NCBI GenBank assembly: GCA_016124415.1
Contig: WGNS01000004.1
Span: 3,926 to 67,925, forward strand
Length of the DNA: 64,000 nt
Direction: 5' to 3'
DNA from: Gammaproteobacteria bacterium
GTDB lineage: Bacteria > Pseudomonadota > Gammaproteobacteria > SZUA-140
Notes under the pieces: generated by a model
Told to the model about the DNA's origin: nothing
The model's database searches: none
What the model saw: the letters and a program-made list of their open reading frames with translations, nothing else
Made by a program: the position numbers and the translations under genes
Part shown: one piece after another, positions 1-64,000 of the stretch
How positions within the stretch are numbered: position 1 is the first letter of the stretch
Layout of the letters: every line of letters starts with the position of its first letter

Positions 1-556
1 TCAGGTTGGCGATATCCGTATCGTAAAGGACATCCTCTAACCGATCGGTGGCCCCATCCAGGAAGTCGATGATGCCGAACTCGTTCGGCAGTCCCAAATA
101 CTCCGGAATCGGTGAACGACAGGCGTCGATATCGATCAGAATGACCGAACGGCCACGCTCGGCAGCGAGACAGATGGCCAGATTCAAGGCCGTGAAGGTC
201 TTTCCTTCTCCGGGCACGGCGCTGGTCACCATGATCCGGTTGGCATTCATCCGGTGGTTGTCGCCGAAACCATCGATGTTGGTGATCAGCGGACGCTTGA
301 TATGGCGGTATTCTTCCATGATCCGTTGATGTCCGTTGACGTCGACGTCCATACCGTGGCCGCGCGCCCAGTCCCTGACTTGGGCAACCACCTTTTCATC
401 GCGCTTTTTCACGCCTCCGGCCGGCTTCCCGCGCATCGAAGTGCCTTCCGGCACCACCTCCGACGCCAGCACGGTTTCCCGTTCCTTCAGATCGGCCGAC
501 TTTTGGACATCCCCTTCCGAGGACGCCCGGCTCATGATCTTTTCTATCGTAGACAT
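1..556 (-). CDS. Exopolysaccharide/PEP-CTERM-locus tyrosine autokinase (BY-kinase, EpsG/Wzc-kinase-domain type); 3' end runs off the window
   Basis: Missing from the ORF track because it leaves the window. Hand translation of the reverse strand starts at ATG 556-554, 1 nt after the TAG of the upstream gene, and stays open to position 1. It reads MSTIEKIMSRASSEGDV...NRIMVTSAVPGEGKTFTALNLAICLAAERGRSVILIDID... The Walker-A P-loop (GEGKT) and following hydrophobic strand with DxD fit the MinD/BY-kinase fold. It lies directly downstream of a Wzz-like gene. Confidence 0.8.
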   Translation of the reverse strand, partial: MSTIEKIMSRASSEGDVQKSADLKERETVLASEVVPEGTSMRGKPAGGVKKRDEKVVAQVRDWARGHGMDVDVNGHQRIMEEYRHIKRPLITNIDGFGDNHRMNANRIMVTSAVPGEGKTFTALNLAICLAAERGRSVILIDIDACRSPIPEYLGLPNEFGIIDFLDGATDRLEDVLYDTDIANL

Positions 557-557
557 G

Positions 558-2207
558 CTAGGCTCCCGCTCCAGAAAGCAGTCGGATGGCATCCATTGGG
601 CTGCCCAGGTGAAGCAGATCCATGAGCATCAATACCGTGTAGACCACCAACAATCCACCTACGGCGGCGATAAATACCACCAGCGACGCCTTGCTGGCGA
701 TCCGTCCACCGCCGGCAAAGGCCACGGTCGAAACGAATCCGAGCACTTCGCCGCCGGTAAAGGTGCTGAGTTCGCGAATCGTACTGATTGTCCCTTGAAG
801 CTGCGACTTGAACCAGGCAAGACCGCCGCCCGCCCCCAAACCGAGCAGGAGCACCAGTGTGATCAACAACGGTCGGTTCGGGCCGGTGGGCAGTGCCGGG
901 GCAATCGGGGGGTCAATAATTCTGAACTGGACCGAATCAACACTCTGTTCGGCGTCTCTGGAAATGGCCGCCGACTCACGACGCGCCACCAAGGACTCAT
1001 AGTTCGACTTATTAATGTCGTAATCACGGGTCAACCGCGTGAGCTCGGCTTCAACATCCGGGATAACGGCCATTTTTTCGTGCAAATCGTTGACGCGCTT
1101 TTCATACTCCTGAACGCGGACCTTTAGCGCCGAGACCTCGGCCTCGGCCTCGCTGGCCGCCACCTTCAACTCCTGGTATGCACGGCTCAGCATCGGCTCG
1201 TCACCGGACTTGCTCTTGGAGGGACTCGACATGGCGCCCTGGTTCGAAAGTTTCTTCTTGAGATCCTCTATCGAGTTTTCCAGGAACAGCACATCCGGAT
1301 GATGATCGGTATATTTGAGACGGAGATTGTCCAACTGGGTCTCCAACTTGGAGATCCGGTCCAGAATGGACTCGTCGCTATTGGAAACCATCCCCATCTG
1401 ACCGGCCACCTGGACCGGAGGCACGGCATTGGCCAGTTGCCCCTCCAGGGCGTCCTGCTTCTTCTTCGCCTCCCTCAACTCGAGGCGAGCATGCTCCAAC
1501 CTGTCCTTCTCAGATTGCAGACGGGCGAAATATCCGCCTGCCTCGGTAGGCATCATCCCCACATTCTTTTGCTTGAATTCCTTCAACCGGTTCTCGGCCG
1601 CTTCAAGGCGCGCCCGGTATTCGACAATCTGATCGTCCAGGAAGCTTTCGGTTCGTCCACTGTCGCGACGCATCGAACTCAGCGTGCTTTCGACAAAAAT
1701 CGACAGCAGCGTCTCCACCACTTTCTTGGCCACATGCGGATCCTTATCCACGCAAGTGATCACGAAGATACTGTCTCTCCGGCCGCCCTTGATATCGATG
1801 CTGTCCGCCAGTCGCTGCAACACCCGTTCGAGATCCTGAGGGGTCTTTGCAAGCAGATCCTTATCCGTATCGCGCGCCACCTTTTCCAGGTTGGGCCGGC
1901 GCAGCAAGGTTCGCCTGGTCATTTCGGCGATTTCAACCTGCCGTAGATCATTTTCAACGGCCAATCCTTTCAGGAGCGGGCCCAGCATGGATTGGGTGTC
2001 GAGATAGATTCGCGCCTTGGCCTGATAGGTGTTGGGCAGCATGTACACGACCATCCAGCCCAAGATGCTGAAGATGACGGCAACGGCAAGCGCGAGCCAG
2101 CGATAGCGCCACATTTTCTGGAGCTCGATCGACAGACTGAGGTCGCGTTGCTCATTGTCCGTTTCTCGCTGCATGGGGAAATTTGCCGCCTGAGAGTGGG
2201 TAGACAT
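558..2207 (-). CDS. Polysaccharide chain-length determinant (Wzz/GumC/EpsF-like, PEP-CTERM-locus subfamily)
   Basis: 549 aa. It has an N-terminal TM (WLALAVAVIFSILGWMVVYML), a long coiled-coil-like periplasmic region rich in E/L/R/K, and a C-terminal TM (LLITLVLLLGLGAGGGLAWF). This is the PCP topology. It is adjacent to a BY-kinase and a Wza-like gene. Confidence 0.8.
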   Translation of the reverse strand: MSTHSQAANFPMQRETDNEQRDLSLSIELQKMWRYRWLALAVAVIFSILGWMVVYMLPNTYQAKARIYLDTQSMLGPLLKGLAVENDLRQVEIAEMTRRTLLRRPNLEKVARDTDKDLLAKTPQDLERVLQRLADSIDIKGGRRDSIFVITCVDKDPHVAKKVVETLLSIFVESTLSSMRRDSGRTESFLDDQIVEYRARLEAAENRLKEFKQKNVGMMPTEAGGYFARLQSEKDRLEHARLELREAKKKQDALEGQLANAVPPVQVAGQMGMVSNSDESILDRISKLETQLDNLRLKYTDHHPDVLFLENSIEDLKKKLSNQGAMSSPSKSKSGDEPMLSRAYQELKVAASEAEAEVSALKVRVQEYEKRVNDLHEKMAVIPDVEAELTRLTRDYDINKSNYESLVARRESAAISRDAEQSVDSVQFRIIDPPIAPALPTGPNRPLLITLVLLLGLGAGGGLAWFKSQLQGTISTIRELSTFTGGEVLGFVSTVAFAGGGRIASKASLVVFIAAVGGLLVVYTVLMLMDLLHLGSPMDAIRLLSGAGA

Positions 2208-2217
2208 GGGTGAGTGC

Positions 2218-2862
2218 CTAAAAAACCGATTCCGGGATAATCAATATATCGCCAGGCTGCACGCTGACATTAGCCGTTATATCGCCATCAACCATAAGAT
2301 CTTCAAGCCTGACGGGAAACTCATGCTGCTTTCCCTTGACCCGTCGCACGATATTTGCCCTGTTTCCGGCGGCGTAATCACTGAGTCCGCCCACCGCGAT
2401 CATAACGTCCAACAAGCTCATGTCTTTCCGGTACTGTAGAACTTGCGGATGAGCGGCTGCACCGATGACGCGTATCGTTTGTCCGACGTCCTGACTAAAG
2501 CCCTTGACGATCACCGTCACCATGGGGTCGCGAATGAATTTCTTGAGGGCTTGCTCGATATCGCGAGCTAATTCGGTAGGCGTCTTGCCGGTCGCCGGCA
2601 TATCCTCGACCAAGGGGGTGGAAACCTTGCCGTCCGGACGTACGCTTACCGTTACCGAAACATCCGGATTTCGCCAAACAAAGACGTCGATCAAGTCGCC
2701 GGGTTGAATACGGTAATCTTCAACCGCTGCGGGCTGACTGACGAACTCTTCTTCGGCCAAGGGGCGCTGCATGCAGCCGGAGCATAACGCCGCCACTATA
2801 ACCAGGCCTAAAACGAGCGGGGCCTTCCAGCGGCACGAAAACAAATTTCTCTTATCCTTCAT
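2218..2862 (-). CDS. Polysaccharide export outer-membrane lipoprotein (Wza/EpsE-like, Poly_export + SLBB)
   Basis: 214 aa. Lipobox LVIVAALCSGC. Poly_export-type motif YRIQPGDLIDVFVWRNPD. C-terminal SLBB-like motif VQPGDILIIPES. Confidence 0.85.
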   Translation of the reverse strand: MKDKRNLFSCRWKAPLVLGLVIVAALCSGCMQRPLAEEEFVSQPAAVEDYRIQPGDLIDVFVWRNPDVSVTVSVRPDGKVSTPLVEDMPATGKTPTELARDIEQALKKFIRDPMVTVIVKGFSQDVGQTIRVIGAAAHPQVLQYRKDMSLLDVMIAVGGLSDYAAGNRANIVRRVKGKQHEFPVRLEDLMVDGDITANVSVQPGDILIIPESVF

Positions 2863-3619
2863 AGCGATACGGGCTCCCCCAACGGAAAGACTCTGAAATT
2901 CCCTAACAATTCCCAGGTACCGCCAGTTTCAACTCGGTCATGTCGCCATGCACTGCCCTGATGCGGGCTAGGTCAAACGTCAGCGGTACGATTCATACTC
3001 CTTGTTGGATGTAGCGTCTGAGGACGGTACAGCCTTTAAGCCATTTTACGCCAGCGCTTGATCACGGAGCAGACCGAGCCTGACCGAGACGAGCCGTAAG
3101 ACAGGACCCTAGCATACTGCACGAAGCAAGGAAACGTTCCAGGTGACATAGGCCGGACGCCCCCCGGCAAAATCGCTCCGGCTAACCGGCATATTGTCCC
3201 GATCTGTTGCAGGAACAATATAACCATATGTTTTTCAATGGAATCGCCTTCGTCATCGGCTCCGGCATCGAAAATCGTCGTCCATACCATCAAGTCCTCG
3301 AGACCAGACTCAAGGAACCCGTACGGCGCGTTCTATTAAAATTCCCGGCCTAGCCGATAGAAACAACGATCGGGCCCATTTAGCGCCTTGACCGTAGGGA
3401 CGACCAGGACCAATATCCGTCTCGGCAAGGTGTGTTCTGAGAGATTCTCCGGGAACGGTATGGTTTTGCATGCACGCGGAGAGGCTTTACACTCCTTTTG
3501 AGTCGGGCACGGTATCGGGCCAAAACCCGATCTGTCGAACTGTTCGGCATGCACATCAAGCTGAACGCAATATCAGACAAGGGACCGCTACGGTATGCCC
3601 ATGCCCTACGATCGAAAAG

Positions 3620-4783
3620 ATGATCATCGCAATGAGCACCGATAAACTCAGCCTAACATCCGACATCCTGACGTCCTGGCAGGAGCTGCAGGATATTTCC
3701 GGTGAATGGAACAAGCTCCTTGCGGCCTCGGAGGCGGATTCCATCTTCCTGCGCTGGGAATGGATGGAAACATGGCGTTCAGTGATGCCTGCCGACCTCG
3801 CATTCTATTGTGTCGTCGTTCGAGACGATAAGGGCGAACTGGCGGCGATATTCCCGCTCTATTTTAAGCGATACAGATACCTGGGATTCATCAACGTGCG
3901 GGTGTTATGCCCTTTGGCGGATTCGAATTGCGGATCGGAATATCCCGACATCATCGCCGACAAGCGCCATGGCCTGGCGGCCTACGAAAAGATATTTGAA
4001 GCGATTTCAGAGTCGAAAGCGAGATGGGACATTATCTGGATGCCCAGGCGCGCCGGCTGGCATGGCGACTCGACCGCCGCCATAAAGGAAGCCTGCCGCC
4101 TCCAGGCGTTCGAAACCAGGACCCAGGAGCACATCTTCAGCTACATCGATCTTCCCGAGGACTTCGCTTCTTTCATGAAGCGAATGAGCCGCAAACGACG
4201 ACAGCACCGGAAAAGTTACTGCAAGAAGGTCTTTGAAGAGGACGGGGCGGAGTATGTGACGTGCGAACGACGGGACGACCTGGCCCCGTTCATGAACGCT
4301 TTGTTCAAACTCCATGAGAAACGCTGGTTAACCAAGGGTCACCGAGGCTGTTTTGCCAAGTATCCAACGATGCGGGATTTCTACCGGAAGTTCCTGCCGA
4401 TCGCACTGGAAAAAGGCTGGTTATCCATGTCCGCGGTCAAACGCGGCGACGAATTCAAGGCCGTGCAGATCGGATATATATACAACGACGTCTACTACGC
4501 GCTTCAAGAAGGCTTCGATACCGATTATATTTCAGGCGTCGGAGAGGCACTGCGCCTGGAAAAAATCAGGGACCTGATTTCCGGAGGCGTAACCGCCTAT
4601 GATTTCCTGGGCGAGCAGACGCAACACAAGCACTCATGGATGGCGAAACAGCGGAAAGGCAACGATATCGTCATCTACAACCGAACCCTACCGAGGATAA
4701 AAGCCTATATTCTCGGCAATTGGCACGCGATAAGATATCTGGCGCGAAAGTTGAAGAACAACGATTCCTTATGCTGTCAATGA
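3620..4783 (+). CDS. FemAB/CelD(BcsL)-like GNAT acyltransferase, PEP-CTERM-system-associated type
   Basis: The track ORF is 3470-4783. The first 50 codons look non-coding, so I prefer ATG 3620 (MIIAMSTDKL) or 3632. The N-terminal pattern W..L......WN.LL..S...SIFLRWEWMETW and a C-terminal acetyltransferase-like half are typical of CelD/FemAB-related EPS proteins. Confidence 0.65.
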   Translation: MIIAMSTDKLSLTSDILTSWQELQDISGEWNKLLAASEADSIFLRWEWMETWRSVMPADLAFYCVVVRDDKGELAAIFPLYFKRYRYLGFINVRVLCPLADSNCGSEYPDIIADKRHGLAAYEKIFEAISESKARWDIIWMPRRAGWHGDSTAAIKEACRLQAFETRTQEHIFSYIDLPEDFASFMKRMSRKRRQHRKSYCKKVFEEDGAEYVTCERRDDLAPFMNALFKLHEKRWLTKGHRGCFAKYPTMRDFYRKFLPIALEKGWLSMSAVKRGDEFKAVQIGYIYNDVYYALQEGFDTDYISGVGEALRLEKIRDLISGGVTAYDFLGEQTQHKHSWMAKQRKGNDIVIYNRTLPRIKAYILGNWHAIRYLARKLKNNDSLCCQ

Positions 4784-4849
4784 TCACCGGAAACAATAGA
4801 GTTACATACGTCAATCGACGGGTACCGCGGCTAACAGGAGCTATTTCAC

Positions 4850-5779
4850 ATGGCCTTATTTAGACGAGCCATCCTTACCGGATTATCGAAGACGTATTCC
4901 CTCATGGACCGGCGGAAACGGCTGAACATTATCACACTGCATCGTATAGACCAGCAAAACGGCTCGTCCGCCGTCGCCAAGATACGCGATGAGATCGAAT
5001 ACTTGTCTCAGCAACATCGATTTATTCTCCCGGCCGACCTGGAGCAGATGGAATCGTTCGATCAAAACCTAGCCATGATCACCGTCGATGACGGTCACGA
5101 CTCGCTCTATACCCATCTGTATCCATTGTTCAAGGCCAAGAATATTCCTTTTACGCCCTGCCTGCCTACCGATTTCATGTTTCGCGAGGCTTGGTTGTGG
5201 TTCGACAAGTTGGAGTACATTTTCAAAACGACTTCGGACCTTGCCGACCCCGCAACGCGAAAATCCTTTAACGATCTCTTGGTTTCGCTAAAAGCCACGG
5301 GAAAAGACGAACGCGAGGAGGCGTTGAACAAAATCGCCAGGGACAATTCGTGCGAGGTGCCTCCCTCCCCAACCCCGGACTATGCCCCCTTGTCGAGCGG
5401 GCAAGTCAACGAAATGCTCGACTCGGGACTTATGGAAATCACCGCCCATGGCGTCAGTCACACGATTATGACGCTGTTGAACGATGAAGACCTGCGCGAG
5501 GAACTGGCCGCCTCGAAACGGGAACTGGAGTCGGTCTTCGGTCGGGAGATAAATTGCTTCTGCTACCCGAACGGCCTGGAGGGCGATTTCGACGACCGCA
5601 CCGAAAAGGCGATCAGAGAAAGCGGCTATCGGTCAGCGCTCACCAGCGTTGAAGGATCGAATATCGTCAAAGGACTCGATCCCTACGGAATCAAACGGAT
5701 TCACACCGGGCTTGACCGCCATTCCTTCGTCAAGGAAACCGCCGGACTCGGCGATATCCAAAAGTCGTTGCCGTTCTAA
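4850..5779 (+). CDS. Polysaccharide deacetylase (NodB-homology/CE4 family)
   Basis: 309 aa. CE4 motif 1 ITVDDGHDS, His motif AHGVSHTIM, and later YPNG... Confidence 0.8.
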   Translation: MALFRRAILTGLSKTYSLMDRRKRLNIITLHRIDQQNGSSAVAKIRDEIEYLSQQHRFILPADLEQMESFDQNLAMITVDDGHDSLYTHLYPLFKAKNIPFTPCLPTDFMFREAWLWFDKLEYIFKTTSDLADPATRKSFNDLLVSLKATGKDEREEALNKIARDNSCEVPPSPTPDYAPLSSGQVNEMLDSGLMEITAHGVSHTIMTLLNDEDLREELAASKRELESVFGREINCFCYPNGLEGDFDDRTEKAIRESGYRSALTSVEGSNIVKGLDPYGIKRIHTGLDRHSFVKETAGLGDIQKSLPF

Positions 5780-5838
5780 CTAAGGCCGTTTACGTCACAG
5801 CGACGAGCGTCTCATCACCGAAAAATAAGGCTCACGAA

Positions 5839-7377
5839 TTGACCTCCCAAAGCCCCCAACGCGACCTTGCCGGGCGAGACAGAATCCTCAGGAACACGCT
5901 GGTAAGTTGGGGAAGCCTCGTCATCATGATTGCCATCGGTTTTATCATGCCGAGGCTGATCAATGACGAACTTGGACAGGCCCAACTCGGCATTTGGGAC
6001 TTTTGCTGGTCGATCGTCAATTACATCTCGCTGGCGGAGCTCGGTATGGGCTCTTCGGTAAGCCGATTCGTCGCCGTCGCCGTCACGAAGGATGACCGCG
6101 TCATGCTGTGCGAAACGATTAACTCCATTTTCTTTTCCCAGATCTTCCTGATGGCAGCGGCCGGCGCGATCGCCTATGCGGCACTATTCATAGGCCATGA
6201 CCGCCTCCTGGCCGCCATGCCGGAAAACACATCAGGCACGCTGGGCGTGCTCGCCATCTTGTCCATCGGCGTCGTTTACCAGCTGATCTGCAGTTCCTCC
6301 AGAGGCGTCATGAACGGCCTGCACCGTTGGGACATTACGAATATCATCAATACCGCAGGCCGTGTCGTCTCCTCCATTGCCATGATCGTCGCGCTTTACG
6401 TCGGCGGGGATCTTCAATCCATCGCCATCGCCTACTTGATCAGTACGATCGCCGCGGAAACCATCAGATTCGTTTATGCACTCAGACTTGCCGAAGGTCT
6501 GACCATCCACCCTCAATATTTCAAGGTACGGACCGCCCTGAAAATGGCCAAATTCGGCCTTGGACAGTTCCTGTTCGAGGGTCTGCCGGTGTTCTTCATT
6601 CAGGCGTTCAACATCGTGATCATGGGACTGCTGGGGCCCGCCTCTCTGGCGATATTTTCGAGAACGTTCGCGCTGGTGAAATACATCGAAATGTTCGTAA
6701 GCCGATTCACCAGGATCATCGTCCCGTCGGTAGCGAGCCTTTCGACCAGCAAGGAGAGCAAGGAGGTCCAGGACCTGTTCCTGAAATGCACGAAGTTTTC
6801 GTTGGCGATCACGATCCCTTCGATGCTGCTGAATTGCCTGATCGGGCCTACCCTGATCAAGCTATGGATGGGCGAAAACTATGTAAATCTGTCGCTGATC
6901 TACACGCTGTCTCTGGGATATATTCTGCCGGTTTCGATGAGCACGTCGATGAATGTGCTCATCGGGCTTAACAAACATATTTTCCCGACCGTGGTCAACG
7001 CGGTGATACTCGGCGCCGGTATCGGCGCCGGCATTCTGTTCAATAACGATCCGACGACGGCGTCACTTTCCCTGGTGAGCGTCTACGTGTCCGCGACCCT
7101 CATCGTCAGCTACGGGATCTTTACGCCCATCCTCTGCAGCAAGGCATTGCAAATCCCGGCGTCGCGCCTGATCGGTTCGGCATTCAGGATGCCCCTTCTG
7201 TGCAACATTCCGTTGATTGCATTCACGATTTACGCACACGATCTGACCAGACCGGATGCGATGCATTTCGCCTGGTTCGCGGGCGCCATGTGCTTGACCA
7301 TCTGGCTATACTGGGTCCACATATTCCCGCAAAAGGTAAAGGCAAAACTTTATAAACTGCGCGCACAGAAATCCTAA
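5839..7377 (+). CDS. Oligosaccharide/polysaccharide flippase (Wzx-like, MOP superfamily)
   Basis: 512 aa with a TTG start. It is hydrophobic throughout, with at least 12 TM helices by eye. The N-terminal LRNTLVSWGSLVIMIAIGFIMPRLI resembles 'polysaccharide biosynthesis protein' flippases. Confidence 0.7.
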   Translation: MTSQSPQRDLAGRDRILRNTLVSWGSLVIMIAIGFIMPRLINDELGQAQLGIWDFCWSIVNYISLAELGMGSSVSRFVAVAVTKDDRVMLCETINSIFFSQIFLMAAAGAIAYAALFIGHDRLLAAMPENTSGTLGVLAILSIGVVYQLICSSSRGVMNGLHRWDITNIINTAGRVVSSIAMIVALYVGGDLQSIAIAYLISTIAAETIRFVYALRLAEGLTIHPQYFKVRTALKMAKFGLGQFLFEGLPVFFIQAFNIVIMGLLGPASLAIFSRTFALVKYIEMFVSRFTRIIVPSVASLSTSKESKEVQDLFLKCTKFSLAITIPSMLLNCLIGPTLIKLWMGENYVNLSLIYTLSLGYILPVSMSTSMNVLIGLNKHIFPTVVNAVILGAGIGAGILFNNDPTTASLSLVSVYVSATLIVSYGIFTPILCSKALQIPASRLIGSAFRMPLLCNIPLIAFTIYAHDLTRPDAMHFAWFAGAMCLTIWLYWVHIFPQKVKAKLYKLRAQKS

Positions 7378-7406
7378 AACGCGTTCGCAGCGCCGTACGC
7401 GTATGC

Positions 7407-8558
7407 TTACGGTAGAGATCGGCCTTCGTAAATCAGGTCGATTTGATTCTCGAATTCCTGCATGGCCTGTCCAACGGCGTGGCGCTCGTTGAAATAAAGC
7501 CTTGCGTTGCGCCCCAGAGCGCCACGGGCGGTATCGTCAGCAGCCAGTTTCCTTAATGCCTCGACAAGTCCGCCCATCTCCACCGATACGAACCCAAGTT
7601 CGTTGCGTCTAACGACCCCGTCCGGATCAAAGGTCGTGACCACGGGCAACCCTATACTCCAGGCTTCAAGGAAGGTGTTCGGAAATCCTTCGTAGACGGA
7701 GGTGCAACAGAGCACCGACGCGCGACGGAAATAACGACCGATTTCGTTCCTGATCACACGCCCATGCATGTGGACGTTTTCAATCTGTCCGGCTTCATCC
7801 ATAAGCCTGTCCGAATATTCCGTCCCGATATTGGCCGCACCTACAACGTCAAAGGCCATTTCCGGACATCTTTTCGCGATCTCCAACAGCCATTCGAGAC
7901 GTTTCTCCTGGCTGATCCGCCCCACCCACAATACCCGAAACCGTCCGTCATCGGGAAAATCGTTCGTGCCCTCTGCATCGCCAAGTCCCAAGGAAGGCAT
8001 ATCCAGAACCACTGACTCACGCCCAAACCCCTCTTTCAACATGGCTTGTTGACGATGCGTCTGCGCGAACAGACGGTCGCAATGATTTACGCCATAACGG
8101 TAAAGAACTCTCTCCCGGAGCGGCTTCAAGACGGGCAGTTTGGGATCACAATCGGGATCGCTTGCAACTGAATAAATCACCTTTCTATCGTGCCGATGCG
8201 CCCAAAGGACCACCTGCCCAAGGCCTAAATCTCCGCAATTGTAGTAGTAGATGTCGGCATCGGCCCGCTTCATCGCGGCATTGAGGCTTGACCAGCGGGG
8301 ATAAAGAAAACGAACGACCGGTACTCCGTCCTCGCGCCTGCACATCTTGAACACCTTGACGCCATCCACCTCGACGCCGTCCTCGAACCCCTCGTCCCAG
8401 GTGATCATGCTGACGCGCCAGCCCTTTTCGGCCAGCCACTTCGCCATCAGGGATTGCTGTTGCTCGATCCCGCCCGCATGGCTCTTGTTGTTGGAAGACA
8501 GGGCGCCGAACGCGTTCAGCGCAACAAAACAAATCGACTTATTCGAGGATGTGTTCAT
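7407..8558 (-). CDS. Glycosyltransferase family 4 (GT-B, Glycos_transf_1)
   Basis: 383 aa. It has GRISQEKRLEWLLEIA followed by TSVYEGFPNTFLEAWSIGLPVVTT (E-x7-E retaining GT-B signature). Confidence 0.8.
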   Translation of the reverse strand: MNTSSNKSICFVALNAFGALSSNNKSHAGGIEQQQSLMAKWLAEKGWRVSMITWDEGFEDGVEVDGVKVFKMCRREDGVPVVRFLYPRWSSLNAAMKRADADIYYYNCGDLGLGQVVLWAHRHDRKVIYSVASDPDCDPKLPVLKPLRERVLYRYGVNHCDRLFAQTHRQQAMLKEGFGRESVVLDMPSLGLGDAEGTNDFPDDGRFRVLWVGRISQEKRLEWLLEIAKRCPEMAFDVVGAANIGTEYSDRLMDEAGQIENVHMHGRVIRNEIGRYFRRASVLCCTSVYEGFPNTFLEAWSIGLPVVTTFDPDGVVRRNELGFVSVEMGGLVEALRKLAADDTARGALGRNARLYFNERHAVGQAMQEFENQIDLIYEGRSLP

Positions 8559-8674
8559 CGTGAAAGACTTTCAGACATATCCGTCCTGGAAGCGGATGCT
8601 TATTTTCAAGCGTCGCGAACCGGCCGCTCCTTCTCTATGAAAGAACGGTCGACGCGACGGACACCAAGGCGATA

Positions 8675-9595
8675 TCACACATAACCGTACCCGGTATTGA
8701 TATCGCCGGCAATCCGGGAGAAACAGGCCAAATCTTCCTTGGAAAGGGCACTTCTCCAGCGATTGTCCATTTTTACGTTGTTGAAGTCGGCAGTAAGCCT
8801 CATTGAATTCCCGAGGATATGCTGTTTGGAAAAATCGTTGTCGCTAAGATCGTTGCCAACGCCGAGGAATTTGAAGATCTCGTCCAGTACACTGCCCTGG
8901 TCCGCACACAGATCCTCGTAGCGCGTAAAATATATGTTGCCCGAATCAATGAATCGCTCGATATTCGGAAATTCGTTGCATGTTTGCCGCCACTCGCCTG
9001 CGGCGCGCTCCATCGTGATGCCGTAATTCTTCATATACGAGTAAGAGGTGGCTCGGCCGTCCCTGACCATATGAATGACCTTGATGTCCCACTCCGGTAT
9101 CTGGGCAAGATACTTCAGCCGAACCGGATCCTTTGAGCCGTCGAGGAAGATGCTGCCGCCCATCTTTTCCATAAGGATTTCGACCAGCACGCGATTGGCA
9201 TGTTTCACTCGGTCTCTGAAAGACTGAATCCCGCCAAAGGCACCGATCAGAAAATCTCGCATCGACTCAAATAAGGGCTCTCTCAACGAGGAATACAACA
9301 ACTTGTCCGACAACATACCGTTGCCGACAAAATGGGTCCCGAAATTCTCGAGATCGAATTCGATCCCATGCGCATCGGCGGACCGTTTCACGTCAAGCCA
9401 AAAAGGACACTCGAGGATGTATTCGCCGCATGAACAGCGATAGCTCCGTATTTCTCCTCTCGAAGTGGCTTTCAGTTCACCGATGGTACTGATCTCGGGA
9501 TTCATCGAAAGCAAAAGGCTCAGCAACGTCGTTCCGGAATGGGCCGGGCCCATCAGGTACACTATCCTTCGTCGACCATCACTCCTATCCATCAA
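8675..9595 (-). CDS. Sulfotransferase (PAPS-dependent)
   Basis: 306 aa. 5'-PSB loop YLMGPAHSGTTLLSLLL and 3'-PB-like IHMVRDGRATSYS. No signal peptide. Confidence 0.7.
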   Translation of the reverse strand: MMDRSDGRRRIVYLMGPAHSGTTLLSLLLSMNPEISTIGELKATSRGEIRSYRCSCGEYILECPFWLDVKRSADAHGIEFDLENFGTHFVGNGMLSDKLLYSSLREPLFESMRDFLIGAFGGIQSFRDRVKHANRVLVEILMEKMGGSIFLDGSKDPVRLKYLAQIPEWDIKVIHMVRDGRATSYSYMKNYGITMERAAGEWRQTCNEFPNIERFIDSGNIYFTRYEDLCADQGSVLDEIFKFLGVGNDLSDNDFSKQHILGNSMRLTADFNNVKMDNRWRSALSKEDLACFSRIAGDINTGYGYV

Positions 9596-9658
9596 TATGC
9601 CGGCCCATTAACTGAGTTCCTCTTTCGAAATACCGGAGTTGCCACGAAACCTCCTCGG

Positions 9659-11473
9659 CTAGTTGGTGTTCAGTAGCGGACCGCTCAACGGCGCCGCGAC
9701 ATCCGCCCTGTAGGCGCCAATGGCACGGCCGTTTTGAGCGCGCGCACGACCTTGAATATCCTTAAGGATGTCAATCCCATACAGGCTCAGGAAGGTCTCG
9801 TAGGGATCGTCCGGAGCAGCAACGGCCGACAGGTTGTTGTTTGCCGCTGCAGCGACCGAAGAACCGATCAACCGGAAGTCATGGGGCAACACGGTGGAAT
9901 CTGGGCCGAGTACCGGCTTGACGAAACCCGGATCGCCGTACAGACAGTGGGCGCACTGACCGGATGGATATTGCGTCGAGGTGGCGAACGGATAGCTTCC
10001 GGTGGTCAAACCGTCATAGTCGATCCAGTTCCAGCTTAATTCGAAGCTGTTGTCAGGATTATAAAACAGATTGTAATCCATGGTTGCCATGCCGGCCCTA
10101 GCGGGATGAAGAATCTGCGCAAAGCCTGACTCCAGACGATTTGTGCTTCCTGCCTTGACATAGGTATTGGCGATAATATTCCCGTACATGTCTATCGGAG
10201 CATCTCCCTGTGCGGCGATACCCCACCGGACATCGTAAATAGTGTTGTCGGCCACATGACGGGTCATACCGCCGGCGGCAAGATCGATCGCCTTACCGGA
10301 TGCCCTGGGATCGGTCGGCGCAATACTCGCGTCATTATGAATATCGTGAATCAGGTTACCGACCAGATACACATGATGAACATGATTGTCATCCGGTGGA
10401 GCCGTATCCGACTGCCTGATACCGGTATCCGCATCGTAGATATGATTGAAGATTATCCACAGGTGATCTGGATTGTATTGAAACGCGAAACCGTCGGTAG
10501 GCTGAACCCTACTACCGGTAATATGCTGATTGTATGCGGTGTTTTCCGAAATAATCACATCGCTGGCCTGTTTCACGAATACCAGCGCCTCTCGAAGCTG
10601 CGATCCCTCGTTACGCCCGATATAGATGTGATGCAAGTGATTATGGCTGTTCGTCCAATTACCGCCGTTGACGATGATGCCTCCACTGCTGACCTGATTG
10701 AATGTGTTCTCCAGCAGCCAGACGTTGTACAACCAAGTGTTCGAGTCCCGGTTCCACGTATTGGGCGAAATACCCACGAAATCCAGGTCAGTGAGTCGCT
10801 GCCAGTCACCGAGCTTGCTGAAATTGCACTTGTAGACCACGACGTCGGACATTGTCGCGCTCAACGACGGCACGATACTGATCGCATCGGTGGACGGCAG
10901 GTCCACGTGCGTACGATTCTGGATATCCACGTTCCGTATCGAGATGTGGTTCCCGGCACCGGTCACGAAAATCGCACCTCTCGCTCCTCCGTTGAAATCC
11001 AGATTTTGCACGAAGACATAGGTCGAATTGTCGACGACCATATCGCCCGTAAACGTCGGCTTATTGGTGACATTGCCGACGATCCAGCAGGGAGAGGCCT
11101 CGGTGCATCCCATCTTGAAATAGAGATGATCGGGATATGGTCCGCCGTGGATCTCGATATAGGTACCGGGGGACATCGCAGCGGAATTGGAGTCCGCGAA
11201 TGGGACGGTCAGTCGCGGCTTGTTCGGATAACCGAACGTATTCCCCGTGTCCGTAGCGTTCGGCGACGTATTGTCGATGTAATAATGATTGGCGACTTCG
11301 GATGAAGGCCACCCCGCCGGTTGAGCCGGCGCCTGAGTGTCAATCGGGCTCAAACTACCCCACACCGGTTCCGGTATCCCCAAGGGAGGTTGGTACGCAT
11401 ACGCGGAAAGTGTGAACGATGACACGAACATCAATAATATCAGTCTGGAATATGTCATCACTGCGTGCTCCAT
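9659..11473 (-). CDS. Secreted right-handed parallel beta-helix protein (candidate EPS glycanase, lyase or epimerase)
   Basis: The track ORF runs to 11527. A signal peptide MTYSRLILLMFVSSFTLSAYA follows internal Met codons, so the start is likely 11473 or 11458. Repeated beta-helix-type turns are present: HISIRNVDIQN, VWLLENTFNQ, VIISENTAYNQ, VYLVGNLIHDIHND, HVADNTIYD. Confidence 0.6.
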   Translation of the reverse strand: MEHAVMTYSRLILLMFVSSFTLSAYAYQPPLGIPEPVWGSLSPIDTQAPAQPAGWPSSEVANHYYIDNTSPNATDTGNTFGYPNKPRLTVPFADSNSAAMSPGTYIEIHGGPYPDHLYFKMGCTEASPCWIVGNVTNKPTFTGDMVVDNSTYVFVQNLDFNGGARGAIFVTGAGNHISIRNVDIQNRTHVDLPSTDAISIVPSLSATMSDVVVYKCNFSKLGDWQRLTDLDFVGISPNTWNRDSNTWLYNVWLLENTFNQVSSGGIIVNGGNWTNSHNHLHHIYIGRNEGSQLREALVFVKQASDVIISENTAYNQHITGSRVQPTDGFAFQYNPDHLWIIFNHIYDADTGIRQSDTAPPDDNHVHHVYLVGNLIHDIHNDASIAPTDPRASGKAIDLAAGGMTRHVADNTIYDVRWGIAAQGDAPIDMYGNIIANTYVKAGSTNRLESGFAQILHPARAGMATMDYNLFYNPDNSFELSWNWIDYDGLTTGSYPFATSTQYPSGQCAHCLYGDPGFVKPVLGPDSTVLPHDFRLIGSSVAAAANNNLSAVAAPDDPYETFLSLYGIDILKDIQGRARAQNGRAIGAYRADVAAPLSGPLLNTN

Positions 11474-11671
11474 AATAAGGTTTCTCCAGGAATCGATCAT
11501 CCCAGAAGCATCAAACCCATTCACCAACCGTTCAGGCTAACACCCTGAGACCGCCCGGAATGCAACCGAAATCACAAACTGCCGGCGTTCCGGAATCTAT
11601 CGACGAAATTGTGCGGTCGCCCCCATATTTCGCCCTGTAAACTTGATATTTGACGCGCACATGAGGCCAAG

Positions 11672-13108
11672 TTAGTAGACGGCGGCCAAGACCACCACCG
11701 CTCCCATACACGCCATAATGATCTGGCTTTGCCTGTCCTTGATCGCAAAGACGAGCGGATCATCGTCCATTTCGCCCCTTCCGGCCTTCAGCCACATCCG
11801 ACTGACCCAGTACATCAGCATCGGGACGACTCCGAACATGATATCAGGGCTATGATAGAGATTTCTTATTTCCTCGCTATGAATATATAGCGCCATGACC
11901 AGCACGGACAGATAGCCGCTGGCGATCCCCATGCCGTGAAGATACTCAAGGTCGGAAACCATGTATCCCCTGCCGATCGAGGAATCCCGCTCCATGAGTT
12001 TCATGGTGTTCAACTCCGCACACCGCTTGACGAGCGCAAGACTGACGAAAATGAACACACTAAACGCCATGATCCAGTACGACAAGGAAATCTCGGTCGC
12101 CGCCGCCCCACCGATGACCCTGACCGTATAGAGTCCGCTCAGCAACATGACATCCACCAGGGCGAATTTCTTAAGACCCAATGAGTAACCCACTGTCGCC
12201 GCGTAATAGATGAGCAACACCAAGCAAAAATTCGAGGAAAGCCCCCCTGCCGTCGTAAACCCCAATATCAGCAGCAAAGGAATCATCATGACGCCGTACC
12301 GTAAATCGATGGCGCCCGCCGCAAAGGGCCGGGATTTTTTACGCGGATGCAAACGATCCGCCTCAAGGTCCAACAGATCGTTCAACAGATATACGGATGA
12401 AGCACACAAAGAAAACGCGAAAAAGGCGGCGATAGAGATCGTCAACGTGTGCGCACTGAAATCGTGGGCGGCAATCGCCGGCAGGAAGATCAATATATTC
12501 TTGGCCCACTGATGCGGTCGCAGCGCACGCAAATAAAGCCAAGGTCTTGCCGGAACCGAAAACACCTTATCGGGCGAAATACCGGTTCGCTTCAAATGTC
12601 CGATCAGGCCGGGCTCACCGTCCACCAATAGCACTTCCCGAGCCTGCCGCCATACGGGAATGTCCTTCCTCGAATTCCCGACGTAAGAGAATCCCTCTCC
12701 GGACGTCTGTTCGCTGATCGCATCCCCTTTGACGGTGCCGGAAAGATTCCTGTGTTCGTTTGAGGCCAGGTAACCGGAAAAAAAATCGTGGTGCGCGACC
12801 AGTTGCGACGCATACTTCTCGTTGCTCGCGGTCGCCAGGTAAATCTCGCGGCCCGCCTCGTGCTGCTGCCGGAGAAATTCGATCAGATCCTCGTTGTACG
12901 GCAACAAATCGATCGAGACGTCCACTTCCGACGCCAGCATCATCTTCAAATGGGCCTTTCCCTTCAACAACCAGAGCGGAATCATGAAGAACCGGAAAGG
13001 ATACTTTTTCAGAAACGCCAGAACGGACTCGATCAGAAGATCCGAGCGGATTAAGGAACCGTCCAGGTCGACGAATATCGGAAGCCCGGCTGCCTTGGCC
13101 TTCGTCAC
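11672..13108 (-). CDS. HAD-phosphatase / UbiA-family polyprenyl-phosphate 5-phosphoribosyltransferase fusion (DPPR-synthase-like, Rv3806c family)
   Basis: The N-terminal domain has HAD motif I FVDLDGSL, then YLATASNEKYA and GNSRKD. The C-terminal half has about 8-9 TM helices and the UbiA Asp-rich motif NDLLDLEADRLHPRKKSRPFAAGAI (the HP.K..RP.A.G extension is typical of DPPR synthases). The track start is 13183. An in-frame GTG at 13108 forms a GTGA overlap with the upstream stop, so I prefer 13108. Confidence 0.75.
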   Translation of the reverse strand: MTKAKAAGLPIFVDLDGSLIRSDLLIESVLAFLKKYPFRFFMIPLWLLKGKAHLKMMLASEVDVSIDLLPYNEDLIEFLRQQHEAGREIYLATASNEKYASQLVAHHDFFSGYLASNEHRNLSGTVKGDAISEQTSGEGFSYVGNSRKDIPVWRQAREVLLVDGEPGLIGHLKRTGISPDKVFSVPARPWLYLRALRPHQWAKNILIFLPAIAAHDFSAHTLTISIAAFFAFSLCASSVYLLNDLLDLEADRLHPRKKSRPFAAGAIDLRYGVMMIPLLLILGFTTAGGLSSNFCLVLLIYYAATVGYSLGLKKFALVDVMLLSGLYTVRVIGGAAATEISLSYWIMAFSVFIFVSLALVKRCAELNTMKLMERDSSIGRGYMVSDLEYLHGMGIASGYLSVLVMALYIHSEEIRNLYHSPDIMFGVVPMLMYWVSRMWLKAGRGEMDDDPLVFAIKDRQSQIIMACMGAVVVLAAVY

Positions 13109-14760
13109 GATATACGCTCCACAGCCACCTTGCGCATATCCCAAATCACAAAGCAAATGCGCATTTTCTTGGTCAACGGCCAATATATCTCCGGCTCGCT
13201 CCGGTACACCTCGGCCTGCCTATCCGCATGAAACACGTAGCCCGGTCTCAGCCCGAAACGGCCGGGATACGCGGCAATCCTCACGGCATGGTTGTCGTAG
13301 TCGCACTCGGTATAGGCGTCGGCAAGAAACTTGACGTGCTGACGTTCAAAGAAGGTGGGGATCGTGCCCTCGATCATCGCATCCTGGTATTCGTAGCTAT
13401 TGATCAACCCGTCCAAGTTAAGCGTATGGCGGTCGTTGAAATACGCGAATACGCCGGCATCGGAAAGCGCCAGCGCGGCGTCCCGAGGCAGGTGCGCGTC
13501 CGCCCAATGGGCGGCCTCGATACGTTGTTGGTGATGGGCGCCCTTCTGGATATAGAGAAAATAGGAAAATGCCGCCACGACGACGAGCACACCCGCCTGC
13601 ACAATTGCCGTCAAGGAAGACCTGTTTCTCAACGGTCCCGAAACGAGCGCCTCAAGCGCAAGTGCGGTAAAGATCGTCAGTACGGGCATGTAGGCCGCGA
13701 AATGCCACTGGTAGACGCCCCACGCCATAAAGCACTGCGTCCACAGGAGGTGTATCGAACATCCCAGCCAGAACACCGAGAACAACATATAGCGGCTATC
13801 GGTCTTCCAAGCGGCAAACAAGCCTCTCATCCGGCCTGACGTTGCGAGAGCGGAAACTATCACCCAGGCACCGCTCAAGATCATTAATGTAAGGTAGGGC
13901 AGCACATGAGAAGAAAAGTGGTATGCGAACATAGGATTCGGGAACGAGCTCTTCAGCGCCCCCGAAATCGGCGTCAGGTGACCGAACTCATCATAGTTCC
14001 AAATCAAATAAGGCGCGAAAAAACAGGCGAATACGGCAATCGTAGGTGCATAAAAGCGCGCGAGATATTGTAGCCTGCCGGCTCCTTTCCCCTCGTTTTG
14101 AGGGAATACCAGCTTGAAAATCGCCAGCGCAATCAGGATAAAGGCCGTATCGAGCCTGATCAACAACATCGTGCCCAACAGGGCTCCCAACAGGACCCTT
14201 TGGTTACGACTCGCGGTTGATGCGAGCAAGCCCGATCGTTCCCCAACATACAAGGTCAACCAGACCCAAAACATCAGCAGCCCGCTTTCCAGGCCATTGA
14301 ACAAAAAGACGACCGGTGACGCCAGGGCAAGCAGGACGAGCACCCCCGAGTCCGCAATGGACGGCCTCACGACGCGCAACAAATACATACGGCAAAGCAT
14401 TATCGACCCGACGGCCAGAAAGACCTGAATCGTAATGGCAACTCGAAGCGCGAGTTCGGGATTCTTGACCAGGCCGTACACGGCCACGAGGATCAACATC
14501 CATAGGGGATGAAATCCGTTCGACATATTGTAGCCGTCAAAGGTCACGCCCTTGCCGAGGGTAATGTTTTCCGCGACCTTGAAGTAATAGTAGGCGTCGT
14601 CCGAGAAGAAATAGATCAGTTGAGAGATGTCGCTGAAGAATATCCAGCCGATAAACAGCACCGCCAAAACGAATATCGCGACCGATATTCCTGAAAAGGC
14701 GCAAAACTCCCGATGATCCAAGTGGCGGTCACAAGTCGACGACATTTCTACCTCTAGCAT
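13105..14760 (-). CDS. Polytopic membrane protein, GT-C-like glycosyltransferase (candidate polyprenyl-P-arabinose-dependent transferase)
   Basis: 551 aa with at least 12 TM helices by eye. An acidic motif sits in the first loop after TM1 (FFSDDAYYYFKVAENI), where GT-C enzymes carry their DD/DE motif. There is a C-terminal soluble domain. It is translationally coupled to the HAD-UbiA gene. Confidence 0.45.
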   Translation of the reverse strand: MLEVEMSSTCDRHLDHREFCAFSGISVAIFVLAVLFIGWIFFSDISQLIYFFSDDAYYYFKVAENITLGKGVTFDGYNMSNGFHPLWMLILVAVYGLVKNPELALRVAITIQVFLAVGSIMLCRMYLLRVVRPSIADSGVLVLLALASPVVFLFNGLESGLLMFWVWLTLYVGERSGLLASTASRNQRVLLGALLGTMLLIRLDTAFILIALAIFKLVFPQNEGKGAGRLQYLARFYAPTIAVFACFFAPYLIWNYDEFGHLTPISGALKSSFPNPMFAYHFSSHVLPYLTLMILSGAWVIVSALATSGRMRGLFAAWKTDSRYMLFSVFWLGCSIHLLWTQCFMAWGVYQWHFAAYMPVLTIFTALALEALVSGPLRNRSSLTAIVQAGVLVVVAAFSYFLYIQKGAHHQQRIEAAHWADAHLPRDAALALSDAGVFAYFNDRHTLNLDGLINSYEYQDAMIEGTIPTFFERQHVKFLADAYTECDYDNHAVRIAAYPGRFGLRPGYVFHADRQAEVYRSEPEIYWPLTKKMRICFVIWDMRKVAVERIS

Positions 14761-14783
14761 CCTGTCCTAATCCGGAAAACAAT

Positions 14784-16184
14784 TTACATCGCCCTTTTGC
14801 CAAAGCGATCGATGTAGCAACGTGACATCATGCCAATGAACGCCCACATACCAAAGGTACCTTCAGTAGGGAAAAAGTTCTGGCTTCCCACGCCCGCGAC
14901 CAATTGGGAAATGATCATCGCCAAGGTCATTCCACCTATCGAAACCGATACCTTGTCGCCACCCGACTTGAACAGTCGGTAGCTCATCTTCAGAAACAAT
15001 ATGAACATATAAAAGATCGGGACGGCACCGATCACGCCCGCATCGATCAATAACCGTAGATAGGCATTGTGCGGATGCGGGAACGGCTCCTTCAGTTCGA
15101 CGGCGAGAAAGGTACTCAAGCCACTGTTCTGCATACCCATGGACCCGTAGCCGACAAACGGTCTGTCCAATATTTTATCGACTACATACGGCCAAATTTC
15201 GAGTCGCCCCGCGGACAGAGCATAGGTATCGATGGTCTCGTCTGGGCTGTCCACCACGGACTGTTCCGGCTCGTTCATGCCCTCAAGCGCGCGCTGATAC
15301 ACGGACGGAACAAGAAAGACGATAACGAGCGCCATAATAGGGAGAATGACGAGAAACTTCTTCCACCTGGCAAAAGACAGAACCATACCGGTAACGATCC
15401 ATGCCGCGTATCCGGCGCGCCCCCCCGTCAGCGCCTGGGCAAACATCATCATCACCGAGCCTATGCCGACCATGGGCCTCAGCATTTTACCTTTAACCAG
15501 GAACAGGGCGATCAATCCGGCCCATCCCGCTCCCGCCAGCATCGTCGAGAGGTCAGTTCTAAAGTAACCGATTTCCCGGCCCAACACTCTCGCCGCGCGC
15601 TCCGACAGCTCGGCCCCGTTCAGGATGTAGTGCAACGGCATCCACTTGATCACCTGGAGGGCCAGGATAAAATACATGAGCAGCAACGATACGGCCGCCA
15701 ATCGCTTGCGCCCATCGGAACGCGCGCAGGTAAAAAGCAAAACCCCGGGCACCAGGTACTTGAGGGTATTGATGAAATTGTCGACGAACAATCCGAAGGT
15801 CAGAGCGGAACTGTCCTGAATGGCGCCCTGCCCCCCGCTGAAAAAGTAATCGTCGAAGCCTACGACGCCACTGTGATCGAGCAACAATCTCGCACCGCTG
15901 ACTACGATCACTCCGACATAGAACACCAAGAGCCAGGTCATTTTCGAGGACATGTCCCAGCGCCCCCCTTCTCGTCTGCGATTCAACCACCACGCGATAA
16001 CGATCAGAAACAAAAGGAGATTTACGGGATTCAGCCCGGTGATGCCGAAAATCGCCTTGGGCATCTCACGGCTCTCCGAAATGGAGAGCAGCACCATAAA
16101 ACCGCACAGGGATTTATACCAGTCCCGCCATAGATATATCACGACGAACGTGCAAAAAATCGTCAAAAGTGTATATCTAATCAT
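14784..16184 (-). CDS. O-antigen ligase/polymerase-like membrane protein (Wzy_C family; exosortase-A-associated type)
   Basis: 466 aa, polytopic with about 10-12 TM helices and a large loop in the second half. It lies next to the priming transferase in an XrtA locus. Confidence 0.6.
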   Translation of the reverse strand: MIRYTLLTIFCTFVVIYLWRDWYKSLCGFMVLLSISESREMPKAIFGITGLNPVNLLLFLIVIAWWLNRRREGGRWDMSSKMTWLLVFYVGVIVVSGARLLLDHSGVVGFDDYFFSGGQGAIQDSSALTFGLFVDNFINTLKYLVPGVLLFTCARSDGRKRLAAVSLLLMYFILALQVIKWMPLHYILNGAELSERAARVLGREIGYFRTDLSTMLAGAGWAGLIALFLVKGKMLRPMVGIGSVMMMFAQALTGGRAGYAAWIVTGMVLSFARWKKFLVILPIMALVIVFLVPSVYQRALEGMNEPEQSVVDSPDETIDTYALSAGRLEIWPYVVDKILDRPFVGYGSMGMQNSGLSTFLAVELKEPFPHPHNAYLRLLIDAGVIGAVPIFYMFILFLKMSYRLFKSGGDKVSVSIGGMTLAMIISQLVAGVGSQNFFPTEGTFGMWAFIGMMSRCYIDRFGKRAM

Positions 16185-16302
16185 GCGCAGACAAACCCAA
16201 CAGGTACCCTACCGCGTCCGGAAAAAACCGGACGCTAAAATTGGACGGCATTCTTTGGCGAATAGATCCCGCAACTGCGATTCCGCTCCTGCCGGCACGT
16301 GA

Positions 16303-17709
16303 TCATACGGCTCCTCTTGCGGCAAGGACCGCCGGAATGGTTTGCAGGAGGATTTTGAAGTCCAGGCCAAGCGACCAACGACTGATGTATTCGAGATCGA
16401 GGGCCAACCACTGATCGAAGTTCAGATTGCTGCGACCGGAAACCTGCCAGAGACAGGTCATGCCCGGACGGACACTGAACCGCTTTCTCTGAATGCTGCG
16501 ATCGAACCGATTCACATCCCGCAAGGACATGGGGCGCGGTCCGACGAGGCTCATATCTCCCTTCAGGACGTTGATCAACTGCGGCAATTCGTCGAGACTG
16601 GTCTTGCGGATAAACCGGCCGACTTTTGTCACCCGAGGGTCATTGGCGATTTTGAAGATCGGGCCGTCGGCCTCGTTCATGGACTCCAGCTCTTCTTGCG
16701 TGATCGTCGTCTCGGTGGACATCGATCGGAACTTGTACATCTTGAAACCGCGCTTGCGATACCCGACACGTTCCTGAACGAAGAACACCGGGCCCCGACT
16801 GTCCAGCTTGATCATAATCGCGATGACGAGGAAGACGGGAAGAATGATCGGCAGGGATATCAATACCGCCGCGATGTCGAGCAATCTCTTGAGAAACAAG
16901 GCGACCTCGTCGTGCGCCACGGGTTCAAAGGTCAACAAGGGGATTTCCCCAAGATGTGCCAAGCTCATCCTGGCAACCTCCAGGTCAAACATGTCGGCCA
17001 TGAACCTGAAATTTACGCCCTGTTCTTCGCAGGCGAACGCGATCTCCTCGAAGTCCTTGAGCTGAGACCTTGGCACCGCGACGATCACCTCGTCGATTAC
17101 GTTTTGTCCGAGTATCTGACTGATATCGTCTATGGTCCCGAGCACGGGGACATTCATCAATTTTTCACCGACCTTGTTCTTGTCGCGATCGACGTAGCCG
17201 ATAACGTGAATCCTTAGGTCCGGGTTTTCCTGCAGGCTCTTGACTAGGCGTTGCCCCCGGCCGCCACAACCGATGACCAGGGCAACCTGACTATGGCCCA
17301 GCAAGGACGCGACGCTGAACTTGCGAATGATCACCCGCTCGACCAGCAGCAATACAAAGGCGTAGAGCGCAAAGAGTCCGAGCACGCCGCGACTCAGATA
17401 GTGCATCCGGAAAAGGAAGATCAATCCGAAAATCACACCCAGGGCGATCAGGAAACTTCTGACGATGACCAATATGTCATCGGTCATCTTCGATTTTGCT
17501 AGATGTTTCTTGATATACGCGCCCGATGCCACCAATGACAGCATCTGCACGCTCAGAATCAACGGCAGCAATTGTATGTGATCCCGAGAGCTGACCACAT
17601 TCTCGCCGACCATCTCTCGAGTCAACAACGCAAGCAAATAGGCGCCAAATAGGACCAATACGTCCAGCCCAATCAGTAACCCACCCGTTCTTTCCGATCC
17701 GCTAGTCAT
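16303..17709 (-). CDS. Polyprenyl-phosphate sugar-phosphate (priming) transferase, EpsB/WbaP-like
   Basis: 468 aa. It has N-terminal TM helices, a central nucleotide-binding-like VALVIGCGGRGQRLV, and the C-terminal Bac_transf signature PGMTCLWQV plus DELPQLINVLKGDMSLVGPRP. Confidence 0.85.
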   Translation of the reverse strand: MTSGSERTGGLLIGLDVLVLFGAYLLALLTREMVGENVVSSRDHIQLLPLILSVQMLSLVASGAYIKKHLAKSKMTDDILVIVRSFLIALGVIFGLIFLFRMHYLSRGVLGLFALYAFVLLLVERVIIRKFSVASLLGHSQVALVIGCGGRGQRLVKSLQENPDLRIHVIGYVDRDKNKVGEKLMNVPVLGTIDDISQILGQNVIDEVIVAVPRSQLKDFEEIAFACEEQGVNFRFMADMFDLEVARMSLAHLGEIPLLTFEPVAHDEVALFLKRLLDIAAVLISLPIILPVFLVIAIMIKLDSRGPVFFVQERVGYRKRGFKMYKFRSMSTETTITQEELESMNEADGPIFKIANDPRVTKVGRFIRKTSLDELPQLINVLKGDMSLVGPRPMSLRDVNRFDRSIQRKRFSVRPGMTCLWQVSGRSNLNFDQWLALDLEYISRWSLGLDFKILLQTIPAVLAARGAV

Positions 17710-17806
17710 GGTCCGGCCTGTTCCGTCGAAACTCCAATCCCACCGATTTCATTGGCAATCGCTGTCATTACTTCTCTGTAACCTTCATATCGGCTTCCGG
17801 CACCCT

Positions 17807-18583
17807 TCAAATGATACCGATGTAATTAAACTCTTTTATGTTGCTGACCCTGTACCCGTGTTGCTTCAGCAACTCGACCACGTTTCCGGTACTCATTGCC
17901 TCAACATACTCGAAAAGAATAAACGTGGGATAGTCATCGCGATCGATATCTTCGAAAAACTTCTTTAAAATCTTGTACTCATATCCTTCAACATCGATCT
18001 TCACACCCTGGACCGCGCTCAGGTCCTCACGCGCCAGGAGATCCGACAAAGGCATGCACTCGACACTGACGGTGCCTTCTCCGCCCTGGGCCAAAAAGGA
18101 ATTTCCGCCCCGGTTGCCATCGGTGTCGACGTGAAGCATGGCCGTCTCAACAACATCGGAGACCCCCATGTTGACGGCCGTGATATTGCCTACTTCGTTG
18201 AGCGCGATATTTCGGGAGAGCTTCCGGTAGTTGTACGGATCCGCTTCGAAAGCGACGACCCGACCCTCCGGCCCCACCCAACGGGATGCCAGGACGGAAT
18301 AGATGCCTACATTGCTTCCGATGTCTACGAACACATCGCCGGGTCTCAACAGTGACTCCAAGCGTTGAAACTCCCTGCGTTCGTATATCTGCGGATAAAA
18401 AATCACTTTTGAATCAACGCACTCACTCGCCTCCAACTCAAACTGAAAGCCATAGGCATCGACCAATCGCTTGTCTCCCCTGCCGAAACCGAACAACTTT
18501 ATCAAGAGATCCGCGATCCGTCCGGAACCCCGTACCGGCGGCAATCGCCGCGTGATACCTTGCAAAAGTGAAACTTTATCCAT
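17807..18583 (-). CDS. FkbM-family SAM-dependent methyltransferase
   Basis: 258 aa. SAM motif I VFVDIGSNVGIYS, then VVAFEADPYNY, and C-terminal KIDVEGYEYKIL typical of FkbM. Confidence 0.75.
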   Translation of the reverse strand: MDKVSLLQGITRRLPPVRGSGRIADLLIKLFGFGRGDKRLVDAYGFQFELEASECVDSKVIFYPQIYERREFQRLESLLRPGDVFVDIGSNVGIYSVLASRWVGPEGRVVAFEADPYNYRKLSRNIALNEVGNITAVNMGVSDVVETAMLHVDTDGNRGGNSFLAQGGEGTVSVECMPLSDLLAREDLSAVQGVKIDVEGYEYKILKKFFEDIDRDDYPTFILFEYVEAMSTGNVVELLKQHGYRVSNIKEFNYIGII

Positions 18584-18629
18584 CAGTCACGATCACGCTC
18601 AATACGATGAAACTGAGTGAAATTATTTT

Positions 18630-19553
18630 TCACGATGATTTCTTTCCCATCCTTGCCTTGTCCCTGAGAAAAAGACCTAATCCAAGCGGCAAAAGCAATA
18701 TCTGGAGCAACAAAGCCTTGAACGACGCCCCCGCCCATACGATTTTTCCGGCGTGAAACCCGAAGCGAGTCAGGTTCACCGCGGCGCGTACTAGCTCTCG
18801 TATCGGCAACCGGGCCCAGAGCTCCAAAAGAAACGCATAGTACAGCGTCATGGCGTTGGGATTATTGATACCGAGTTCGAGGCTTCGGTCGGATAGCCCA
18901 CCGACCTGGTACTCGGCCGTCGCGACGACCTTGTTGATATACCGGCTCCTATAGTCCCGACCTATTTGATACCAAACATATGACTCCGGAATGAATCGAC
19001 CGACATTCTCGGGAAAGGGATATTTCCTCAAGACATCCGTTCTGACCGCACTCAACTTGTCTCCCCTGACACGGTATTTGTACTTTAAATCGATGTTGTC
19101 CGCGTCGAACACATCCTGCGGAAAACGGTCTCCAATGACGGCTCCCAGCTGATCTACGAGCAATCCGCAAATACTGTCGAAATTCGCCTTCTCCGCATCG
19201 GGTATCGCGTGCCACGCCTCGTCGAAGTCATTCAGGGCATCAGGACGAATTTGGTCGTCCGAGTCGATAATCACGAAGAACTTCCCCTTCGCTTCCGCCA
19301 CTCCGGCGTTGATCGCAGTATGCTTTCCGCCATTCTCCTTCTTTACATAGTTGATTCTGAACGCCGCTTCCTTCTGGAACGATCTGACGACAGACTCCGT
19401 ATCATCCACCGAACCGTCATCGACAATAACCCATTCGAAGACCGGGCCGTTCAAGAGGCGAATGCTCTCATACAACCTGGTCAATAACCGAGCCCTGTTA
19501 TAGGTGGCGGTAAATATCGTAAATGGAAGCATATCCGACGTAGCGTCCCTCAT
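18630..19553 (-). CDS. Glycosyltransferase family 2
   Basis: 307 aa. GT-A motifs FTIFTATYNRARLL, WVIVDDGSVDDT and FVIIDSDD (DxD). Confidence 0.8.
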   Translation of the reverse strand: MRDATSDMLPFTIFTATYNRARLLTRLYESIRLLNGPVFEWVIVDDGSVDDTESVVRSFQKEAAFRINYVKKENGGKHTAINAGVAEAKGKFFVIIDSDDQIRPDALNDFDEAWHAIPDAEKANFDSICGLLVDQLGAVIGDRFPQDVFDADNIDLKYKYRVRGDKLSAVRTDVLRKYPFPENVGRFIPESYVWYQIGRDYRSRYINKVVATAEYQVGGLSDRSLELGINNPNAMTLYYAFLLELWARLPIRELVRAAVNLTRFGFHAGKIVWAGASFKALLLQILLLPLGLGLFLRDKARMGKKSS

Positions 19554-19615
19554 GACCCGAAGCTCGCCCTATACGAAGATAGGCATCAAATCGACGAAAT
19601 CCAAGGCGATTCAGC

Positions 19616-20761
19616 CTAGAAAAGCAGATTGGCGATCGAATCCGCCACGCGACAAGCCGTACGGCCATCCCATAACTCCAGAAGTCTGGGTTCCGAGAAG
19701 GATGCGCTCAGGACCTGGTTCAGTTTGTCTTCGACGTTGTCCGCGTTACAAAGCTGATTGGTACCTTCCGAGATGGTGATCGGCCGTTCGGTATTCTCCC
19801 GGAGGGTGAGACAAGGGATACCCAGATAGGTCGTTTCCTCCTGAATCCCGCCCGAATCCGTCAATACGAAGCGACTATTGGCGACCAAACCCATAAAACG
19901 AATGTAGTTCTGCGGTTCCAGCAGACAAATCGACGGATTCCTTTCCAAGGCGACCATCAGTCCGAAATCCAGGAGTCGTTGCCGCGTCCTGGGATGTATC
20001 GGAAACACGATCTTGTAGTCTTTGCTGACACGCTGGAGCACATCACACAATCCGGACAACACCCCAGCGGAATCCACGTTCGATGGGCGATGCAAGGTCG
20101 CCACGCCGTACTTGCCCGGCTCCAGCCCAAGCGCGTCGACGACCGCTTCGGACATAATCCGTTCCCGCATCATTTCGAACGAATCAATCATGATATTGCC
20201 TACCCGGACGATACGATCGTCCGCCACTCCTTCGCGCCTCAGATGCATATCGCCGTCCGCGGAAGGCGTCCATAGCACGTCTGCCAAAGTATCCGTCACC
20301 ATCCGGTTGATTTCTTCCGGCATTTCAAGATCGAAGGAGCGCAAACCTGCCTCGAGGTGGGCCAGAACCGGCCGCCGCCATTTTTCTCCCTTGATTTCCA
20401 GCGGAGGCTCCAAGGTCACTTTCGTCACGGCGAGACTACAGGCCAATGTGGCGTTGACGTCGCCTACGACGACCACAAGGTCCGGACGCTGTTCAAGGAC
20501 CACTCGTTCATAAGCCATCATGACCTTTCCGGTCTGCTCGGCATGACTCCCTCCACCAACCCCTAAATGAATATGCGGCTGAGGCATATCCAGGTCCAGG
20601 AAGAAGGCGTCGGACATATTGTGGTCGTAATGCTGTCCGGTATGAATGATTCTCGGATCCGCCCACGGCCGGATCTTAAGCTCGTGATATAGCGGGGCGA
20701 TTTTCATGAAATTGGGCCGGGCGGCGGCGATCAGATGTATAATTTTTTGATTTTTATCCAT
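19616..20761 (-). CDS. wecB: UDP-N-acetylglucosamine 2-epimerase (non-hydrolysing)
   Basis: The track ORF starts at 20791. I prefer ATG 20761 (MDKNQKIIHLIAAARPNFMK). Motifs seen: HTGQHYD, VVVGDVNATLA, LTDSGGIQEETTYLGIPCLTLRENTERP. Confidence 0.9.
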   Translation of the reverse strand: MDKNQKIIHLIAAARPNFMKIAPLYHELKIRPWADPRIIHTGQHYDHNMSDAFFLDLDMPQPHIHLGVGGGSHAEQTGKVMMAYERVVLEQRPDLVVVVGDVNATLACSLAVTKVTLEPPLEIKGEKWRRPVLAHLEAGLRSFDLEMPEEINRMVTDTLADVLWTPSADGDMHLRREGVADDRIVRVGNIMIDSFEMMRERIMSEAVVDALGLEPGKYGVATLHRPSNVDSAGVLSGLCDVLQRVSKDYKIVFPIHPRTRQRLLDFGLMVALERNPSICLLEPQNYIRFMGLVANSRFVLTDSGGIQEETTYLGIPCLTLRENTERPITISEGTNQLCNADNVEDKLNQVLSASFSEPRLLELWDGRTACRVADSIANLLF

Positions 20762-21044
20762 TTTCGCTATCTTCCTCCGAAGACGAGTCACAGCCCGAAA
20801 ATAACGAACGCCCGCGATCCAGGCGTTATGATGTGGATGCCGCCCGCTTCGAAAACGGCACCTTTCTTATGGTATTGCTTTCACGTAATACATCGGCAGT
20901 CCATGGAAAATCTGCGCACGGCAACTTAAGAAATCTGCCCGTACCGGACGAATCCGGCGTGAACTATATCCCACCACGAAGCCCGTTGGGACACAAGGCC
21001 CGAATCACACCCAAGGCGTTTCGAAGATTTCGCATTATTACAAA

Positions 21045-21076
21045 CAAAAAAGACCCCGCACGAGGCGGGGTCTTCT
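21045..21076 (-). terminator. Rho-independent terminator downstream of the PEP-CTERM gene
   Basis: A 9-bp GC-rich stem pairs agaccccgc (21051-21059) with gcggggtct (21065-21073) around a 5-nt loop. On the minus strand a T-run follows it (plus strand 21045-21050 reads caaaaa). It lies about 85 nt after the stop at 21162. Confidence 0.65.
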
Positions 21077-21161
21077 GACAGGGCGCTGCAATTGGCGCTC
21101 AACCGGCCTTGGTTGTTTTCTCCAACAGCAACCGCGCTCTGTCGTTCCTGATGATCCGGTA

Positions 21162-21908
21162 TCAGGCAGCCACGCTGGCGCGGCGGCGACCACCCAGACC
21201 GACCAGACCTAAGGCAACCATGCCCAGGCCGGCCAGAGCCAGAACGGAGGGCTCAGGAATGTCAGCGTCGAAGCTGCTGACCTGACCATTGTTGGCATGG
21301 GTGATGTTCGCTACGATCGTCAGGGCAAACGGGCCGGTGATATTGTTGGCAGAGGAACCACCGCTCGCAGCATAGACTCCCGCACCACTAGCCAAGGTAC
21401 CCAGGTGAGTCACCCCGGCGCCGGTCGTATCGCCAAAGATATCACCCGCATTGTTGTTGGCATCGACATAGTAGTCGAACACGCCCGTTCCCTGCAGGCT
21501 AGCTGAAACGCTATAACCACCGGAGAAGGTGGTGCCGCTCAAGGGACCGGTATAACCGGTATCGGTCGTCTTCAGGGTCAGGGTACCCGCACCACCAGAG
21601 ACCGACACATTATTCATGTGCAGACGGGCATGGTCGGGGGAGCCGATAGACGGATAGGAAACACCCGTCGTGACCGAAACCGTCCAGCTACCAACTGCAC
21701 CGTTATAAGTCACAACACCGTCCTGCACACCAGCGCCAAGGCTGTTGGCTATGTCGCAAGCCGCGCCGTCGGCACAAGATGCGGTAGCACCGGCATTGTC
21801 ATCAAAATACACCGTAACCGGCGTCGCCTGAGCAACGGACATACCCGCCATCAAACAAGCGGCAGATGCGGCCATCGTCAGTTTCTTGCTCATCAACTTG
21901 ATATTCAT
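21162..21908 (-). CDS. PEP-CTERM sorting-domain protein (exosortase substrate), G/S/T/A/N-rich secreted protein
   Basis: The C-terminus reads DADIPEPSVLALAGLGMVALGLVGLGGRRRASVAA, giving the PEP motif, a TM helix and an Arg cluster. The signal peptide is MNIKLMSKKLTMAASAACLMAGMSVAQA. I prefer ATG 21908 because AAGGAG lies about 8 nt upstream; the track start is 21959. Confidence 0.9.
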   Translation of the reverse strand: MNIKLMSKKLTMAASAACLMAGMSVAQATPVTVYFDDNAGATASCADGAACDIANSLGAGVQDGVVTYNGAVGSWTVSVTTGVSYPSIGSPDHARLHMNNVSVSGGAGTLTLKTTDTGYTGPLSGTTFSGGYSVSASLQGTGVFDYYVDANNNAGDIFGDTTGAGVTHLGTLASGAGVYAASGGSSANNITGPFALTIVANITHANNGQVSSFDADIPEPSVLALAGLGMVALGLVGLGGRRRASVAA

Positions 21909-22041
21909 GACTGAAGCTCCTTTAATCTTCATCGACTCAATTTTAGATATCTGAACCATTCTTTACACGGGGACCGAATCAAGTATTTTCATTCGGTGCC
22001 CTGTTTCGATCCGGGCACTGCCACCCACCGTACCTCTGCAT

Positions 22042-22059
22042 ATACAATCCTTGTGCCAA
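22042..22059 (-). promoter_or_regulatory. Candidate sigma-54 (-24/-12) promoter for the PEP-CTERM gene
   Basis: The minus strand reads GTTGGCACAAGGATTGTATA. This is TGGCAC-N5-TTGT with the correct GG-N10 spacing, but the -12 element is GT rather than GC. It lies about 135 nt upstream of ATG 21908. PrsR, encoded nearby, is a sigma-54 activator. Confidence 0.4.
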
Positions 22060-22144
22060 CTTTTAACAAACCAATATAAAACAACGAGTTACAATGTTGC
22101 CGGTGCGCGCCAACAAGGGCCACTGTAAAGTTTTCCGACATCGC

Positions 22145-23068
22145 TTAGCCCATTCTCGGCCGCTGCAGCAGATATCTCACCAGCAGATAAACCAGCAAAA
22201 AGGCGCCCAGAACCAAATAAGTATAGATGCCGGTCAGAAAAGCGAGAAGATCGTGAAACCATTGAGTGATCTGTTCGAGGCGGCCGGAAGTCTGTTGGGA
22301 ACGGGATTTTTCCAAAGGATTCCCGTTGATGGTATCCGTAAGCGGGCCGCCCAGCTGGATCGCCCAGCCGCCAGCTCCCGTGAAACGCTGTCCTCCCTGG
22401 ATCATGCCGGGCAGCGAGTTGCGCTGAAACAACTGCGAAAGGGGAACCTTCCGGGGCACAGAGTTCTTGCCCAACGGCGTTGGGTCCGCGGGTTTTACCT
22501 CGGCGCCGGGCGGTCGATCCGCTCCGATACGGGAATCATCCAACAATTCCGATTGCGGAACCTCGTTGGCGTCCAATACGGACGATAAATCGCCTATCGC
22601 TTTGGCGTTCGCTCGCTTGCCTTCCGAATCCTCCGTCTGCGACGTATTCCCCGTCAAATTCCGTAACCAGTCCGGAATCAGACGGCTTACCTCTTTCTTC
22701 AGGGACAGCAGAAAGTCCCGGGCCGAACCCCGTTCCTCCTCGCGCTCGACAAGCATGATTGTCCAGAAGGTCGCATCATCCACGGGCACCATCGCCCTGA
22801 CCAATGCGGACTGATCCATGGCGGTCTCACTGGAATCCGGCACATAGCTTGACTGAGGATCATGCTGGATCACCGGCGTGCCTGCCACGGGTCCCGACAG
22901 CGCCCCGATCAGGACGCAAAGGCACAATGATCCGACAACCCTCAAACAACTCGCCACCGCACGGCCTCTAAAACGGGATGACGGTATCTGCGGCCGGGCT
23001 CGATCCGTGAGTATGAGCATCGAGTTCCTTGCCAAAAACATAAGACAGAGGGGGCACGGGGCGCACAC
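22145..23068 (-). CDS. Hypothetical bitopic membrane protein inside the exosortase operon
   Basis: 307-aa ORF; the true start is possibly Met17 at 23020. It has an N-terminal hydrophobic segment VVGSLCLCVLIGALSGPVAG, an acidic low-complexity middle, and a C-terminal TM LLAFLTGIYTYLVLGAFLLVYLLV. I recognise no family. Confidence 0.4.
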   Translation of the reverse strand: MCAPCPLCLMFLARNSMLILTDRARPQIPSSRFRGRAVASCLRVVGSLCLCVLIGALSGPVAGTPVIQHDPQSSYVPDSSETAMDQSALVRAMVPVDDATFWTIMLVEREEERGSARDFLLSLKKEVSRLIPDWLRNLTGNTSQTEDSEGKRANAKAIGDLSSVLDANEVPQSELLDDSRIGADRPPGAEVKPADPTPLGKNSVPRKVPLSQLFQRNSLPGMIQGGQRFTGAGGWAIQLGGPLTDTINGNPLEKSRSQQTSGRLEQITQWFHDLLAFLTGIYTYLVLGAFLLVYLLVRYLLQRPRMG

Positions 23069-23144
23069 TCCGATGCAGCACGATAAGGGCGATCGCCTGT
23101 CTGATTTATGTACCCGCGCACTCTTACATCCCTGCGGCTCATAA

Positions 23145-25946
23145 CTATTTCGCTCCCTTCAACAGCTCGTCGACCTGCTTGGCATGGAACGAATCATTCG
23201 GCGAGGCACGCATCTTTTCCAGGAGCGTTCTGGCGCGCTCCGCCATGCCGTTCTTGATCAGGGCCACGGCAAGGTGATACCGGATCTCGGTATTGTCGGG
23301 AGAGAGATCGTGGGCGCGTGAAAGCAACCGGACACCCTCGTCGACCTGGTCGTGATTGACCAGCATCCAGGCATAGGTATCGATAATCGCACCGTCGCTC
23401 TGCTTGGCTTCATACGCCCTCTTGGCCGTATCCAAGGCACGGGGATCACCCTGTTGATCGTAGAGCCACGCCAGGTTGTTCAATGCAATCACTTTATCCT
23501 TGTCCTGGGCCAGCACCTCTTCATAATGCTTGGCCGCCCGCTTGTAATCGACCGCCGCCATGTACTCGCTGGCAAGCACCATGCGGATCTGGAGATCTTT
23601 GGGATTGTGTTTGAGCCAATCCTCGAGTTCCGCTTTGGCCTCCTTGTCGGAACTCTGTTTACGTATGAAATAGATCCGCAACATCGCGATGCGGTTATCC
23701 GGATGCCTGGCCAGGATCTTCCGATAGAGCTGGATCGCTTTGGCCTGGTCCCCGCCTTGGCTCGCAAGATCCCCTTCGAGAATATCGGCGACCGTATCAT
23801 TGCCGGTCTGCTTGCGGATTGCTGCGACATATTCCCTGGCGGTGTCCTCATCGCCGTTTTTCATGGCAATCCGGGCGAGGAGTTCCCGGGCGACGACCAG
23901 GTTCTTGTCGGCATCGAGTGCGGTACGCAGATTGACTCTTGCCTCCTCAACCTTGTTCTCTGCCAATAACAGAATCGCCAGTCGAACAAGGGCATCGGTA
24001 TCTTTGGGATTGTCCTTCAAGAGTCGCCTGATCAAACGGATCGCATCCCTCGGATTGTCTGATGCCTGCGCCAACTCGGCACCGAGACGAAGGGCTGCGG
24101 TGCTGTCCGGGGCGATCGCGTTGACTTGGCTGTAAAGCTCCTTGGCGCCGCTCAGATCCTTGTTCTGGAGGTCATATCTCGCCAGCACGAGTCTCGGCTC
24201 GATGGCCTTGTCGTTCGCATCGATGGCCTTCTTCAACCAAGACAGCGCCTGTTTCTCATTCTGCTGCTTCATGGAGATCGTCGCCTGCGCCATGAAGGCT
24301 TCGACGTTCTTCGGATCGATGGCCAACACCCTGGAATAAAGATCGCTGGACTCCGCCAGCCTGCCGCGCTGCGACTGCAAGCGCGCGAAATTCGACAATG
24401 CGATCTGATTGTTCGGATCCAATTCAATAACCTTGGAGAATGCCGTAGCGGCATCACCCAACTGCCCCTCTTCCCAGTAGACGAGCCCCTCGAGGTTATA
24501 GGCCAACTTGGGGTCCACTTTGTCGTCCAGCATCTTCTGGACTTCACCGTGCGCCCTCTTAAAGTCCTTCTGGCGAACGTAAGCCATGATCAGGAGATAC
24601 TTCGTACGAATCCGTGCGCTTTCGGACGAACCATCGTCCGGAACCTGCAACGCCTGGATCGCCAGCTGGTTTTCGCCTTGAGCCATATAGGCCAAACCGA
24701 GTTCCGCCCTGACGGAGGCATCGTCGGGAGCGCTCAACAACGCCCCTTTGAGATAGCGAACGCCTTGATCCAAATCACCCTTTCGAAGCGCGGCGCTTCC
24801 GGCCAAGGCCATCAGCTGCGGATCGTCCTTCGCGTCGGCCATGACCGGCGCGAGCGCTTCAAAGGCCAAGTCCGGCGTCTTGAGCCGCAGACGCACGGCC
24901 GCCAACAATTTGCGAGCCCGCACATCGTCGCGATTCCTCGACACGTAAGTCTGCAGGTAGTGTTCCGCCTGTGCGTTCTCACCGAGGGAGTAATAGGTCG
25001 AGCCGAGCAACAAGTTCGACGGATCATGGTCGGGGGCGACCCGCAGAACCTGCAACAGCTCGTCCCGGGCATCGGCGTACTTACCGTTGTGATAGTAAAC
25101 CTGGGCTCGCCAGAAATGCGGCAAAGGATGGTTCGGAATGCGATTGCGCAATTCGTCGATGATCGGCACCGCCTCATCTTCCTTACCCAGCGACAGCAGG
25201 GCCGTCACCATACCGAAACGGGACTGAATCATCCGCAACGTGTTGAGGTCTTCCCCTTTACCCCACGCGGCGGTATACGCCTCCAGCGCCTGATCGTATT
25301 TTTGCTGAACGAACGCAATATTGGCCTTGAGCAGCCAGGCATCGATATTTTGCGGATCCAGCTTCAACACCTGGTCCACGTTGTCGCCGGCCTCCTGGAA
25401 CTTTTCCGCCATGGCCATGGCCCTGGCCAATCCCACCCGCGCCTGAATATCATCCGACTTTTTATCAAGTACCTGTTCGTAGAATCCGCGAGCTTTATCG
25501 ACCTCCTGCTTTTCCAGGTAGGCATCGCCCTGGACAATCATAAGGTCGAGCTGATCGTCGCCCGTGGCGTTGACGCCATCGAGCACCTTGATGGCATCGT
25601 CGGGACGCTCGTCCATGAGCAAGGCGCGGACGTACTTCAACTTGAGGGCAACGTCATCGGGCTTTGCCTTGCTGGCCCGCCCGAGTTCCTTTTCAGCCGC
25701 TTTGGCATCGCCGAATTTGATATACAGCTCGCCCAGCGAACGTCTTGCCTCGAAATTTTCGGGTTCTTTCTGGAGAATGTTCTTGAATTCGATCGCGGCA
25801 GCTCTGTAACGCCCTTGCGACATGTATTCGGCGGCCAACTTCTTGGGGTCCTGCCCTAACATTCCGCATGAGCTCAGGAGCAGACTCAGCACCACCATCC
25901 CGACGCCGAGCACGCCCTTTTCCATACCTTGAAATCGCCCCATCAT
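23145..25946 (-). CDS. prsT: PEP-CTERM system TPR-repeat lipoprotein
   Basis: 933 aa. Lipobox LSLLLSSCGM, then TPR repeats end to end. Its ATG overlaps the xrtA stop (ATGA at 25943-25946). Confidence 0.85.
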   Translation of the reverse strand: MMGRFQGMEKGVLGVGMVVLSLLLSSCGMLGQDPKKLAAEYMSQGRYRAAAIEFKNILQKEPENFEARRSLGELYIKFGDAKAAEKELGRASKAKPDDVALKLKYVRALLMDERPDDAIKVLDGVNATGDDQLDLMIVQGDAYLEKQEVDKARGFYEQVLDKKSDDIQARVGLARAMAMAEKFQEAGDNVDQVLKLDPQNIDAWLLKANIAFVQQKYDQALEAYTAAWGKGEDLNTLRMIQSRFGMVTALLSLGKEDEAVPIIDELRNRIPNHPLPHFWRAQVYYHNGKYADARDELLQVLRVAPDHDPSNLLLGSTYYSLGENAQAEHYLQTYVSRNRDDVRARKLLAAVRLRLKTPDLAFEALAPVMADAKDDPQLMALAGSAALRKGDLDQGVRYLKGALLSAPDDASVRAELGLAYMAQGENQLAIQALQVPDDGSSESARIRTKYLLIMAYVRQKDFKRAHGEVQKMLDDKVDPKLAYNLEGLVYWEEGQLGDAATAFSKVIELDPNNQIALSNFARLQSQRGRLAESSDLYSRVLAIDPKNVEAFMAQATISMKQQNEKQALSWLKKAIDANDKAIEPRLVLARYDLQNKDLSGAKELYSQVNAIAPDSTAALRLGAELAQASDNPRDAIRLIRRLLKDNPKDTDALVRLAILLLAENKVEEARVNLRTALDADKNLVVARELLARIAMKNGDEDTAREYVAAIRKQTGNDTVADILEGDLASQGGDQAKAIQLYRKILARHPDNRIAMLRIYFIRKQSSDKEAKAELEDWLKHNPKDLQIRMVLASEYMAAVDYKRAAKHYEEVLAQDKDKVIALNNLAWLYDQQGDPRALDTAKRAYEAKQSDGAIIDTYAWMLVNHDQVDEGVRLLSRAHDLSPDNTEIRYHLAVALIKNGMAERARTLLEKMRASPNDSFHAKQVDELLKGAK

Positions 25947-27496
25947 TTCTCCTCCAATTCAGCGATTGAAGCCCGGATACCAGGCTCCGCATTCCTCAGG
26001 AACCCAGACAATACGGCTTCAGCATACTTACTATCCTGAATATCGGTGGCAACGGCGACCAGCGTCGACCCGGGTTGCCCCTTCAAAAGCGACCACAGCT
26101 CCATCAATTTAACCTTCTTCTTCGAGATCAATTGCATCCCGCCGACATCATACCAGTACCACAGAAACCGCAGCCTGTCCGAACCGTCGTTCGCACGAAG
26201 CACCGTCATCCGGACTGCCGGGCCGCCGGTCTCGGCGGCACTCCTCTCAACGTCCCGCACCGCCTGCCAGCGTGTCTTGTCGTATAACCGGTTTCGAACA
26301 TAAATCAGCTCCTTTCCCTGAGACTGCCTGCGGTAATAGGCCATATACAGCAGGACACGTTCTCCCGTCCCGATATAACCGAACATCCCCTCCCGCGTCG
26401 CCCCATGGAACACGGGCGACCACGACGACATCGTTCCGGCTGTGTCTGCACGCCATGGCCCCAAGACCGCTGGCCGCTCCAGGTTCGGTAAGGCCTGCTC
26501 CGTTCCCCTTGCTATCTGCCCATCGCCCTGAATGCGATAGACGAGTCCCGGCCCGCACACAAGTCCGGCCAGAAGCAGGACCAACATGGGTATGAGCCTC
26601 TTTTCTCCGGCCCCCGAAATATTCTGCCGCCCCCAACCACGGCCCTTGTCCGTCGTCGCGAGATTTCGGGCGAGACGGCCACCGTACCAAAACACGGGCA
26701 ACATGACACCGGCGAACAACATCCACCCCATGAAGGCGTGATCCTTGACGAGCGGCGACTGCATCATGGTCAGGTGGCCGGCGATAATCACCACGGTCAC
26801 TCTGAGCCAGTTGGCGACAATCGCCACGACCAGGATCAGGCCCATGAAAGTCAGTCTATCCTTGCGCCGGGCAAGATAAAACCAAGCAAAGAACGCGCCC
26901 AAGCTGACGGCGGCCAACAGATACCGCATCCCCGCACAGAATTCCGCGATTTGAAAATTCCCATACGGGATGGAAAGGGCGTTCCCTTCCCGAAAAACGG
27001 GTATACCGATGACCTGCAGCATGTATGTGGCGGCATGCGCGGTTATCGATTGGAACAGCGGCATCAACGGGTCCCATACGGGGATCGCCGTCCAGATAAA
27101 TCCCAAGGGGAATAGTGCCCACCGAACCGCATCGAGACCGAAACAGGCCCAGACCAGCAACGGAAACATCGCTGCCAGGGCAAAGTATTGAACGAGTTCT
27201 ACATGAACCAGCTCCCCGGTTGCCCACAGTAGACTGTCGGCGACGACGAAAGGTAGCGCGAACCAACTCCCATCGACCTTCAAACCGGAAAACGTCTTGC
27301 GTGACCGCCACAAAGCAAAAAGGCAAAGTCCCAATACCAGAAAGCCGTGTCCGTAATTGCTGTTGGCGTCGCGCCAATCGTCCATCAGCGACCCGACGGT
27401 CGCCCGTGTCACGGCCAGCCAGAGTATCACGATGAAGACAAACGCGACCGTGGTCACGTTGCCGAACCGGATGCCTGTCGAAGTACTCAACGGCAT
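25943..27496 (-). CDS. xrtA: Exosortase A fused to a C-terminal EpsI-family domain
   Basis: 517 aa. The N-terminal ~300 aa is polytopic and carries the exosortase motifs IAEFCAGMRYL (catalytic Cys), ANWLRV (Arg) and DHAFMGWMLF (His). The C-terminal ~200 aa is EpsI-like (WSPVFHGA...VLLYMAYYRRQSQGKELI). Confidence 0.85.
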   Translation of the reverse strand: MPLSTSTGIRFGNVTTVAFVFIVILWLAVTRATVGSLMDDWRDANSNYGHGFLVLGLCLFALWRSRKTFSGLKVDGSWFALPFVVADSLLWATGELVHVELVQYFALAAMFPLLVWACFGLDAVRWALFPLGFIWTAIPVWDPLMPLFQSITAHAATYMLQVIGIPVFREGNALSIPYGNFQIAEFCAGMRYLLAAVSLGAFFAWFYLARRKDRLTFMGLILVVAIVANWLRVTVVIIAGHLTMMQSPLVKDHAFMGWMLFAGVMLPVFWYGGRLARNLATTDKGRGWGRQNISGAGEKRLIPMLVLLLAGLVCGPGLVYRIQGDGQIARGTEQALPNLERPAVLGPWRADTAGTMSSWSPVFHGATREGMFGYIGTGERVLLYMAYYRRQSQGKELIYVRNRLYDKTRWQAVRDVERSAAETGGPAVRMTVLRANDGSDRLRFLWYWYDVGGMQLISKKKVKLMELWSLLKGQPGSTLVAVATDIQDSKYAEAVLSGFLRNAEPGIRASIAELEEK

Positions 27497-27643
27497 CGTT
27501 TATGCGCGACTACTATCCATGACGAGGGAAGCACCCGATCTAGGAACGGATGAAATGCAGGCAATCAAACGAGCGCATCTGAACCGACATTTTGGAAAAA
27601 CCTTCGACAGACCGGAAACGATGGCAACGGCTCGGCAACGAAT

Positions 27644-28996
27644 TCATCCAACCCCCTTCATGCCATGCTTTTCCATGAGCGAATAGAGCGTCGGCCGACT
27701 GACATCCAGAGCCTCCGCCATCTTTGTGATATTGCCTGAAAAGATCAGTTCCGCCTTGCCGAGCAACTCGGCCTCGGCCTTGTCGCGCGCCTCCCTCAGG
27801 CTCAGCAACGAATGTTCATCGTTCGCCAACAGGCCCAGGTCCTCGGGAGAGACCTGGGCGCCGTCGGACATCACGACGGCGCGTTTGATCGCGCCTTCAA
27901 GTTCGCGGACGTTGCCGTGCCAGGGCTGGCAAGTCAGAACCTCGATGGCCTCCTGACTGAAACGGTCACAGCTACGCTTGAACTGCTTGCGATAGCGGTC
28001 CAGAAATACCTTTGCCAACAACGCGATATCGCCGCCTCGCTCCCGCAAGGGAGGGACTTGGATAGTAATGTCGCTGATTCGGTAGTAGAGATCTTCCCGA
28101 AAGCTGCCGTCGGCGATCTTTCTCTGCAGATCCTGGTGCGTCGCACAGATCACGCGCACGTCTACGGGGATATCCTCGTTGCCGCCAAGCCTCTGTATCA
28201 CCCTTTCCTGTAGAAAACGCAGTAATTTGGATTGCAAAGGGAGCGGTATATCGCCGATCTCATCGAGGAACAGCGTGCCTCCGGAGGCAAATTCTATCCG
28301 TCCCGGCTTGCGCTTCAGCGCCCCGGTAAAGGCGCCTTTTTCATATCCGAACAGTTCACTCTCGAGCAGGTTCTCGGGTATCGCGGCACAGTTGATGGCC
28401 ACGAGCTCGCGGTCGGAGCGCTCGCTCAAGCCGTGAATGGCCTTTGCAACCAATTCCTTGCCGGTACCGCTCTCACCGAGAATCAAGGTGGTAACGTCGG
28501 TGGGCGCGACCCGCTCGACCATACGGCACACCGCCTCCATGGCGGGACTCGCGGTAATGATGTTCTCGAGAACCCTCGTCCTGGTTTCCGAGACCAGCTT
28601 GCGATAATCCGCTTCCAGACGATGGAGTTGCAAGGCGCGATCCACGATCAGACGCAGCTCGTCGGTGTCGATCGGCTTGCAGTAGAAGTCGTAAGCGCCG
28701 GCGGCAACGGCCCGCATCGCGTTCTCACGGTCGTCGTTTCCGGAAACCACGATGACCTTTGTATGAGGTGCGACATCCAGCACGGCCGCCAAGGCCTTGA
28801 GGCCCTCGCTGGCACCATCGGCATCCGGAGGCAACCCCAAATCCAGGGTCATGACCGGGAAATGCTGGCTCTCGATCGCCGCCAGCGCCGATTCCCGATT
28901 GTCCACGATCGTTACCCGATAGTTATCGAAACACCAACGCAACTGGCGCTGGATTCCCGGGTCGTCCTCTACAACCAATAGGGGTTGTTCGCTCAT
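27644..28996 (-). CDS. prsR: PEP-CTERM-box response regulator, sigma-54-dependent (NtrC/AtoC-like)
   Basis: 450 aa. It has a receiver domain (LLVVEDDPGI...TLDLGLPPD), an AAA+ domain with GESGTGKE and ESELFGYEKGAFTGA, and a C-terminal Fis-type HTH (ALDVSRPTLYSLMEKHG). Confidence 0.9.
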   Translation of the reverse strand: MSEQPLLVVEDDPGIQRQLRWCFDNYRVTIVDNRESALAAIESQHFPVMTLDLGLPPDADGASEGLKALAAVLDVAPHTKVIVVSGNDDRENAMRAVAAGAYDFYCKPIDTDELRLIVDRALQLHRLEADYRKLVSETRTRVLENIITASPAMEAVCRMVERVAPTDVTTLILGESGTGKELVAKAIHGLSERSDRELVAINCAAIPENLLESELFGYEKGAFTGALKRKPGRIEFASGGTLFLDEIGDIPLPLQSKLLRFLQERVIQRLGGNEDIPVDVRVICATHQDLQRKIADGSFREDLYYRISDITIQVPPLRERGGDIALLAKVFLDRYRKQFKRSCDRFSQEAIEVLTCQPWHGNVRELEGAIKRAVVMSDGAQVSPEDLGLLANDEHSLLSLREARDKAEAELLGKAELIFSGNITKMAEALDVSRPTLYSLMEKHGMKGVG

Positions 28997-29024
28997 ACCC
29001 GCCCTGAATTCAGTATCAATAGAA

Positions 29025-31115
29025 TCATTTCGGTGGCTCGTTGTCCTGAGCCAACGGTATTCGTAGTGTAAAACAGGAACCCTCGCCTAGGCGACTTTTG
29101 ACGGTGATGTCTCCATCCTGCTGTCTCAGGAACTGTCGGGCTTCGAAGACACCGATGCCCATATTCCCTCGGCCTTTTGTGCTTGCGAACGGCCGGAACA
29201 ACCGGTCGCGGATAAAAGCGCTGTCCATTCCGGCTCCGGTATCCGAGATCTCGATGACGGCGAAACGATGCTCCCGGCGCAAATCGACGTGGATTTCTCC
29301 TTCGTCGTGTGTCGCGTCCTGAGCGTTCTGGATGATGTGGGACAAAACCATCACCAGGCGCTGGCGGTCGACATTGACCTCGAGCCCCTCCTCCAATATC
29401 GCCAACTGAGGTTGCGGACGCTGGCCGGACTTCATATTCACGGCCTCACGCGCGATTTCGGACAACTTGACCAGGGACGACTCGTCGCCCTTTTTCCATC
29501 CGGATTTCAGCTTGTGCAACAACGCATTCATCTGGTCCACTGAGTTATCGACCGTCGCAATCATATCCTTCACAAATTCAGGGTCGTCTCCGTGGCGCTT
29601 GGCATTTTGCACGAGCATCGAAAGCTGGGAAACCAGGTTCTTGAGATCATGGATGATAAAGGCCGAAAGCTGGTTGAAGGCCTCGAACTGGCGCGCATCA
29701 ACTAAGGCTCGGGCGGCTTCGGCCTGCGCAAGGTAGGTGGCCGCCTGCATGCCCGCGGTCTTGATGACGTCACGATCCTCCCAGTCGATCCGGTGCGGCG
29801 ACTTGGGCTGTTTGATCGCGACGATGGCCAATAGCGAACCGTGATGAAACAATGGGATCAAGAGCCATGCCCAGCGGTTCATCAGCATATATTCCGGCAC
29901 CGCAAGCCCATCGTAGCGTTCGGGCTCATCGACGAGCTCATTGAGGTCCATCACCCATTCCGTGCGCTCGAAGAACTCGATCAAGGGGTCGTTCGCGGTA
30001 ATGTCATCGAGCGCGTCGTCGCATACGACGTCTACGCTCCGCCGCAGCACATAGGTTCCGCCACCGTCATTGACCCAAAGCGCGCCGCCGTCGCAATCCA
30101 CGGTATTGGCGAGGGCGCGCAGCACGCGCTCGCTCAGAGAGACCGCGTCATCCTGGCTGTCCAAGGCGCGCGTGAAACCCAGCCATTCCCCCCGATAATC
30201 GTAGCGAAAACTGTAAAAATGTTTGCTGATGAAGACCTTGGCTTTGGCCCTGGCGCGTTCCGACAACAACAACATCGTCAGGAAAAGCGCTGCCGCAGAG
30301 ATGAAGACGGTCTGCGCGAACCCGCCCCAACTCCCGCCCAGGTAACGGATGTAGTATCCACCCGCCGCCATGACCATGAGATAGATTCCTGCGCCGATAA
30401 AGGTCGTCGAATGGTAGACGACACTCCGCGAGACATGGATGTCGACGGACCACTTCGGGTTCCTCGCCGCCGAAACCGCGATCAAGGGAACCACCATTGC
30501 GTTGATCACGCCGCGGGCATCCCAAAAGCCTTGATCCACATGGCTGTATAGCAAGGCCTCGGAATAGAGCACGAAGTCGTAGGCAAAGATCGCCCCGACC
30601 CCATAACACAGAGTCTTGATGTCTCGACGAGTACTGCCCGGCGCCTTGCGATAAACTTGCTCCACCAATACGAGACCGACGATCGCGAACGCCATCGCCC
30701 CGAAGAGGGCCAACGAGTGTGCCGACGCGGCCCAGCTCGCGCGATCGCCGTAATCGACGGTTAAAACGATCGCCGCGAACAGCAATGCCACCACACCGGT
30801 CAGCGCCAATGGTCGCCGCAAGGCGCGCTCGCGCCATTCGTCCTTGCCGAACACCAACAACGCAAAGAACGCAATCCACAACAGGTCCCTGATCGCCTCC
30901 GCCGCGTTCATCAGCGACGGCAGCCAGTCCGTCGCCTCGGGCATGTAGCAGAACATCGCCGAAACCAGTCCCCACAAACTCGAAAAAACGGCGGCAAGCA
31001 CCAGAACGGCGCCTTGCAGGCGACCTCGCCACGCAGTGCCCAGCAGGATCGCCAATGCAGCGAACGCCGCTGCAGCCAGCCCGTAACTCAGGACACAGGT
31101 CTCTTGTAGACTCAT
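29025..31115 (-). CDS. prsK: XrtA/PEP-CTERM system sensor histidine kinase
   Basis: 696 aa. It has about 8 N-terminal TM helices, a GAF-like middle, the H-box FIIHDLKNLVSQL, and the HATPase motifs QNAQDAT and SDTGAGM. Confidence 0.85.
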   Translation of the reverse strand: MSLQETCVLSYGLAAAAFAALAILLGTAWRGRLQGAVLVLAAVFSSLWGLVSAMFCYMPEATDWLPSLMNAAEAIRDLLWIAFFALLVFGKDEWRERALRRPLALTGVVALLFAAIVLTVDYGDRASWAASAHSLALFGAMAFAIVGLVLVEQVYRKAPGSTRRDIKTLCYGVGAIFAYDFVLYSEALLYSHVDQGFWDARGVINAMVVPLIAVSAARNPKWSVDIHVSRSVVYHSTTFIGAGIYLMVMAAGGYYIRYLGGSWGGFAQTVFISAAALFLTMLLLSERARAKAKVFISKHFYSFRYDYRGEWLGFTRALDSQDDAVSLSERVLRALANTVDCDGGALWVNDGGGTYVLRRSVDVVCDDALDDITANDPLIEFFERTEWVMDLNELVDEPERYDGLAVPEYMLMNRWAWLLIPLFHHGSLLAIVAIKQPKSPHRIDWEDRDVIKTAGMQAATYLAQAEAARALVDARQFEAFNQLSAFIIHDLKNLVSQLSMLVQNAKRHGDDPEFVKDMIATVDNSVDQMNALLHKLKSGWKKGDESSLVKLSEIAREAVNMKSGQRPQPQLAILEEGLEVNVDRQRLVMVLSHIIQNAQDATHDEGEIHVDLRREHRFAVIEISDTGAGMDSAFIRDRLFRPFASTKGRGNMGIGVFEARQFLRQQDGDITVKSRLGEGSCFTLRIPLAQDNEPPK

Positions 31116-31386
31116 GCGAATACTCTAGGTATAAAAATCGGTTTCTAAAAACATCGGCACCACGATATCAGGGCCGGCGACGGGACGCCAAAAGCATAGC
31201 GGCATTCCGCCCTGAAGCTCTAACGCCATCCAGTCGAATGCAGGATCTTATATTCAAGATAATGGCGAGAATATCGATAACCTATGTTATATATCGAACC
31301 GGAAGTTGCGTCACACGCCGAGCCGGCCGAAATACTCTTGAAGCCCGCGATTCGGCGCATTTTGACCGCAACGCGCCCCAGATGCC

Positions 31387-32205
31387 ATGGCCTCAAACCC
31401 GTCCGAAACCATGAACGATTCGATCCAGACAAACATCGACAGACATGAAGTGCGGTTGTTCGATATCCCGATCGCCGGCGTGACTCCGGACGTCGCCGTG
31501 GACATCGTGGAACAGGCGATCATCAACAGACGCAAGCTCCATATCGGAGTAGTCAACGCCGCCAAGATCGTCAACATGGGCAAGAATCCGGAACTCCGGG
31601 ACAGCGTCCTGGAATCGGACATCATCTTTGCCGACGGCATGTCCGTGGTCTGGGCCAGCAAGATCCTCGGAACGCCGCTACCCTCGCGCGTAACCGGAAT
31701 CGACCTGATGTTCGGCCTGCTCGAACGGGCCGACCGCGCGCGCTATCGCGTCTATCTGCTCGGTGCCACGGACGAGGTGCTGAATAAGGTCCGGGAAAAT
31801 ATCGCGCGGGATTACCCGGGCTGTGTCGTCGCCGGCTTACATAACGGCTATTTTTCCGCCGACGAAGAGGAAGTCATCGCCACGGACATCAAGCGATCTC
31901 AAGCCGACATTCTCCTGGTGGCGATCACGTCGCCGAAAAAAGAAAACTTCATGGCACGTTGGGCGCATTTGATCGATGCGCCTATCTGCCACGGCGTGGG
32001 CGGTTCCTTCGACGTCTACGCCGGCAAGGTAAAAAGGGCACCGATCCTGTGGCAGAAACTGGGGTTGGAATGGTTGTATCGAGTCATTCAGGAACCCGGA
32101 CGCATGTGGAAACGCTATCTGTTCACAAACAGCGAATTCATCTCAATGATCGTCAAGGCCCTCATGAAAAAACGGCCGGCCGACAGCCGGGAACACCGTC
32201 CCTGA
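31387..32205 (+). CDS. WecG/TagA/CpsF-family glycosyltransferase (GT26; ManNAc/ManNAcA transferase type)
   Basis: 272 aa. Motifs seen: DGMSVVWASKILG, RVYLLGA, GVGGSFDVYAGKVKRAP and GLEWLYRVIQEPGRMWKRY. Confidence 0.85.
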   Translation: MASNPSETMNDSIQTNIDRHEVRLFDIPIAGVTPDVAVDIVEQAIINRRKLHIGVVNAAKIVNMGKNPELRDSVLESDIIFADGMSVVWASKILGTPLPSRVTGIDLMFGLLERADRARYRVYLLGATDEVLNKVRENIARDYPGCVVAGLHNGYFSADEEEVIATDIKRSQADILLVAITSPKKENFMARWAHLIDAPICHGVGGSFDVYAGKVKRAPILWQKLGLEWLYRVIQEPGRMWKRYLFTNSEFISMIVKALMKKRPADSREHRP

Positions 32206-32239
32206 ATTTCAACCGGGCAGAGGCATTCCCGCCCGCCGC

Positions 32240-32977
32240 CTACAGACTCAGGCGCTTGAAAACGGTCTCCGGGACATTCCTGATGATCAGCATGATCCAG
32301 CGCCAAAAGAAAGGCGTATAGATCTCCGCTTTCCCGCCTTCGATCGCGCGCACGATATCCCCCGCCACGCGTTCGGGCTTGGCCCACAACAGCCCTTTTT
32401 TGAATGCCGCCGTCATGGGCGTATCCACGAATCCCGGCTTGATGTCGAGGACGTTCACGCCCGATTTGAAAAGCCGGTTCCGGAGACCCTGCAAGAAGGT
32501 CGACACCATCTTTTTGGCGGCGCCGTACACATAATTGGACTGCCTGCCACGATCGCCCGCCACGCTTGTGATCACCGCGATCGTGCCCTGTTTTTGCCGT
32601 TCCATCCTGTTGGCGATCAGCGTCAGCAGCTCGATCGTACTGAGGGCGTTGATGTTGATTTCGCGCAACGCCGTTTCAACGTCGCGCTCGCAGGCCTTTT
32701 GATCCGGCAGCGTTCCATGGGCGATCAGCACGATGTCGACCTGTTCCATATCTGCGAACGCCCGTGTCACCATGGATTCACAATCCTTCCTATCGCCCGC
32801 ATCCCACACGTCGAAGGCGGTGGAATGCGCGCCTCGTATCTTCAAGTCGTCCGCGATAACGGCCAACCGCTCCCGGTTGCGCGCGAACAGGTACAAATTG
32901 TCTCCGCGCTCGGCAAACCGCCTGGCCGTCGCCTCCGCGATCGCGGAGGTCGCCCCGAAAATCATGACGTTACGCAT
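32240..32977 (-). CDS. dprE2: Short-chain dehydrogenase, DprE2-like (polyprenylphospho-2-keto-pentofuranose 2-reductase)
   Basis: The track ORF extends to 33109. I prefer ATG 32977 (MRNVMIFGATSAIAEATARRF), 4 nt after the upstream stop. The SDR Gly motif is present. The C-terminal GGKAEIYTPFFWRWIMLIIRNVPETVFKRLSL aligns, from my memory of the sequence, with M. tuberculosis Rv3791 ...[32 protein letters not shown]. Confidence 0.8.
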   Translation of the reverse strand: MRNVMIFGATSAIAEATARRFAERGDNLYLFARNRERLAVIADDLKIRGAHSTAFDVWDAGDRKDCESMVTRAFADMEQVDIVLIAHGTLPDQKACERDVETALREININALSTIELLTLIANRMERQKQGTIAVITSVAGDRGRQSNYVYGAAKKMVSTFLQGLRNRLFKSGVNVLDIKPGFVDTPMTAAFKKGLLWAKPERVAGDIVRAIEGGKAEIYTPFFWRWIMLIIRNVPETVFKRLSL

Positions 32978-32981
32978 TGCC

Positions 32982-34289
32982 CTATAACCCCAGTCTTTGT
33001 GATTGCAAGGAATTGAATATCTTGTCCGCGCCGTAGCGGACGCGGGTTTCGATAAATCGGTCAACCCTGGGATAGCCGCGCCGGAAACACTCACGGGACA
33101 TGCGCGCATCCTTGGTCAGATAGATCCGCCCGCCGTAAGCGGCCAGAATGTCGTCCAGCTCATCCAAAAACGCGAACAACCCCGCGTCGATCTTGAAATC
33201 GAGCGCCAGCGTATAGCCGCCCATGGGAAAGGAAAGATCGTTCCCGTTTTCCTTTCCGAACACCTTGAGCACCGACAAGAATGAGCCGCGTCCCGAGCCG
33301 GCGATCCGTTCCAAAATGACTTTCATGCCCTCGAGACCGTTGTCCTTGGGCAACACGAACTGATATTGGGTAAATCCCTTGCTGCCGTAAATGCGGTTCC
33401 ATTGATGGATGCCGTCCAACGGATAAAAAAACGGATCGTAGTGCACGGTCCGGGTCGTGAGCGGCTGACTGACCCGATGGTAATAAAGCGTATTGAAGGC
33501 CCAGACCGAATACCGGTTCAGCAGGAAAGCCGGCATGTTGACGGGCACCGAGACCCTCCCCTCATGATGAACGGCCAACCCGCCGCTCTCGGCATGCTCC
33601 CCGAGCATGATCAGCGAACGTCCCAAGTCCTTGCCGGTTGAAACGCAATCGATCCAGGCGACCGAGTAGGTGGCATCCCCGTTGTCGTCGAAGATCGCGA
33701 CCGCCTCGTCGATATTCGCGGCCTTGATCGTACGTTCCTCGATCATGCTGCTTTTGATCGCCTTGAGCGTGACGACCGCCTCGAGGATCACGCCGGTCAG
33801 GCCCATGCCGCCACAGGTGGCATGAAAAAGTGCTGGGTGAACGCTGCGCGAACAATCGACGATGCCCTCGCTCACGGTCGCGATACGGATCAGACTGACA
33901 TGATCCGTGAAGGTACCGTCGACATGGTGGTTCTTGCCGTGTACGTCGCTGGCGATCGCGCCTCCTACCGTCACGAATTTGGTGCCGGGCGTAACCGGCA
34001 GGAACCAGCCCTTGGGAACGAAGACTCTCAGGATCTGATCCAGACTGGCCCCGGCCCTGCACCGAAGCTGCCCTGTGGTCTCATCGAAACTGACGAAGTG
34101 ATCCATTGCGCCCATGCCGATGACCGACTCGGCCAGCGAACTGTCGCCATAGCTCCTCCCCAGGCCACGGGCAATCATCGTACGTCCGAGTTCGGGGCTT
34201 CTGATCAAGGCGGTCACGTCGCGATCCGCGAGCGGCATCGCGACCTCGGCGTCGACCGACGGATACTGACCCCATCCGGATAATTTCAC
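32982..34289 (-). CDS. dprE1: FAD-dependent oxidoreductase, DprE1-like (polyprenylphospho-ribofuranose 2'-oxidase)
   Basis: 435 aa with a GTG start. Blocks shared with my recollection of Rv3790: ARGLGRSYGD, TVGGAIASDVHGKNHH, GGMGLTGVI, GFTQYQFVLP, SFLSVLKVFG, GGRIYLTKDARM, YPRVD. Confidence 0.85.
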   Translation of the reverse strand: MKLSGWGQYPSVDAEVAMPLADRDVTALIRSPELGRTMIARGLGRSYGDSSLAESVIGMGAMDHFVSFDETTGQLRCRAGASLDQILRVFVPKGWFLPVTPGTKFVTVGGAIASDVHGKNHHVDGTFTDHVSLIRIATVSEGIVDCSRSVHPALFHATCGGMGLTGVILEAVVTLKAIKSSMIEERTIKAANIDEAVAIFDDNGDATYSVAWIDCVSTGKDLGRSLIMLGEHAESGGLAVHHEGRVSVPVNMPAFLLNRYSVWAFNTLYYHRVSQPLTTRTVHYDPFFYPLDGIHQWNRIYGSKGFTQYQFVLPKDNGLEGMKVILERIAGSGRGSFLSVLKVFGKENGNDLSFPMGGYTLALDFKIDAGLFAFLDELDDILAAYGGRIYLTKDARMSRECFRRGYPRVDRFIETRVRYGADKIFNSLQSQRLGL

Positions 34290-34694
34290 CTAGGCAGCCT
34301 CACGCACGACGAACACGAATCGCTTGTCCAACTGGTACTTGATGAAATAGCCGATGGCCAGTCCGAGGACCGCGCCGACGTAGCGCATTTCCTTTGAGCC
34401 GAAGACGTGATCGAAGCCCAGCTCGAAACCCCAAAATATGACCGTCGTAACCACACCCATGATCGTATAGAGCACGAAGGTCTGCGAATCGTGGGCGACG
34501 TCCCTGACCTGAAAGCGGAAAATGAATTTCTTGTCGAGGACGTATTTCACGACCAAACCCACCGCTGTCCCGACGATCATGGACAAATAAACCGAGTAGG
34601 CGCCCGCGTAGATGTTGATGGAAACGTCCTGAGACACGATGTTCGCCAGCGTCGATAAAATGGCGAACAACGTGTAGTTGAACACAAGCTTCAT
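34290..34694 (-). CDS. GtrA-family small membrane protein (Rv3789-like)
   Basis: The track ORF extends to 34811. I prefer ATG 34694, which forms an ATGA overlap with the upstream GT4 stop. The protein has 134 aa and 4 TM helices, and reads MKLVFNYTLFAILSTLANIVSQ...VKYVLDKKFIFRF...IKYQLDKRFVF (duplicated GtrA motif). Confidence 0.8.
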   Translation of the reverse strand: MKLVFNYTLFAILSTLANIVSQDVSINIYAGAYSVYLSMIVGTAVGLVVKYVLDKKFIFRFQVRDVAHDSQTFVLYTIMGVVTTVIFWGFELGFDHVFGSKEMRYVGAVLGLAIGYFIKYQLDKRFVFVVREAA

Positions 34695-35848
34695 GCGCCC
34701 TCGCTCTCCCGTCGGAAATCGGCGATAACCGATTCGTAAACCGCCATATGTTTCGCCGCAACCACGTCGGGATGAAAGCGCGCCTCGGCAATCTCGCGCG
34801 AGCGTGCGCACATGGACGCGTAGCGCTCGTCGGACTCGATGATTCGAACCAGCGCCTCGGCGATCTCACCGGTGTCGTTCGGATCGACGAGATATCCCGA
34901 CGTCCCTTCCTCGACCATGAAAGGCATGCCGCAGAGATTCGAGGTCACCACCGGAACCCGCATGGCCATGGCCTCGGCGATGACCATGGGCGCGTTCTCC
35001 TGATACGACGGCAGCAACAGGATGGATGCCTTGCCGAGTTCGTCGAGCAGCATCTGATGGTTGATATGACCGATGAGGCGGACCCGATCGCCGAGCTTGC
35101 GTTCGCGGATCAGGTCGTTGACCTGCTGCAGATAGGCGGCCTCCTTTTCCTGTCCCGCAATAATCAATTCGGCCTCGTGTCCCCTTGCGATCAATTTGGC
35201 AAAGGCGCGAATGCTGCCCAAAGTGTTTTTGCGCTCGCTGACCCAACCGACGCAAAGGATTCTGCGCACCAAAGCAGCCTGTCTCGGCGTCTCGAAGAAC
35301 CGCAAATCCAAAGGATTGTCGATCGGATGGATGATCGCGTGCGTCAGTTTGCGGATCATGGCCTCGACATAGGGTGAGATCGAGATGATGTGATTGAGCC
35401 TGACCAGCGCGGCGGCTTCGACCTTGCCCCAGACGAAGGAACGCAGGTGTTTCATGCGTTCGTCGCCGGCAACGATATTGGCGTGATCGAAACCGTGCAG
35501 GGTGAAGACGTGCGGAAACGGAATACCGTCCAGGAACAGCCCGTGGGTCTCATGGGAGTGGACGATGTCCGGTTTCAGTTCGCGGATCTTTTCGATCAGA
35601 CGCCGTCGTCCCGGTCCGCAGAGGATATCCACGATCTGGGGCCAACCCGGATCGGGAAGACGATGAACCCGGATATCGTTATCCAGTTCCTCCACCGCTT
35701 CCTTGAGCCCTCGCTCCAAGGTCACCACATGAACCTCGTTCCCCGGCAGGCGGGCCATGGCCCGGGCGAGATTCACGGTTACCGACTCGACCCCGCCCTT
35801 GGGACGATCGAAGTCGGAGGGATAGCGGCTGTGCAATACGATGCGCAT
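34691..35848 (-). CDS. Glycosyltransferase family 4
   Basis: 385 aa. N-terminal GGVESVTVNLARAM and C-terminal LLPSYQENAPMVIAEAMAMRVPVVTSN (E-x7-E). Confidence 0.8.
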   Translation of the reverse strand: MRIVLHSRYPSDFDRPKGGVESVTVNLARAMARLPGNEVHVVTLERGLKEAVEELDNDIRVHRLPDPGWPQIVDILCGPGRRRLIEKIRELKPDIVHSHETHGLFLDGIPFPHVFTLHGFDHANIVAGDERMKHLRSFVWGKVEAAALVRLNHIISISPYVEAMIRKLTHAIIHPIDNPLDLRFFETPRQAALVRRILCVGWVSERKNTLGSIRAFAKLIARGHEAELIIAGQEKEAAYLQQVNDLIRERKLGDRVRLIGHINHQMLLDELGKASILLLPSYQENAPMVIAEAMAMRVPVVTSNLCGMPFMVEEGTSGYLVDPNDTGEIAEALVRIIESDERYASMCARSREIAEARFHPDVVAAKHMAVYESVIADFRRESEGA

Positions 35849-35852
35849 GGAA

Positions 35853-37076
35853 TCAGTTTTCCCGTCCGTCGGTCAGGCATTCAAAATGGCGCCGCCAACG
35901 CTCGGCGATCACACCGACGTCACAACGCGCCCTGGCCACGGTCGAGGCCGCAACCGAAAGGCGCTCGCACAGCCCCGGCGTCTTCAGCACCTCGGTCACT
36001 CGCGCTGAAAATTCTGAAACATCGGCGTCGGGAACGACATAGCCGGTCTCCCCGTCGATCACGATATCCTTCAGGTCCCCGACGTCGAACACGATGGGCA
36101 CCGCGCCGGCGCACATGGCCTCCATCAAGGCAATGGACAGACCCTCCCATCGCGAGGTGATCGCGAAGATGCGGGTATCGAGCAAATAGTCATAGACGTT
36201 CTTGACCTGGCCGACCATATCGATGCGTTCCGCCAGTCCGCGAGCCGCGATATTGCCGGCCACTTCCTTAAACAACGGGCCGTCGCCGATCATCCGCGCC
36301 CGTATATCGGGACACCGGTCCGCCGCCCGCGCCACCACGTCGACAAAACCGTCCGGCCGCTTGTATTCGGACATCCGTCCGACGAAGGTGATATCGACGG
36401 AACGCTCGCCGTCGTCCGCGCCCTTGAGCTTCGCAGTATCCACGCTGCCCGTAATGATCTCGATCCGCCAGGGTCGGGAGTGCCGTTCCACGTAGGCCCT
36501 CGCCTGCGTGCCCCTGACGATGACCGAATCGAACTCGCTCGTCACGGCATGGGCCAGACGCTCGATCAGCCGCGACGGCCCCTGAAGCGCGACCAACAAT
36601 TTGTTTTCCGCCCCCCAGCCGCCGCCCTCGATTTCGAGCTGACCGGAGGTCACCTGAAAACTCGAAAGCCGGCCGAACAACCGCGCCAAAACCAAGGCGG
36701 AAACGGCGGCGGGAAATATATGGTAGCCCATGTAGAGATCCGGCCGGACCCGGAAACTGTGCAGCAGGCCCCAAATGAATTTTGCCCCCGCACGGGAGAA
36801 CAGCTTGTTCAACAGTGGGGGCGGACAGAGATAGACCAGACGTTCCAGTTCGTCCACGGGTTCGTCGCAAACCAGATAGACCCGGTCGACGCCCGAACGG
36901 GTCAGCGGCGTGACGTGCGCATGAAACCAGTTGGGATTGTGGAAGGTGCCGACGACCATGATCTCGCGCACGCCTTCGCGACGGCCGAACGGCTTAAGCA
37001 CCTTTGAGATCAGGACCGCAAGCCCATACACCGCCGTCAGTACGCCGACGGCCGTTACCCGCTTCATCACCCGCAC
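35853..37076 (-). CDS. Glycosyltransferase family 4 with N-terminal membrane anchor
   Basis: 407 aa. N-terminal TM VTAVGVLTAVYGLAVLI and C-terminal TSRWEGLSIALMEAMCAGAVPIVFDVGD. Confidence 0.75.
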   Translation of the reverse strand: MRVMKRVTAVGVLTAVYGLAVLISKVLKPFGRREGVREIMVVGTFHNPNWFHAHVTPLTRSGVDRVYLVCDEPVDELERLVYLCPPPLLNKLFSRAGAKFIWGLLHSFRVRPDLYMGYHIFPAAVSALVLARLFGRLSSFQVTSGQLEIEGGGWGAENKLLVALQGPSRLIERLAHAVTSEFDSVIVRGTQARAYVERHSRPWRIEIITGSVDTAKLKGADDGERSVDITFVGRMSEYKRPDGFVDVVARAADRCPDIRARMIGDGPLFKEVAGNIAARGLAERIDMVGQVKNVYDYLLDTRIFAITSRWEGLSIALMEAMCAGAVPIVFDVGDLKDIVIDGETGYVVPDADVSEFSARVTEVLKTPGLCERLSVAASTVARARCDVGVIAERWRRHFECLTDGREN

Positions 37077-37241
37077 GGACCGACGCCCCTCATCGCCCGG
37101 CGAAAACCCAATCGATTAATCCGCACATCCAACATTTTGTCGCAACTTAGTCTTCAATACACCGTTTGCCGCCGATAAGGCGTGTGGACATGACCTGACG
37201 GCTCCCCGATAATCCTGCTTCCTCACAGCCCAGAGAACCGA

Positions 37242-38063
37242 ATGGACCTACTACTCATATTCAAGGCCTTTATTATCAGCGTCATCGAAGGCCTAACCGA
37301 GTTTCTGCCCGTATCCAGCACTGGTCATATGATTATTGCCGGGGATCTCTTACGGTTCAATGACGATATCGGCAAGGCCTTTGAAATCGTGATCCAACTC
37401 GGCGCCATCCTGGCGATCTGTTGGGAATACCGCGTCCGCCTGCTCGGTGTCACGCGAGGCCTCGGAAGAGACGCTGCCGCCAACCGCTTTGTCTTCAATC
37501 TCTTCGTCGCCTTCCTGCCTGTCGCCGTCGTCGGGTTGTTGTTCAACAAGGCCATCAAGGCCCACCTCTTCCAGCCCTTCACGGTCGCGATCGCCTTCAT
37601 CATCGGCGGCCTGATCATCTACTGGGTCGAGAAAAAGCGCGCCTACCGGCCACACATCCACGAAGTCGAGGCCATGACCTGGGTCGACGCGCTCAAGGTC
37701 GGACTGGCCCAGGTCGTCTCGCTGATCCCGGGCACCTCGCGCTCGGGCGCCACGATCATCGGCGGCATGCTGTTCGGCCTGTCGCGTCAGGCCGCCACCG
37801 AGTTCTCGTTCTTCCTCGCCATCCCGGTTATGGTTGCCGCCTCGGGCTACGACCTATACAAGCATTGGGACGTCATGGACACGCAACAGGTCGGAATCTT
37901 CGCGATCGGTTTCGTTACCGCCTTCGTCAGCGCCTTCATCGCGACCAAGGCGCTCGTTCAGTTCGTCGCCAGGCATTCCTTCATGGTCTTCGCCTGGTAC
38001 CGCATCGCGTTCGGCGCCTTGCTGCTGATCTATTACCGGGCCGATCTTTTCCAGGCGCTTTGA
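37242..38063 (+). CDS. uppP: Undecaprenyl-diphosphate phosphatase
   Basis: 273 aa with the BacA signatures [19 protein letters not shown] and [13 protein letters not shown]. Confidence 0.95.
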
Positions 38064-38096
38064 GCGCCGGTCCGTACAGCGTTTCGAGGCCACGGA

Positions 38097-38125
38097 TTGG
38101 CCGTGCCGCCCATCCTCTATATACT
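38097..38125 (+). promoter_or_regulatory. Candidate sigma-70 promoter for purD
   Basis: TTGGCC (38097-38102), a 17-bp spacer, then TATACT (38120-38125), about 50 nt upstream of ATG 38174. Pattern match only. Confidence 0.3.
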
Positions 38126-38173
38126 CCAACGTTTCCGTTGAACTTTTTCGAGCAAATACCCCTAAGTTAAATC

Positions 38174-39457
38174 ATGAATATCCTACTCGTTGGCAATGGC
38201 GGCCGGGAACATGCCCTGGCCTGGAAACTGGCGCAATCCCCGCAGGTCGAAACGGTCTATGTCGCCCCCGGCAACGGCGGCACCGCGACCGAGCCCGGTC
38301 TCGAAAACATCGCCATCGGCGCGACCGATATACCGGCCCTGCTCGAGTTCGCACGAACGAACGGCGTCGGTCTGACCGTGATCGGGCCCGAGGCCCCGCT
38401 GGTCGCCGGCATCGTCGACGCCTTCAAGGAAGCCGGCCTGCCGTGTTTCGGCCCTTGTCAGGCCGCGGCCAGGCTCGAAGGCTCCAAGGCCTACAGCAAG
38501 GCCTTCATGGACCGTCACGACATCCCGACGGCAGCCCACGCCACCTTCACGGATTGCGATCAGGCCCTCGCCTTCCTTCGCGATCGCGGCGTTCCGATCG
38601 TCGTCAAGGCCGACGGCCTGGCCGCCGGCAAAGGGGTCATCGTGGCCCATGACATGGCCACGGCCGAAAACGCCGTTCGCGACATGCTGTCGGGCAACGT
38701 CTTCGGCGAGGCCGGCCACAGGGTCATCATCGAGGATTTCCTCGAAGGCGAAGAGGCCAGTTTCATCGTCATGGCGGACGGAACGCATGCGCTTGCCATG
38801 GCGACTTCCCAGGACCACAAGGCCCGCGACGAGGGCGACACCGGCCCCAATACCGGCGGCATGGGCGCCTATTCTCCGGCGCCGGTCGTCACGACGGATA
38901 TCCATACGCGAGTCATGGACGAGGTCATCATGCCGGTCCTCAAAGGCATGACGGCGGAAGGCCACCCGTATACCGGCTTTCTTTATGCCGGACTCATGAT
39001 CTCGTCCAAGGGCGACCTCAAGGTCCTCGAATTCAACTGCCGTTTCGGCGACCCCGAAACCCAGCCCATCATGATGCGTCTGCAATCCGACCTCGTCGAA
39101 CTCTGTCTGGCCGCGCTCGACGGCCGCCTGGATCAGGTCGAGGCAAAATGGGACCCGCGTCCCTCGATCGGCGTCGTGTTGGCGTCGGCCGGCTATCCGG
39201 GGGATTACGAGAAGGGACTGCCGATTTCGGGGCTTGATAATGACGACGGCACGACCAAGGTCTTTCACGCCGGCACGCGCCTCGTCGACGGCCGGACGGT
39301 GACCGACGGCGGCCGTGTGCTCTGCGTCTGCAGCCTCGGCGACGACCTCATCGAGGCGCGCAAGCGCGTATACGACCGCATCGCCGACATTCGATGGGAC
39401 GGCATGTTCTATCGATCGGACATCGCGCATCGGGCGATTGATCGAAGTAACAAGTAA
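38174..39457 (+). CDS. purD: Phosphoribosylamine--glycine ligase
   Basis: 427 aa. Motifs seen: MNILLVGNGGREHALAWKL, VVKADGLAAGKGV, LEFNCRFGDPE. Confidence 0.95.
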   Translation: MNILLVGNGGREHALAWKLAQSPQVETVYVAPGNGGTATEPGLENIAIGATDIPALLEFARTNGVGLTVIGPEAPLVAGIVDAFKEAGLPCFGPCQAAARLEGSKAYSKAFMDRHDIPTAAHATFTDCDQALAFLRDRGVPIVVKADGLAAGKGVIVAHDMATAENAVRDMLSGNVFGEAGHRVIIEDFLEGEEASFIVMADGTHALAMATSQDHKARDEGDTGPNTGGMGAYSPAPVVTTDIHTRVMDEVIMPVLKGMTAEGHPYTGFLYAGLMISSKGDLKVLEFNCRFGDPETQPIMMRLQSDLVELCLAALDGRLDQVEAKWDPRPSIGVVLASAGYPGDYEKGLPISGLDNDDGTTKVFHAGTRLVDGRTVTDGGRVLCVCSLGDDLIEARKRVYDRIADIRWDGMFYRSDIAHRAIDRSNK

Positions 39458-39577
39458 CGAGTGACAAGTGGCGAGTAACACGTAACAAGTGGCAAGCGGC
39501 AAGTTGCTAGTCTTTGTCACTTGAAACTTGGAACTTGAAACTTGAAACTTGAAACTTGAAACTTGAAACTTGAAACT
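39446..39577. repeat. Period-7 tandem repeat tract: ~10 degenerate RAGTRRC-type units, then 8 units of TGAAACT (7 perfect)
   Basis: Read directly. Units at 39452-39521: aagtaac gagtgac aagtggc gagtaac acgtaac aagtggc aagcggc aagttgc tagtctt tgtcact. Units at 39522-39577: tgaaact tggaact, then tgaaact x6. The purD stop (39455-39457) lies inside the first units. Confidence 0.95.
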
Positions 39578-39613
39578 GCAATCCATTCAACGTCAATACC
39601 GGAGATTTCATCA

Positions 39614-40123
39614 ATGACTAAGCCGTTCGTCGCCGTACTCATGGGCTCCGACAGCGACCTGCCCGTCATCGAATCCACGTTTGCCATCCTCCGCCAGTTG
39701 GAGGTCCCCTTCGAGGCACAGATTACGTCCGCCCATCGCACCCCTGCCGAAACCAAGGCCTACGTCCAGGACGCCGAGACCCGCGGCTGCGCCGTATTCA
39801 TCGCCGCCGCCGGGCTTGCCGCCCATCTGGCCGGGGCCGTGGCCAGCCAGACCTGCCGGCCCGTCATCGGCATCCCGCTCGACGCGGGCTCCCTTCAAGG
39901 TATGGACGCCCTGCTCTCGACCGTACAGATGCCGGACGGCATCCCGGTTGCGACCGTGGCCGTCGGCAAGGCCGGCGCCAAGAACGCGGGCTGGCTGGCC
40001 GCTCAAATACTGGCGCTCCAGGACGCCGCGCTGGATGCCCGCCTGCGTCAGGCGCGAGCGGATGAAAGCCAGTCCGTGATCGCCAAAAACCGGCAACTTC
40101 AGGATCGCCTGGCCAACGATTGA
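39614..40123 (+). CDS. purE: 5-(carboxyamino)imidazole ribonucleotide mutase
   Basis: The track ORF starts at 39563, inside the repeat. I prefer ATG 39614, which has GGAG at 39601-39604. The protein reads MTKPFVAVLMGSDSDLPV...SAHRTP...GLAAHLAG. Confidence 0.95.
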   Translation: MTKPFVAVLMGSDSDLPVIESTFAILRQLEVPFEAQITSAHRTPAETKAYVQDAETRGCAVFIAAAGLAAHLAGAVASQTCRPVIGIPLDAGSLQGMDALLSTVQMPDGIPVATVAVGKAGAKNAGWLAAQILALQDAALDARLRQARADESQSVIAKNRQLQDRLAND

Positions 40124-40145
40124 ACACGCGCCCAAGGGCGTATTC

Positions 40146-40727
40146 GTGTCGAAAAAGACCGAGATCCCTGCTTCAACGCGGATTCAATTGATCCGTGCCC
40201 GCCGAGCCATTGAACGCGGCGGCGTTATCGCCTATCCGACGGAATCCGTCTACGGTCTCGGCTGCGACCCGTTCAACGCCGATGCCGTGGCCCGACTGCG
40301 CGGCATCAAGACCCGTAATCGAGGCAAGGGCTTCATTTTGATTGCCGCGACGCTGGATCAGATCCTGCCGCTGATCGCGCACCGTGACGGCGAGCCGTGG
40401 CCGGACATCGTCGCCCGTTGGCCGGGCCCGGTGACCTGGATCTTCGACGCCTCCGCCGCAACCCCTCCCTGGCTGCAGGCCGAAGACGGCAGCATTGCCG
40501 TCCGGGTTACGGCCCATCCCATTGCGGCTGCGTTGTGTCGGCTCGCGGGCACTGCTCTGGTCTCGACAAGCGCCAATTCCCGCAACCGGCCTCCGTTGCG
40601 CGATGCCCTGGCCGTTCGCTGCGTGCTCGGACGGGACGTCGACGATATCGTGACCGGCCCCACTTCAAATGCGCCCAGACCCACGGTTATCATGGACGCG
40701 AGGACGGGGGCCTGCCTGAGGGCGTAA
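40146..40727 (+). CDS. tsaC: L-threonylcarbamoyladenylate synthase (YrdC/TsaC type)
   Basis: 193 aa with a GTG start. Motifs seen: YPTESVYGLGCDP, LRGIKTRNRGKGFILI, VSTSAN. Confidence 0.9.
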   Translation: MSKKTEIPASTRIQLIRARRAIERGGVIAYPTESVYGLGCDPFNADAVARLRGIKTRNRGKGFILIAATLDQILPLIAHRDGEPWPDIVARWPGPVTWIFDASAATPPWLQAEDGSIAVRVTAHPIAAALCRLAGTALVSTSANSRNRPPLRDALAVRCVLGRDVDDIVTGPTSNAPRPTVIMDARTGACLRA

Positions 40728-40767
40728 AGGCGGCGACATCAACGGGGAATGAGGGCATGCTCAAGGA

Positions 40768-42441
40768 ATGAAGGCGCACTGGTTCGGCATTTTCCTATTG
40801 AGTCTCTTCCTGGGCGGTTGCGCGACCTATGGCCGGCATGTCCACGACGGGCTCGACGCCTTCGCGGCCAAAGACTACGACAGCGCGCTCGAGTCCATGG
40901 ACAAGACCCTCGGAGACGATTCCGACGACCGTCTCCTGCGCCATATGGAACTCGGCCTGATCAACCACCTCGCGGGCCACTACGAGCGTAGCGCACAAGA
41001 CCTCGCCAAGGCTGACGAGATCGCCGAAGATCTTTACACCCACCGGCTCAAGGATGTCTTGGCCACGATGCTCGTAAACCCGCGCAACGGCCCTTATCGC
41101 GGCACGGACTTCGAACGGGCATACATCCCCTACTACGAGATCATGAACGCGCTCGCGCAATCCGCCCGTCCCGAGCAGTGGTCGGACGCCCTGACCGCTG
41201 CCCGGGTCGCCTCCCGTAAGTCCGACATCCTGCTGACGGCCCAACGCAACAAGGTCGGTGACTACCAGGATCTCAAGGACGAAAAACGGCGCCTGTTCAG
41301 CCAACTGATGGACATCTTCTCGGTCGTCCTGGGCACGCCGCCGTCACGGGCCCAATACGTCTTTCGCGACGACGCCTATATCCGCTACGTCACGGGACTG
41401 GTCTACGAACTCAACGGCGAGTACGACAACGCCCGCATCGCTTACGAACAGGCCGCGCACCTCTACGAAGACGGCTATGCGAAACAATACGGATTGAACG
41501 GGGACATCGTCCGCGAGGCCTGGTTCGAAACCGCGCGCATGATGAAGAAGGCCGGCGGCTACGACGGCGAATTGGCGCACGTCGTCAAGACCAAACTCTC
41601 CGCCGAACAGGGCGAAGCCTTGAAGGCGACCGCGAACGGCGGCCAGTTGCTCATCATCCAGCACATCGGGATGGTCCCGAGGCGCCGCGAGATGAACCTG
41701 ATCGGCTCGGTGGACGAACGCAAACGGGAACTCGTACTGCGTCTGCTTCCGATGGGAACGATCGAGGAACGTCGCGATCAGGCGGCATGGTTCTATCAGA
41801 TGTACGCCGACAAGGGGCTGCTCGAATTTCTTGAAAACTATGCCGAAGGCGGCCTGCTCAAGGTCTTCTGGAACACGCGCGAAAAAGAGGTCCCGTTGCA
41901 GCCGGTATGGCACCTGGCCCAGAACAGCGGGCTCGTTGCCGCCTTGCGGCAGGGCATCCGCGTTACGGTGCCCTACTATCCGAGCTTTCGTCCGGCCTAT
42001 CAGTCCTCGGTGGTGCGGGTCGACGGTGGAACGCCGCTCGACATGATCGACGCCGAATCGCTCTCCCGGCTCGCGATCCAATCGCAGATCGTCTCCGCCT
42101 GTACGGACATGAACGAGGCCTTGTCCCGCGAGGCGCTCAAGAGTGTGCTGACCCTGAACGCCCTCAAGGGCAACAAGCAGGAAGCTTCGCCGCTCGCAGG
42201 ACTGGCGGCCAGTCTGGTTTCCATGGTGACGAGCGCGGCCGAAACGCGCAACTGGCTCACCCTGCCCTCGGACATCCGGATCCGCCGCATCCCATTGACT
42301 AATGGCACGCATGAGGTCACCATCGAAACCAACCGGACAGGTGGCGGAAGCTACGATCTGACACGGAAACAGGTCACGATCGAGAGCGGCGAGACCCAGG
42401 TCCTGGAGGTCCGCAGCCTCCCCGGACTCCCTCGAAAGTAA
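40768..42441 (+). CDS. Conserved hypothetical lipoprotein (COG3014-like)
   Basis: 557 aa. Lipobox LSLFLGGCATYG and a helical N-terminal region that may be TPR-like. The family assignment is from memory and tentative. Confidence 0.5.
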   Translation: MKAHWFGIFLLSLFLGGCATYGRHVHDGLDAFAAKDYDSALESMDKTLGDDSDDRLLRHMELGLINHLAGHYERSAQDLAKADEIAEDLYTHRLKDVLATMLVNPRNGPYRGTDFERAYIPYYEIMNALAQSARPEQWSDALTAARVASRKSDILLTAQRNKVGDYQDLKDEKRRLFSQLMDIFSVVLGTPPSRAQYVFRDDAYIRYVTGLVYELNGEYDNARIAYEQAAHLYEDGYAKQYGLNGDIVREAWFETARMMKKAGGYDGELAHVVKTKLSAEQGEALKATANGGQLLIIQHIGMVPRRREMNLIGSVDERKRELVLRLLPMGTIEERRDQAAWFYQMYADKGLLEFLENYAEGGLLKVFWNTREKEVPLQPVWHLAQNSGLVAALRQGIRVTVPYYPSFRPAYQSSVVRVDGGTPLDMIDAESLSRLAIQSQIVSACTDMNEALSREALKSVLTLNALKGNKQEASPLAGLAASLVSMVTSAAETRNWLTLPSDIRIRRIPLTNGTHEVTIETNRTGGGSYDLTRKQVTIESGETQVLEVRSLPGLPRK

Positions 42442-42494
42442 GCGGTCTCGATCGCATCGGAGTTGCACACACAAACCCCAAAAGGAATACCGAG

Positions 42495-43115
42495 ATGACC
42501 AAGAAGATATCGCGCGGGATACTGTTTTTAACGGTTTTGTTGGCCCCGATATTGACGCTGACGGCGTGCAGCAGCGTCAAGGTGTCCAGGGTGGACACGA
42601 ACCAGGAAATCGCGCTGACGGACCGTTGGAACGACAAGGACTCCGAACTGGTCGCCAACACGATGATCGAAGACATGCTGACCTTCCCCTGGCTGGGGCG
42701 TTTCCGGCAGGACTTTCCGGACCGCAGACCGACCATCACGATCCAGCAGATCCAGAACAAATCGCATGAGATGATCCCGGTCGACACCTTCGTCAACGAC
42801 CTCAAGCGCGCGATCATCCGCAGCAACAAGGCCGACTTCATCGTCAGCGGCGAGGAGCGCTCCCGCGTGCGCGAGGAGCTCAAGGAGCAGGATACCTTCG
42901 CCAGCCCCGAGACCCGTATGCAGATGGGCCAGGAGCAAGGCGCCAACTTCGCGCTGTCCGGCAGCATCAACTCCATCGTCGACCAGCTCGACGGCGAACG
43001 CGTGACCTTCTACCAAGTCGATCTCAAGCTCATCAATCTGCAAACCACGCGCGAGGTCTGGAACGGCCAGAAGAAGATCAAGAAGCTCATGGAACGCAGC
43101 CGCTTCGGGCTTTGA
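42495..43115 (+). CDS. LpoB/FlgO-like (COG3417) lipoprotein
   Basis: 206 aa. Lipobox LTLTACSS. The pattern TIQQIQNKSHEMI...LKRAII...FALSGSINSIVD...YQVDLKLINLQTTREVW resembles the LpoB/YcfM fold family. Confidence 0.5.
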   Translation: MTKKISRGILFLTVLLAPILTLTACSSVKVSRVDTNQEIALTDRWNDKDSELVANTMIEDMLTFPWLGRFRQDFPDRRPTITIQQIQNKSHEMIPVDTFVNDLKRAIIRSNKADFIVSGEERSRVREELKEQDTFASPETRMQMGQEQGANFALSGSINSIVDQLDGERVTFYQVDLKLINLQTTREVWNGQKKIKKLMERSRFGL

Positions 43116-44182
43116 TGATGTTCGCCACGAGGTCTCTAACGGTCCCGGCGACCGCGCTCCTGATCGCGGCCCTGCTCGGTGGTTGCGCCGGCGGACAGCG
43201 CGTATCGTCTCGGGATACGCTGCCTGACTGGGTCTCCAACCCGCCGAGCGCCGGCGGGCACCGTTTCGGCGTCGGCTCGGCCGAGCTCGGCGTCGACGAG
43301 TCGGCGGCCATGAAGCTGGCGCGCGACTCCGCCACGGCCGACATCGCCAAGCAGCTCCAGGTATCGATATCGTCGACGGAATCCATTCACAAGGAACTCC
43401 TCGACATCAACGGCGACCAACGTTTTTCGCAGAACGTGGAACAGGCGGTGATCAGCCGCGTCCCCGAGTTCCGCTTTTCCTTTTTGACGCTCAAGGATAG
43501 CTATAAGGACGTCCCGCATGCACGCCTCTATGTGCTGCTCGACCTCGACGTCGACAAGGAGGCACAGGCGATCCGCCGCCGTATTTCGGAACTCGATGAC
43601 GAGATCGAAAGCGCCGGCAAGGACCTCGGTACCGATCAGGACGTGCGCATCGACGACCTGCGCCGGATCTCGGCCGTACTGATCCGGATCCGCGAGCGCG
43701 ACGCGTTGCAGGAGCGCCTGCGCCTGTTCCGTCCCGGGTCACCGACGGTCGCGACCATGACCGATCTGGACGACCTCGAGCGCCGCCTGCTGGCCCGCAT
43801 CGCCTCGGTGCGCATCGAGATCCGGCCGGCGAACGGCGGCGGCACGGACTCCCTGGGCACGATTATCGCCGTCGAGCTCACCAAGCAGGGCCTGACCGTA
43901 GTCGAAAACCGGGCCGATCTCAGAATCGTCTACGATTTCGACCTGGGGGTGATTCGCAAGGGAGGGATCTACTTCGGGCAGATCCACGGCCAGACCCGCC
44001 TTGAAGACCGCGACGGATCGACGATCCGTTCCTTTGATATCGAGACCAAGGGCGTCTCGGTCCAGGAGGATCAGGCCCGCAGCCGCGCACTCAGCAGTCT
44101 GGGCGGCAAACTCGGCAGGATGATCATCGACACGTTGTTCGCCAGGAACGGCAAGGACAGCGCGTCAAAAAGCCCCCTCTAG
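43115..44182 (+). CDS. LPP20-family lipoprotein
   Basis: The track start is TTG 43112. I prefer ATG 43115, which overlaps the upstream TGA by 1 nt. Lipobox ALLGGCAG. LPP20-type N-terminal domain: PDWVSNPPS...GVGSAELGVDESAAMKLARDSATADIAKQLQVSISS. Confidence 0.6.
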   Translation: MMFATRSLTVPATALLIAALLGGCAGGQRVSSRDTLPDWVSNPPSAGGHRFGVGSAELGVDESAAMKLARDSATADIAKQLQVSISSTESIHKELLDINGDQRFSQNVEQAVISRVPEFRFSFLTLKDSYKDVPHARLYVLLDLDVDKEAQAIRRRISELDDEIESAGKDLGTDQDVRIDDLRRISAVLIRIRERDALQERLRLFRPGSPTVATMTDLDDLERRLLARIASVRIEIRPANGGGTDSLGTIIAVELTKQGLTVVENRADLRIVYDFDLGVIRKGGIYFGQIHGQTRLEDRDGSTIRSFDIETKGVSVQEDQARSRALSSLGGKLGRMIIDTLFARNGKDSASKSPL

Positions 44183-46045
44183 GCGTTTCCACATGCCGAG
44201 GTAGGCAGCCTCGATGGCTCGAGCCATGCCCGCGGCATCGCAGAGTTCCGACTTCCGGACGCGCTCCCGAAGTGCCGCCCGCAGCGCCCGCCGCCGTTCG
44301 TCGTCCCCGGCAAGTCCGACCGCCAGATTCACGTAATCCTCCCGGGATTCCGCAATGCAGTCGGCAAGGCCTATGGCGCGAAGCATGCTGACGCCCTGGC
44401 GCTCGATCATGCGCGCCCCCGCCATCGTCACGACGGGCACACCCATCCAAAGCGCGTCGGCGGTCGTTGCGCCGCCCGTGCGCGGGAAAGGGTCGAGCGC
44501 GATGTCCATGTCGCCGTATTCCTTCAAATAATCCGGCGTCCGGGGCCGCAGAATCAGCCGCTCCGGATCGACGCCCAGCGCCGTGAAACGCTGCACGACG
44601 GCATGTCGACCGGCCTCGTGGTTGAAAGGCGCGGCCTTGAGCAGTAAGCGCGAACCGGGGACCCGGTTGAGGATCTCGGCCCAGGTCGCGACGACCTCGT
44701 CGCCGAGCTTGCTGAGGTCGTTGAAACAGCCGAACGTGACCGCTCCGCCTGAGGTCCTCTCGGCGACCTCGGGCGCGTCGGCGACGGGCTCGTAGGTGAT
44801 CCAGCAACGCGGCAGGCGCCAAATCTCCTCGGTAGTGCTTTCGACGCTGTCCTCGGGGACCAACGCCTCGTCGACCAGCCAGTAGTCCATCGCGGAAAGA
44901 CCCGTGGTGGCACAGTAACCGAGATACGTCACCTGCACCGGTGCCGGACGATAGGCGAAGACGCCTAGGCGGTTGCCGCGCGTATGTCCGGCGAGATCGA
45001 CGAGGATATCGATCCGGTCCTCGTAGATCTGCCGAGCGACCGCCTCGTCGCCCTGTCCTATCGTCTTCCGCCAGGCTTGGGCGTACGACCTGAGACGCCG
45101 GTTGACCTCATCATTGGAACGGCTTTCGTCATAGCAATAGACCTCAAAGCGGCTCCGATCATGCGCGCGCAACAGTCCCTCGACGAAAGTGCCGACCGGA
45201 TGGCGGCGCAGGTCCGGTGAGACGTAGCCGATCCTGAGCCGCCGGTCCCCGTCCAAGCGGCCGGAAAAATCGAATCGCCCGGCGCGCTCGTCGGGTGCAA
45301 AGCGTTGGGCCCACGCGCGGTGATGCTCGAGCAATTCCCCGGCTGGGCACAGGACGTGGTAAGCCTCGACAAACAACAAATTGCTGAAGGCCTCGCGGTA
45401 ATCCGGCCGCAGTTGCAACGCCTTGAGATTGCATGCCCTGGCCGTCGCGACCTGGCCGCTGTCCTTCATGACGTTGGCGAGCCCCACCCAGGTCTCGGCA
45501 TCGTTGGGATGGCGTTGTAGGATCGTTTGATAACAGGCCGCCGCCTCTTCGAAACGGAACGCCCGATGCAGCGCGATCGCGAGATTGAAGATCGTCGTGT
45601 CGTCGTCGGGATGGATCGCCAACACCGAGCGATAGCAGGCGATGGCCTCGTCGAAACGCTTGGTCCGGCGCAATAGGCCGCCCAGACGACTGCCGGCCTC
45701 CGGCCAGCCCGAGCGTAACGCAAGCGCCTGGCGATACGCATTCAAGGCGTCGTCGAGCCGATTCTGTCCCTCGTAGGCCATGCCCAGCAACAGATGCGCG
45801 TCGGCATTGCCGGGCTGTATGCCGAGCAGACGGACCAGGGGCGGTACGGCTCCGGCGAGATCGCCGGCGCGGCTGCAGGCCGCGCCCAGGAGATGCAATG
45901 CGACCGGCTGGTTTGGTGCCTTCTTCAGTACCTCGCGGCAGACCGTGATCGCCCGCTCGGCCGCGCCCGACTGCAACAAACGGCCGGCGTCGGCGACAAG
46001 CCGATCGACCTCCCCATTGGTCGAGCCGGGGCCCGGACTGCTCAT
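44165..46045 (-). CDS. TPR-repeat + GT41 (OGT/SPINDLY-like) glycosyltransferase, paralogue 1
   Basis: 626 aa with no signal peptide. The N-terminal ~230 aa is TPR. The C-terminal part reads RLRIGYVSPDLRRHPVG, DILVDLAGHTRGNRLGVFAYRPAPVQVTYLGYCATTG, TFGCFNDLSK, SRLLLKA and DIALDPFPRTGGATTADALWMGVPVVT. Its ATG overlaps the upstream stop (ATGA at 46042-46045). Confidence 0.8.
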   Translation of the reverse strand: MSSPGPGSTNGEVDRLVADAGRLLQSGAAERAITVCREVLKKAPNQPVALHLLGAACSRAGDLAGAVPPLVRLLGIQPGNADAHLLLGMAYEGQNRLDDALNAYRQALALRSGWPEAGSRLGGLLRRTKRFDEAIACYRSVLAIHPDDDTTIFNLAIALHRAFRFEEAAACYQTILQRHPNDAETWVGLANVMKDSGQVATARACNLKALQLRPDYREAFSNLLFVEAYHVLCPAGELLEHHRAWAQRFAPDERAGRFDFSGRLDGDRRLRIGYVSPDLRRHPVGTFVEGLLRAHDRSRFEVYCYDESRSNDEVNRRLRSYAQAWRKTIGQGDEAVARQIYEDRIDILVDLAGHTRGNRLGVFAYRPAPVQVTYLGYCATTGLSAMDYWLVDEALVPEDSVESTTEEIWRLPRCWITYEPVADAPEVAERTSGGAVTFGCFNDLSKLGDEVVATWAEILNRVPGSRLLLKAAPFNHEAGRHAVVQRFTALGVDPERLILRPRTPDYLKEYGDMDIALDPFPRTGGATTADALWMGVPVVTMAGARMIERQGVSMLRAIGLADCIAESREDYVNLAVGLAGDDERRRALRAALRERVRKSELCDAAGMARAIEAAYLGMWKRLEGAF

Positions 46046-47940
46046 CCGAACCTCTTTGCGACCATGGCCTCATAGGCGGTCTCCAGCCGCTCGGCGAGAT
46101 CCCGGCCGCGACACAGCGCGGAATCCCGGACCCGGTCGCGGAGCGTGCGCCGCAGTTCGGCGCGCCCAGTGGCATCCCCGGCGGCCCGTTCGACGCGGGC
46201 GACATAGGCCGCCCGGTCGGCGCAAATCCAGTCTTCGAGGCCCACGGCCGACAACATGGTCGCGCTCAGGCGTTCTATGTAGCGCGCACCGGCCAAAGTC
46301 ACGACAGGGACGCCCATCCAGAGCGCCTCCACCGTCGTCGTGCCGCCCGTCCGCGGGATCGTATCGAGGGCGATGTCGATTTCGCCATAAAGTTCGAGAT
46401 GGTCCCGTACGCTGTCCGTGCGACCCATGAAGCGTAAACGGTCGGCCGCGACCCCTTCTCGCTCGAAGGCCAGGGCAAGGTCGCGACGCACGTCCGGGTC
46501 CGAAAGCTGCCGCGCCTTCAGAAACAGGCTTGCCTCGGGCAAGGCCCGAAGGACGGCCGCCCAAAGTGCGACCGTCGCCGGCGAGACCTTGCTGAGATCG
46601 TTGAAACTGCCGAGTACCAGTCCCTTGTTCCCGGACCGATCCGCGACGTCCGGCGCGTCTCCGGGCGGGGTATATCCGAGACAGCACCCCGGCACGCGCC
46701 AGATCGCCTCCGAGGTGCGTTCGACGGTATCGGACGGGGTGAGTACGCCATCCGACAACCAATAGTCCATGGTCGGCAACCCCGTGGTCGTGAAGTAACC
46801 GAGATAGGTGATTTGCACGGGCGCGGGTCGGAAGCAGAAGATGCCGAGGCGGTTACCGGCCGTATGTCCGGCAAGATCGACCAGCACGTCGATGCCGTCG
46901 GCGTGAATCTGCCGGGCCACGGCCTCGTCGGACTGCCCGGCGGTCATGCGCCAAGCATCGGACAAATTGCGCAGGCGCTGGCTGACGGCATCGGGGCGCG
47001 GCAGTTCTGCGTAGCAGAAGATCTCGAAACGGGACCGGTCGTGATTGGCGAGAATGGGCTCGAAGAAATAGCTGACGGAATGCTGCCTGAGATCCGGCGA
47101 GACGTAACCGATGCGCAAACGCCGTCCGGACTCAGGCGCGCGATGTTCACCCGCCGCGCCATCCCGTTGCGCGCACCCGAAATGGCGGCTCCATTCGAGA
47201 TGCGCCTCGAGCATGGCTTCCGGGTCGAGCAACACATTGTAGCTCTGCAGAAACAGGATGTTGCTGTAGACCTGCATGAGATTGGGGTTCAGGCTCAGCG
47301 CCTTTCGGTAGTGCTCAATGGCGTGCCCGAAATCGCCCTTGGCCTCGTAGACCCGGGCGAGATTGTTTTGGATCGCGGCGACCTGGGGCGCGAGCTCTAC
47401 GGCCCGCTCGTAGACCTCTATCGCTTCCGCATATCGCCCCTGGGATTCGTAAAGATTGCCGAGGTTGTACCAGGTATTGGCCTGGGCGGGATCGAGCGCC
47501 AGCGCATGCCGAAACCGCCGTTCCGCTTCATCCTTTCGACCGACGTTGTGCAGCGCGGCCGCGAAGTTGTTCTGCAAAGAGGCGTCATCCGGCGTGATCG
47601 CGTCGGCCCGGCCGAAAGCCGCGATGGCATCATCGAAGCGTCCGGCGTCGGCCAGGGCCGTCGCCAGGCGTCCGAGGTAATGGGCGCTTTCCGGGGCTTT
47701 GGAAACCGCCTTTTGCATGAGTTGGATGGCCGGCTGAATGTGCCCGGTCTTGTGCGCGACGCAACCGAGCAGGAAATTGGCCTCGGCGTGCTCCGGATCC
47801 ACGGCGAGGGCCTGCCGGTAGCAGGCCTCGGCGGTCTTGAGATCGCCGGCCTTATGGGCCGCAATGCCCTGCTGCATGGCCTGATTCAAGGCGGGATGAT
47901 TCATGCCGCCCATCCCCGACGCGCGCCCAGGGAACGCCAT
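46042..47940 (-). CDS. TPR-repeat + GT41 (OGT/SPINDLY-like) glycosyltransferase, paralogue 2
   Basis: 632 aa. The conserved blocks match paralogue 1: RLRIGYVSPDLRQHSVS, DVLVDLAGHTAGNRLGIFCFRPAPVQITYLGYFTTTG, DIALDTIPRTGGTTTVEALWMGVPVVT. Confidence 0.8.
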   Translation of the reverse strand: MAFPGRASGMGGMNHPALNQAMQQGIAAHKAGDLKTAEACYRQALAVDPEHAEANFLLGCVAHKTGHIQPAIQLMQKAVSKAPESAHYLGRLATALADAGRFDDAIAAFGRADAITPDDASLQNNFAAALHNVGRKDEAERRFRHALALDPAQANTWYNLGNLYESQGRYAEAIEVYERAVELAPQVAAIQNNLARVYEAKGDFGHAIEHYRKALSLNPNLMQVYSNILFLQSYNVLLDPEAMLEAHLEWSRHFGCAQRDGAAGEHRAPESGRRLRIGYVSPDLRQHSVSYFFEPILANHDRSRFEIFCYAELPRPDAVSQRLRNLSDAWRMTAGQSDEAVARQIHADGIDVLVDLAGHTAGNRLGIFCFRPAPVQITYLGYFTTTGLPTMDYWLSDGVLTPSDTVERTSEAIWRVPGCCLGYTPPGDAPDVADRSGNKGLVLGSFNDLSKVSPATVALWAAVLRALPEASLFLKARQLSDPDVRRDLALAFEREGVAADRLRFMGRTDSVRDHLELYGEIDIALDTIPRTGGTTTVEALWMGVPVVTLAGARYIERLSATMLSAVGLEDWICADRAAYVARVERAAGDATGRAELRRTLRDRVRDSALCRGRDLAERLETAYEAMVAKRFG

Positions 47941-48010
47941 CGTCTCCGCTGTCTGTCCAACCTACCCCCGTCGATACCGATCGTTGTTCCGGGATTCTAC
48001 CGCCGCCATC

Positions 48011-49741
48011 TCACTCGCCGCGAAGAAACGCCTGATACATGTCATTGAACCCTGCCTCGAGCATGCGCGCAACCCGCCGCCCGTCGCAAAAACCGGCGGC
48101 CTTCAGGCGCGCGCGCATGCCCGTGCGAAGTTCGCGCAGCGCCGTTCGGTCGCGGGCGAAGGCCGCGACCCGGTCGACATACGCGTTCTCGTCAGCCGTA
48201 ATACAATCGGTAAGCCCCATGCAATGCAACATGGAAGCGCTCAAACGCTCGACGTAGCGCTTGCCAGCCAACGTGACCACCGGAACGCCCATCCACAACG
48301 CCTCGGCCGTCGTGGTGCCGCCGGTCCTCGGGATCGTATCCAAGGCGACGTCGACGCCGCCGTACAGGGCGAGATGCGTGCGCGCGTCCGGCGTCCGGGT
48401 CAGCAGTTGCAAGCGGTTTGCCGTTATTCCCGAGCTTGCGAATGATGCGATGAAGTCCTCGCGCACCCCTTGGTCCGCGAACTGTTTGGCCTTGAGGACC
48501 AGACGCGCGTCAGGGACGGCCTGCATGACGCGCGCCCACAACGCCAGGGCTTCGTCCGAGACCTTGCTGAGATCGTTGAAACAACCCAGCGTGAAAGGCT
48601 CGCTCGGCGACCTGTCTGCGACCTCGGGGGCATCCGCCGCCGGCGCGTAACAAAAACTGCACCCGGGCAGCCGCCAGATCCGTTCGCTGCTCGGCTCGGC
48701 GGTATCGTCGGGAGACAGGACCGCATCCGAGAGCCAGTAGTCCATGGCGGAAAGACCGGTCGTCGTGAAATAGCCCAGATAGGTCGCCTGAACGGGCGCC
48801 GGACGATGGACGAAGACACCCAGGCGACCGTCGCGCGTATGACCGGCAAGATCGACGAGCACATCGATACCGTCTTCATGGATCCGACGGGCAACCTCGG
48901 CGTCGCTCAGATTCACGGTCTCCCGCCAATGATCGCTCAAACCCCGTAAACGCTCGGTGACGGCATCCGGCGCGCGCACCTCGGCGTAGCAATAGACTTC
49001 GACACGCTCGCGGTCGTGCGCGGCCAGGATGGGCTCCATGAAATAGGCCACGGAATGCTGCCGGAAATCCGGAGACACGTAGCCGATGCGCAACCGCTTA
49101 GGTAAGGCTCGCGAACGCGAATGGTGATACGGCGCGACCCCGTGAACGGTTTTGTACCGCGCCTCCCAGTCCCGATGCAGTGCCAGCGATTCCTCGGGCG
49201 TAGTGAGGACATGATAGCTCTGCAGCGCGAGATAGGCGCTCATGATCTGTAGCGCCGCGTCCTCGCGCTGCGGGACCAGGTGGATCAGGCGGTTGTCCGG
49301 ATCGCTGGGACAAGCCAGGCCCCGCCGCAGACATTCCGCTGCATCTTTCCACCGCCGGCTGCGGCCATAGAGATTGCCTAGATTCGTATAGGCTTCCGCG
49401 AAATCAGGCCGGATCTCGAGCGCCCGGCGATAGGCTGCCACGGCCTCGCCGGAGCGGCTCAGGATGGCGGCGACCTTGCCGAGGTTATAGAGCGCGTAAG
49501 GATGGTCCGGTTGCGCCGCGAGCGCCTCCCTGAAACAAGCCTCCGCGTCCGGCAAGCGTCCCAAGCGGCCGTTGATCATGCCGGCGAGACAGATCAAATC
49601 TCCATCAAGCGGGTTTTCGGCCAGCGCCGTTGCGCACCCGTTCAGGGCGCCGGCGAAATCGCCGCGATCGACGTGTGCGATGATCGCGGCGAGGCGGGTC
49701 GGCGTCCCGCTCACGGCAACGGTTCGTCCAGGGCCCGGCAC
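48011..49741 (-). CDS. TPR-repeat + GT41 (OGT/SPINDLY-like) glycosyltransferase, paralogue 3
   Basis: 576 aa with the same conserved blocks: RLRIGYVSPDFRQHSVA, DVLVDLAGHTRDGRLGVFVHRPAPVQATYLGYFTTTG, DVALDTIPRTGGTTTAEALWMGVPVVT. An alternative in-frame GTG at 49714 would form a GTGA overlap with the upstream stop. Confidence 0.8.
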   Translation of the reverse strand: MPGPGRTVAVSGTPTRLAAIIAHVDRGDFAGALNGCATALAENPLDGDLICLAGMINGRLGRLPDAEACFREALAAQPDHPYALYNLGKVAAILSRSGEAVAAYRRALEIRPDFAEAYTNLGNLYGRSRRWKDAAECLRRGLACPSDPDNRLIHLVPQREDAALQIMSAYLALQSYHVLTTPEESLALHRDWEARYKTVHGVAPYHHSRSRALPKRLRIGYVSPDFRQHSVAYFMEPILAAHDRERVEVYCYAEVRAPDAVTERLRGLSDHWRETVNLSDAEVARRIHEDGIDVLVDLAGHTRDGRLGVFVHRPAPVQATYLGYFTTTGLSAMDYWLSDAVLSPDDTAEPSSERIWRLPGCSFCYAPAADAPEVADRSPSEPFTLGCFNDLSKVSDEALALWARVMQAVPDARLVLKAKQFADQGVREDFIASFASSGITANRLQLLTRTPDARTHLALYGGVDVALDTIPRTGGTTTAEALWMGVPVVTLAGKRYVERLSASMLHCMGLTDCITADENAYVDRVAAFARDRTALRELRTGMRARLKAAGFCDGRRVARMLEAGFNDMYQAFLRGE

Positions 49742-51282
49742 ATCTCTCCAAGCTGGTGCTCATAGTGCCGCCAATGGCCGAAGCCCTTATCGTTGAGCGG
49801 CTGCCTGACCTGGGTCGTGCTGGCCGTCTTGGCGACGCGGCCGCTCTCGTGAAAACGCAGACACGCATCCGACCAATCGAGTTCGCAGAATTCCAGGAGG
49901 CGCCGCGTTTGCGTCTCCTGGTCGTCGATCAGCGCGCGATGTTCGAAATCCAGGACGAACCCCGGCAGTACCTCGTGCCAATGCTTCATATAGGCGTCGA
50001 AGATGCGGTAGAAACGTCCGACCTCGTACTGATCGTTGGCGAAATAGCCGATGGCGGGGAAGTACTGCATCCAGATGGAGAAGCAGGTGTCCATCGGTTC
50101 GCGCCGGCAGCAAATCACCTTGGCGTTGGGGAACAGCAAACGAATGACGCCGACGTAGATGAAGTTGAACAGTTCCTTGTCGGTCGTACGCGGTAATCCA
50201 TCCCGGTTATAGATCTTCATCCGATCGACGTACTCCGTGGCCAGACCGACCGCGGCACCCGCATCGATCCGCTCCGCAAGTTCGGGAAAACGGCCTACGG
50301 AGCAGATCGTGCGCCAGAGATCCGGGACTTCGCCCGCGGCGATCACGTCGGGATGACTCGACAAAATTTGTTCGACGAGCGTCGAACCCGAGCGCGGCAT
50401 GCCGACGATGAAGATCGGGCGTTCCCGCGACAGGCCGTACCCGCTCCGTTGCGCGAAGAAATCCTTCGTGAACACCGCGCGGGCTTTGTTCAGAGTCTCG
50501 ATGTCGTCTTTGATGTCGTAATGATAGTCGGCGCGGCGCAAACGGTTCGCTTCGCGAAAATGCGCGAAGGCCGCCTCGTATTCCCCGAGATCGTCGTGCA
50601 CCTTGCCGAGCGCGAAATGCAGGTGCATGGCCTTGACGGGAGACAGTTTGGGATCGCCGAGGTGCCGCTCCATGATCCCGGCGTCGCTCTCCTCGCGCGT
50701 ACGATATCGCCGCAACTGGGTCATGAGCCGATAGACCTCGACGCGATCGGGCTGAAGCTTAAGGACATGGGCATAGGCCTCGGCCGCGCCCTCCATGTCG
50801 CCCTTCATCTTGAGTACCAGGCCGAGGTGCGACCAGGCGTCCGCATAATCCGGCCTGGCCTCGATGGCCTTCCGGTACGACGCGATCGCGTCATCCACAC
50901 GGCCGCAACCCATGAGCACGTTGCCGATGTTGTCGTAGGGCTCGGGGGCATCGGGCAAACGCTCGGAAACGCGGCGATAACTCGCCATCGCCTCCTCCCA
51001 GCGCCCCCGTGACTCCAGAGCGACGCCGCGCGCGAACTCATAGTTCGGATTCGCGGGCGCGAGCGCCGTCGCGCGATCGAGCAGCTTCAGCGCATCGTCG
51101 ACACGACCGACGGCCGAAGCGATCGAAGCCAGCCTGAATATCGCTTCCGGGTGGTCGGGCGCGAGCCTCAGGGCGTTACGGAAGGCGGCCTCCGCCTCCG
51201 CGAGTTTGCCCGCTTGTTTGAAGCCCTCCCCTTGCTGAAGGAGGGTGCGGACTTGGGCTTCACGCGTATTCAATGAGTTCAT
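49711..51282 (-). CDS. TPR-repeat + sulfotransferase fusion protein
   Basis: 523 aa with no signal peptide. The N-terminal ~200 aa is TPR. The C-terminal domain has the 5'-PSB loop IFIVGMPRSGSTLVEQILSSHP and later VICCRREPMDTCFS (3'-PB-like). Confidence 0.8.
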   Translation of the reverse strand: MNSLNTREAQVRTLLQQGEGFKQAGKLAEAEAAFRNALRLAPDHPEAIFRLASIASAVGRVDDALKLLDRATALAPANPNYEFARGVALESRGRWEEAMASYRRVSERLPDAPEPYDNIGNVLMGCGRVDDAIASYRKAIEARPDYADAWSHLGLVLKMKGDMEGAAEAYAHVLKLQPDRVEVYRLMTQLRRYRTREESDAGIMERHLGDPKLSPVKAMHLHFALGKVHDDLGEYEAAFAHFREANRLRRADYHYDIKDDIETLNKARAVFTKDFFAQRSGYGLSRERPIFIVGMPRSGSTLVEQILSSHPDVIAAGEVPDLWRTICSVGRFPELAERIDAGAAVGLATEYVDRMKIYNRDGLPRTTDKELFNFIYVGVIRLLFPNAKVICCRREPMDTCFSIWMQYFPAIGYFANDQYEVGRFYRIFDAYMKHWHEVLPGFVLDFEHRALIDDQETQTRRLLEFCELDWSDACLRFHESGRVAKTASTTQVRQPLNDKGFGHWRHYEHQLGEMCRALDEPLP

Positions 51283-51397
51283 CGTGCCTATCTTATCCCA
51301 TGAGTACGTCCAAACACGTGCCGGTCGCCTTTATACCTTGCCGTCATTGCGACCGCACCTCCGATCCCTTTGTACCGGTTCGCCGAAGACCGTCGGA

Positions 51398-54300
51398 TCA
51401 GAAACGGAAGTTCATGCTCATGTTCAACGAGCGCGTATCGAAGGCACCCAAGGCAAGACTCTGGAACGCGATGCGGGTGCCGGACGGCGAATAGACGATA
51501 CCCACGGGAAGATTCGCCCTGGTCTTGCTTTGCGAGTAGACAAGAGAAAGCGACAAATTGTCAGCAAGCTGATAGCTCAAATTCGCAGACAACGCGTCAT
51601 TGAGAATTCGCCGCTTTGCCGCCGTACCCAGGGCGAAGAAGGCGTTCGTATCGTTGTATTCGTGATCGGTTTGCTGATGGCTGATCGAGAAGGCGCCGGT
51701 GAGCTTGGGCACGCCCGGGACCGAGCGGTTATAACTCAGGTTCACGCGCTGCGAGTGGCTCGCGTAGTCCGTACCCAACGGTTCTTCGTTGAATTTCTTC
51801 GAATAGGTGTAACCCAGCGTGACCGTACCCCAGGTAACGCTCGGCATCGACAGCGAGAACGTCAGGCTCGCGTCCCTTGTCTGCGCCAGATACGACTGCA
51901 CCGGGAACGACTTGCCCATCGAAAGGCTCGTCGAAAAGGTCTTGGTACTGGCGACGCTCTCCTCAGGGGCGCCGGTCAGGAAGGCGAACCGGTCCTCCTC
52001 AAGCTTTTGCAGCTTCTCCTTGGCCAGACGCGCCACCCGGCTGTCCCCGCCTTGCGTCACGACCTGTTCGAGCTGGGTCATGCCCTTGTCGAGACTGCGC
52101 AGAGCGATATTGAGATCGCCCAGCATCCACAACGCCGTGAGGTTCTCGGGATGCGATTCCATCATGGCCTCGAGGACGCCCTTGGCCTTGGCGCCGTCGT
52201 TCAAACGACGATAAGCCAACGCCAGATTCAGACTGATCAGCGGATCGTCGCTCAAGACGTCATGCGCCTGTTCCAGCAGATCCTTGGCCTTATCGAAGTC
52301 CTCATCGGCCAGGAGTTCCAGGATCGTGAAGAACTTCAGATGCCTCAGCGCACGCAGATGGAACCAGTGATCATCCGACAAAGACATCAATGACCGCAGG
52401 GATGCCCGGTACTTTTCGTCGCCCGCCTCCTTGGGTTTCGCCTCGATCAGGCGCCAAGAGATGTATTTGTCCTGAGGCCTCAGCGTTCCCGCCTTGCGGT
52501 AGTGTTCCAGCGCCTGCTCGTTTTGACCGAGCAGCATCTCCATGTCCGCGAGCTGGATCAGCGTCGCGGGATCGTCGGGATGGGCCTGGAGATAGGAATC
52601 GAGTTCCTGTTTGCGCTTCTCGCGATCCTCCTTATCCAAATCGTCCGGTTTGACGGCGAACGGGAGCTGCTCGATCGCGTATATACGCTGCGCTTCGTCG
52701 CCGCCGTGCTCGACGACCCAGGCGTAGGCCTCATCCGCATCGTCAAGCTTACCCTCAGCGAGGTAGGCGTCGCCCAGCGCACGATGGGCAAGCGCATTGT
52801 TCTTGTCGATGTCGACGGCGCCTTCCAGATAATTCTCCGCGGCGCCGTATCGTCCCGATGCAAGGGCAAAGCGACCCGCCCACAGGTGAGCGTCGAAGTC
52901 ACGGCTATCCTTGTCCGTCCTCTGCTCAAGCAGCGGCAAGGTGTCGGCATAGGCCTCCAAGTCGTAGAGTTTGCCGATCAGTACGTAGAACTGGACAAGG
53001 TCCTCCTTGGTCATCGCCTTCTCCTGAATCCGGGTGGCGTCCGCCAGGTAGCCCATGCGCAGGCGCCTCCCGCCAAGTTCATGAAGCGCATCCGCCGATC
53101 CCGTCGCCCGATAGACGGCGTCAAGCCAATTCACCGCTTCGGTTTCCTTCTCCGCCTGATACAGGCGGCCCAGCGAATATTTGGCCCAGAGGTCCGATGA
53201 ATCTCTTTCCAGCAGCCCCAAATAGATGGCGGTCGCGTCGGCAGGATGTCCCAGTTTTTCCGCCAGCCATCCGCGCAACAGCAGGGACAAATGGTACCCG
53301 CCGACGCCGTGAGGATCTTCCTTCAGGCGCCGAAGCGCGGTGTCCGGATGGCCGTGCGTAAGATCGGCCAGCACATGCAGCAGGAAAGTCCTGACATCCC
53401 GGACTGAGCTGCCTGCGGGCAGGTCGGTCATCGGCACGTTGGTCAGGTAGTCCTTGAGCCTGTCTTCTTCCCTGGTCTCGAGAGAAATATTCTCCGGTGC
53501 GACCCTGTCCTCGCTGAGGAAATAATCCGGCAGCGGATCTTCGGAGAAATCGAACAGGCTCAGGAACTCCGAGAACGGGTGGTTGAATCGCAATCCGTTG
53601 GAAACGGTCGCATTGGCCGAAGCGCCGCCGAACTGATCCAGCAGCAAACCGTAGCTTTCCGTATAGCCGGCGCTCAGTCCCCAGAAGCTCTTGGGATTGT
53701 TCACGTTCGCGTTGATGCTGATGTTCGGCGCGATACTGTCGTTCTGGGTGCTGTGGTTGGACGAGTGCGTCAAACCCGTCACGATCGCGATATTCGTTTT
53801 CTCCGACGGATGGAACGTCGTCGTCAAACGATAGTTGAACGAGGAGCTGAACGAGGTATTAACCGCGCCGGTGTTGTTGACGTCCTGCTCCTGGATGACG
53901 GACTTTCCCGAGATCAGCGTATAGCCGAGGTTCGACGTGAAGCGTCGCTCCTTGTCCTCGAGATAGCGTTTCCGTTGCCGGGCCGCCTCCACGTAGCGGT
54001 CACCCGCCTTGCCTCGCTTGAGGATCTCCCTCAATTGCGCGATCGCGGCCGCGGTGGCGTTGGTCTGTTCATAGAGCCCGGCCAGACTGAAATGCATGCT
54101 GAGGTCGTCGGGGCTGATGCCGATACCTTCGCGGTAGACCTCGATGGCCTGATCGTAATCGCCCTGCTGACTCTCGAGGAAGCCCAACATACTCTGGATG
54201 CGGCCGTCCTTGAAACCGAGGCTGCGCAAGCGTTCGAGATAACGGATCGCGAGAATGGGCTGGTCTTCCTCATAGAATTTTCTCGCCATCGTGAACAGCA

Positions 54301-57300
54301 GGTCCTTGACGACCGCCATCGCCTTGTCGGGATCCTCCTGGAGCGATATCTCCCGCGAATAAGCGGTGACCGCGTCCATGGCCTTGCTGTCCTGGGCGTA
54401 GGTCACTGCAAGTTGATGATAGACCGAAGGGTCGTCCGGCATCAGACGGGCCGCCTCCTGCAGCGACGTGATGGCCTGCTCGTATTCACCGCTAAACGCG
54501 TAGAACAAGCCCAACTGAAGGAACGCGCGGCCGTTGTCCGGATTCTCGCGCGCGAACTTCTTCAACACCATGGCGGCTTCGTCATACTTTTTGGCCTGCG
54601 CCAGGGCGCCGACGCGGGCGCGATAGAGATCCGCGAGTTCCTTGACGACCTGTTTGGTGTACTTGCCCTTCCGGTTGGTGTTGAGATAATCCTCCAGCGT
54701 CGAAATCGCCTGATCGTTACGTTTGGTCTGCAGGTAAAGGCGGGACAGGCGCCACAAAGCCTCGCCGTTCGCGGGTTCGACCGCGAGGATCGAATGCAGC
54801 GTCTTCTCGAGGTTGGCCAGGTCGTTGGTTTTCTGGTAGATCTCGGCGATGCGCTCCAGGATCATCGGATTGTCCGGAACGATTTTCAAAAGCTGGTCGT
54901 AAGCATCCAAGGCCTTGGGCCAATCCTGTTTGGTCTGCAACTCCACGGCCTTGTCGAATCCGATCAGCGTCAAGGCGGCCAGTGCCTCTGGTCCGGAAGG
55001 TTGGATGGCCAGAATGGCCTTGACGTGAGTAAGCGTCTGCTCATCCTTGCCCTTTTCGTGATAGAGCTGCGCCATGCGCAGACGGATGCGAACGTTATTG
55101 GGCTCCAGGGCCACCAATCGCTCGAATACCCGATCGGCTTCCGCGGACCGTCCCAGCGCCAGGAGGGCCTTGCCTTCGAGCCCCAGCAGCTGGACGTCCT
55201 TGGGCATCCGTTTCAACAGGCCGTCGTAGATTTTGAGCGCCTCGGCGATGTGGCCTTCGCTGTCCAGGACCCGGGCACGGGTCACCAACATGCGCTCCCG
55301 GGCCTTGTCGTGGGTCGGACCGGAGGGAAGCAACGTCGTGACTCGGTGGTAGGCCGCCTCCGCCTTCTTCATATCGCCGGAGGACTCGTAGACCTCCGCA
55401 AGGTTCATGAGCAGCATGCCGTTTCCGGCCGACAGTTCGGCGCTCTGTTCGATCGCCTCGATACCCTTTGCACGATCGCCCATCTTGAGTTCCGCCTGTC
55501 CCAACCAGTAAAAGGCCTGGGCATTGCGGCCGTGCTTCAGCAAGGCCTCGGAAATCTCCTTGACGTGCCCGTAGTAAAGACGCAGGTACAAGTCCTTGAT
55601 GAGGTCCAATGCGGACGCCTCCAACTGAGGCGTCAACGACGCGGTCGACGTCAAATTGGACACCATGGCCGCACTCTGGGCGCCGAATATCTTGCCCAAA
55701 CTATCGATCGCCCGCTTCGAATACGGATCGGTGGGGCCTTTCCTGGCCACGATCTCCAGCTCCTTGATGGCGGCATCCACGCGCCCTTCGTCGGCCAGGA
55801 GCGTGCCCAGGGCAAACCGCGCCTCGGAAAGATTGCCGTCCATCTCGACGACGCGGCTGTACTCCTTCTTGGCGAGGTCGATCCGCTTTGTTCCGACGAA
55901 AATCCGGGCCTGACGCAGCAGGACCTCCGGCGCATTCGGCACCAGCCGAACCAATGCCGTCACCTGATCGCCGGCTTCCTGCCATTGCGACTGCTGGATC
56001 AGCCGGTCGACGTCGTAGACTCCGAGTCCGGCCAGCGCCTGTTTTCTCAGGCTCGGGATCTTGGCCGCGTTCAGGACCCGGGCGTAGTTTTCCCGGGCAT
56101 GTTCCTCGTCGCCCTGGTCGTGATAGAGCTCCGCCAACGCGAGGGCCACGGCCGCCGAAGAGGAATCCTCGCGCAGGATGTCCTCATAGACCGTAGCGGC
56201 GAGCGTTTCGCTCTTGGCCTCGCGATAGGCATCCGCGAGCACGAGTTGGATATCGGTATTGCCGGGATGCTCCACGAGCGCCTGCTTGAGCAGTACGACG
56301 GCATCGGTAGGCCGCTTGAGTCCGATCAGGGCGCGCCCCATCATCCGATACGGCGTAATCAGGTCGGGGCGTCCGGCGATGATCCGTTCCGCGACAGTCC
56401 GGACCGATTGATACAGCTCGTCGTCCAGCATCCGCTGCAAAAGCGGGAACAGTTGTCCCTGTCCCTCGTCCCCAAGCTTATCGATGCCTTGGTCTTCAAG
56501 GATCTTGTTCGCCTCGCGCTCCTGAATCTCGGCGAGGATGGTCTTGGCCTGGTCCTTCCACTTCTTGGCGACCATCATGCTGGTGACGAGGCGCGCCTCG
56601 TTGATCGCCGCCTCGTCGTTCTCCGCCTTTTGATAGGCACGCGCAAGCTGAATATGATAATCGGCCTTGTCCGGCGCCTCGTGGATTGCGGTCCGATACG
56701 CGGCGATGGCCGCATCGTAGTTTTCGAGCGCCATATAGACGCGTGCGATCTCCTCGTTCGCGACCGGCTCGCTGGGCACGATCTTGAGCACCTTGCCGTA
56801 TTCGATCAGGGCTTCCTGATATTTTTTCTCCTTGAAGTAATTACGCCCCGCCTCCATGCCCATGCGGTCCAGGGCTTTCGTACGAATCTCATCGGGCGCG
56901 CCCTGCTCTAGCAGTATCCTTGCCTCGTCGTCCGCCTTGTCTCGCTGTCCGAGTTTTTCGTAAACCGTCACGAGTAGGCTGCGTGAGTCGAAGTCGAAAG
57001 GCTGTTTGTCCAGCAGCTTGTTCAGGATTTCCGATGCCTTGTCGAGCTTGCCCGCTTCGACGTACGCGTTGGCCAAGGCCGGCACGAGCAGGAGATTTTC
57101 CGGCGCCAAGGCCAGGCTCTTTTCGAGCGCCGCGACCTCGTTGTCGAAAGACTTTCTCGCCTTGTAGACCTGAGCCAGCCAATAGTGCCCCGGGGCCTGG
57201 TCCGGGTCGATTCTCAGCAAACCTTCGAACATGGTCTGCGCCTCGTCCAACTCGCCGTTGTCGAGATGCTTTCTTCCCTGGGTGACCATTTCCTTCTTGA

Positions 57301-59776
57301 TATCGTTCAGAAATTTCTCGCCGTTCTTCCGGTCGTTATCGCCCAGCGTCCCGGTCTTGAGGATTTCCTTGACCTGCTCCGCGGCGTCGACAAACCGGCC
57401 TTCCTTCTTAAACAGGTCGGCCAGCGCAAGATGGACCGACAGGTTCTGCGGCTGAAGCCTCAACAACTGTTTATAGAGCGGTTCCGCCTTGTCGTATTGC
57501 TTGTCGTTGTAATAGATCGAGGCCAGTTTCAGGCGCAGGATGACGTTCTGCGGCGACAAGGCGATGACTTTCTCGAGCAATGCGGTCGCCTCATCCTTGT
57601 GCCCGGAAGACAGCAATGCCTCGCTTTGAAGCGTCAACACGCGCTCCTCATTCGGATAGCGTTTGCCCAGGTCTTCGAGCGCCTTCAACGCCTCTTCGGG
57701 CTTGGATGCGATCAAAAATCTTTGCGCCTGAACCAGATGCAGACGTTTGTCCGCCTCTTCCCTGGCGATCTTGTCGGTCACGGTGTCCAGCGCCTTTTTG
57801 TAGGCGTCCTCAGCGTCGGCCCATTGACCGGCGTCCTCGTGCAGCTTACCGATGGACAGGAACAGGCGGCCGTTGTCCGGGGCAAGCGCTACGCTCTTCT
57901 CCAGATTGGCCAGGCCCTTGGCGCGGTCGCCGGAATTGATCTCCGTCTGACCGAGCCAGTAGAAGGCACGCGGGTCGGGGAATTTTTGAGACAAGGGCTT
58001 CAGGATCTGTTGCGCCGAGGCGACCATGCCGACTGCGATGAGTTTTTGGGCGAGATCGACCGCGCCGTCCACGTCCTCGGCACTGAATCCGTTCTCCTTC
58101 GAAATGGCTTCCGCGATCGTCTCGGCGCGCTTCTGATAGTACGTCTTGAGCAGGTCCGCCGCGGCCCTGGCCTCCGGCACGTCCTTGCCCAGGCGGGCCA
58201 GATTTTCCAGCTCCGGCACGGCCTTGTCGTCCTTGCCCACGACCAGTTGGGCTTCCGCCCTTCTGAGGAGGGCATCCGTGCGCCCGGGCGCCAGCTTCAG
58301 GATCTCGTCGTAAACCTTGATCGCGCGATCGTCCAATCCCAGCTTGCTGTAGATCTTCGCCCTGCGCATCATGATGTCGGGGTTGTGCGGCAGCGCCTTG
58401 TCGATCTCGAAGAAGATCTTGTTGGCCGCCTTGTAGTCGCCCTTCAGGATCAGTTCGTCACCGGCGCGCAATCCCAATCCGTCGAGCGCGAGCTGCCGAA
58501 GCTGCGGGTCATCCGTGAGCTTGTATGCCTCGACGAAGGCCTCCCGCATCTGTGCCTCATCGCCCCGGATGCGGTAGACCTCTGCGAGGCGCAGTCTCAA
58601 TCCGGCATCTTCGGGCAGGAGTTTGCGCAGACGGGCGTATACCTGATCCGCCTCGGCGGCGTGATTCAACCGTTCCAGGGCGCGCGCATAGAGTTCGAGC
58701 AGTCCCGGATCGTCGGGGGTCTTCTTCAAAAGATCCTGATATCGCTGAAGCGCGGACGCGACGTCGCCCTTCAAGACCTCCTTGCGGGCGACGATCAGTT
58801 GCAGGCGGCGCTCCGTCTCGACGATCGTCACGGCCGGCGTGCCTCTCGTTTCCAGGACTTTGCGGTACTCGACTTCCGCATTCTCGAAACGTCCCAAAGC
58901 TTCATAGGCCTTGGCGAGTTCGAGGCGCAGGATCGGATTCTCCGGCGCCAGCGAAACGCTTCGCTCGATGGCGCTGATACCCTTGCCTTCCTGCTTCTTG
59001 GAGAGGTAGATGCGGCCCAACCAATAGTAAGGTTGAGGATTGTCCTGCGTCTGCTCGAGCACACGTTCGAAGAGGCGCTGCGCCTCATCGAGCATATTGG
59101 CGCGGACCAACTTCTGGCCGAGCACGACGGCCGGGTCGACAAGCTTCGGGTCCTTCGGCAGACCGTCGTACAAGGCCGTGGATTTCTGATGATAGACGTC
59201 GCGCAGGCGGGAAGTGATTTCGGCCGAGATCAGCGAACTCCCGGCCAGCCTGCCGGCCTCCTCGAGTTCCGGGATGGCTGCGTCCAGGCTACCCTGATCA
59301 GCCGCGAGGTTGCCCAGTGCCAGATGCGGATCGAGATAGTTCGGGTTCAACGCGATCGAGCGCTGATAGTCGGACTTGGCCTGATCGAATTCCTGCCTGA
59401 CCTGGTGGATCCGTCCCCGCCAATAGACCGCGACCGCGTCGTTAGACCACTTATCGTCGGAGATCAGATCCCAAGCGCCCTGATAGTTGCCGGTGCCGAA
59501 GAAGTGACTGACTCTATCAAAGACGGATCCGGCGCGCTGAGTTGTAACCGGCGCGGCGGCATCACCCGACGTCTTGACTGCATCGGCCGCGTGCGCCGCA
59601 CAGCCGAAGGTCGCGAGCAATACGAATACGGAAGTGGACCGCCGGCCGGTCAACGGGGCAAACGTCCCACGGGGTTTGATAGGTCCTGTATCGCTCAAAG
59701 AAACGCCTTCACAGATAGATGGATCAGAGGCACGGGTGTTCCCAACGACCCATGGCCGCCGAAGCCGACAAATCAT
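51398..59776 (-). CDS. Giant (up to 2792 aa) exported TPR-repeat protein with one internal and one C-terminal outer-membrane-type beta-rich block
   Basis: One uninterrupted ORF. A Sec-type signal (RRSTSVFVLLATFGCAAHA-ADA) begins about 40 codons in, so the real start may be the in-frame TTG at 59653. TPR repeats fill roughly residues 90-1940 and 2080-2600. Beta-rich S/T/N/G/Y blocks lie at about 53573-53944 and 51401-51950. The protein ends ...SLNMSMNFRF, an OMP-like terminal Phe. Confidence 0.75.
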   Translation of the reverse strand: MICRLRRPWVVGNTRASDPSICEGVSLSDTGPIKPRGTFAPLTGRRSTSVFVLLATFGCAAHAADAVKTSGDAAAPVTTQRAGSVFDRVSHFFGTGNYQGAWDLISDDKWSNDAVAVYWRGRIHQVRQEFDQAKSDYQRSIALNPNYLDPHLALGNLAADQGSLDAAIPELEEAGRLAGSSLISAEITSRLRDVYHQKSTALYDGLPKDPKLVDPAVVLGQKLVRANMLDEAQRLFERVLEQTQDNPQPYYWLGRIYLSKKQEGKGISAIERSVSLAPENPILRLELAKAYEALGRFENAEVEYRKVLETRGTPAVTIVETERRLQLIVARKEVLKGDVASALQRYQDLLKKTPDDPGLLELYARALERLNHAAEADQVYARLRKLLPEDAGLRLRLAEVYRIRGDEAQMREAFVEAYKLTDDPQLRQLALDGLGLRAGDELILKGDYKAANKIFFEIDKALPHNPDIMMRRAKIYSKLGLDDRAIKVYDEILKLAPGRTDALLRRAEAQLVVGKDDKAVPELENLARLGKDVPEARAAADLLKTYYQKRAETIAEAISKENGFSAEDVDGAVDLAQKLIAVGMVASAQQILKPLSQKFPDPRAFYWLGQTEINSGDRAKGLANLEKSVALAPDNGRLFLSIGKLHEDAGQWADAEDAYKKALDTVTDKIAREEADKRLHLVQAQRFLIASKPEEALKALEDLGKRYPNEERVLTLQSEALLSSGHKDEATALLEKVIALSPQNVILRLKLASIYYNDKQYDKAEPLYKQLLRLQPQNLSVHLALADLFKKEGRFVDAAEQVKEILKTGTLGDNDRKNGEKFLNDIKKEMVTQGRKHLDNGELDEAQTMFEGLLRIDPDQAPGHYWLAQVYKARKSFDNEVAALEKSLALAPENLLLVPALANAYVEAGKLDKASEILNKLLDKQPFDFDSRSLLVTVYEKLGQRDKADDEARILLEQGAPDEIRTKALDRMGMEAGRNYFKEKKYQEALIEYGKVLKIVPSEPVANEEIARVYMALENYDAAIAAYRTAIHEAPDKADYHIQLARAYQKAENDEAAINEARLVTSMMVAKKWKDQAKTILAEIQEREANKILEDQGIDKLGDEGQGQLFPLLQRMLDDELYQSVRTVAERIIAGRPDLITPYRMMGRALIGLKRPTDAVVLLKQALVEHPGNTDIQLVLADAYREAKSETLAATVYEDILREDSSSAAVALALAELYHDQGDEEHARENYARVLNAAKIPSLRKQALAGLGVYDVDRLIQQSQWQEAGDQVTALVRLVPNAPEVLLRQARIFVGTKRIDLAKKEYSRVVEMDGNLSEARFALGTLLADEGRVDAAIKELEIVARKGPTDPYSKRAIDSLGKIFGAQSAAMVSNLTSTASLTPQLEASALDLIKDLYLRLYYGHVKEISEALLKHGRNAQAFYWLGQAELKMGDRAKGIEAIEQSAELSAGNGMLLMNLAEVYESSGDMKKAEAAYHRVTTLLPSGPTHDKARERMLVTRARVLDSEGHIAEALKIYDGLLKRMPKDVQLLGLEGKALLALGRSAEADRVFERLVALEPNNVRIRLRMAQLYHEKGKDEQTLTHVKAILAIQPSGPEALAALTLIGFDKAVELQTKQDWPKALDAYDQLLKIVPDNPMILERIAEIYQKTNDLANLEKTLHSILAVEPANGEALWRLSRLYLQTKRNDQAISTLEDYLNTNRKGKYTKQVVKELADLYRARVGALAQAKKYDEAAMVLKKFARENPDNGRAFLQLGLFYAFSGEYEQAITSLQEAARLMPDDPSVYHQLAVTYAQDSKAMDAVTAYSREISLQEDPDKAMAVVKDLLFTMARKFYEEDQPILAIRYLERLRSLGFKDGRIQSMLGFLESQQGDYDQAIEVYREGIGISPDDLSMHFSLAGLYEQTNATAAAIAQLREILKRGKAGDRYVEAARQRKRYLEDKERRFTSNLGYTLISGKSVIQEQDVNNTGAVNTSFSSSFNYRLTTTFHPSEKTNIAIVTGLTHSSNHSTQNDSIAPNISINANVNNPKSFWGLSAGYTESYGLLLDQFGGASANATVSNGLRFNHPFSEFLSLFDFSEDPLPDYFLSEDRVAPENISLETREEDRLKDYLTNVPMTDLPAGSSVRDVRTFLLHVLADLTHGHPDTALRRLKEDPHGVGGYHLSLLLRGWLAEKLGHPADATAIYLGLLERDSSDLWAKYSLGRLYQAEKETEAVNWLDAVYRATGSADALHELGGRRLRMGYLADATRIQEKAMTKEDLVQFYVLIGKLYDLEAYADTLPLLEQRTDKDSRDFDAHLWAGRFALASGRYGAAENYLEGAVDIDKNNALAHRALGDAYLAEGKLDDADEAYAWVVEHGGDEAQRIYAIEQLPFAVKPDDLDKEDREKRKQELDSYLQAHPDDPATLIQLADMEMLLGQNEQALEHYRKAGTLRPQDKYISWRLIEAKPKEAGDEKYRASLRSLMSLSDDHWFHLRALRHLKFFTILELLADEDFDKAKDLLEQAHDVLSDDPLISLNLALAYRRLNDGAKAKGVLEAMMESHPENLTALWMLGDLNIALRSLDKGMTQLEQVVTQGGDSRVARLAKEKLQKLEEDRFAFLTGAPEESVASTKTFSTSLSMGKSFPVQSYLAQTRDASLTFSLSMPSVTWGTVTLGYTYSKKFNEEPLGTDYASHSQRVNLSYNRSVPGVPKLTGAFSISHQQTDHEYNDTNAFFALGTAAKRRILNDALSANLSYQLADNLSLSLVYSQSKTRANLPVGIVYSPSGTRIAFQSLALGAFDTRSLNMSMNFRF

Positions 59777-59933
59777 ACCCCATCCAGCTTAATCGCCGAT
59801 GAATGCGACGGGATCCGTCGACACGCGTTCTTTCCGCCCGTTTTTGCGCGAACGGGGCTCCGAATGCACCGGTCCTTGAACGCTTGTGCTTATTTTGAAA
59901 ATTCGACAGGGTCTCGTAATACAAGTTCATGGC

Positions 59934-60779
59934 TTAAGTGATCGTTAATGATTGGCTACCTACCCGGCAATACCCCGCGCAAGGCTGTTGAACACAACGG
60001 CCCTCTTCGTCCAGCTCCAGCGCCGTGAGACTTCCGCCCCAGATGCAGCCCGTATCGATCGCCTCGATACCCGTGCCCGAGTAGCGCCCCAACGTGGACC
60101 AGTGCCCGAATACGATGCGCGAATCGACTGCCACCCGTCCCGGCACCGAGAACCAGGGCACAAGCCCGTCCTCGCGTCCGAACGGCGCCCCTTTCTCGGT
60201 CAGGCGAAGGCGTCCTTCGGCATCGCACATGCGCATTCGCGTAAAGGCGTTGATGATATAGCGCAGACGCTCCTCCCCGGCGAGATCCGCCGCCCAAAGG
60301 TCCGGCCCGTCACCGTACATGTCCGTCAGCAGGCGGGCATAATCGTCCGACCGAAGGACTTGCTCGACCTCGCGCGCGCAGGCGACGGCCGTCTTGAGAT
60401 CCCAAAACGGCGACATCCCCGCATGCACGAGCGTGCACCCCAGGGCCTCGTCATGATGCAGCAGCGGGAGGTTCCTGAGCCAATCGATCAGTTCGGGACC
60501 GTCCTCCTCACGGAGTACATCGGCACAGTTGTCGGATTGCTTGGCTTTCCGGGCGCCGGAAGCGATCGCCAGCAGGTGTAGATCGTGATTGCCGAGCACG
60601 ACCACGGCGCGGTCGCCGAGGCCGCGGACGAACCGAAGCACCTCCGCGGATTGCGGCCCCCGGTTGACGAGATCGCCGACGAACCACAGGCGGTCGTCAT
60701 CGGAAAAGCCGATTTGGCCGAGAAGCGCCTGGAGTTCGGGCAAGGCGCCCTGGACGTCGCCTATGGCCCAGGTCGACAC
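59934..60779 (-). CDS. apaH: Bis(5'-nucleosyl)-tetraphosphatase, symmetrical
   Basis: 281 aa with metallophosphatase motifs WAIGDVQG, VGDLVNRGP and LGNHDLHLL. Confidence 0.9.
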   Translation of the reverse strand: MSTWAIGDVQGALPELQALLGQIGFSDDDRLWFVGDLVNRGPQSAEVLRFVRGLGDRAVVVLGNHDLHLLAIASGARKAKQSDNCADVLREEDGPELIDWLRNLPLLHHDEALGCTLVHAGMSPFWDLKTAVACAREVEQVLRSDDYARLLTDMYGDGPDLWAADLAGEERLRYIINAFTRMRMCDAEGRLRLTEKGAPFGREDGLVPWFSVPGRVAVDSRIVFGHWSTLGRYSGTGIEAIDTGCIWGGSLTALELDEEGRCVQQPCAGYCRVGSQSLTIT

Positions 60780-61219
60780 GGCGGAACCCGCAGTGAAAAA
60801 GTGACCGGACCGTCGTTAATCAAGCCCACCTGCATGTCCGCACCAAAAACGCCGGTCCCGATACGTAGCGGACGCTCGCGGCAGACCGCGGTCAGCGTCT
60901 CGAACAGGGCCGTGGCGCGCGCCGGTTCGGCCGCCGTCGAAAAGCTCGGCCGGTTGCCGCTGTTGGTGTCGGCCGCCAGCGTGAACTGGGGTACGAGCAG
61001 CAGCTCTCCGCCGATATCCTGCAGGCTCAAATTCATGCGGTCCCGGTCGTCGGCAAAGACGCGGTAGGACAGGACCCGTTCGGCAAGGCGTCGCGCCTCA
61101 CGCGCCGTGTCGTCCTTTTCGACGCCGACGAATACCAGCAGGCCCGGCCCGATGGATGCCACCAAGGCACCATCCACCCGTATCGACGCCTCGCGTACGC
61201 GTTGCAGGAGTGCGATCAT
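60761..61219 (-). CDS. dtd: D-aminoacyl-tRNA deacylase
   Basis: 152 aa. Motifs seen: MIALLQRV, LLVPQFTLAADT, GNRPSF. Confidence 0.9.
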   Translation of the reverse strand: MIALLQRVREASIRVDGALVASIGPGLLVFVGVEKDDTAREARRLAERVLSYRVFADDRDRMNLSLQDIGGELLLVPQFTLAADTNSGNRPSFSTAAEPARATALFETLTAVCRERPLRIGTGVFGADMQVGLINDGPVTFSLRVPPCRPGP

Positions 61220-61237
61220 CCGCGGAGCCAGGCCGAC

Positions 61238-63799
61238 CTAGGCGCCGGTCTTGCGCCCCGCGGCGATGATCTCATCCATGAGCTTGAGTCCGCTGAAGGC
61301 GTCCCGCGCGTAATGGACATTGTCGGGCACAGTGTAAGCGGCCCGGCAATCCTGCTCGACGAAGCGCCGCGTCAGCGCCGCGCCGCCGAGCAGCACGGGC
61401 ACGTCCATGTCGTTGCGCCGCATCTCTTCGAGATTGTCCTTCATGATGACGGTCGACTTCACGAGCAGCCCGGACATACCGACCGCGTCGGCGTTGTGTT
61501 CCTTCGCCGCTTCGATGATCTGTCCGATCGGCTGCTTGATGCCGAGGTTGACGACCTTGTAGCCGTTGTTGGTCAGGATGATGTCGACGAGGTTCTTGCC
61601 GATGTCGTGCACGTCGCCCTTGACCGTCGCGAGGACGAGCGTGCCCTTGGCCTGACCGCCGTCGATCTTGTCCATATAAGGTTCGAGATAGGCCACGGCG
61701 GCCTTCATGGTTTCGGCCGATTGCAGCACGAAAGGCAGTTGCATCTCGCCCGAGCCGAAGAGTTCGCCGACGACCTTCATGCCGTCGAGCAGGAAGGTGT
61801 TGATGATCTCTAGCGGCTTGTAGGTCTCCATGGCCCGCTTGAGGTCCTCGTCCAACCCCTGCTTGTCGCCGTCGATGATGCGCAGCTTCAGGATTTCTTC
61901 GATCGCGGTCGGTCGCTCGCGACGCGTCTCGGTGACCTCGACACCCTTGAACAGGTCGACGAAATACAGCAGCGGATCGCGTCCCTCGACGCGGCGGTTG
62001 AAGACCAGATCCTCGGCCGCCTCGCGGTGCACGGGGTCGATCTTGTGCAGCGGCATGATCTTGGAGACGTGGATGATGGCGGCCGTCATGCCGCGGGCCT
62101 GGGCGTGGTGCAGAAAGACCGAGTTCAGGACATGGCGCGCCGCCGCCGAGAGACCGAACGAGATGTTCGAAAGTCCCAAGACGATCTGGCATTCGGGCAG
62201 CTCTTTCGCGATGCGCTCGATGGCGTCCAGGGTGTTGATGCCGTGGTTGCGATCCTCTTCGACGCCCGTACAGATCGTGAAGGTCAGCGGATCGAACATG
62301 AGGTCCGACGCGGGCAGCCCGTGCTGGTTGACCGCGAAATCGTAAAGCCGGTGGGCGATCCGGAGTTTGTCGTCGACGCCCTTGGCCATGCCCTCCTCGT
62401 CGATGGTCAGGGCCACGACCGCGGCGCCGTACTTGCGTGCGTAACCGAGGATGGTCGCCGCCTTCTCCTCACCGTCCTCGAAGTTGATGGAATTGATGAT
62501 GGACTTGCCGCCCAGGAACTTCAACGCCGACTCGATGACCTCGACCTCGGTCGAGTCGATGACGAGCGGCACGGTGATCTGGCCGCGGTAACGCGTGATG
62601 ACCTCGCCCATATCGCTCGCCTCGGGCCGACCGACGTAGGCCACGCAGACGTCAAGGGCGTGTGATCCTTCGCGCACCTGCTCGCGGCCGATGCCGACCA
62701 GGGCGTCCCAGTCCTCGGCCGCCAAAAGCTCGCGGAAGCGCTTGGAACCGTTGGCGTTGGCGCGCTCGCCGATCGCGAAAACGGCGTTCTCCTGACGCAG
62801 CGGCACGCTGCTGTAGAGTGAGCTGACCGCGGGCGTCAACACGACTTCCCGACGGACCGACGCCTTGTCGGCGCGGCCGTCGAGCATCGCGCGAAGCGCC
62901 GCCATGTGCTTGGGCGTCGTGCCGCAGCAACCGCCGATCAGATTGACGCCGTCCTCCTCGACGAAACGGCGCTGCCAGTCGGCCAATTCGTTCGGGCTCA
63001 ACGGATATTCGGTCTTGCCGTCGACCAACATCGGAAGACCCGCGTTGGGCATGACCGAGATCATTCCGGGCCAGTTCTCGCTCAGATAGAGCACATGCTC
63101 CGCCATCTCGGCGGGACCCGTGGCGCAATTCAGGCCGATGCCGTCGACGCCGAGGGCGGCAAGGCTCGTCACGGCGCAGCCGATATCGGAACCCACGAGC
63201 ATGGTGCCGGTGGTTTCGATCGTGACCTGGGCAAAGATCGGCAGGTCCTCGCAGCCGCGTTCGCGGCGGGCGTTCTTGCAGCCGTTGATACCGGCCTTCA
63301 TGGTCAGAAGATCCTGATGGGTCTCGAGCAGCAGCAGATCCACCCCACCGTCGATGAGCCCCAGGGCCTGCTCGGTGTAGGAGGCCTCGAGCTCGTCGTA
63401 GCCGATGTGACCGAGGCTCGCGAGTTTGGTGCCCGGCCCCATGGATCCGATCACGTAGCGCGGCCATTCCGGGGTCTCGAACTCGTCGGCCACGCGGCGC
63501 GCGATCTCGGCGGCCTCCTTGTTCAGGACGTAAGTATCGTCGGACAGATCGAACTCGGCCAGGACGACGCGGTTGGCGCCGAAGGTGTTGGTCTCGACGC
63601 AGTCGCTGCCGGCCTCGTAATAGGCGCGGTGCATGAAGGCGACGAAATCGGGCCGGGTCCGGGTCAGGATCTCGGAGCAATTCTCAAGCCCTAGGAAGTC
63701 TTTCTCGACGTCCCAGTCCTCGGCCTGGATCAGGGTGCCTGTGCCCCCGTCGCAGAGCAGGACTCGTTTTGAGAGACGTTCAAGAATACCTTCGCGCAT
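61238..63799 (-). CDS. metH: Cobalamin-dependent methionine synthase lacking the C-terminal AdoMet/reactivation domain
   Basis: 853 aa. It has the Hcy-binding barrel (LLCDGGTGT...GGCCGTTP), a pterin-binding domain (GLSNISFGL), and B12 cap and binding domains (GDVHDIGKN, MSGLL, LLGGAA). It stops just after the B12 domain. E. coli-type MetH continues for about 330 more residues. Confidence 0.85.
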   Translation of the reverse strand: MREGILERLSKRVLLCDGGTGTLIQAEDWDVEKDFLGLENCSEILTRTRPDFVAFMHRAYYEAGSDCVETNTFGANRVVLAEFDLSDDTYVLNKEAAEIARRVADEFETPEWPRYVIGSMGPGTKLASLGHIGYDELEASYTEQALGLIDGGVDLLLLETHQDLLTMKAGINGCKNARRERGCEDLPIFAQVTIETTGTMLVGSDIGCAVTSLAALGVDGIGLNCATGPAEMAEHVLYLSENWPGMISVMPNAGLPMLVDGKTEYPLSPNELADWQRRFVEEDGVNLIGGCCGTTPKHMAALRAMLDGRADKASVRREVVLTPAVSSLYSSVPLRQENAVFAIGERANANGSKRFRELLAAEDWDALVGIGREQVREGSHALDVCVAYVGRPEASDMGEVITRYRGQITVPLVIDSTEVEVIESALKFLGGKSIINSINFEDGEEKAATILGYARKYGAAVVALTIDEEGMAKGVDDKLRIAHRLYDFAVNQHGLPASDLMFDPLTFTICTGVEEDRNHGINTLDAIERIAKELPECQIVLGLSNISFGLSAAARHVLNSVFLHHAQARGMTAAIIHVSKIMPLHKIDPVHREAAEDLVFNRRVEGRDPLLYFVDLFKGVEVTETRRERPTAIEEILKLRIIDGDKQGLDEDLKRAMETYKPLEIINTFLLDGMKVVGELFGSGEMQLPFVLQSAETMKAAVAYLEPYMDKIDGGQAKGTLVLATVKGDVHDIGKNLVDIILTNNGYKVVNLGIKQPIGQIIEAAKEHNADAVGMSGLLVKSTVIMKDNLEEMRRNDMDVPVLLGGAALTRRFVEQDCRAAYTVPDNVHYARDAFSGLKLMDEIIAAGRKTGA

Positions 63800-63844
63800 A
63801 AGCTCACCTCAGTACAGAAATAACACTGCCGTTCGTCGTAAATA

Positions 63845-64000
63845 TCATGGAAGTCGCTGCAAGGGCGGCTCGTACATCTCCGCCAGTTGGCCCTTGAAGG
63901 CCAGAATCTGCTCTTCCCAGTACTTTTGCGTATTAAACCAGGGAAAGTTGAGCGGAAAGGCCGGATCGGACCAGCGCCGCGCCAGCCAAGCCGCGTAGTT
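63845..64000 (-). CDS. 3' end of an unidentified ORF entering from beyond the window
   Basis: The reverse-strand frame is open from 64000 to TGA at 63847-63845. It reads ...NYAAWLARRWSDPAFPLNFPWFNTQKYWEEQILAFKGQLAEMYEPPLQRLP*. I recognise no family and it is too short to judge. Confidence 0.3.
   Translation of the reverse strand, partial: NYAAWLARRWSDPAFPLNFPWFNTQKYWEEQILAFKGQLAEMYEPPLQRLP

What the first reader, a model, noticed from the sequence alone, without database searches (positions are those of the whole stretch)
44165..59776. All-TPR operon: giant exported TPR/beta protein, a TPR-sulfotransferase and three TPR-GT41 glycosyltransferases, a candidate uncharacterised protein glycosylation/sulfation system
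Seen: five consecutive minus-strand genes. Junctions are a 115-nt gap, an overlap (a 4-nt GTGA overlap if paralogue 3 starts at 49714), a 70-nt gap and a 4-nt ATGA overlap. Every product carries TPR repeats. Gene 1 has a Sec-type signal and an OMP-like C-terminus. Genes 2-5 have no signal peptide and should be cytoplasmic.
Established: GT41 enzymes (OGT/SPINDLY, and the HMW1C-type N-glycosyltransferases) act on proteins, not lipid-linked sugars. In OGT the TPR array selects substrates. HMW1C glycosylates its co-operonic HMW1 adhesin in the cytoplasm before export.
Inference: this is a dedicated module that glycosylates a protein client, and may sulfate the glycan or the protein. The obvious candidate clients are the co-encoded giant protein and the G/S/T/N-rich PEP-CTERM protein at 21162-21908. 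I know of no characterised system with this gene composition.
Basis: partly seen in the sequence, partly recalled or inferred. Interest (0 to 1): 0.8.

Follow-up and report, generated by a model that had tools for sequence, protein, structure and literature searches.

The report
Giant TPR outer-membrane protein with protein-modifying enzymes
A rare but conserved gene block pairs a 2,750-residue outer-membrane-anchored repeat protein with four cytoplasmic enzymes from protein-modifying families (one tyrosine-sulfotransferase-like, three SPINDLY/OGT-like sugar transferases); the pairing appears undescribed and gives a concrete place to look for bacterial protein sulfation and O-glycosylation, but the modified target is still unknown.

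Summary
Five minus-strand genes lie at 44165-59776 with the stated junctions, and all products carry TPR repeats.

G1 has a Sec signal peptide, about 1,900 aa of TPR, and a 14-stranded outer-membrane barrel (OmpG/CymA-like by model). A ~500-aa TPR insert splits the barrel at a periplasmic turn.

G2 is a TPR-fused sulfotransferase whose only solved relatives are protein-tyrosine sulfotransferases. The counterparts of TPST2 Arg78, Glu99 and Lys158 are invariant.

G3-G5 are TPR-fused GT41 enzymes closest to plant SPINDLY. The essential Lys and His are conserved. They fall into two subtypes that travel together in several loci. None of G2-G5 has a signal peptide.

The barrel defines a small family: 40 representatives among 1.84 billion proteins, mostly 2,350-2,900-aa giants. 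GT41 genes lie within 10 kb in 5 of 8 giant clades, against 4 of 80 control loci. Sulfotransferases lie near 4 of 8. One distant locus (barrel 41% identical) repeats the whole composition and adds a PKMT-type protein-lysine methyltransferase.

Best reading: a cytoplasmic modification module for an exported envelope protein, most likely the giant itself.

The proposed PEP-CTERM client finds no support. The client, donor sugar and sulfation target remain unproven.

The parts
51398..59776 (-). G1: giant exported TPR protein with a split outer-membrane barrel. The ORF is 2792 aa; the probable true start is the TTG at 59653, giving 2751 aa.
   Evidence: ORF. TPR families at E down to 7e-137. Orthologues of 2769-2775 aa. 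NCBI names it only 'tetratricopeptide repeat protein', MBI1194406.1.
59588..59653 (-). G1 signal peptide, MTGRRSTSVFVLLATFGCAAHA with cleavage before ADA, starting at an in-frame TTG.
   Evidence: Sequence read directly. This is the most hydrophobic 19-mer of the protein. Homologues also begin with signal peptides.
53957..59578 (-). G1 N-terminal TPR solenoid, about aa 67-1940, predicted periplasmic.
   Evidence: 22 TPR_19 and 14 TPR_16 stretches. Its location follows from the signal peptide and the barrel topology (inference).
53522..53956 (-). G1 beta1, aa 1941-2085: barrel strands 1-6.
   Evidence: S/T/N-rich and without TPR. No Pfam hit. Conserved across the family at E down to 1e-79. Six long strands in the model.
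51989..53521 (-). G1 insert, aa 2086-2596: a TPR-like alpha-solenoid placed in the periplasmic turn between strands 6 and 7. It begins with a disordered acidic linker, DPLPDYFLSED.
   Evidence: All-helical in the AF2 model, with a low-pLDDT linker at its start. Absent from the short family members, where beta1 abuts beta2. Homologues carry LysM at this position.
51401..51988 (-). G1 beta2, aa 2597-2792: barrel strands 7-14, with the motif SNLPVG...FQS..LG.F...NFRF at the C-terminus.
   Evidence: Exhaustive search gave 40 representatives, mostly giants with this domain at the extreme C-terminus. Eight long strands in the model. The barrel-only model matches the 14-stranded OmpG, CymA and FadL.
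49711..51282 (-). G2: cytoplasmic TPR (about aa 1-230) fused to a TPST-like PAPS sulfotransferase (about aa 283-505).
   Evidence: Sulfotransfer_3 at E 7e-37. Seven of eight PDB hits are TPST1/2. R297, E318, K369 and S488 are invariant in the family and align with TPST2 R78, E99, K158. No signal peptide.
48011..49714 (-). G3: cytoplasmic short-TPR plus GT41 glycosyltransferase, subtype B. GTG start in a GTGA overlap with the G2 stop.
   Evidence: Glyco_transf_41 at E 4e-54. Junction. Gene call of 567 aa. Subtype motifs and conserved His/Lys.
46042..47940 (-). G4: cytoplasmic TPR plus GT41 glycosyltransferase, subtype B.
   Evidence: Glyco_transf_41 at E 2e-48. Motifs HS, DHL, DTIPRTGGTTTVEALW and RYIERLS.
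44165..46045 (-). G5: cytoplasmic TPR plus GT41 glycosyltransferase, subtype A. ATGA overlap with G4.
   Evidence: Glyco_transf_41 at E 1e-53. Aligns end to end with SPINDLY at E 3e-111. Motifs HP, DYL, DPFPRTGGATTADALW and RMIERQG. Junction.

Best explanation
This is a conserved envelope-protein modification module.

Shown:
- G1 is a Sec-exported protein of about 2,750 aa. It is anchored in the outer membrane by a 14-stranded C-terminal barrel.
- Its ~1,900-aa TPR solenoid, and a further ~500-aa TPR insert in a barrel turn, face the periplasm.
- G2-G5 are soluble cytoplasmic enzymes, each made of a TPR array fused to a catalytic domain from a protein-modifying family. G2 is a TPST-like PAPS sulfotransferase. 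G3, G4 and G5 are SPINDLY/OGT-type GT41 glycosyltransferases of two subtypes.
- All four have intact catalytic residues.

Inferred:
- PAPS and nucleotide sugars exist only in the cytoplasm, so the enzymes act there.
- They use their TPR arrays to hold an unfolded protein client, as OGT, SPY and FlmG do.
- They add O-linked sugars, possibly in two steps or with two donors (the two subtypes), and sulfate on tyrosine or on the sugar, before the client is exported through Sec.
- The most likely client is the giant itself. This would parallel HMW1C-HMW1, TibC-TibA and PKMT-OmpB, where the modifying enzyme is encoded beside its very large outer-membrane or surface substrate.
- The modified giant then serves as a periplasmic and outer-membrane scaffold or conduit in cell-envelope or exopolymer biogenesis.
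For: - Domain identities and catalytic residues.
- No signal peptide or TM segment in G2-G5, and a signal peptide in G1.
- Tight gene coupling: 4-nt overlaps and no terminators in the gaps.
- Barrel family and architecture.
- Synteny: full block in ~80% relatives (L091). The distant giant L090 has TPR-GT41, TPR-ST, TPR-GT41 directly downstream. GT41 lies beside giants in L089, L099 and L096/97. Enrichment is 5/8 against 4/80, Fisher p = 1.6e-4.
- A third protein-modifying family, a PKMT-type lysine methyltransferase, lies beside the giant in L090.
- A SEC-C (SecA Zn-finger) motif is fused to the GT41 proteins next to the giant in L096/97, hinting at action on Sec-bound clients.
- Precedent for a TPR-guided cytoplasmic glycosyltransferase acting on a secreted protein: FlmG (PMC7591256). 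SPY mechanism: PMC9715652.
Against: - There is no direct evidence that any protein is modified.
- The giant has no obvious long Ser/Thr-rich or disordered tract. The only acidic-Tyr linker motif is conserved only in the closest relative.
- Relatives of G2 at ~51% identity sit next to GT41 genes of both subtypes with no giant on the short contigs.
- Three giant clades show no GT41 in the limited flanks available.
- Giants also associate with polysaccharide genes (Bac_transf, WecG, GT2) and with an MMPL/DUF1302/LolA-like export set. This fits an exporter role at least as well as a client role.
- Sulfotransfer_3 also includes glycan sulfotransferases. A weak NoeE hit was seen.
Confidence: 0.35

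Rival explanations
1. Same enzymology, different client. The enzymes modify one or more other exported proteins in the cytoplasm, such as adhesins, matrix proteins or PEP-CTERM proteins. The giant is the periplasmic and outer-membrane device that receives, chaperones or translocates the modified cargo, in the manner of Slam (TPR plus a 14-strand barrel) or TpsB.
For: - All characterised TPR-plus-barrel proteins are export machines rather than substrates (established knowledge: BcsC, PgaA, PelB, Slam).
- The barrel is 14-stranded, as predicted for Slam.
- L090 encodes an Ig/cadherin/FG-GAP adhesin-like protein of at least 1,390 aa just upstream.
- ST plus GT41 pairs occur without a visible giant in L005, L007 and L008.
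Against: - No candidate cargo gene lies inside the window block or in its ~80% relatives; the flanks are housekeeping genes.
- PEP-CTERM proteins are absent from all related loci, and the window's PEP-CTERM gene is separately regulated.
- The barrel has no DUF560/Slam profile match.
Confidence: 0.25
2. A polysaccharide system. The giant is the outer-membrane exporter and periplasmic scaffold of a (sulfated) exopolysaccharide, analogous to BcsC, PgaA or PelB. The TPR-fused transferases act on sugar or lipid-linked intermediates, or regulate the polysaccharide machinery.
For: - Bac_transf priming transferases lie directly upstream of giants in L098, L099 and L100. WecG and a TPR-less sulfotransferase occur in L100, and a GT2 in L099.
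- The window carries a complete XrtA/Wzy-type EPS locus 7-40 kb away, with its own Bac_transf.
- OmpG/CymA-type barrels pass oligosaccharides (established knowledge).
Against: - All characterised GT41 enzymes act on proteins (established knowledge).
- The sulfotransferase matches only TPSTs among solved structures, including the TPST-type Arg in the 5'-PSB loop.
- No synthase, flippase or polymerase gene lies within the window block or its close relatives.
- BcsC and PgaA profiles are matched only through the TPR part and far below their cut-offs.
- The model has 14 strands, not 16-18.
Confidence: 0.2
3. No dedicated system. G2-G5 are general cytoplasmic regulatory modifiers (OGT-like signalling), and their adjacency to a giant TPR protein reflects duplication, shuffling or neighbourhood drift of abundant TPR genes.
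For: - Both enzyme families are huge, with more than 7,000 hits each.
- Most TPR-sulfotransferases have no GT41 or giant nearby: 76 of 80.
- Bacterial GT41 enzymes with many cytoplasmic targets are known, such as Yersinia HmwC (PMC11329713, listed).
Against: - The same composition recurs at very different sequence distances and in different gene orders.
- GT41 is significantly enriched next to giants.
- The genes overlap translationally.
- The same two GT41 subtypes are retained together in three independent loci.
Confidence: 0.12

Closest known systems
HMW1C/HMW1 (and TibC/TibA, Aah/AIDA-I, EtpC/EtpA): cytoplasmic glycosyltransferase encoded beside its giant exported adhesin
   Same: - A GT41-superfamily enzyme (HMW1C) is encoded in the same operon as a very large Sec-exported outer-membrane or surface protein.
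- Modification takes place in the cytoplasm before export.
- The substrate gene comes first and the transferase genes follow.
- G5 matches the NGT C-terminal lobe weakly (E 2e-13; PDB 3q3e/8p0o at E ~1e-10).
   Different: - G3-G5 are SPINDLY/OGT-type O-transferases with TPR arrays, not NGTs with an all-alpha domain. The NGT model scores 18-50 bits against a cut-off of 1000.
- There are three transferases of two subtypes, plus a sulfotransferase.
- The giant is a TPR solenoid with its own barrel. It is not a beta-helical adhesin with a separate TpsB partner.
Plant SPINDLY / metazoan and bacterial OGT (GT41); FlmG as a functional analogue
   Same: - TPR array fused to a GT-B catalytic domain.
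- G5 aligns with SPY residues 259-843 at E 3e-111, without the metazoan Int-D insertion.
- SPY H495, N661 and K665 are conserved.
- In OGT, SPY and FlmG the TPR array selects protein substrates (PMC9715652, PMC7591256).
   Different: - The sugar-facing SPY Tyr744 is Arg in all copies. SPY S496 and T748 differ in subtype A. The donor sugar therefore cannot be inferred.
- The genes sit in an operon with an exported giant and a sulfotransferase, rather than as a stand-alone regulatory enzyme.
Tyrosylprotein sulfotransferases (TPST1/2, tick TPST) and Xanthomonas RaxST/RaxX
   Same: - Sulfotransfer_3 fold.
- 5'-PSB loop PRSG(S/T)TL with Arg rather than Lys, and a 3'-PB motif.
- Catalytic Glu and Lys align with TPST2 Glu99 and Lys158.
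- RaxST shows that bacteria can sulfate tyrosine on a secreted peptide in the cytoplasm (PMC4646787, listed).
   Different: - Only about 25% identical to TPSTs (E 2e-13).
- Fused to an N-terminal TPR array. It is neither membrane-anchored nor lumenal.
- No RaxX-like precursor gene and no RaxA/B type I exporter nearby.
- No member of this very large TPR-fused family has, to my knowledge, been characterised.
TPR-plus-barrel outer-membrane proteins: BcsC, PgaA, PelB, NfrA (polysaccharide export) and Slam (lipoprotein translocation)
   Same: - Signal peptide, a long periplasmic TPR array and a C-terminal barrel ending in an aromatic residue.
- Some family members lie next to polysaccharide priming enzymes.
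- 14 strands, as proposed for Slam.
   Different: - Two to three times longer than any of these proteins.
- The barrel has no profile match to any of these families, and its best structural matches are OmpG, CymA and FadL.
- The barrel is interrupted by a 500-650-aa TPR insert, sometimes with LysM.
- No synthase gene and no lipoprotein cargo gene in the window block.
Rickettsial PKMT1/2 - OmpB
   Same: A cytoplasmic protein-modifying enzyme acts on a giant outer-membrane protein. A PKMT-architecture methyltransferase lies directly upstream of the giant in L090.
   Different: It is not present in the window. OmpB is an autotransporter, not a TPR protein.

Membership tests
GT41 (OGT/SPINDLY-type protein O-glycosyltransferases) | Catalytic domain matches Pfam Glyco_transf_41 above the gathering score | tested here: met
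   G3 184 bits, G4 166 bits, G5 183 bits, against a cut-off of 25.
GT41 (OGT/SPINDLY-type protein O-glycosyltransferases) | N-terminal TPR array contiguous with the GT-B domain | tested here: met
   TPR families in aa 1-230 of G4 and G5 and aa 1-150 of G3. G5 aligns with SPY through both the TPR and catalytic parts.
GT41 (OGT/SPINDLY-type protein O-glycosyltransferases) | Essential nucleotide-binding Lys (SPY K665 / hOGT K842) and active-site His (SPY H495 / hOGT H558) | tested here: met
   Both are invariant in G3-G5 and in six relatives. Residue roles are taken from PMC9715652.
GT41 (OGT/SPINDLY-type protein O-glycosyltransferases) | Donor-sugar determinants of SPY (Tyr744, Thr748, Ser496) | tested here: not met
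   Y744 is Arg in all copies. In subtype A, T748 is Ala or Val and S496 is Pro or Val. The donor sugar is therefore unknown. This does not argue against GT41 membership.
GT41 (OGT/SPINDLY-type protein O-glycosyltransferases) | Transfers a sugar to Ser/Thr of proteins | not testable with these tools
   Requires enzyme assays or glycoproteomics.
HMW1C-type N-glycosyltransferase (NGT) | Matches NCBIfam NF049992 at its cut-off and has an N-terminal all-alpha domain instead of TPR | tested here: not met
   G5 scores 49.7 bits and G3 17.5 bits against a cut-off of 1000, over the C-terminal lobe only. TPR is present instead.
TPST-like sulfotransferase (Pfam Sulfotransfer_3) | Profile match above the cut-off, with 5'-PSB and 3'-PB PAPS-binding motifs | tested here: met
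   128 bits against a cut-off of 27. GMPRSGSTL and R394...S402 are invariant or nearly so in 23 family members.
TPST-like sulfotransferase (Pfam Sulfotransfer_3) | TPST catalytic triad Arg78 / Glu99 / Lys158 (TPST2 numbering) | tested here: met
   G2 R297, E318 and K369 align with these residues in the HMMER alignments to 8w5z and 5wri. All three are invariant in A1. Roles are from PMC10951654.
TPST-like sulfotransferase (Pfam Sulfotransfer_3) | Sulfates tyrosine in proteins | not testable with these tools
   The acceptor cannot be read from the sequence. Sulfotransfer_3 also holds glycan sulfotransferases.
RaxST-RaxX-RaxAB system | Adjacent small precursor peptide gene and type I secretion genes | tested here: not met
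   No such genes lie in or beside the block.
BcsC / PgaA / PelB polysaccharide export porins | Family profile reached across the barrel, and an adjacent synthase gene | tested here: not met
   BcsC 109 bits against a cut-off of 858 and PgaA 124 bits against 367, both through TPR stretches only. No Pfam hit for the beta segments. No synthase gene in the block. The model has 14 strands.
Slam (surface lipoprotein assembly modulator) | DUF560 14-stranded barrel and a neighbouring surface-lipoprotein cargo gene | tested here: not met
   No DUF560 hit even at E up to 10. TPR_Slam matches only generic TPR. No cargo gene. The strand number (14) is the only shared barrel feature.
PrsT (XrtA/PEP-CTERM TPR lipoprotein, TIGR02917) | Single end-to-end match to the 899-position model; member of the PrsK/PrsR/sigma-54 regulon | tested here: not met
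   G1 reaches 471 bits only as nine partial stretches. The true PrsT is 23145-25946, with 690 bits in one stretch. There is no sigma-54 element upstream of G1.
Giant TPR / split 14-strand barrel family (undescribed) | C-terminal beta2 domain with the SNLPVG...FQS..LGDF...FRF motif, a conserved beta1, and a TPR insert between them | tested here: met
   G1 is the query that defines the set. Beta1 is conserved. Insert architecture is shown.

The most novel reading that the evidence does not exclude
The block is a dedicated multi-modification pathway for a giant outer-membrane-anchored periplasmic scaffold. It would add O-glycans with two GT41 subtypes and sulfate tyrosine with a TPST-like enzyme, and in some lineages also methylate lysine. 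If so, it would be the first TPR-guided tyrosine-sulfation system in bacteria. It would also provide an entry point to the function of the thousands of uncharacterised TPR-sulfotransferases and SPINDLY-like enzymes in Proteobacteria, and define a new class of split-barrel envelope protein.
Probability: 0.25. Interest if true: 0.8.

Novelty: new variant of a known kind. Interest (0 to 1): 0.6.

Why it matters
Protein tyrosine sulfation in bacteria is known essentially from one system, RaxST/RaxX. Bacterial SPINDLY/OGT-type enzymes are abundant but almost all lack a known substrate. Both enzyme types are encoded here in very large TPR-fused families, each with more than 7,000 database clusters, that are annotated only as 'tetratricopeptide repeat protein'.

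This locus, and its distant counterpart L090, tie members of both families to one specific and unusual exported protein. That turns a diffuse question (what do these enzymes do?) into a direct experiment: is the giant glycosylated and sulfated, and by which gene?

The giant itself is of interest too. It belongs to an undescribed family of envelope proteins whose 14-stranded barrel is interrupted by a 500-650-aa periplasmic TPR domain. The family recurs beside polysaccharide-priming genes and lipid/RND-type export genes, so it may be a missing structural component of envelope or matrix biogenesis in environmental Gammaproteobacteria.

Tried and rejected
1. A word-indexed protein search with G1 aa 1940-2792 returned nothing, not even the self-hit. 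G1 is in the collection, so TPR words had swamped the candidate list. The exhaustive search with the TPR-free beta2 domain solved this.
A narrower alignment returned only 5 loci.
3. The PDB fold search with the full C-terminal model was dominated by TPR hits and said nothing about the barrel. I therefore modelled a natural short homologue with a contiguous barrel.
4. PEP-CTERM client idea: no shared sigma-54 site and no PEP-CTERM gene at related loci. Rejected as unsupported.
5. The idea that the three downstream genes (557 aa, LpoB-like, 356 aa LPP20-like) belong to the module: no homologues at distant giant loci. Rejected; they are conserved only as local flank.
6. Search for the MMPL/DUF1302/TP_0789 set in the window: absent.
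7. G1 as PrsT, BcsC, PgaA or Slam: the profile hits come only from generic TPR stretches. Rejected.
8. General linkage of TPR-sulfotransferases with GT41: rejected, 4 of 80. The link is confined to the clade nearest G2 and to the giant loci.
9. Model coordinates are not exposed to the sandbox, so barrel closure could only be judged indirectly, through TM-scores to solved barrels.
Full report

Yes. Five consecutive minus-strand ORFs occupy 44165-59776.
- a 115-nt gap between G1 and G2;
- a GTGA start/stop overlap at G2/G3, if G3 starts at 49714;
- a 70-nt gap between G3 and G4;
- an ATGA overlap at G4/G5.

An independent gene call on a public contig carrying identical proteins also starts G3 at the overlap. 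Pfam finds TPR repeats in all five products, Sulfotransfer_3 in G2 (E 7e-37), and Glyco_transf_41 in G3, G4 and G5 (E 4e-54, 2e-48, 1e-53). No terminator-like or sigma-70-like site falls in the intergenic gaps, and the total number of such sites in the region is no higher than in shuffled sequence. A single operon is therefore plausible but not shown.

The window comes from an NCBI metagenome-assembled genome labelled 'Gammaproteobacteria bacterium'. All five proteins are annotated there only as 'tetratricopeptide repeat protein'.

**2. The giant protein (G1)**

*Start and signal peptide.* The annotated ATG at 59776 would put 41 residues in front of the signal peptide. Codon 42 is TTG and is followed by MTGRRSTSVFVLLATFGCAAHA|ADA, so 59653 is the likelier start. 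Homologues also begin with signal peptides.

*Layout.* After about 1,900 residues of TPR come two TPR-free, Ser/Thr/Asn-rich segments. These are beta1 (aa 1941-2085) and beta2 (aa 2597-2792, ending NFRF). About 500 residues of helical repeats separate them. Neither beta segment matches any Pfam family.

*Family.* An exhaustive HMMER search of 1.84 billion representative proteins with beta2 alone found only 40 relatives (21 at E <= 1e-10). Nearly all the full-length ones are giants of 2,350-2,900 aa with this domain at the extreme C-terminus. They share a motif, SNLPVG...FQS..LGDF...FRF. Beta1 is conserved in the same proteins. In the shorter members (about 900-1,800 aa) beta1 runs directly into beta2. 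The giants carry a 500-650-aa insert between them, and in several homologues the insert begins with a LysM peptidoglycan-binding module.

*Structure.* An AlphaFold2 model of G1 aa 1930-2792 (pLDDT 77.8) shows six long strands, then an alpha-solenoid, then eight long strands. A model of a natural short homologue with the contiguous module (pLDDT 86.8, pTM 0.80) has 14 strands. Its best matches are solved 14-stranded outer-membrane barrels: OmpG (TM 0.60/0.69), CymA (about 0.6) and FadL. The insert follows an even number of strands, so it leaves and re-enters the barrel on the periplasmic side. The LysM modules agree with that placement.

*Conclusion.* G1 is an outer-membrane-anchored protein that is almost entirely periplasmic. 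Its barrel belongs to an undescribed family. Its hits to PrsT, BcsC, PgaA and Slam models come from generic TPR stretches only. The genuine PrsT of this genome is at 23145-25946.

**3. The enzymes (G2-G5)**

None of the four has a signal peptide or a TM-like segment.

*G2, the sulfotransferase.* Its catalytic domain matches eight solved structures. Seven are protein-tyrosine sulfotransferases, with tick TPST best at E 2e-13. The alignment places G2 R297, E318 and K369 opposite TPST2 Arg78, Glu99 and Lys158. The literature identifies these three as catalytic (PMC10951654). They, and the PAPS-binding loops, are invariant in an alignment of 23 TPR-sulfotransferases.

*G3-G5, the glycosyltransferases.* G5 aligns end to end with plant SPINDLY, a protein O-fucosyltransferase (E 3e-111), without the metazoan OGT insertion. 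It also matches human OGT, Thermobaculum OGT and XcOGT well, and HMW1C/NGT only weakly.

In an alignment of the catalytic domains of G3-G5 with six relatives and SPINDLY:
- SPY H495 and the essential K665 are invariant (roles from PMC9715652).
- The residue facing the sugar (SPY Y744) is Arg throughout, so the donor cannot be inferred.
- The sequences fall into two subtypes. Type A (G5) has HP, DYL, DPFPRTGGATTADALW and RMIERQG. Type B (G3, G4) has HS, DHL, DTIPRTGGTTTAEALW and RYIERLS.
- Both subtypes occur together in the window, in L090 and in L007. The paralogues are therefore an old, co-retained pair rather than recent duplicates.

*Family size.* Both enzyme families are very large: more than 7,000 hits at E <= 1e-10 for the sulfotransferase and at E <= 1e-20 for GT41. 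Databases already name them 'tetratricopeptide repeat-containing sulfotransferase family protein' and 'predicted O-GlcNAc transferase (SPINDLY family)'.

**4. Are the genes conserved together?**

*Close relatives.* In relatives of G2 at about 80% identity the whole block and its housekeeping flanks are syntenic: metH, dtd and a metallophosphoesterase upstream, and LPP20-like, LpoB-like and yrdC downstream.

*Intermediate relatives.* At about 51% identity the sulfotransferase still sits beside GT41 genes of both subtypes. The context differs (glcDEF), and no giant is present on the short contigs.

*The wider sulfotransferase family.* In 80 genome loci anchored on more distant TPR-sulfotransferases (31-39% identical; Gamma- and Alphaproteobacteria, Planctomycetota, Verrucomicrobiota, Desulfobacterota), only four have a GT41 domain within 10 kb and none has the giant's barrel. 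The linkage is therefore not a property of the sulfotransferase family as a whole.

*Loci anchored on the giant:*
- L090 (barrel 41% identical): the giant is followed directly by TPR-GT41, TPR-sulfotransferase and TPR-GT41.
- L099: a TPR-GT41 directly downstream.
- L089: a divergent GT41 upstream.
- L096/97: two GT41 genes and a TPR-sulfotransferase within 10 kb.
- L100: a TPR-less sulfotransferase upstream.

GT41 is present in 5 of 8 giant clades, against 4 of 80 control loci (Fisher p = 1.6e-4). Several of the negative clades have only 1-6 kb of flank.

*Other recurring partners of the giant:*
- Bac_transf priming transferases, WecG and GT2 (L098-L100).
- A TP_0789-like/DUF1302/MMPL/~330-aa export set (L088, L093, L096, L099).
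- In L090, a methyltransferase with the full architecture of the rickettsial PKMT enzymes that methylate the outer-membrane protein OmpB, plus a large Ig/cadherin adhesin-like ORF.
- In L096/97, a SecA-type SEC-C zinc-finger motif fused to the GT41 proteins.

**5. Mechanism**

*Shown.* There is one exported, outer-membrane-anchored giant. There are four cytoplasmic TPR-fused enzymes from protein-modifying families with intact active sites. The genes are tightly coupled, and the association is significant and evolutionarily deep.

*Inferred.* PAPS and nucleotide sugars are cytoplasmic, so modification happens before export. The TPR arrays probably hold an unfolded client, as in OGT, SPY and FlmG (PMC7591256). 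The only exported protein consistently co-encoded is the giant. It is therefore the leading candidate client, by analogy with HMW1C-HMW1, TibC-TibA and PKMT-OmpB. I put this at about 0.35.

*Rivals:*
- The giant is the receiver or translocator of another modified protein (0.25).
- The block belongs to a (sulfated) polysaccharide export system (0.20).
- The adjacency has no dedicated meaning (0.12).

- It is separated from the block by housekeeping genes.
- It has its own sigma-54 -24/-12 element (22044-22058), and nothing similar lies upstream of G1.
- No PEP-CTERM gene occurs at any related giant locus.

**6. Comparison with known systems, and novelty**

Each enzyme is a member of a known family (GT41; Sulfotransfer_3, TPST-like). 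The overall logic resembles known 'transferase beside its giant exported substrate' systems. Three things are new, as far as six full-text searches on related term sets show:
- the combination of a TPST-like sulfotransferase with two GT41 subtypes, all TPR-fused;
- their conserved pairing with a giant TPR protein;
- the giant's barrel family itself, including the split-barrel architecture.

I therefore classify the finding as a new variant of a known kind. I score interest at 0.6. The architecture and the association are real and unusual, and they make an open question testable. No modification, donor or client has been demonstrated, however, and the individual enzyme families are common.

Noticed in passing
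window 558-37076: One large XrtA/PEP-CTERM exopolysaccharide locus. It holds a chain-length determinant, an export protein, flippase-like and Wzy-like genes, Bac_transf, several GTs, wecB, a PEP-CTERM protein, PrsT, XrtA-EpsI, PrsR, PrsK and WecG.
   Followed up: partly
window 11672-13183 (-), 32240-34289 (-), 34290-34811 (-): A UbiA/DPPR-synthase-like prenyltransferase, DprE2-like and DprE1-like oxidoreductases, and GtrA. This is the enzyme set that makes polyprenyl-phospho-arabinofuranose in Actinobacteria, here inside a gammaproteobacterial EPS locus.
   Followed up: no
window 22044-22058 (-): A sigma-54 type -24/-12 element, TGGCACAAGGATTGT, lies about 140 nt upstream of the PEP-CTERM gene start (ATG at 21908, preceded by AAAGGAG). 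This is as described for PEP-CTERM genes in PMC1569441. Nothing similar lies upstream of the giant gene.
   Followed up: yes
window 40768-44182 (+): Three co-oriented genes converge on G5: a 557-aa weakly TPR-like protein, an LpoB-like lipoprotein and a 356-aa LPP20-like protein. They are conserved next to the block in close relatives (L002, L004) but absent from distant giant loci.
   Followed up: yes
L096 24924-28697 and L097 18299-22072: The TPR-GT41 proteins near this distant giant carry an N-terminal SEC-C motif (the SecA C-terminal zinc finger that binds SecB and ribosomes). Several TPR-sulfotransferase relatives also list PF02810. This may be a hint that such enzymes are recruited to Sec-bound clients.
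   Followed up: no
L088 9313-13101; L093 1658-7887; L096 18856-24901; L099 19961-27205: A recurring gene set directly follows giants in four clades: a TP_0789-like (LolA-like) protein, a DUF1302 outer-membrane protein, an MMPL/RND-type transporter and an unknown protein of about 330 aa. It is absent from the window.
   Followed up: partly
L090 2-6043: Upstream of the distant giant lie an Ig/cadherin/FG-GAP adhesin-like ORF of at least 1,390 aa and a methyltransferase with MethyTransf_Reg and PKMT C-terminal domains. That is the architecture of the rickettsial OmpB lysine methyltransferases.
   Followed up: partly
window 53507-53539 (G1 aa 2080-2090): An acidic tyrosine motif, DPLPDYFLSED, resembles tyrosine-sulfation sites. 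It lies in the low-confidence linker just after beta1 and is conserved only in the closest homologue, P0121.
   Followed up: partly
P0138 / L100 4380-12230 and other giants: A LysM peptidoglycan-binding module sits at the start of the insert between beta1 and beta2 in several giant homologues, but not in the window protein.
   Followed up: no
L017, L031, L036, L038, L065, L080: TPR-sulfotransferase genes often occur in tandem arrays of two to four paralogues in unrelated genomes.
   Followed up: no

Follow-up and report, generated by a model that had tools for sequence, protein, structure and literature searches.

A giant TPR protein with a predicted 14-stranded outer-membrane barrel, split in sequence by a TPR insert and encoded beside TPR-fused glycosyltransferase and sulfotransferase genes

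The window analyzed here, a 64,000-nucleotide stretch of DNA from an uncultured gammaproteobacterium, carries on its reverse strand an uninterrupted open reading frame of 2792 aa (51398..59776, stop codon at 51398-51400) whose translation ends in NMSMNFRF. The true start is likely the TTG at 59698, giving 2766 aa: a GAAGG Shine-Dalgarno motif precedes it at 59710-59706, and a start there produces a signal peptide ending FGCAAHA/AD (the slash marks cleavage). This signal peptide (residues 27-63; 59588..59698, reverse strand), read from the sequence, has an RR in its basic n-region, the hydrophobic core VFVLLATF and an AHA/AD cleavage site; Cys59, in ATFGC, could instead mark a lipobox. The cysteine is found in P0001, a full-length orthologue from locus L001 that is 70% identical to the giant protein, and is missing in P0002, which is 38% identical. 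An N-terminal TPR solenoid, predicted to be periplasmic, then spans residues ~97-1943 (53948..59488, reverse strand) according to Pfam and NCBIfam TPR families. It comprises about 1850 aa and roughly 50-55 TPR-like repeats, with 19 matches to a model of about three repeats and [FY]YWLG super-repeat motifs recurring at residues 250, 605 and 1422. Searches of the entire protein with Pfam and NCBIfam return TPR-type families only, the second helical region included. In 50-aa windows the composition is helical and A/E/L/K/R-rich up to about residue 1943 and helical again at 2101-2600, while the S/T/N/G/Y fraction is 0.50 in 1951-2050 and 0.36-0.46 in 2601-2792. The intact frame, composition, domain families and AlphaFold all agree with the order of signal peptide, TPR, beta block, TPR and beta block that an earlier note on this DNA had described.

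Directly downstream on the same strand, after a gap of 115 bp, lies a gene for a 523-aa protein that combines TPRs with a sulfotransferase domain (49711..51282; Pfam Sulfotransfer_3, 7e-37). Beyond it are three tandem genes for TPR proteins with an OGT-like GT41 glycosyltransferase domain (44165..49741, reverse strand; Pfam Glyco_transf_41, 1e-48 to 4e-54), located at 48011-49741, 46042-47940 and 44165-46045; at the junctions the genes overlap or leave only short gaps, and the three paralogues are 53-62% identical. These enzymes are predicted to be cytoplasmic, and neither the TPR-sulfotransferase nor any of the three TPR-GT41 proteins has a signal peptide. There is no terminator-like site in the gap between the giant gene and the TPR-sulfotransferase gene, a promoter and terminator scan gave nothing above shuffled expectation, and the giant, TPR-sulfotransferase and three TPR-GT41 genes are apparently co-transcribed. 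Upstream, the neighbors are MetH, Dtd and a metallophosphoesterase. Exact-sequence look-ups gave no record for either the giant protein or MetH.

The AlphaFold model of residues 1925-2792 (pLDDT 83) has six strands, then about 25 helices, then eight strands. The first half, beta1-beta6 (residues 1946-2064; 53585..53941, reverse strand), is modeled mostly at pLDDT 85-95 and matches our family HMM b1 at E=6e-33; the second, beta7-beta14 (residues 2612-2792; 51401..51943, reverse strand), adds a small hairpin to its eight strands and matches HMM b2 at E=2.5e-53. The models were built on shallow alignments of 24-26 sequences. These limits lie close to the block coordinates proposed earlier, and the internal block, for which structure prediction had been named as a check, is indeed predicted to be beta structure; the earlier estimate of 8-12 strands per block must be lowered to six and eight. 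The aromatic motif that closes the first block had been taken for beta-signal-like, but its RF is the end of strand 6, where relatives have R-L, and the aromatic residue isn't conserved. An unsplit relative, P0044, is predicted to have 14 strands in the same order (pLDDT 87.5, pTM 0.76). From the strand counts, the model confidence and this unsplit model, we infer, indirectly, that the six and eight strands of the window protein close into one 14-strand barrel. P0044 was also chosen for Foldseek as a barrel-dominated protein; the full C-terminal model of the window protein drew TPR matches instead. Among the matches listed, the top TM-scores were to the 14-stranded OmpG (0.67) and CymA (0.62) and the top E-value to FadL (1e-9). 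Sequence identity of these three 14-stranded proteins to the window family is 7-11%; they lack TPRs and have no motif in common with it, and the likeness is one of fold class only.

One might ask whether the two beta blocks instead fold in the periplasm as soluble beta-sandwich domains. The barrel has no significant match among Pfam and NCBIfam models, which leaves the blocks with no curated OMP family to point to. However, the matches below significance are to Omp85, Porin_4 and BamA only, and outer-membrane barrels occupy the whole of the best 50 of 347 Foldseek matches of P0044 (E<=0.001). The alternating hydrophobic residues, C-terminal aromatic and even number of strands also speak for a barrel, and we consider the beta-sandwich explanation very improbable. 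In a comparison of the barrel's sequence profile with the PDB, BamA was the sole match (E=0.0035). Within the second half, the loop motifs GTDYA (51761-51775) and NLPVG (51500-51514) are conserved, D2670, D2709 and R2722 are invariant across the family, and most members share the C-terminal F and a GxxFxF ending. Within the barrel, conservation peaks in L3, L5 and L7, which are predicted to be extracellular loops.

The family was found by an exhaustive search of representative proteins, with our own HMMs, b1 and b2, made for the barrel blocks; a homologue search with block 2 alone returned nothing. A total of 47 proteins match both HMMs, with the blocks in one constant order, and later family analyses used 46 of these (29 unsplit and 17 split). 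In the 29 unsplit relatives, which are ~300-1800 aa long and include some fragments, the block models lie 26-51 aa apart; in the 17 giants, with total lengths of 2350-2900 aa, the gap is 300-680 aa, and in the window protein it is 570 aa. The window protein belongs to this uncurated family of TPR plus a 14-strand barrel: it has the two halves in order, the GTDYA, DTNA and NLPVG loop motifs and the C-terminal aromatic. With the split giants it shares the TPR insert between strands 6 and 7, the length range and the TPR-fused GT41 and sulfotransferase neighbors. In a literature search we found no specific description of such a family or of a system combining GT41, sulfotransferase and TPR. A scan of genome contigs recovered a single true orthologue (L001); its other hits were 77 generic TPR loci, all of which lack the barrel. 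In a neighbor-joining tree of the barrel all split proteins (17/17) form one clade nested among unsplit proteins, so the insertion arose once; within the giant clade the window protein sits next to P0001 and P0002. Judged from these barrel sequences, the unsplit barrel is the ancestral state, with a single insertion in the clade of 2350-2900-aa giants.

This history bears on the reading that the title of the earlier note had favored, namely a fusion of two TPR-plus-anchor modules in which each beta block forms a small outer-membrane barrel or anchor of its own. Each block does come after TPRs and a long helix, and when duplication of TPR plus junction helix was tested, the segment before strand 7 scored 24-62 bits with a model made from the segment before strand 1. 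But that score is no better than those of many ordinary TPR segments, and the match stops short of the junction columns of the model. The blocks show no similarity to each other (blastp E=0.1), the first has only six strands, which cannot close a barrel, and the blocks invariably come as a pair in one order, contiguous in 29 relatives, of which the one modeled is predicted to be a single 14-strand barrel. As the split state is moreover derived and monophyletic, two anchors are highly improbable. The alternative offered in the same note, one barrel interrupted by a TPR insert of about 520 aa, is the one that the comparison with relatives and the structure prediction support: we hold it very probable that the protein has one 14-stranded barrel, with a mostly-TPR insert of about 545 aa breaking its sequence after strand 6. 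An assembly chimera or a pseudogene has a negligible chance of explaining the arrangement, with an intact 8.4 kb reading frame, the same split architecture in 16 other proteins of independent assemblies (NCBI, JGI, ENA and Logan) and synteny with the window kept in L001 and L079. The assembly join that had been named as a possible refutation is thus not borne out.

The insert itself covers residues 2065-2611 (51944..53584, reverse strand), with TPR Pfam matches inside; in the AlphaFold model a short disordered linker leads into about 25 helices (~12 TPR-like repeats) and a long helix that enters beta7. Alignment of homologues at about residue 2070, proposed earlier as a check, places the insertion at an identical site in all split relatives, between R[FL]xxP and strand 7, where the unsplit relatives have a turn of 8-16 aa. 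The insert is predicted to be periplasmic. LysM, which binds peptidoglycan, occurs within the inserts of P0003 and P0005, and this fits a periplasmic location; the domain search finds no LysM in the insert of the window protein. With the first strand coming into the membrane from the periplasmic side, each even-numbered strand ends back in the periplasm, which puts the insert in periplasmic turn 3. Both TPR arms thus extend from the same, periplasmic face of the barrel, and nothing large has to pass through the membrane while BAM folds the protein. A precedent for BAM assembly of a sequence-interrupted barrel comes from the PapC/FimD ushers, in which a folded domain is likewise inserted between barrel strands 6 and 7 (PMC4356140). 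The usher, however, has 24 strands and an Ig-like plug of ~75 aa that sits in the lumen, whereas the window protein has 14 strands and a mostly-TPR insert of ~545 aa, far too large for a lumen; the sequences are unrelated.

In several pathways for biofilm polysaccharides and surface proteins, a TPR-plus-barrel protein forms the exit through the outer membrane. The outer-membrane porins BcsC, PgaA and PelB serve synthase-dependent exopolysaccharide secretion and have a 16-stranded barrel. Like the window protein, they are Sec-exported and place a long periplasmic TPR region ahead of one C-terminal outer-membrane barrel. Unlike them, the window protein has a barrel of 14 strands interrupted by TPRs, a TPR region 3-5 times longer, and cytoplasmic TPR-GT41 and TPR-sulfotransferase neighbors rather than an adjoining inner-membrane synthase or polymer-modifying enzymes; no inner-membrane synthase or transporter, deacetylase or glycosidase gene adjoins the giant gene. 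The NCBIfam BcsC and PgaA models match the TPRs only and fall below their cut-offs (NF008520, 109 bits vs 858; TIGR03939, 124 vs 367), and the hhalign probabilities of the window barrel are 0.2% (PgaA barrel) and 0.1% (BcsC barrel). The earlier judgment that this is no simple copy of these porins therefore holds. In PelB, BcsC and PgaA the extracellular loops may fold over the pore (bioRxiv 10.1101/2024.09.23.614597). By analogy, the predicted extracellular loops of the window family's barrel may do the same.

Split-barrel giants recurrently adjoin genes for cytoplasmic TPR-fused GT41 glycosyltransferases and sulfotransferases, a linkage newly found here. At L084, where the giant is only ~25% identical to that of the window, a TPR-GT41, a TPR-sulfotransferase and another TPR-GT41 gene follow directly downstream; at L086 a TPR-GT41 gene comes after the giant gene, at L079 an orthologue of the TPR-sulfotransferase follows it, and at L093 a TPR-sulfotransferase lies 3.7 kb downstream. 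At L083, L094 and L080 the adjoining TPR gene, 32-35% identical to the TPR part of the enzymes, ends at the contig end, and the available DNA of L085 and L081 holds no GT41 or sulfotransferase enzyme. As background, such catalytic domains occur in 0/77 generic TPR loci (1.42 Mb) and in 0/4 distinct loci of unsplit relatives. The neighbors of the unsplit relatives are instead DUF1302, DUF1329 and secreted multi-copy proteins, none of which is found in the window. Methyltransferase genes also occur near split-barrel giants in some loci.

Overall, we put a probability of roughly 0.7 on the explanation that the giant protein is a split 14-strand barrel with two TPR arms that takes part in a glyco/sulfo pathway. 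The functional half of this explanation is more tentative; it draws on gene neighborhood, and three of the linked loci offer no more than a truncated TPR gene. The protein would be exported by Sec and inserted in the outer membrane by BAM-dependent folding. We speculate that the barrel could then serve as an outer-membrane anchor or pore, with the two TPR arms providing a docking platform in the periplasm for a pathway to which the cytoplasmic TPR-sulfotransferase and the three TPR-GT41 enzymes also belong. Most likely, such a pathway would export a glycosylated and/or sulfated product or assemble it at the surface, but the enzymes may alternatively act on the giant protein itself before it leaves the cytoplasm. 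A rather unlikely alternative is that the barrel transports nothing and is the anchor of a structural envelope scaffold, whose two arms link the outer membrane with peptidoglycan or with periplasmic partners. The very large TPR mass relative to the barrel, the LysM domains in the inserts of some relatives and the missing synthase or transporter neighbor would all suit a scaffold. A passive anchor, however, would not need conserved L3, L5 and L7 loops or invariant charged residues, the insert of the window protein has no LysM, and the conserved linkage to modifying enzymes would go unexplained.

A pore need not carry polysaccharide. In Slam/TXISS proteins (DUF560, PF04575) a periplasmic TPR region precedes a 14-stranded barrel (PMC8406197), the same gross plan that the AlphaFold strand counts give for the window protein. 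A translocon of this type XI-like kind might move proteins, possibly glycosylated or sulfated, to the cell surface. Relatives of the window protein adjoin secreted multi-copy proteins, possible cargo, with seven tandem copies beside the relative at L085. TPR-fused GT41 enzymes (OGT) also typically modify proteins. Against this, PF04575 has no match at E<=10 with the barrel-only sequences of the window protein and three relatives, the window TPR region is ~1850 aa rather than ~140 aa and its barrel is split, and no cargo gene, whether for a lipoprotein or for the relatives' secreted families, adjoins the giant gene in the window. We regard such a translocon as unlikely.

Returning to the split barrel with two arms, one could go further and imagine an undescribed envelope system made of the giants, TPR-GT41 and TPR-sulfotransferase enzymes and sometimes a methyltransferase, in which a protein would be glycosylated and sulfated in the cytoplasm and then displayed or exported by the two-armed barrel; the modified protein might be the giant outer-membrane protein itself. 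We consider this improbable. Were it true, it would represent a bacterial counterpart of adhesin-type cytoplasmic glycosylation, tied to a new class of 14-strand translocon. Whatever the function, the host is uncultured, and establishing that function would bring new biology instead of refining a model system. The window protein adds a distinct TPR-plus-barrel family for which neither Pfam nor NCBIfam has a model, and offers a clear natural example of a large (~545-aa) insertion inside an outer-membrane barrel sequence, one that bears on how BAM folds barrels with sequence-distant strands. To our knowledge, no substrate is known for most bacterial TPR-GT41 enzymes; the repeated linkage to cytoplasmic OGT-like glycosyltransferases and sulfotransferases offers a testable handle on their function.

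Two smaller points concern the sequence of the giant protein. The six N-x-S/T triplets counted earlier in each beta block are exact, and so was the caution that they may only reflect OMP composition: composition-preserving shuffles give 3.9 expected for block 1 (P=0.15) and 2.5 for block 2 (P=0.018, uncorrected). With enrichment this weak, we do not put forward N-glycosylation of the barrel. The TPR-rich giant protein also resembles PrsT (TIGR02917), the XrtA/PEP-CTERM TPR lipoprotein, in that its summed score of 471 bits exceeds the cut-off. PrsT is a ~900-aa lipoprotein of the PEP-CTERM locus and has no barrel. We rejected the giant protein as a PrsT, as its score sums 9 separate partial matches, the best of them to positions 309-639 of the 899-position model, and none spans the full length. 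A PEP-CTERM locus does lie within the same window as the giant gene, and the genuine PrsT is encoded at 23145-25946, a protein of 933 aa that scores 690 bits against TIGR02917 in one stretch.

The barrel of the 2792-aa giant protein (51398-59776, minus strand, ORF intact) has relatives in which it is not split. Composition windows, Pfam and NCBIfam agree with the TPR-beta-TPR-beta layout and the block coordinates of the earlier note: residues ~100-1943 are TPR-type, an S/T/N/G/Y-rich block follows (block 1, residues 1946-2068), TPR-type sequence resumes up to residue ~2600 (the insert), and a second S/T/N/G/Y-rich block (block 2) runs to the C-terminal ...NMSMNFRF. Neither block matches a Pfam or NCBIfam family. 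Residues 1930-2792, run by HMMER exhaustively against 1.84 billion representatives, matched P0001 (2775 aa, 70% identity over the full length), P0002 (2765 aa, 38%), 14 more proteins that match the C-terminal region, mostly of 2350-2900 aa (two fall below this range, P0013 and P0015, and are apparently truncated), and many proteins of ~300-1800 aa, some of them fragments, that match both beta blocks. When HMMs built for each block were mapped onto the 150 matches listed, both blocks were present in 47, always in the same order, and 46 of these were taken into the gap, alignment and tree analyses. The gap between the block models is 26-51 residues in 29 of the 46, which therefore have one contiguous C-terminal domain of ~310 aa; in the other 17, the window protein included, it is 300-680 residues and falls into three size classes. 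The extra sequence enters the alignment at one constant point, after a strand-ending R[FL]xxP and before the next strand, a place that an 8-16-residue turn occupies in unsplit relatives. A neighbor-joining tree of the concatenated barrel halves groups all 17 split proteins together, as one clade that lies within the unsplit proteins; the split is therefore a derived state that arose once, with insert length altered afterwards.

Structure prediction points the same way. AlphaFold2 on residues 1925-2792 (26-sequence alignment, mean pLDDT 83) gives a helix, then residues 1946-2064 as six long strands, a brief disordered linker leading into ~25 helices that extend to residue 2600, and finally eight long strands and a small hairpin (residues 2612-2791). 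The low pTM (0.47) is expected, since the orientation of the solenoid relative to the barrel is not fixed. The unsplit relative P0044, modelled with its own alignment (pLDDT 87.5, pTM 0.76), has 14 predicted strands in the order seen in the giant, with strands 6 and 7 joined by 14 residues. In a Foldseek search of the PDB with this model, the best 50 of 347 matches (E<=0.001) are all outer-membrane barrels; the top TM-scores belong to 14-stranded OmpG (0.67, rmsd 5.5) and CymA (0.62), the best E-value to FadL, and PelB stands at rank 21. Because six strands are unable to close a barrel and the blocks are contiguous in relatives, blocks 1 and 2 are, on these models and alignments, the two halves of one 14-stranded barrel; for the window protein's own model, we infer that the barrel closes. 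The earlier note had left two options, and one barrel with a TPR insert is the right one, given contiguous blocks in 29 relatives and 14 predicted strands. Its alternative, a fusion of two anchor modules, is not supported: the blocks are dissimilar (blastp E=0.1), and six strands cannot close a barrel. What the evidence shows is a single outer-membrane protein whose one barrel has 14 strands and which carries two TPR arms.

Strand 1 begins within two residues after the N-terminal TPR region, which is exported and so must be periplasmic; it follows that every even-numbered strand ends on the periplasmic side, which places the insert in periplasmic turn 3. Both TPR arms should thus be on the periplasmic side, with the second leaving the barrel from turn 3. 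LysM, a module that binds peptidoglycan, occurs near the insert start in those giants whose inserts are longest, P0003 at locus L080 and P0005 at L084 (Pfam 5e-8 and 2e-5), and these sequence matches lend independent support to a periplasmic insert. They also favor a rival reading of the giant as a pure envelope tether; the window protein's insert has only TPR-type matches in Pfam, and no LysM. The plug of the ushers PapC and FimD is a precedent for a domain placed between strands 6 and 7 of an outer-membrane barrel (PMC4356140). Conservation in the barrel is highest in the loops L3, L5 (GTDYA) and L7 (NLPVG...Q-S), all predicted to be extracellular, and at the invariant residues D2670, D2709 and R2722. 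Porin loops are not usually so conserved, which suggests that these three fold into or over the pore; loops do so in 16-18-stranded polysaccharide porins (bioRxiv 10.1101/2024.09.23.614597).

The overall plan, periplasmic TPRs plus one C-terminal barrel, is common to the giant and BcsC, PgaA and PelB (16 strands), and also to the Slam/TXISS DUF560 proteins, which share its 14 strands (PMC8406197). Membership among the polysaccharide porins fails on strand number (14 versus 16). The NCBIfam models for BcsC and PgaA reach scores far under cut-off, with the match confined to TPR. In hhalign, the barrel profile has a probability of 0.2% against the PgaA barrel of E. coli and 0.1% against the BcsC barrel, and no synthase gene adjoins the giant gene. 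A Slam-like protein translocon is another rival reading, favored by candidate cargo genes that adjoin relatives; family-model search with PF04575 (DUF560) finds no match to the barrel of the giant or of three relatives. By sequence, the PDB yields BamA only (E=0.0035). The giant is a member of an uncurated 14-strand barrel family of the TPR-plus-barrel kind, in a branch where a large insertion of single origin has entered a periplasmic turn. A high summed score to PrsT (TIGR02917) reflects repeat summation, and this assignment was rejected; the genuine PrsT (23145-25946) belongs to the core of an XrtA/PEP-CTERM exopolysaccharide system at 16303-31115, with an EPS priming transferase (16303-17709), an XrtA-EpsI fusion (25943-27496), PrsR (27644-28996), PrsK (29025-31115), WecB and glycosyltransferases. 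That system shows no evident link to the giant gene, which is 20 kb away.

Upstream of the giant gene, on the same strand, lie the housekeeping genes for MetH, Dtd and a metallophosphoesterase, an order kept in two close relatives, L079 and L001, the latter from an uncultured gammaproteobacterial MAG. The genes that follow the giant gene in the same orientation, at junctions that are tight or overlap, are one for a TPR-sulfotransferase and three for TPR-GT41 enzymes; the 115 bp between giant and sulfotransferase hold no terminator-like site, and none of the four products has a signal peptide. The GT41 genes (44165-49741) are tandem paralogues with catalytic domains 53-62% identical, and overlaps of 31 and 4 bases at the first two junctions suggest translational coupling. 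Enzyme genes of these kinds also accompany giants that share just 25-40% identity with the window protein. At L084, TPR-GT41, TPR-sulfotransferase and TPR-GT41 follow the giant directly, and their catalytic domains share 50-57% identity with those in the window; TPR-GT41 lies downstream at L086 (P0009), and TPR-sulfotransferase 3.7 kb downstream at L093 (P0014). At L083 (P0002), L094 (P0012) and L080, an adjoining TPR gene cut by the contig end is 32-35% identical to the enzymes' TPR part. GT41 and sulfotransferase domains are absent from the four distinct unsplit-relative loci (six, two being duplicate copies), from 77 generic TPR loci (1.42 Mb in total) and from the rest of the window. The linkage of split-barrel giants to TPR-fused OGT-like glycosyltransferases and sulfotransferases thus appears, from gene order, to be conserved, and is unexplained. 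The barrel might be an anchor or pore, and the TPR arms might serve as docking platform in a pathway to which these cytoplasmic enzymes would also belong. Such a pathway could export some product that is glycosylated or sulfated; alternatively, the giant could itself be modified before Sec export. Some adhesins have dedicated cytoplasmic glycosyltransferases (HMW1/HMW1C, AIDA/Aah) and are modified before export, and a giant as substrate would resemble them. The enzyme linkage might define a new modification-and-export system.

Unsplit relatives have other neighbors, some of which also stand beside giants, in a recurring cluster (L087, L091, L095, L089 and, beside giants, L080, L081, L085, L093). 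Its members are an outer-membrane protein of the DUF1302 type, with 46-59% identity from locus to locus, DUF1329, a secreted protein of ~300 aa encoded directly upstream, and multi-copy secreted proteins of 310-390 aa, many with Cys-Pro-x-Gly-x-x-Cys near the N-terminus and in seven tandem copies at L085. These may be partners or cargo; none of them occurs in the window. A PKMT-like methyltransferase gene (PF10119, PF21782; L084 4391-6043) lies directly upstream of P0005, and two TPR-methyltransferase fusions (L091 11800-16003) lie downstream of the unsplit P0047.

Several smaller features concern the window itself. The N-x-S/T triplets, correctly counted in the earlier note at six per block, are not, or weakly, enriched over composition-preserving shuffles (block 1, 3.9 expected, P=0.15; block 2, 2.5 expected, P=0.018). 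The annotated ATG gives an implausibly long N-terminus, and TTG at 59698, with GAAGG ahead, yields a normal signal peptide (RR, VFVLLATF, AHA|AD). Cys59 (window 59600-59610) lies within it as ATFG-C; P0001 has TMFS-C at the equivalent site and P0002 lacks the Cys. This region could be a lipobox, in which case the N-terminus would also be tethered to a membrane. Two antisense ORFs within the giant gene (53579-56911 and 57185-59941, plus strand; 1110 and 918 aa) were rejected as genes: they are shadow ORFs, of the kind that a repeat gene rich in G+C produces. Three consecutive lipoprotein genes (40768-44182, plus strand) run convergently to the GT41 genes and encode proteins of 557 aa (weak TPR matches), 206 aa (LpoB-like, PF13036) and 356 aa (no family matched), all with lipobox-like N-termini. 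G+C is 0.52-0.55 over the first 22 kb (1-22000, polysaccharide genes) and 0.60-0.65 over the last 28 kb (36000-64000), with the giant gene at ~0.60 against 0.64-0.65 in its neighbors.
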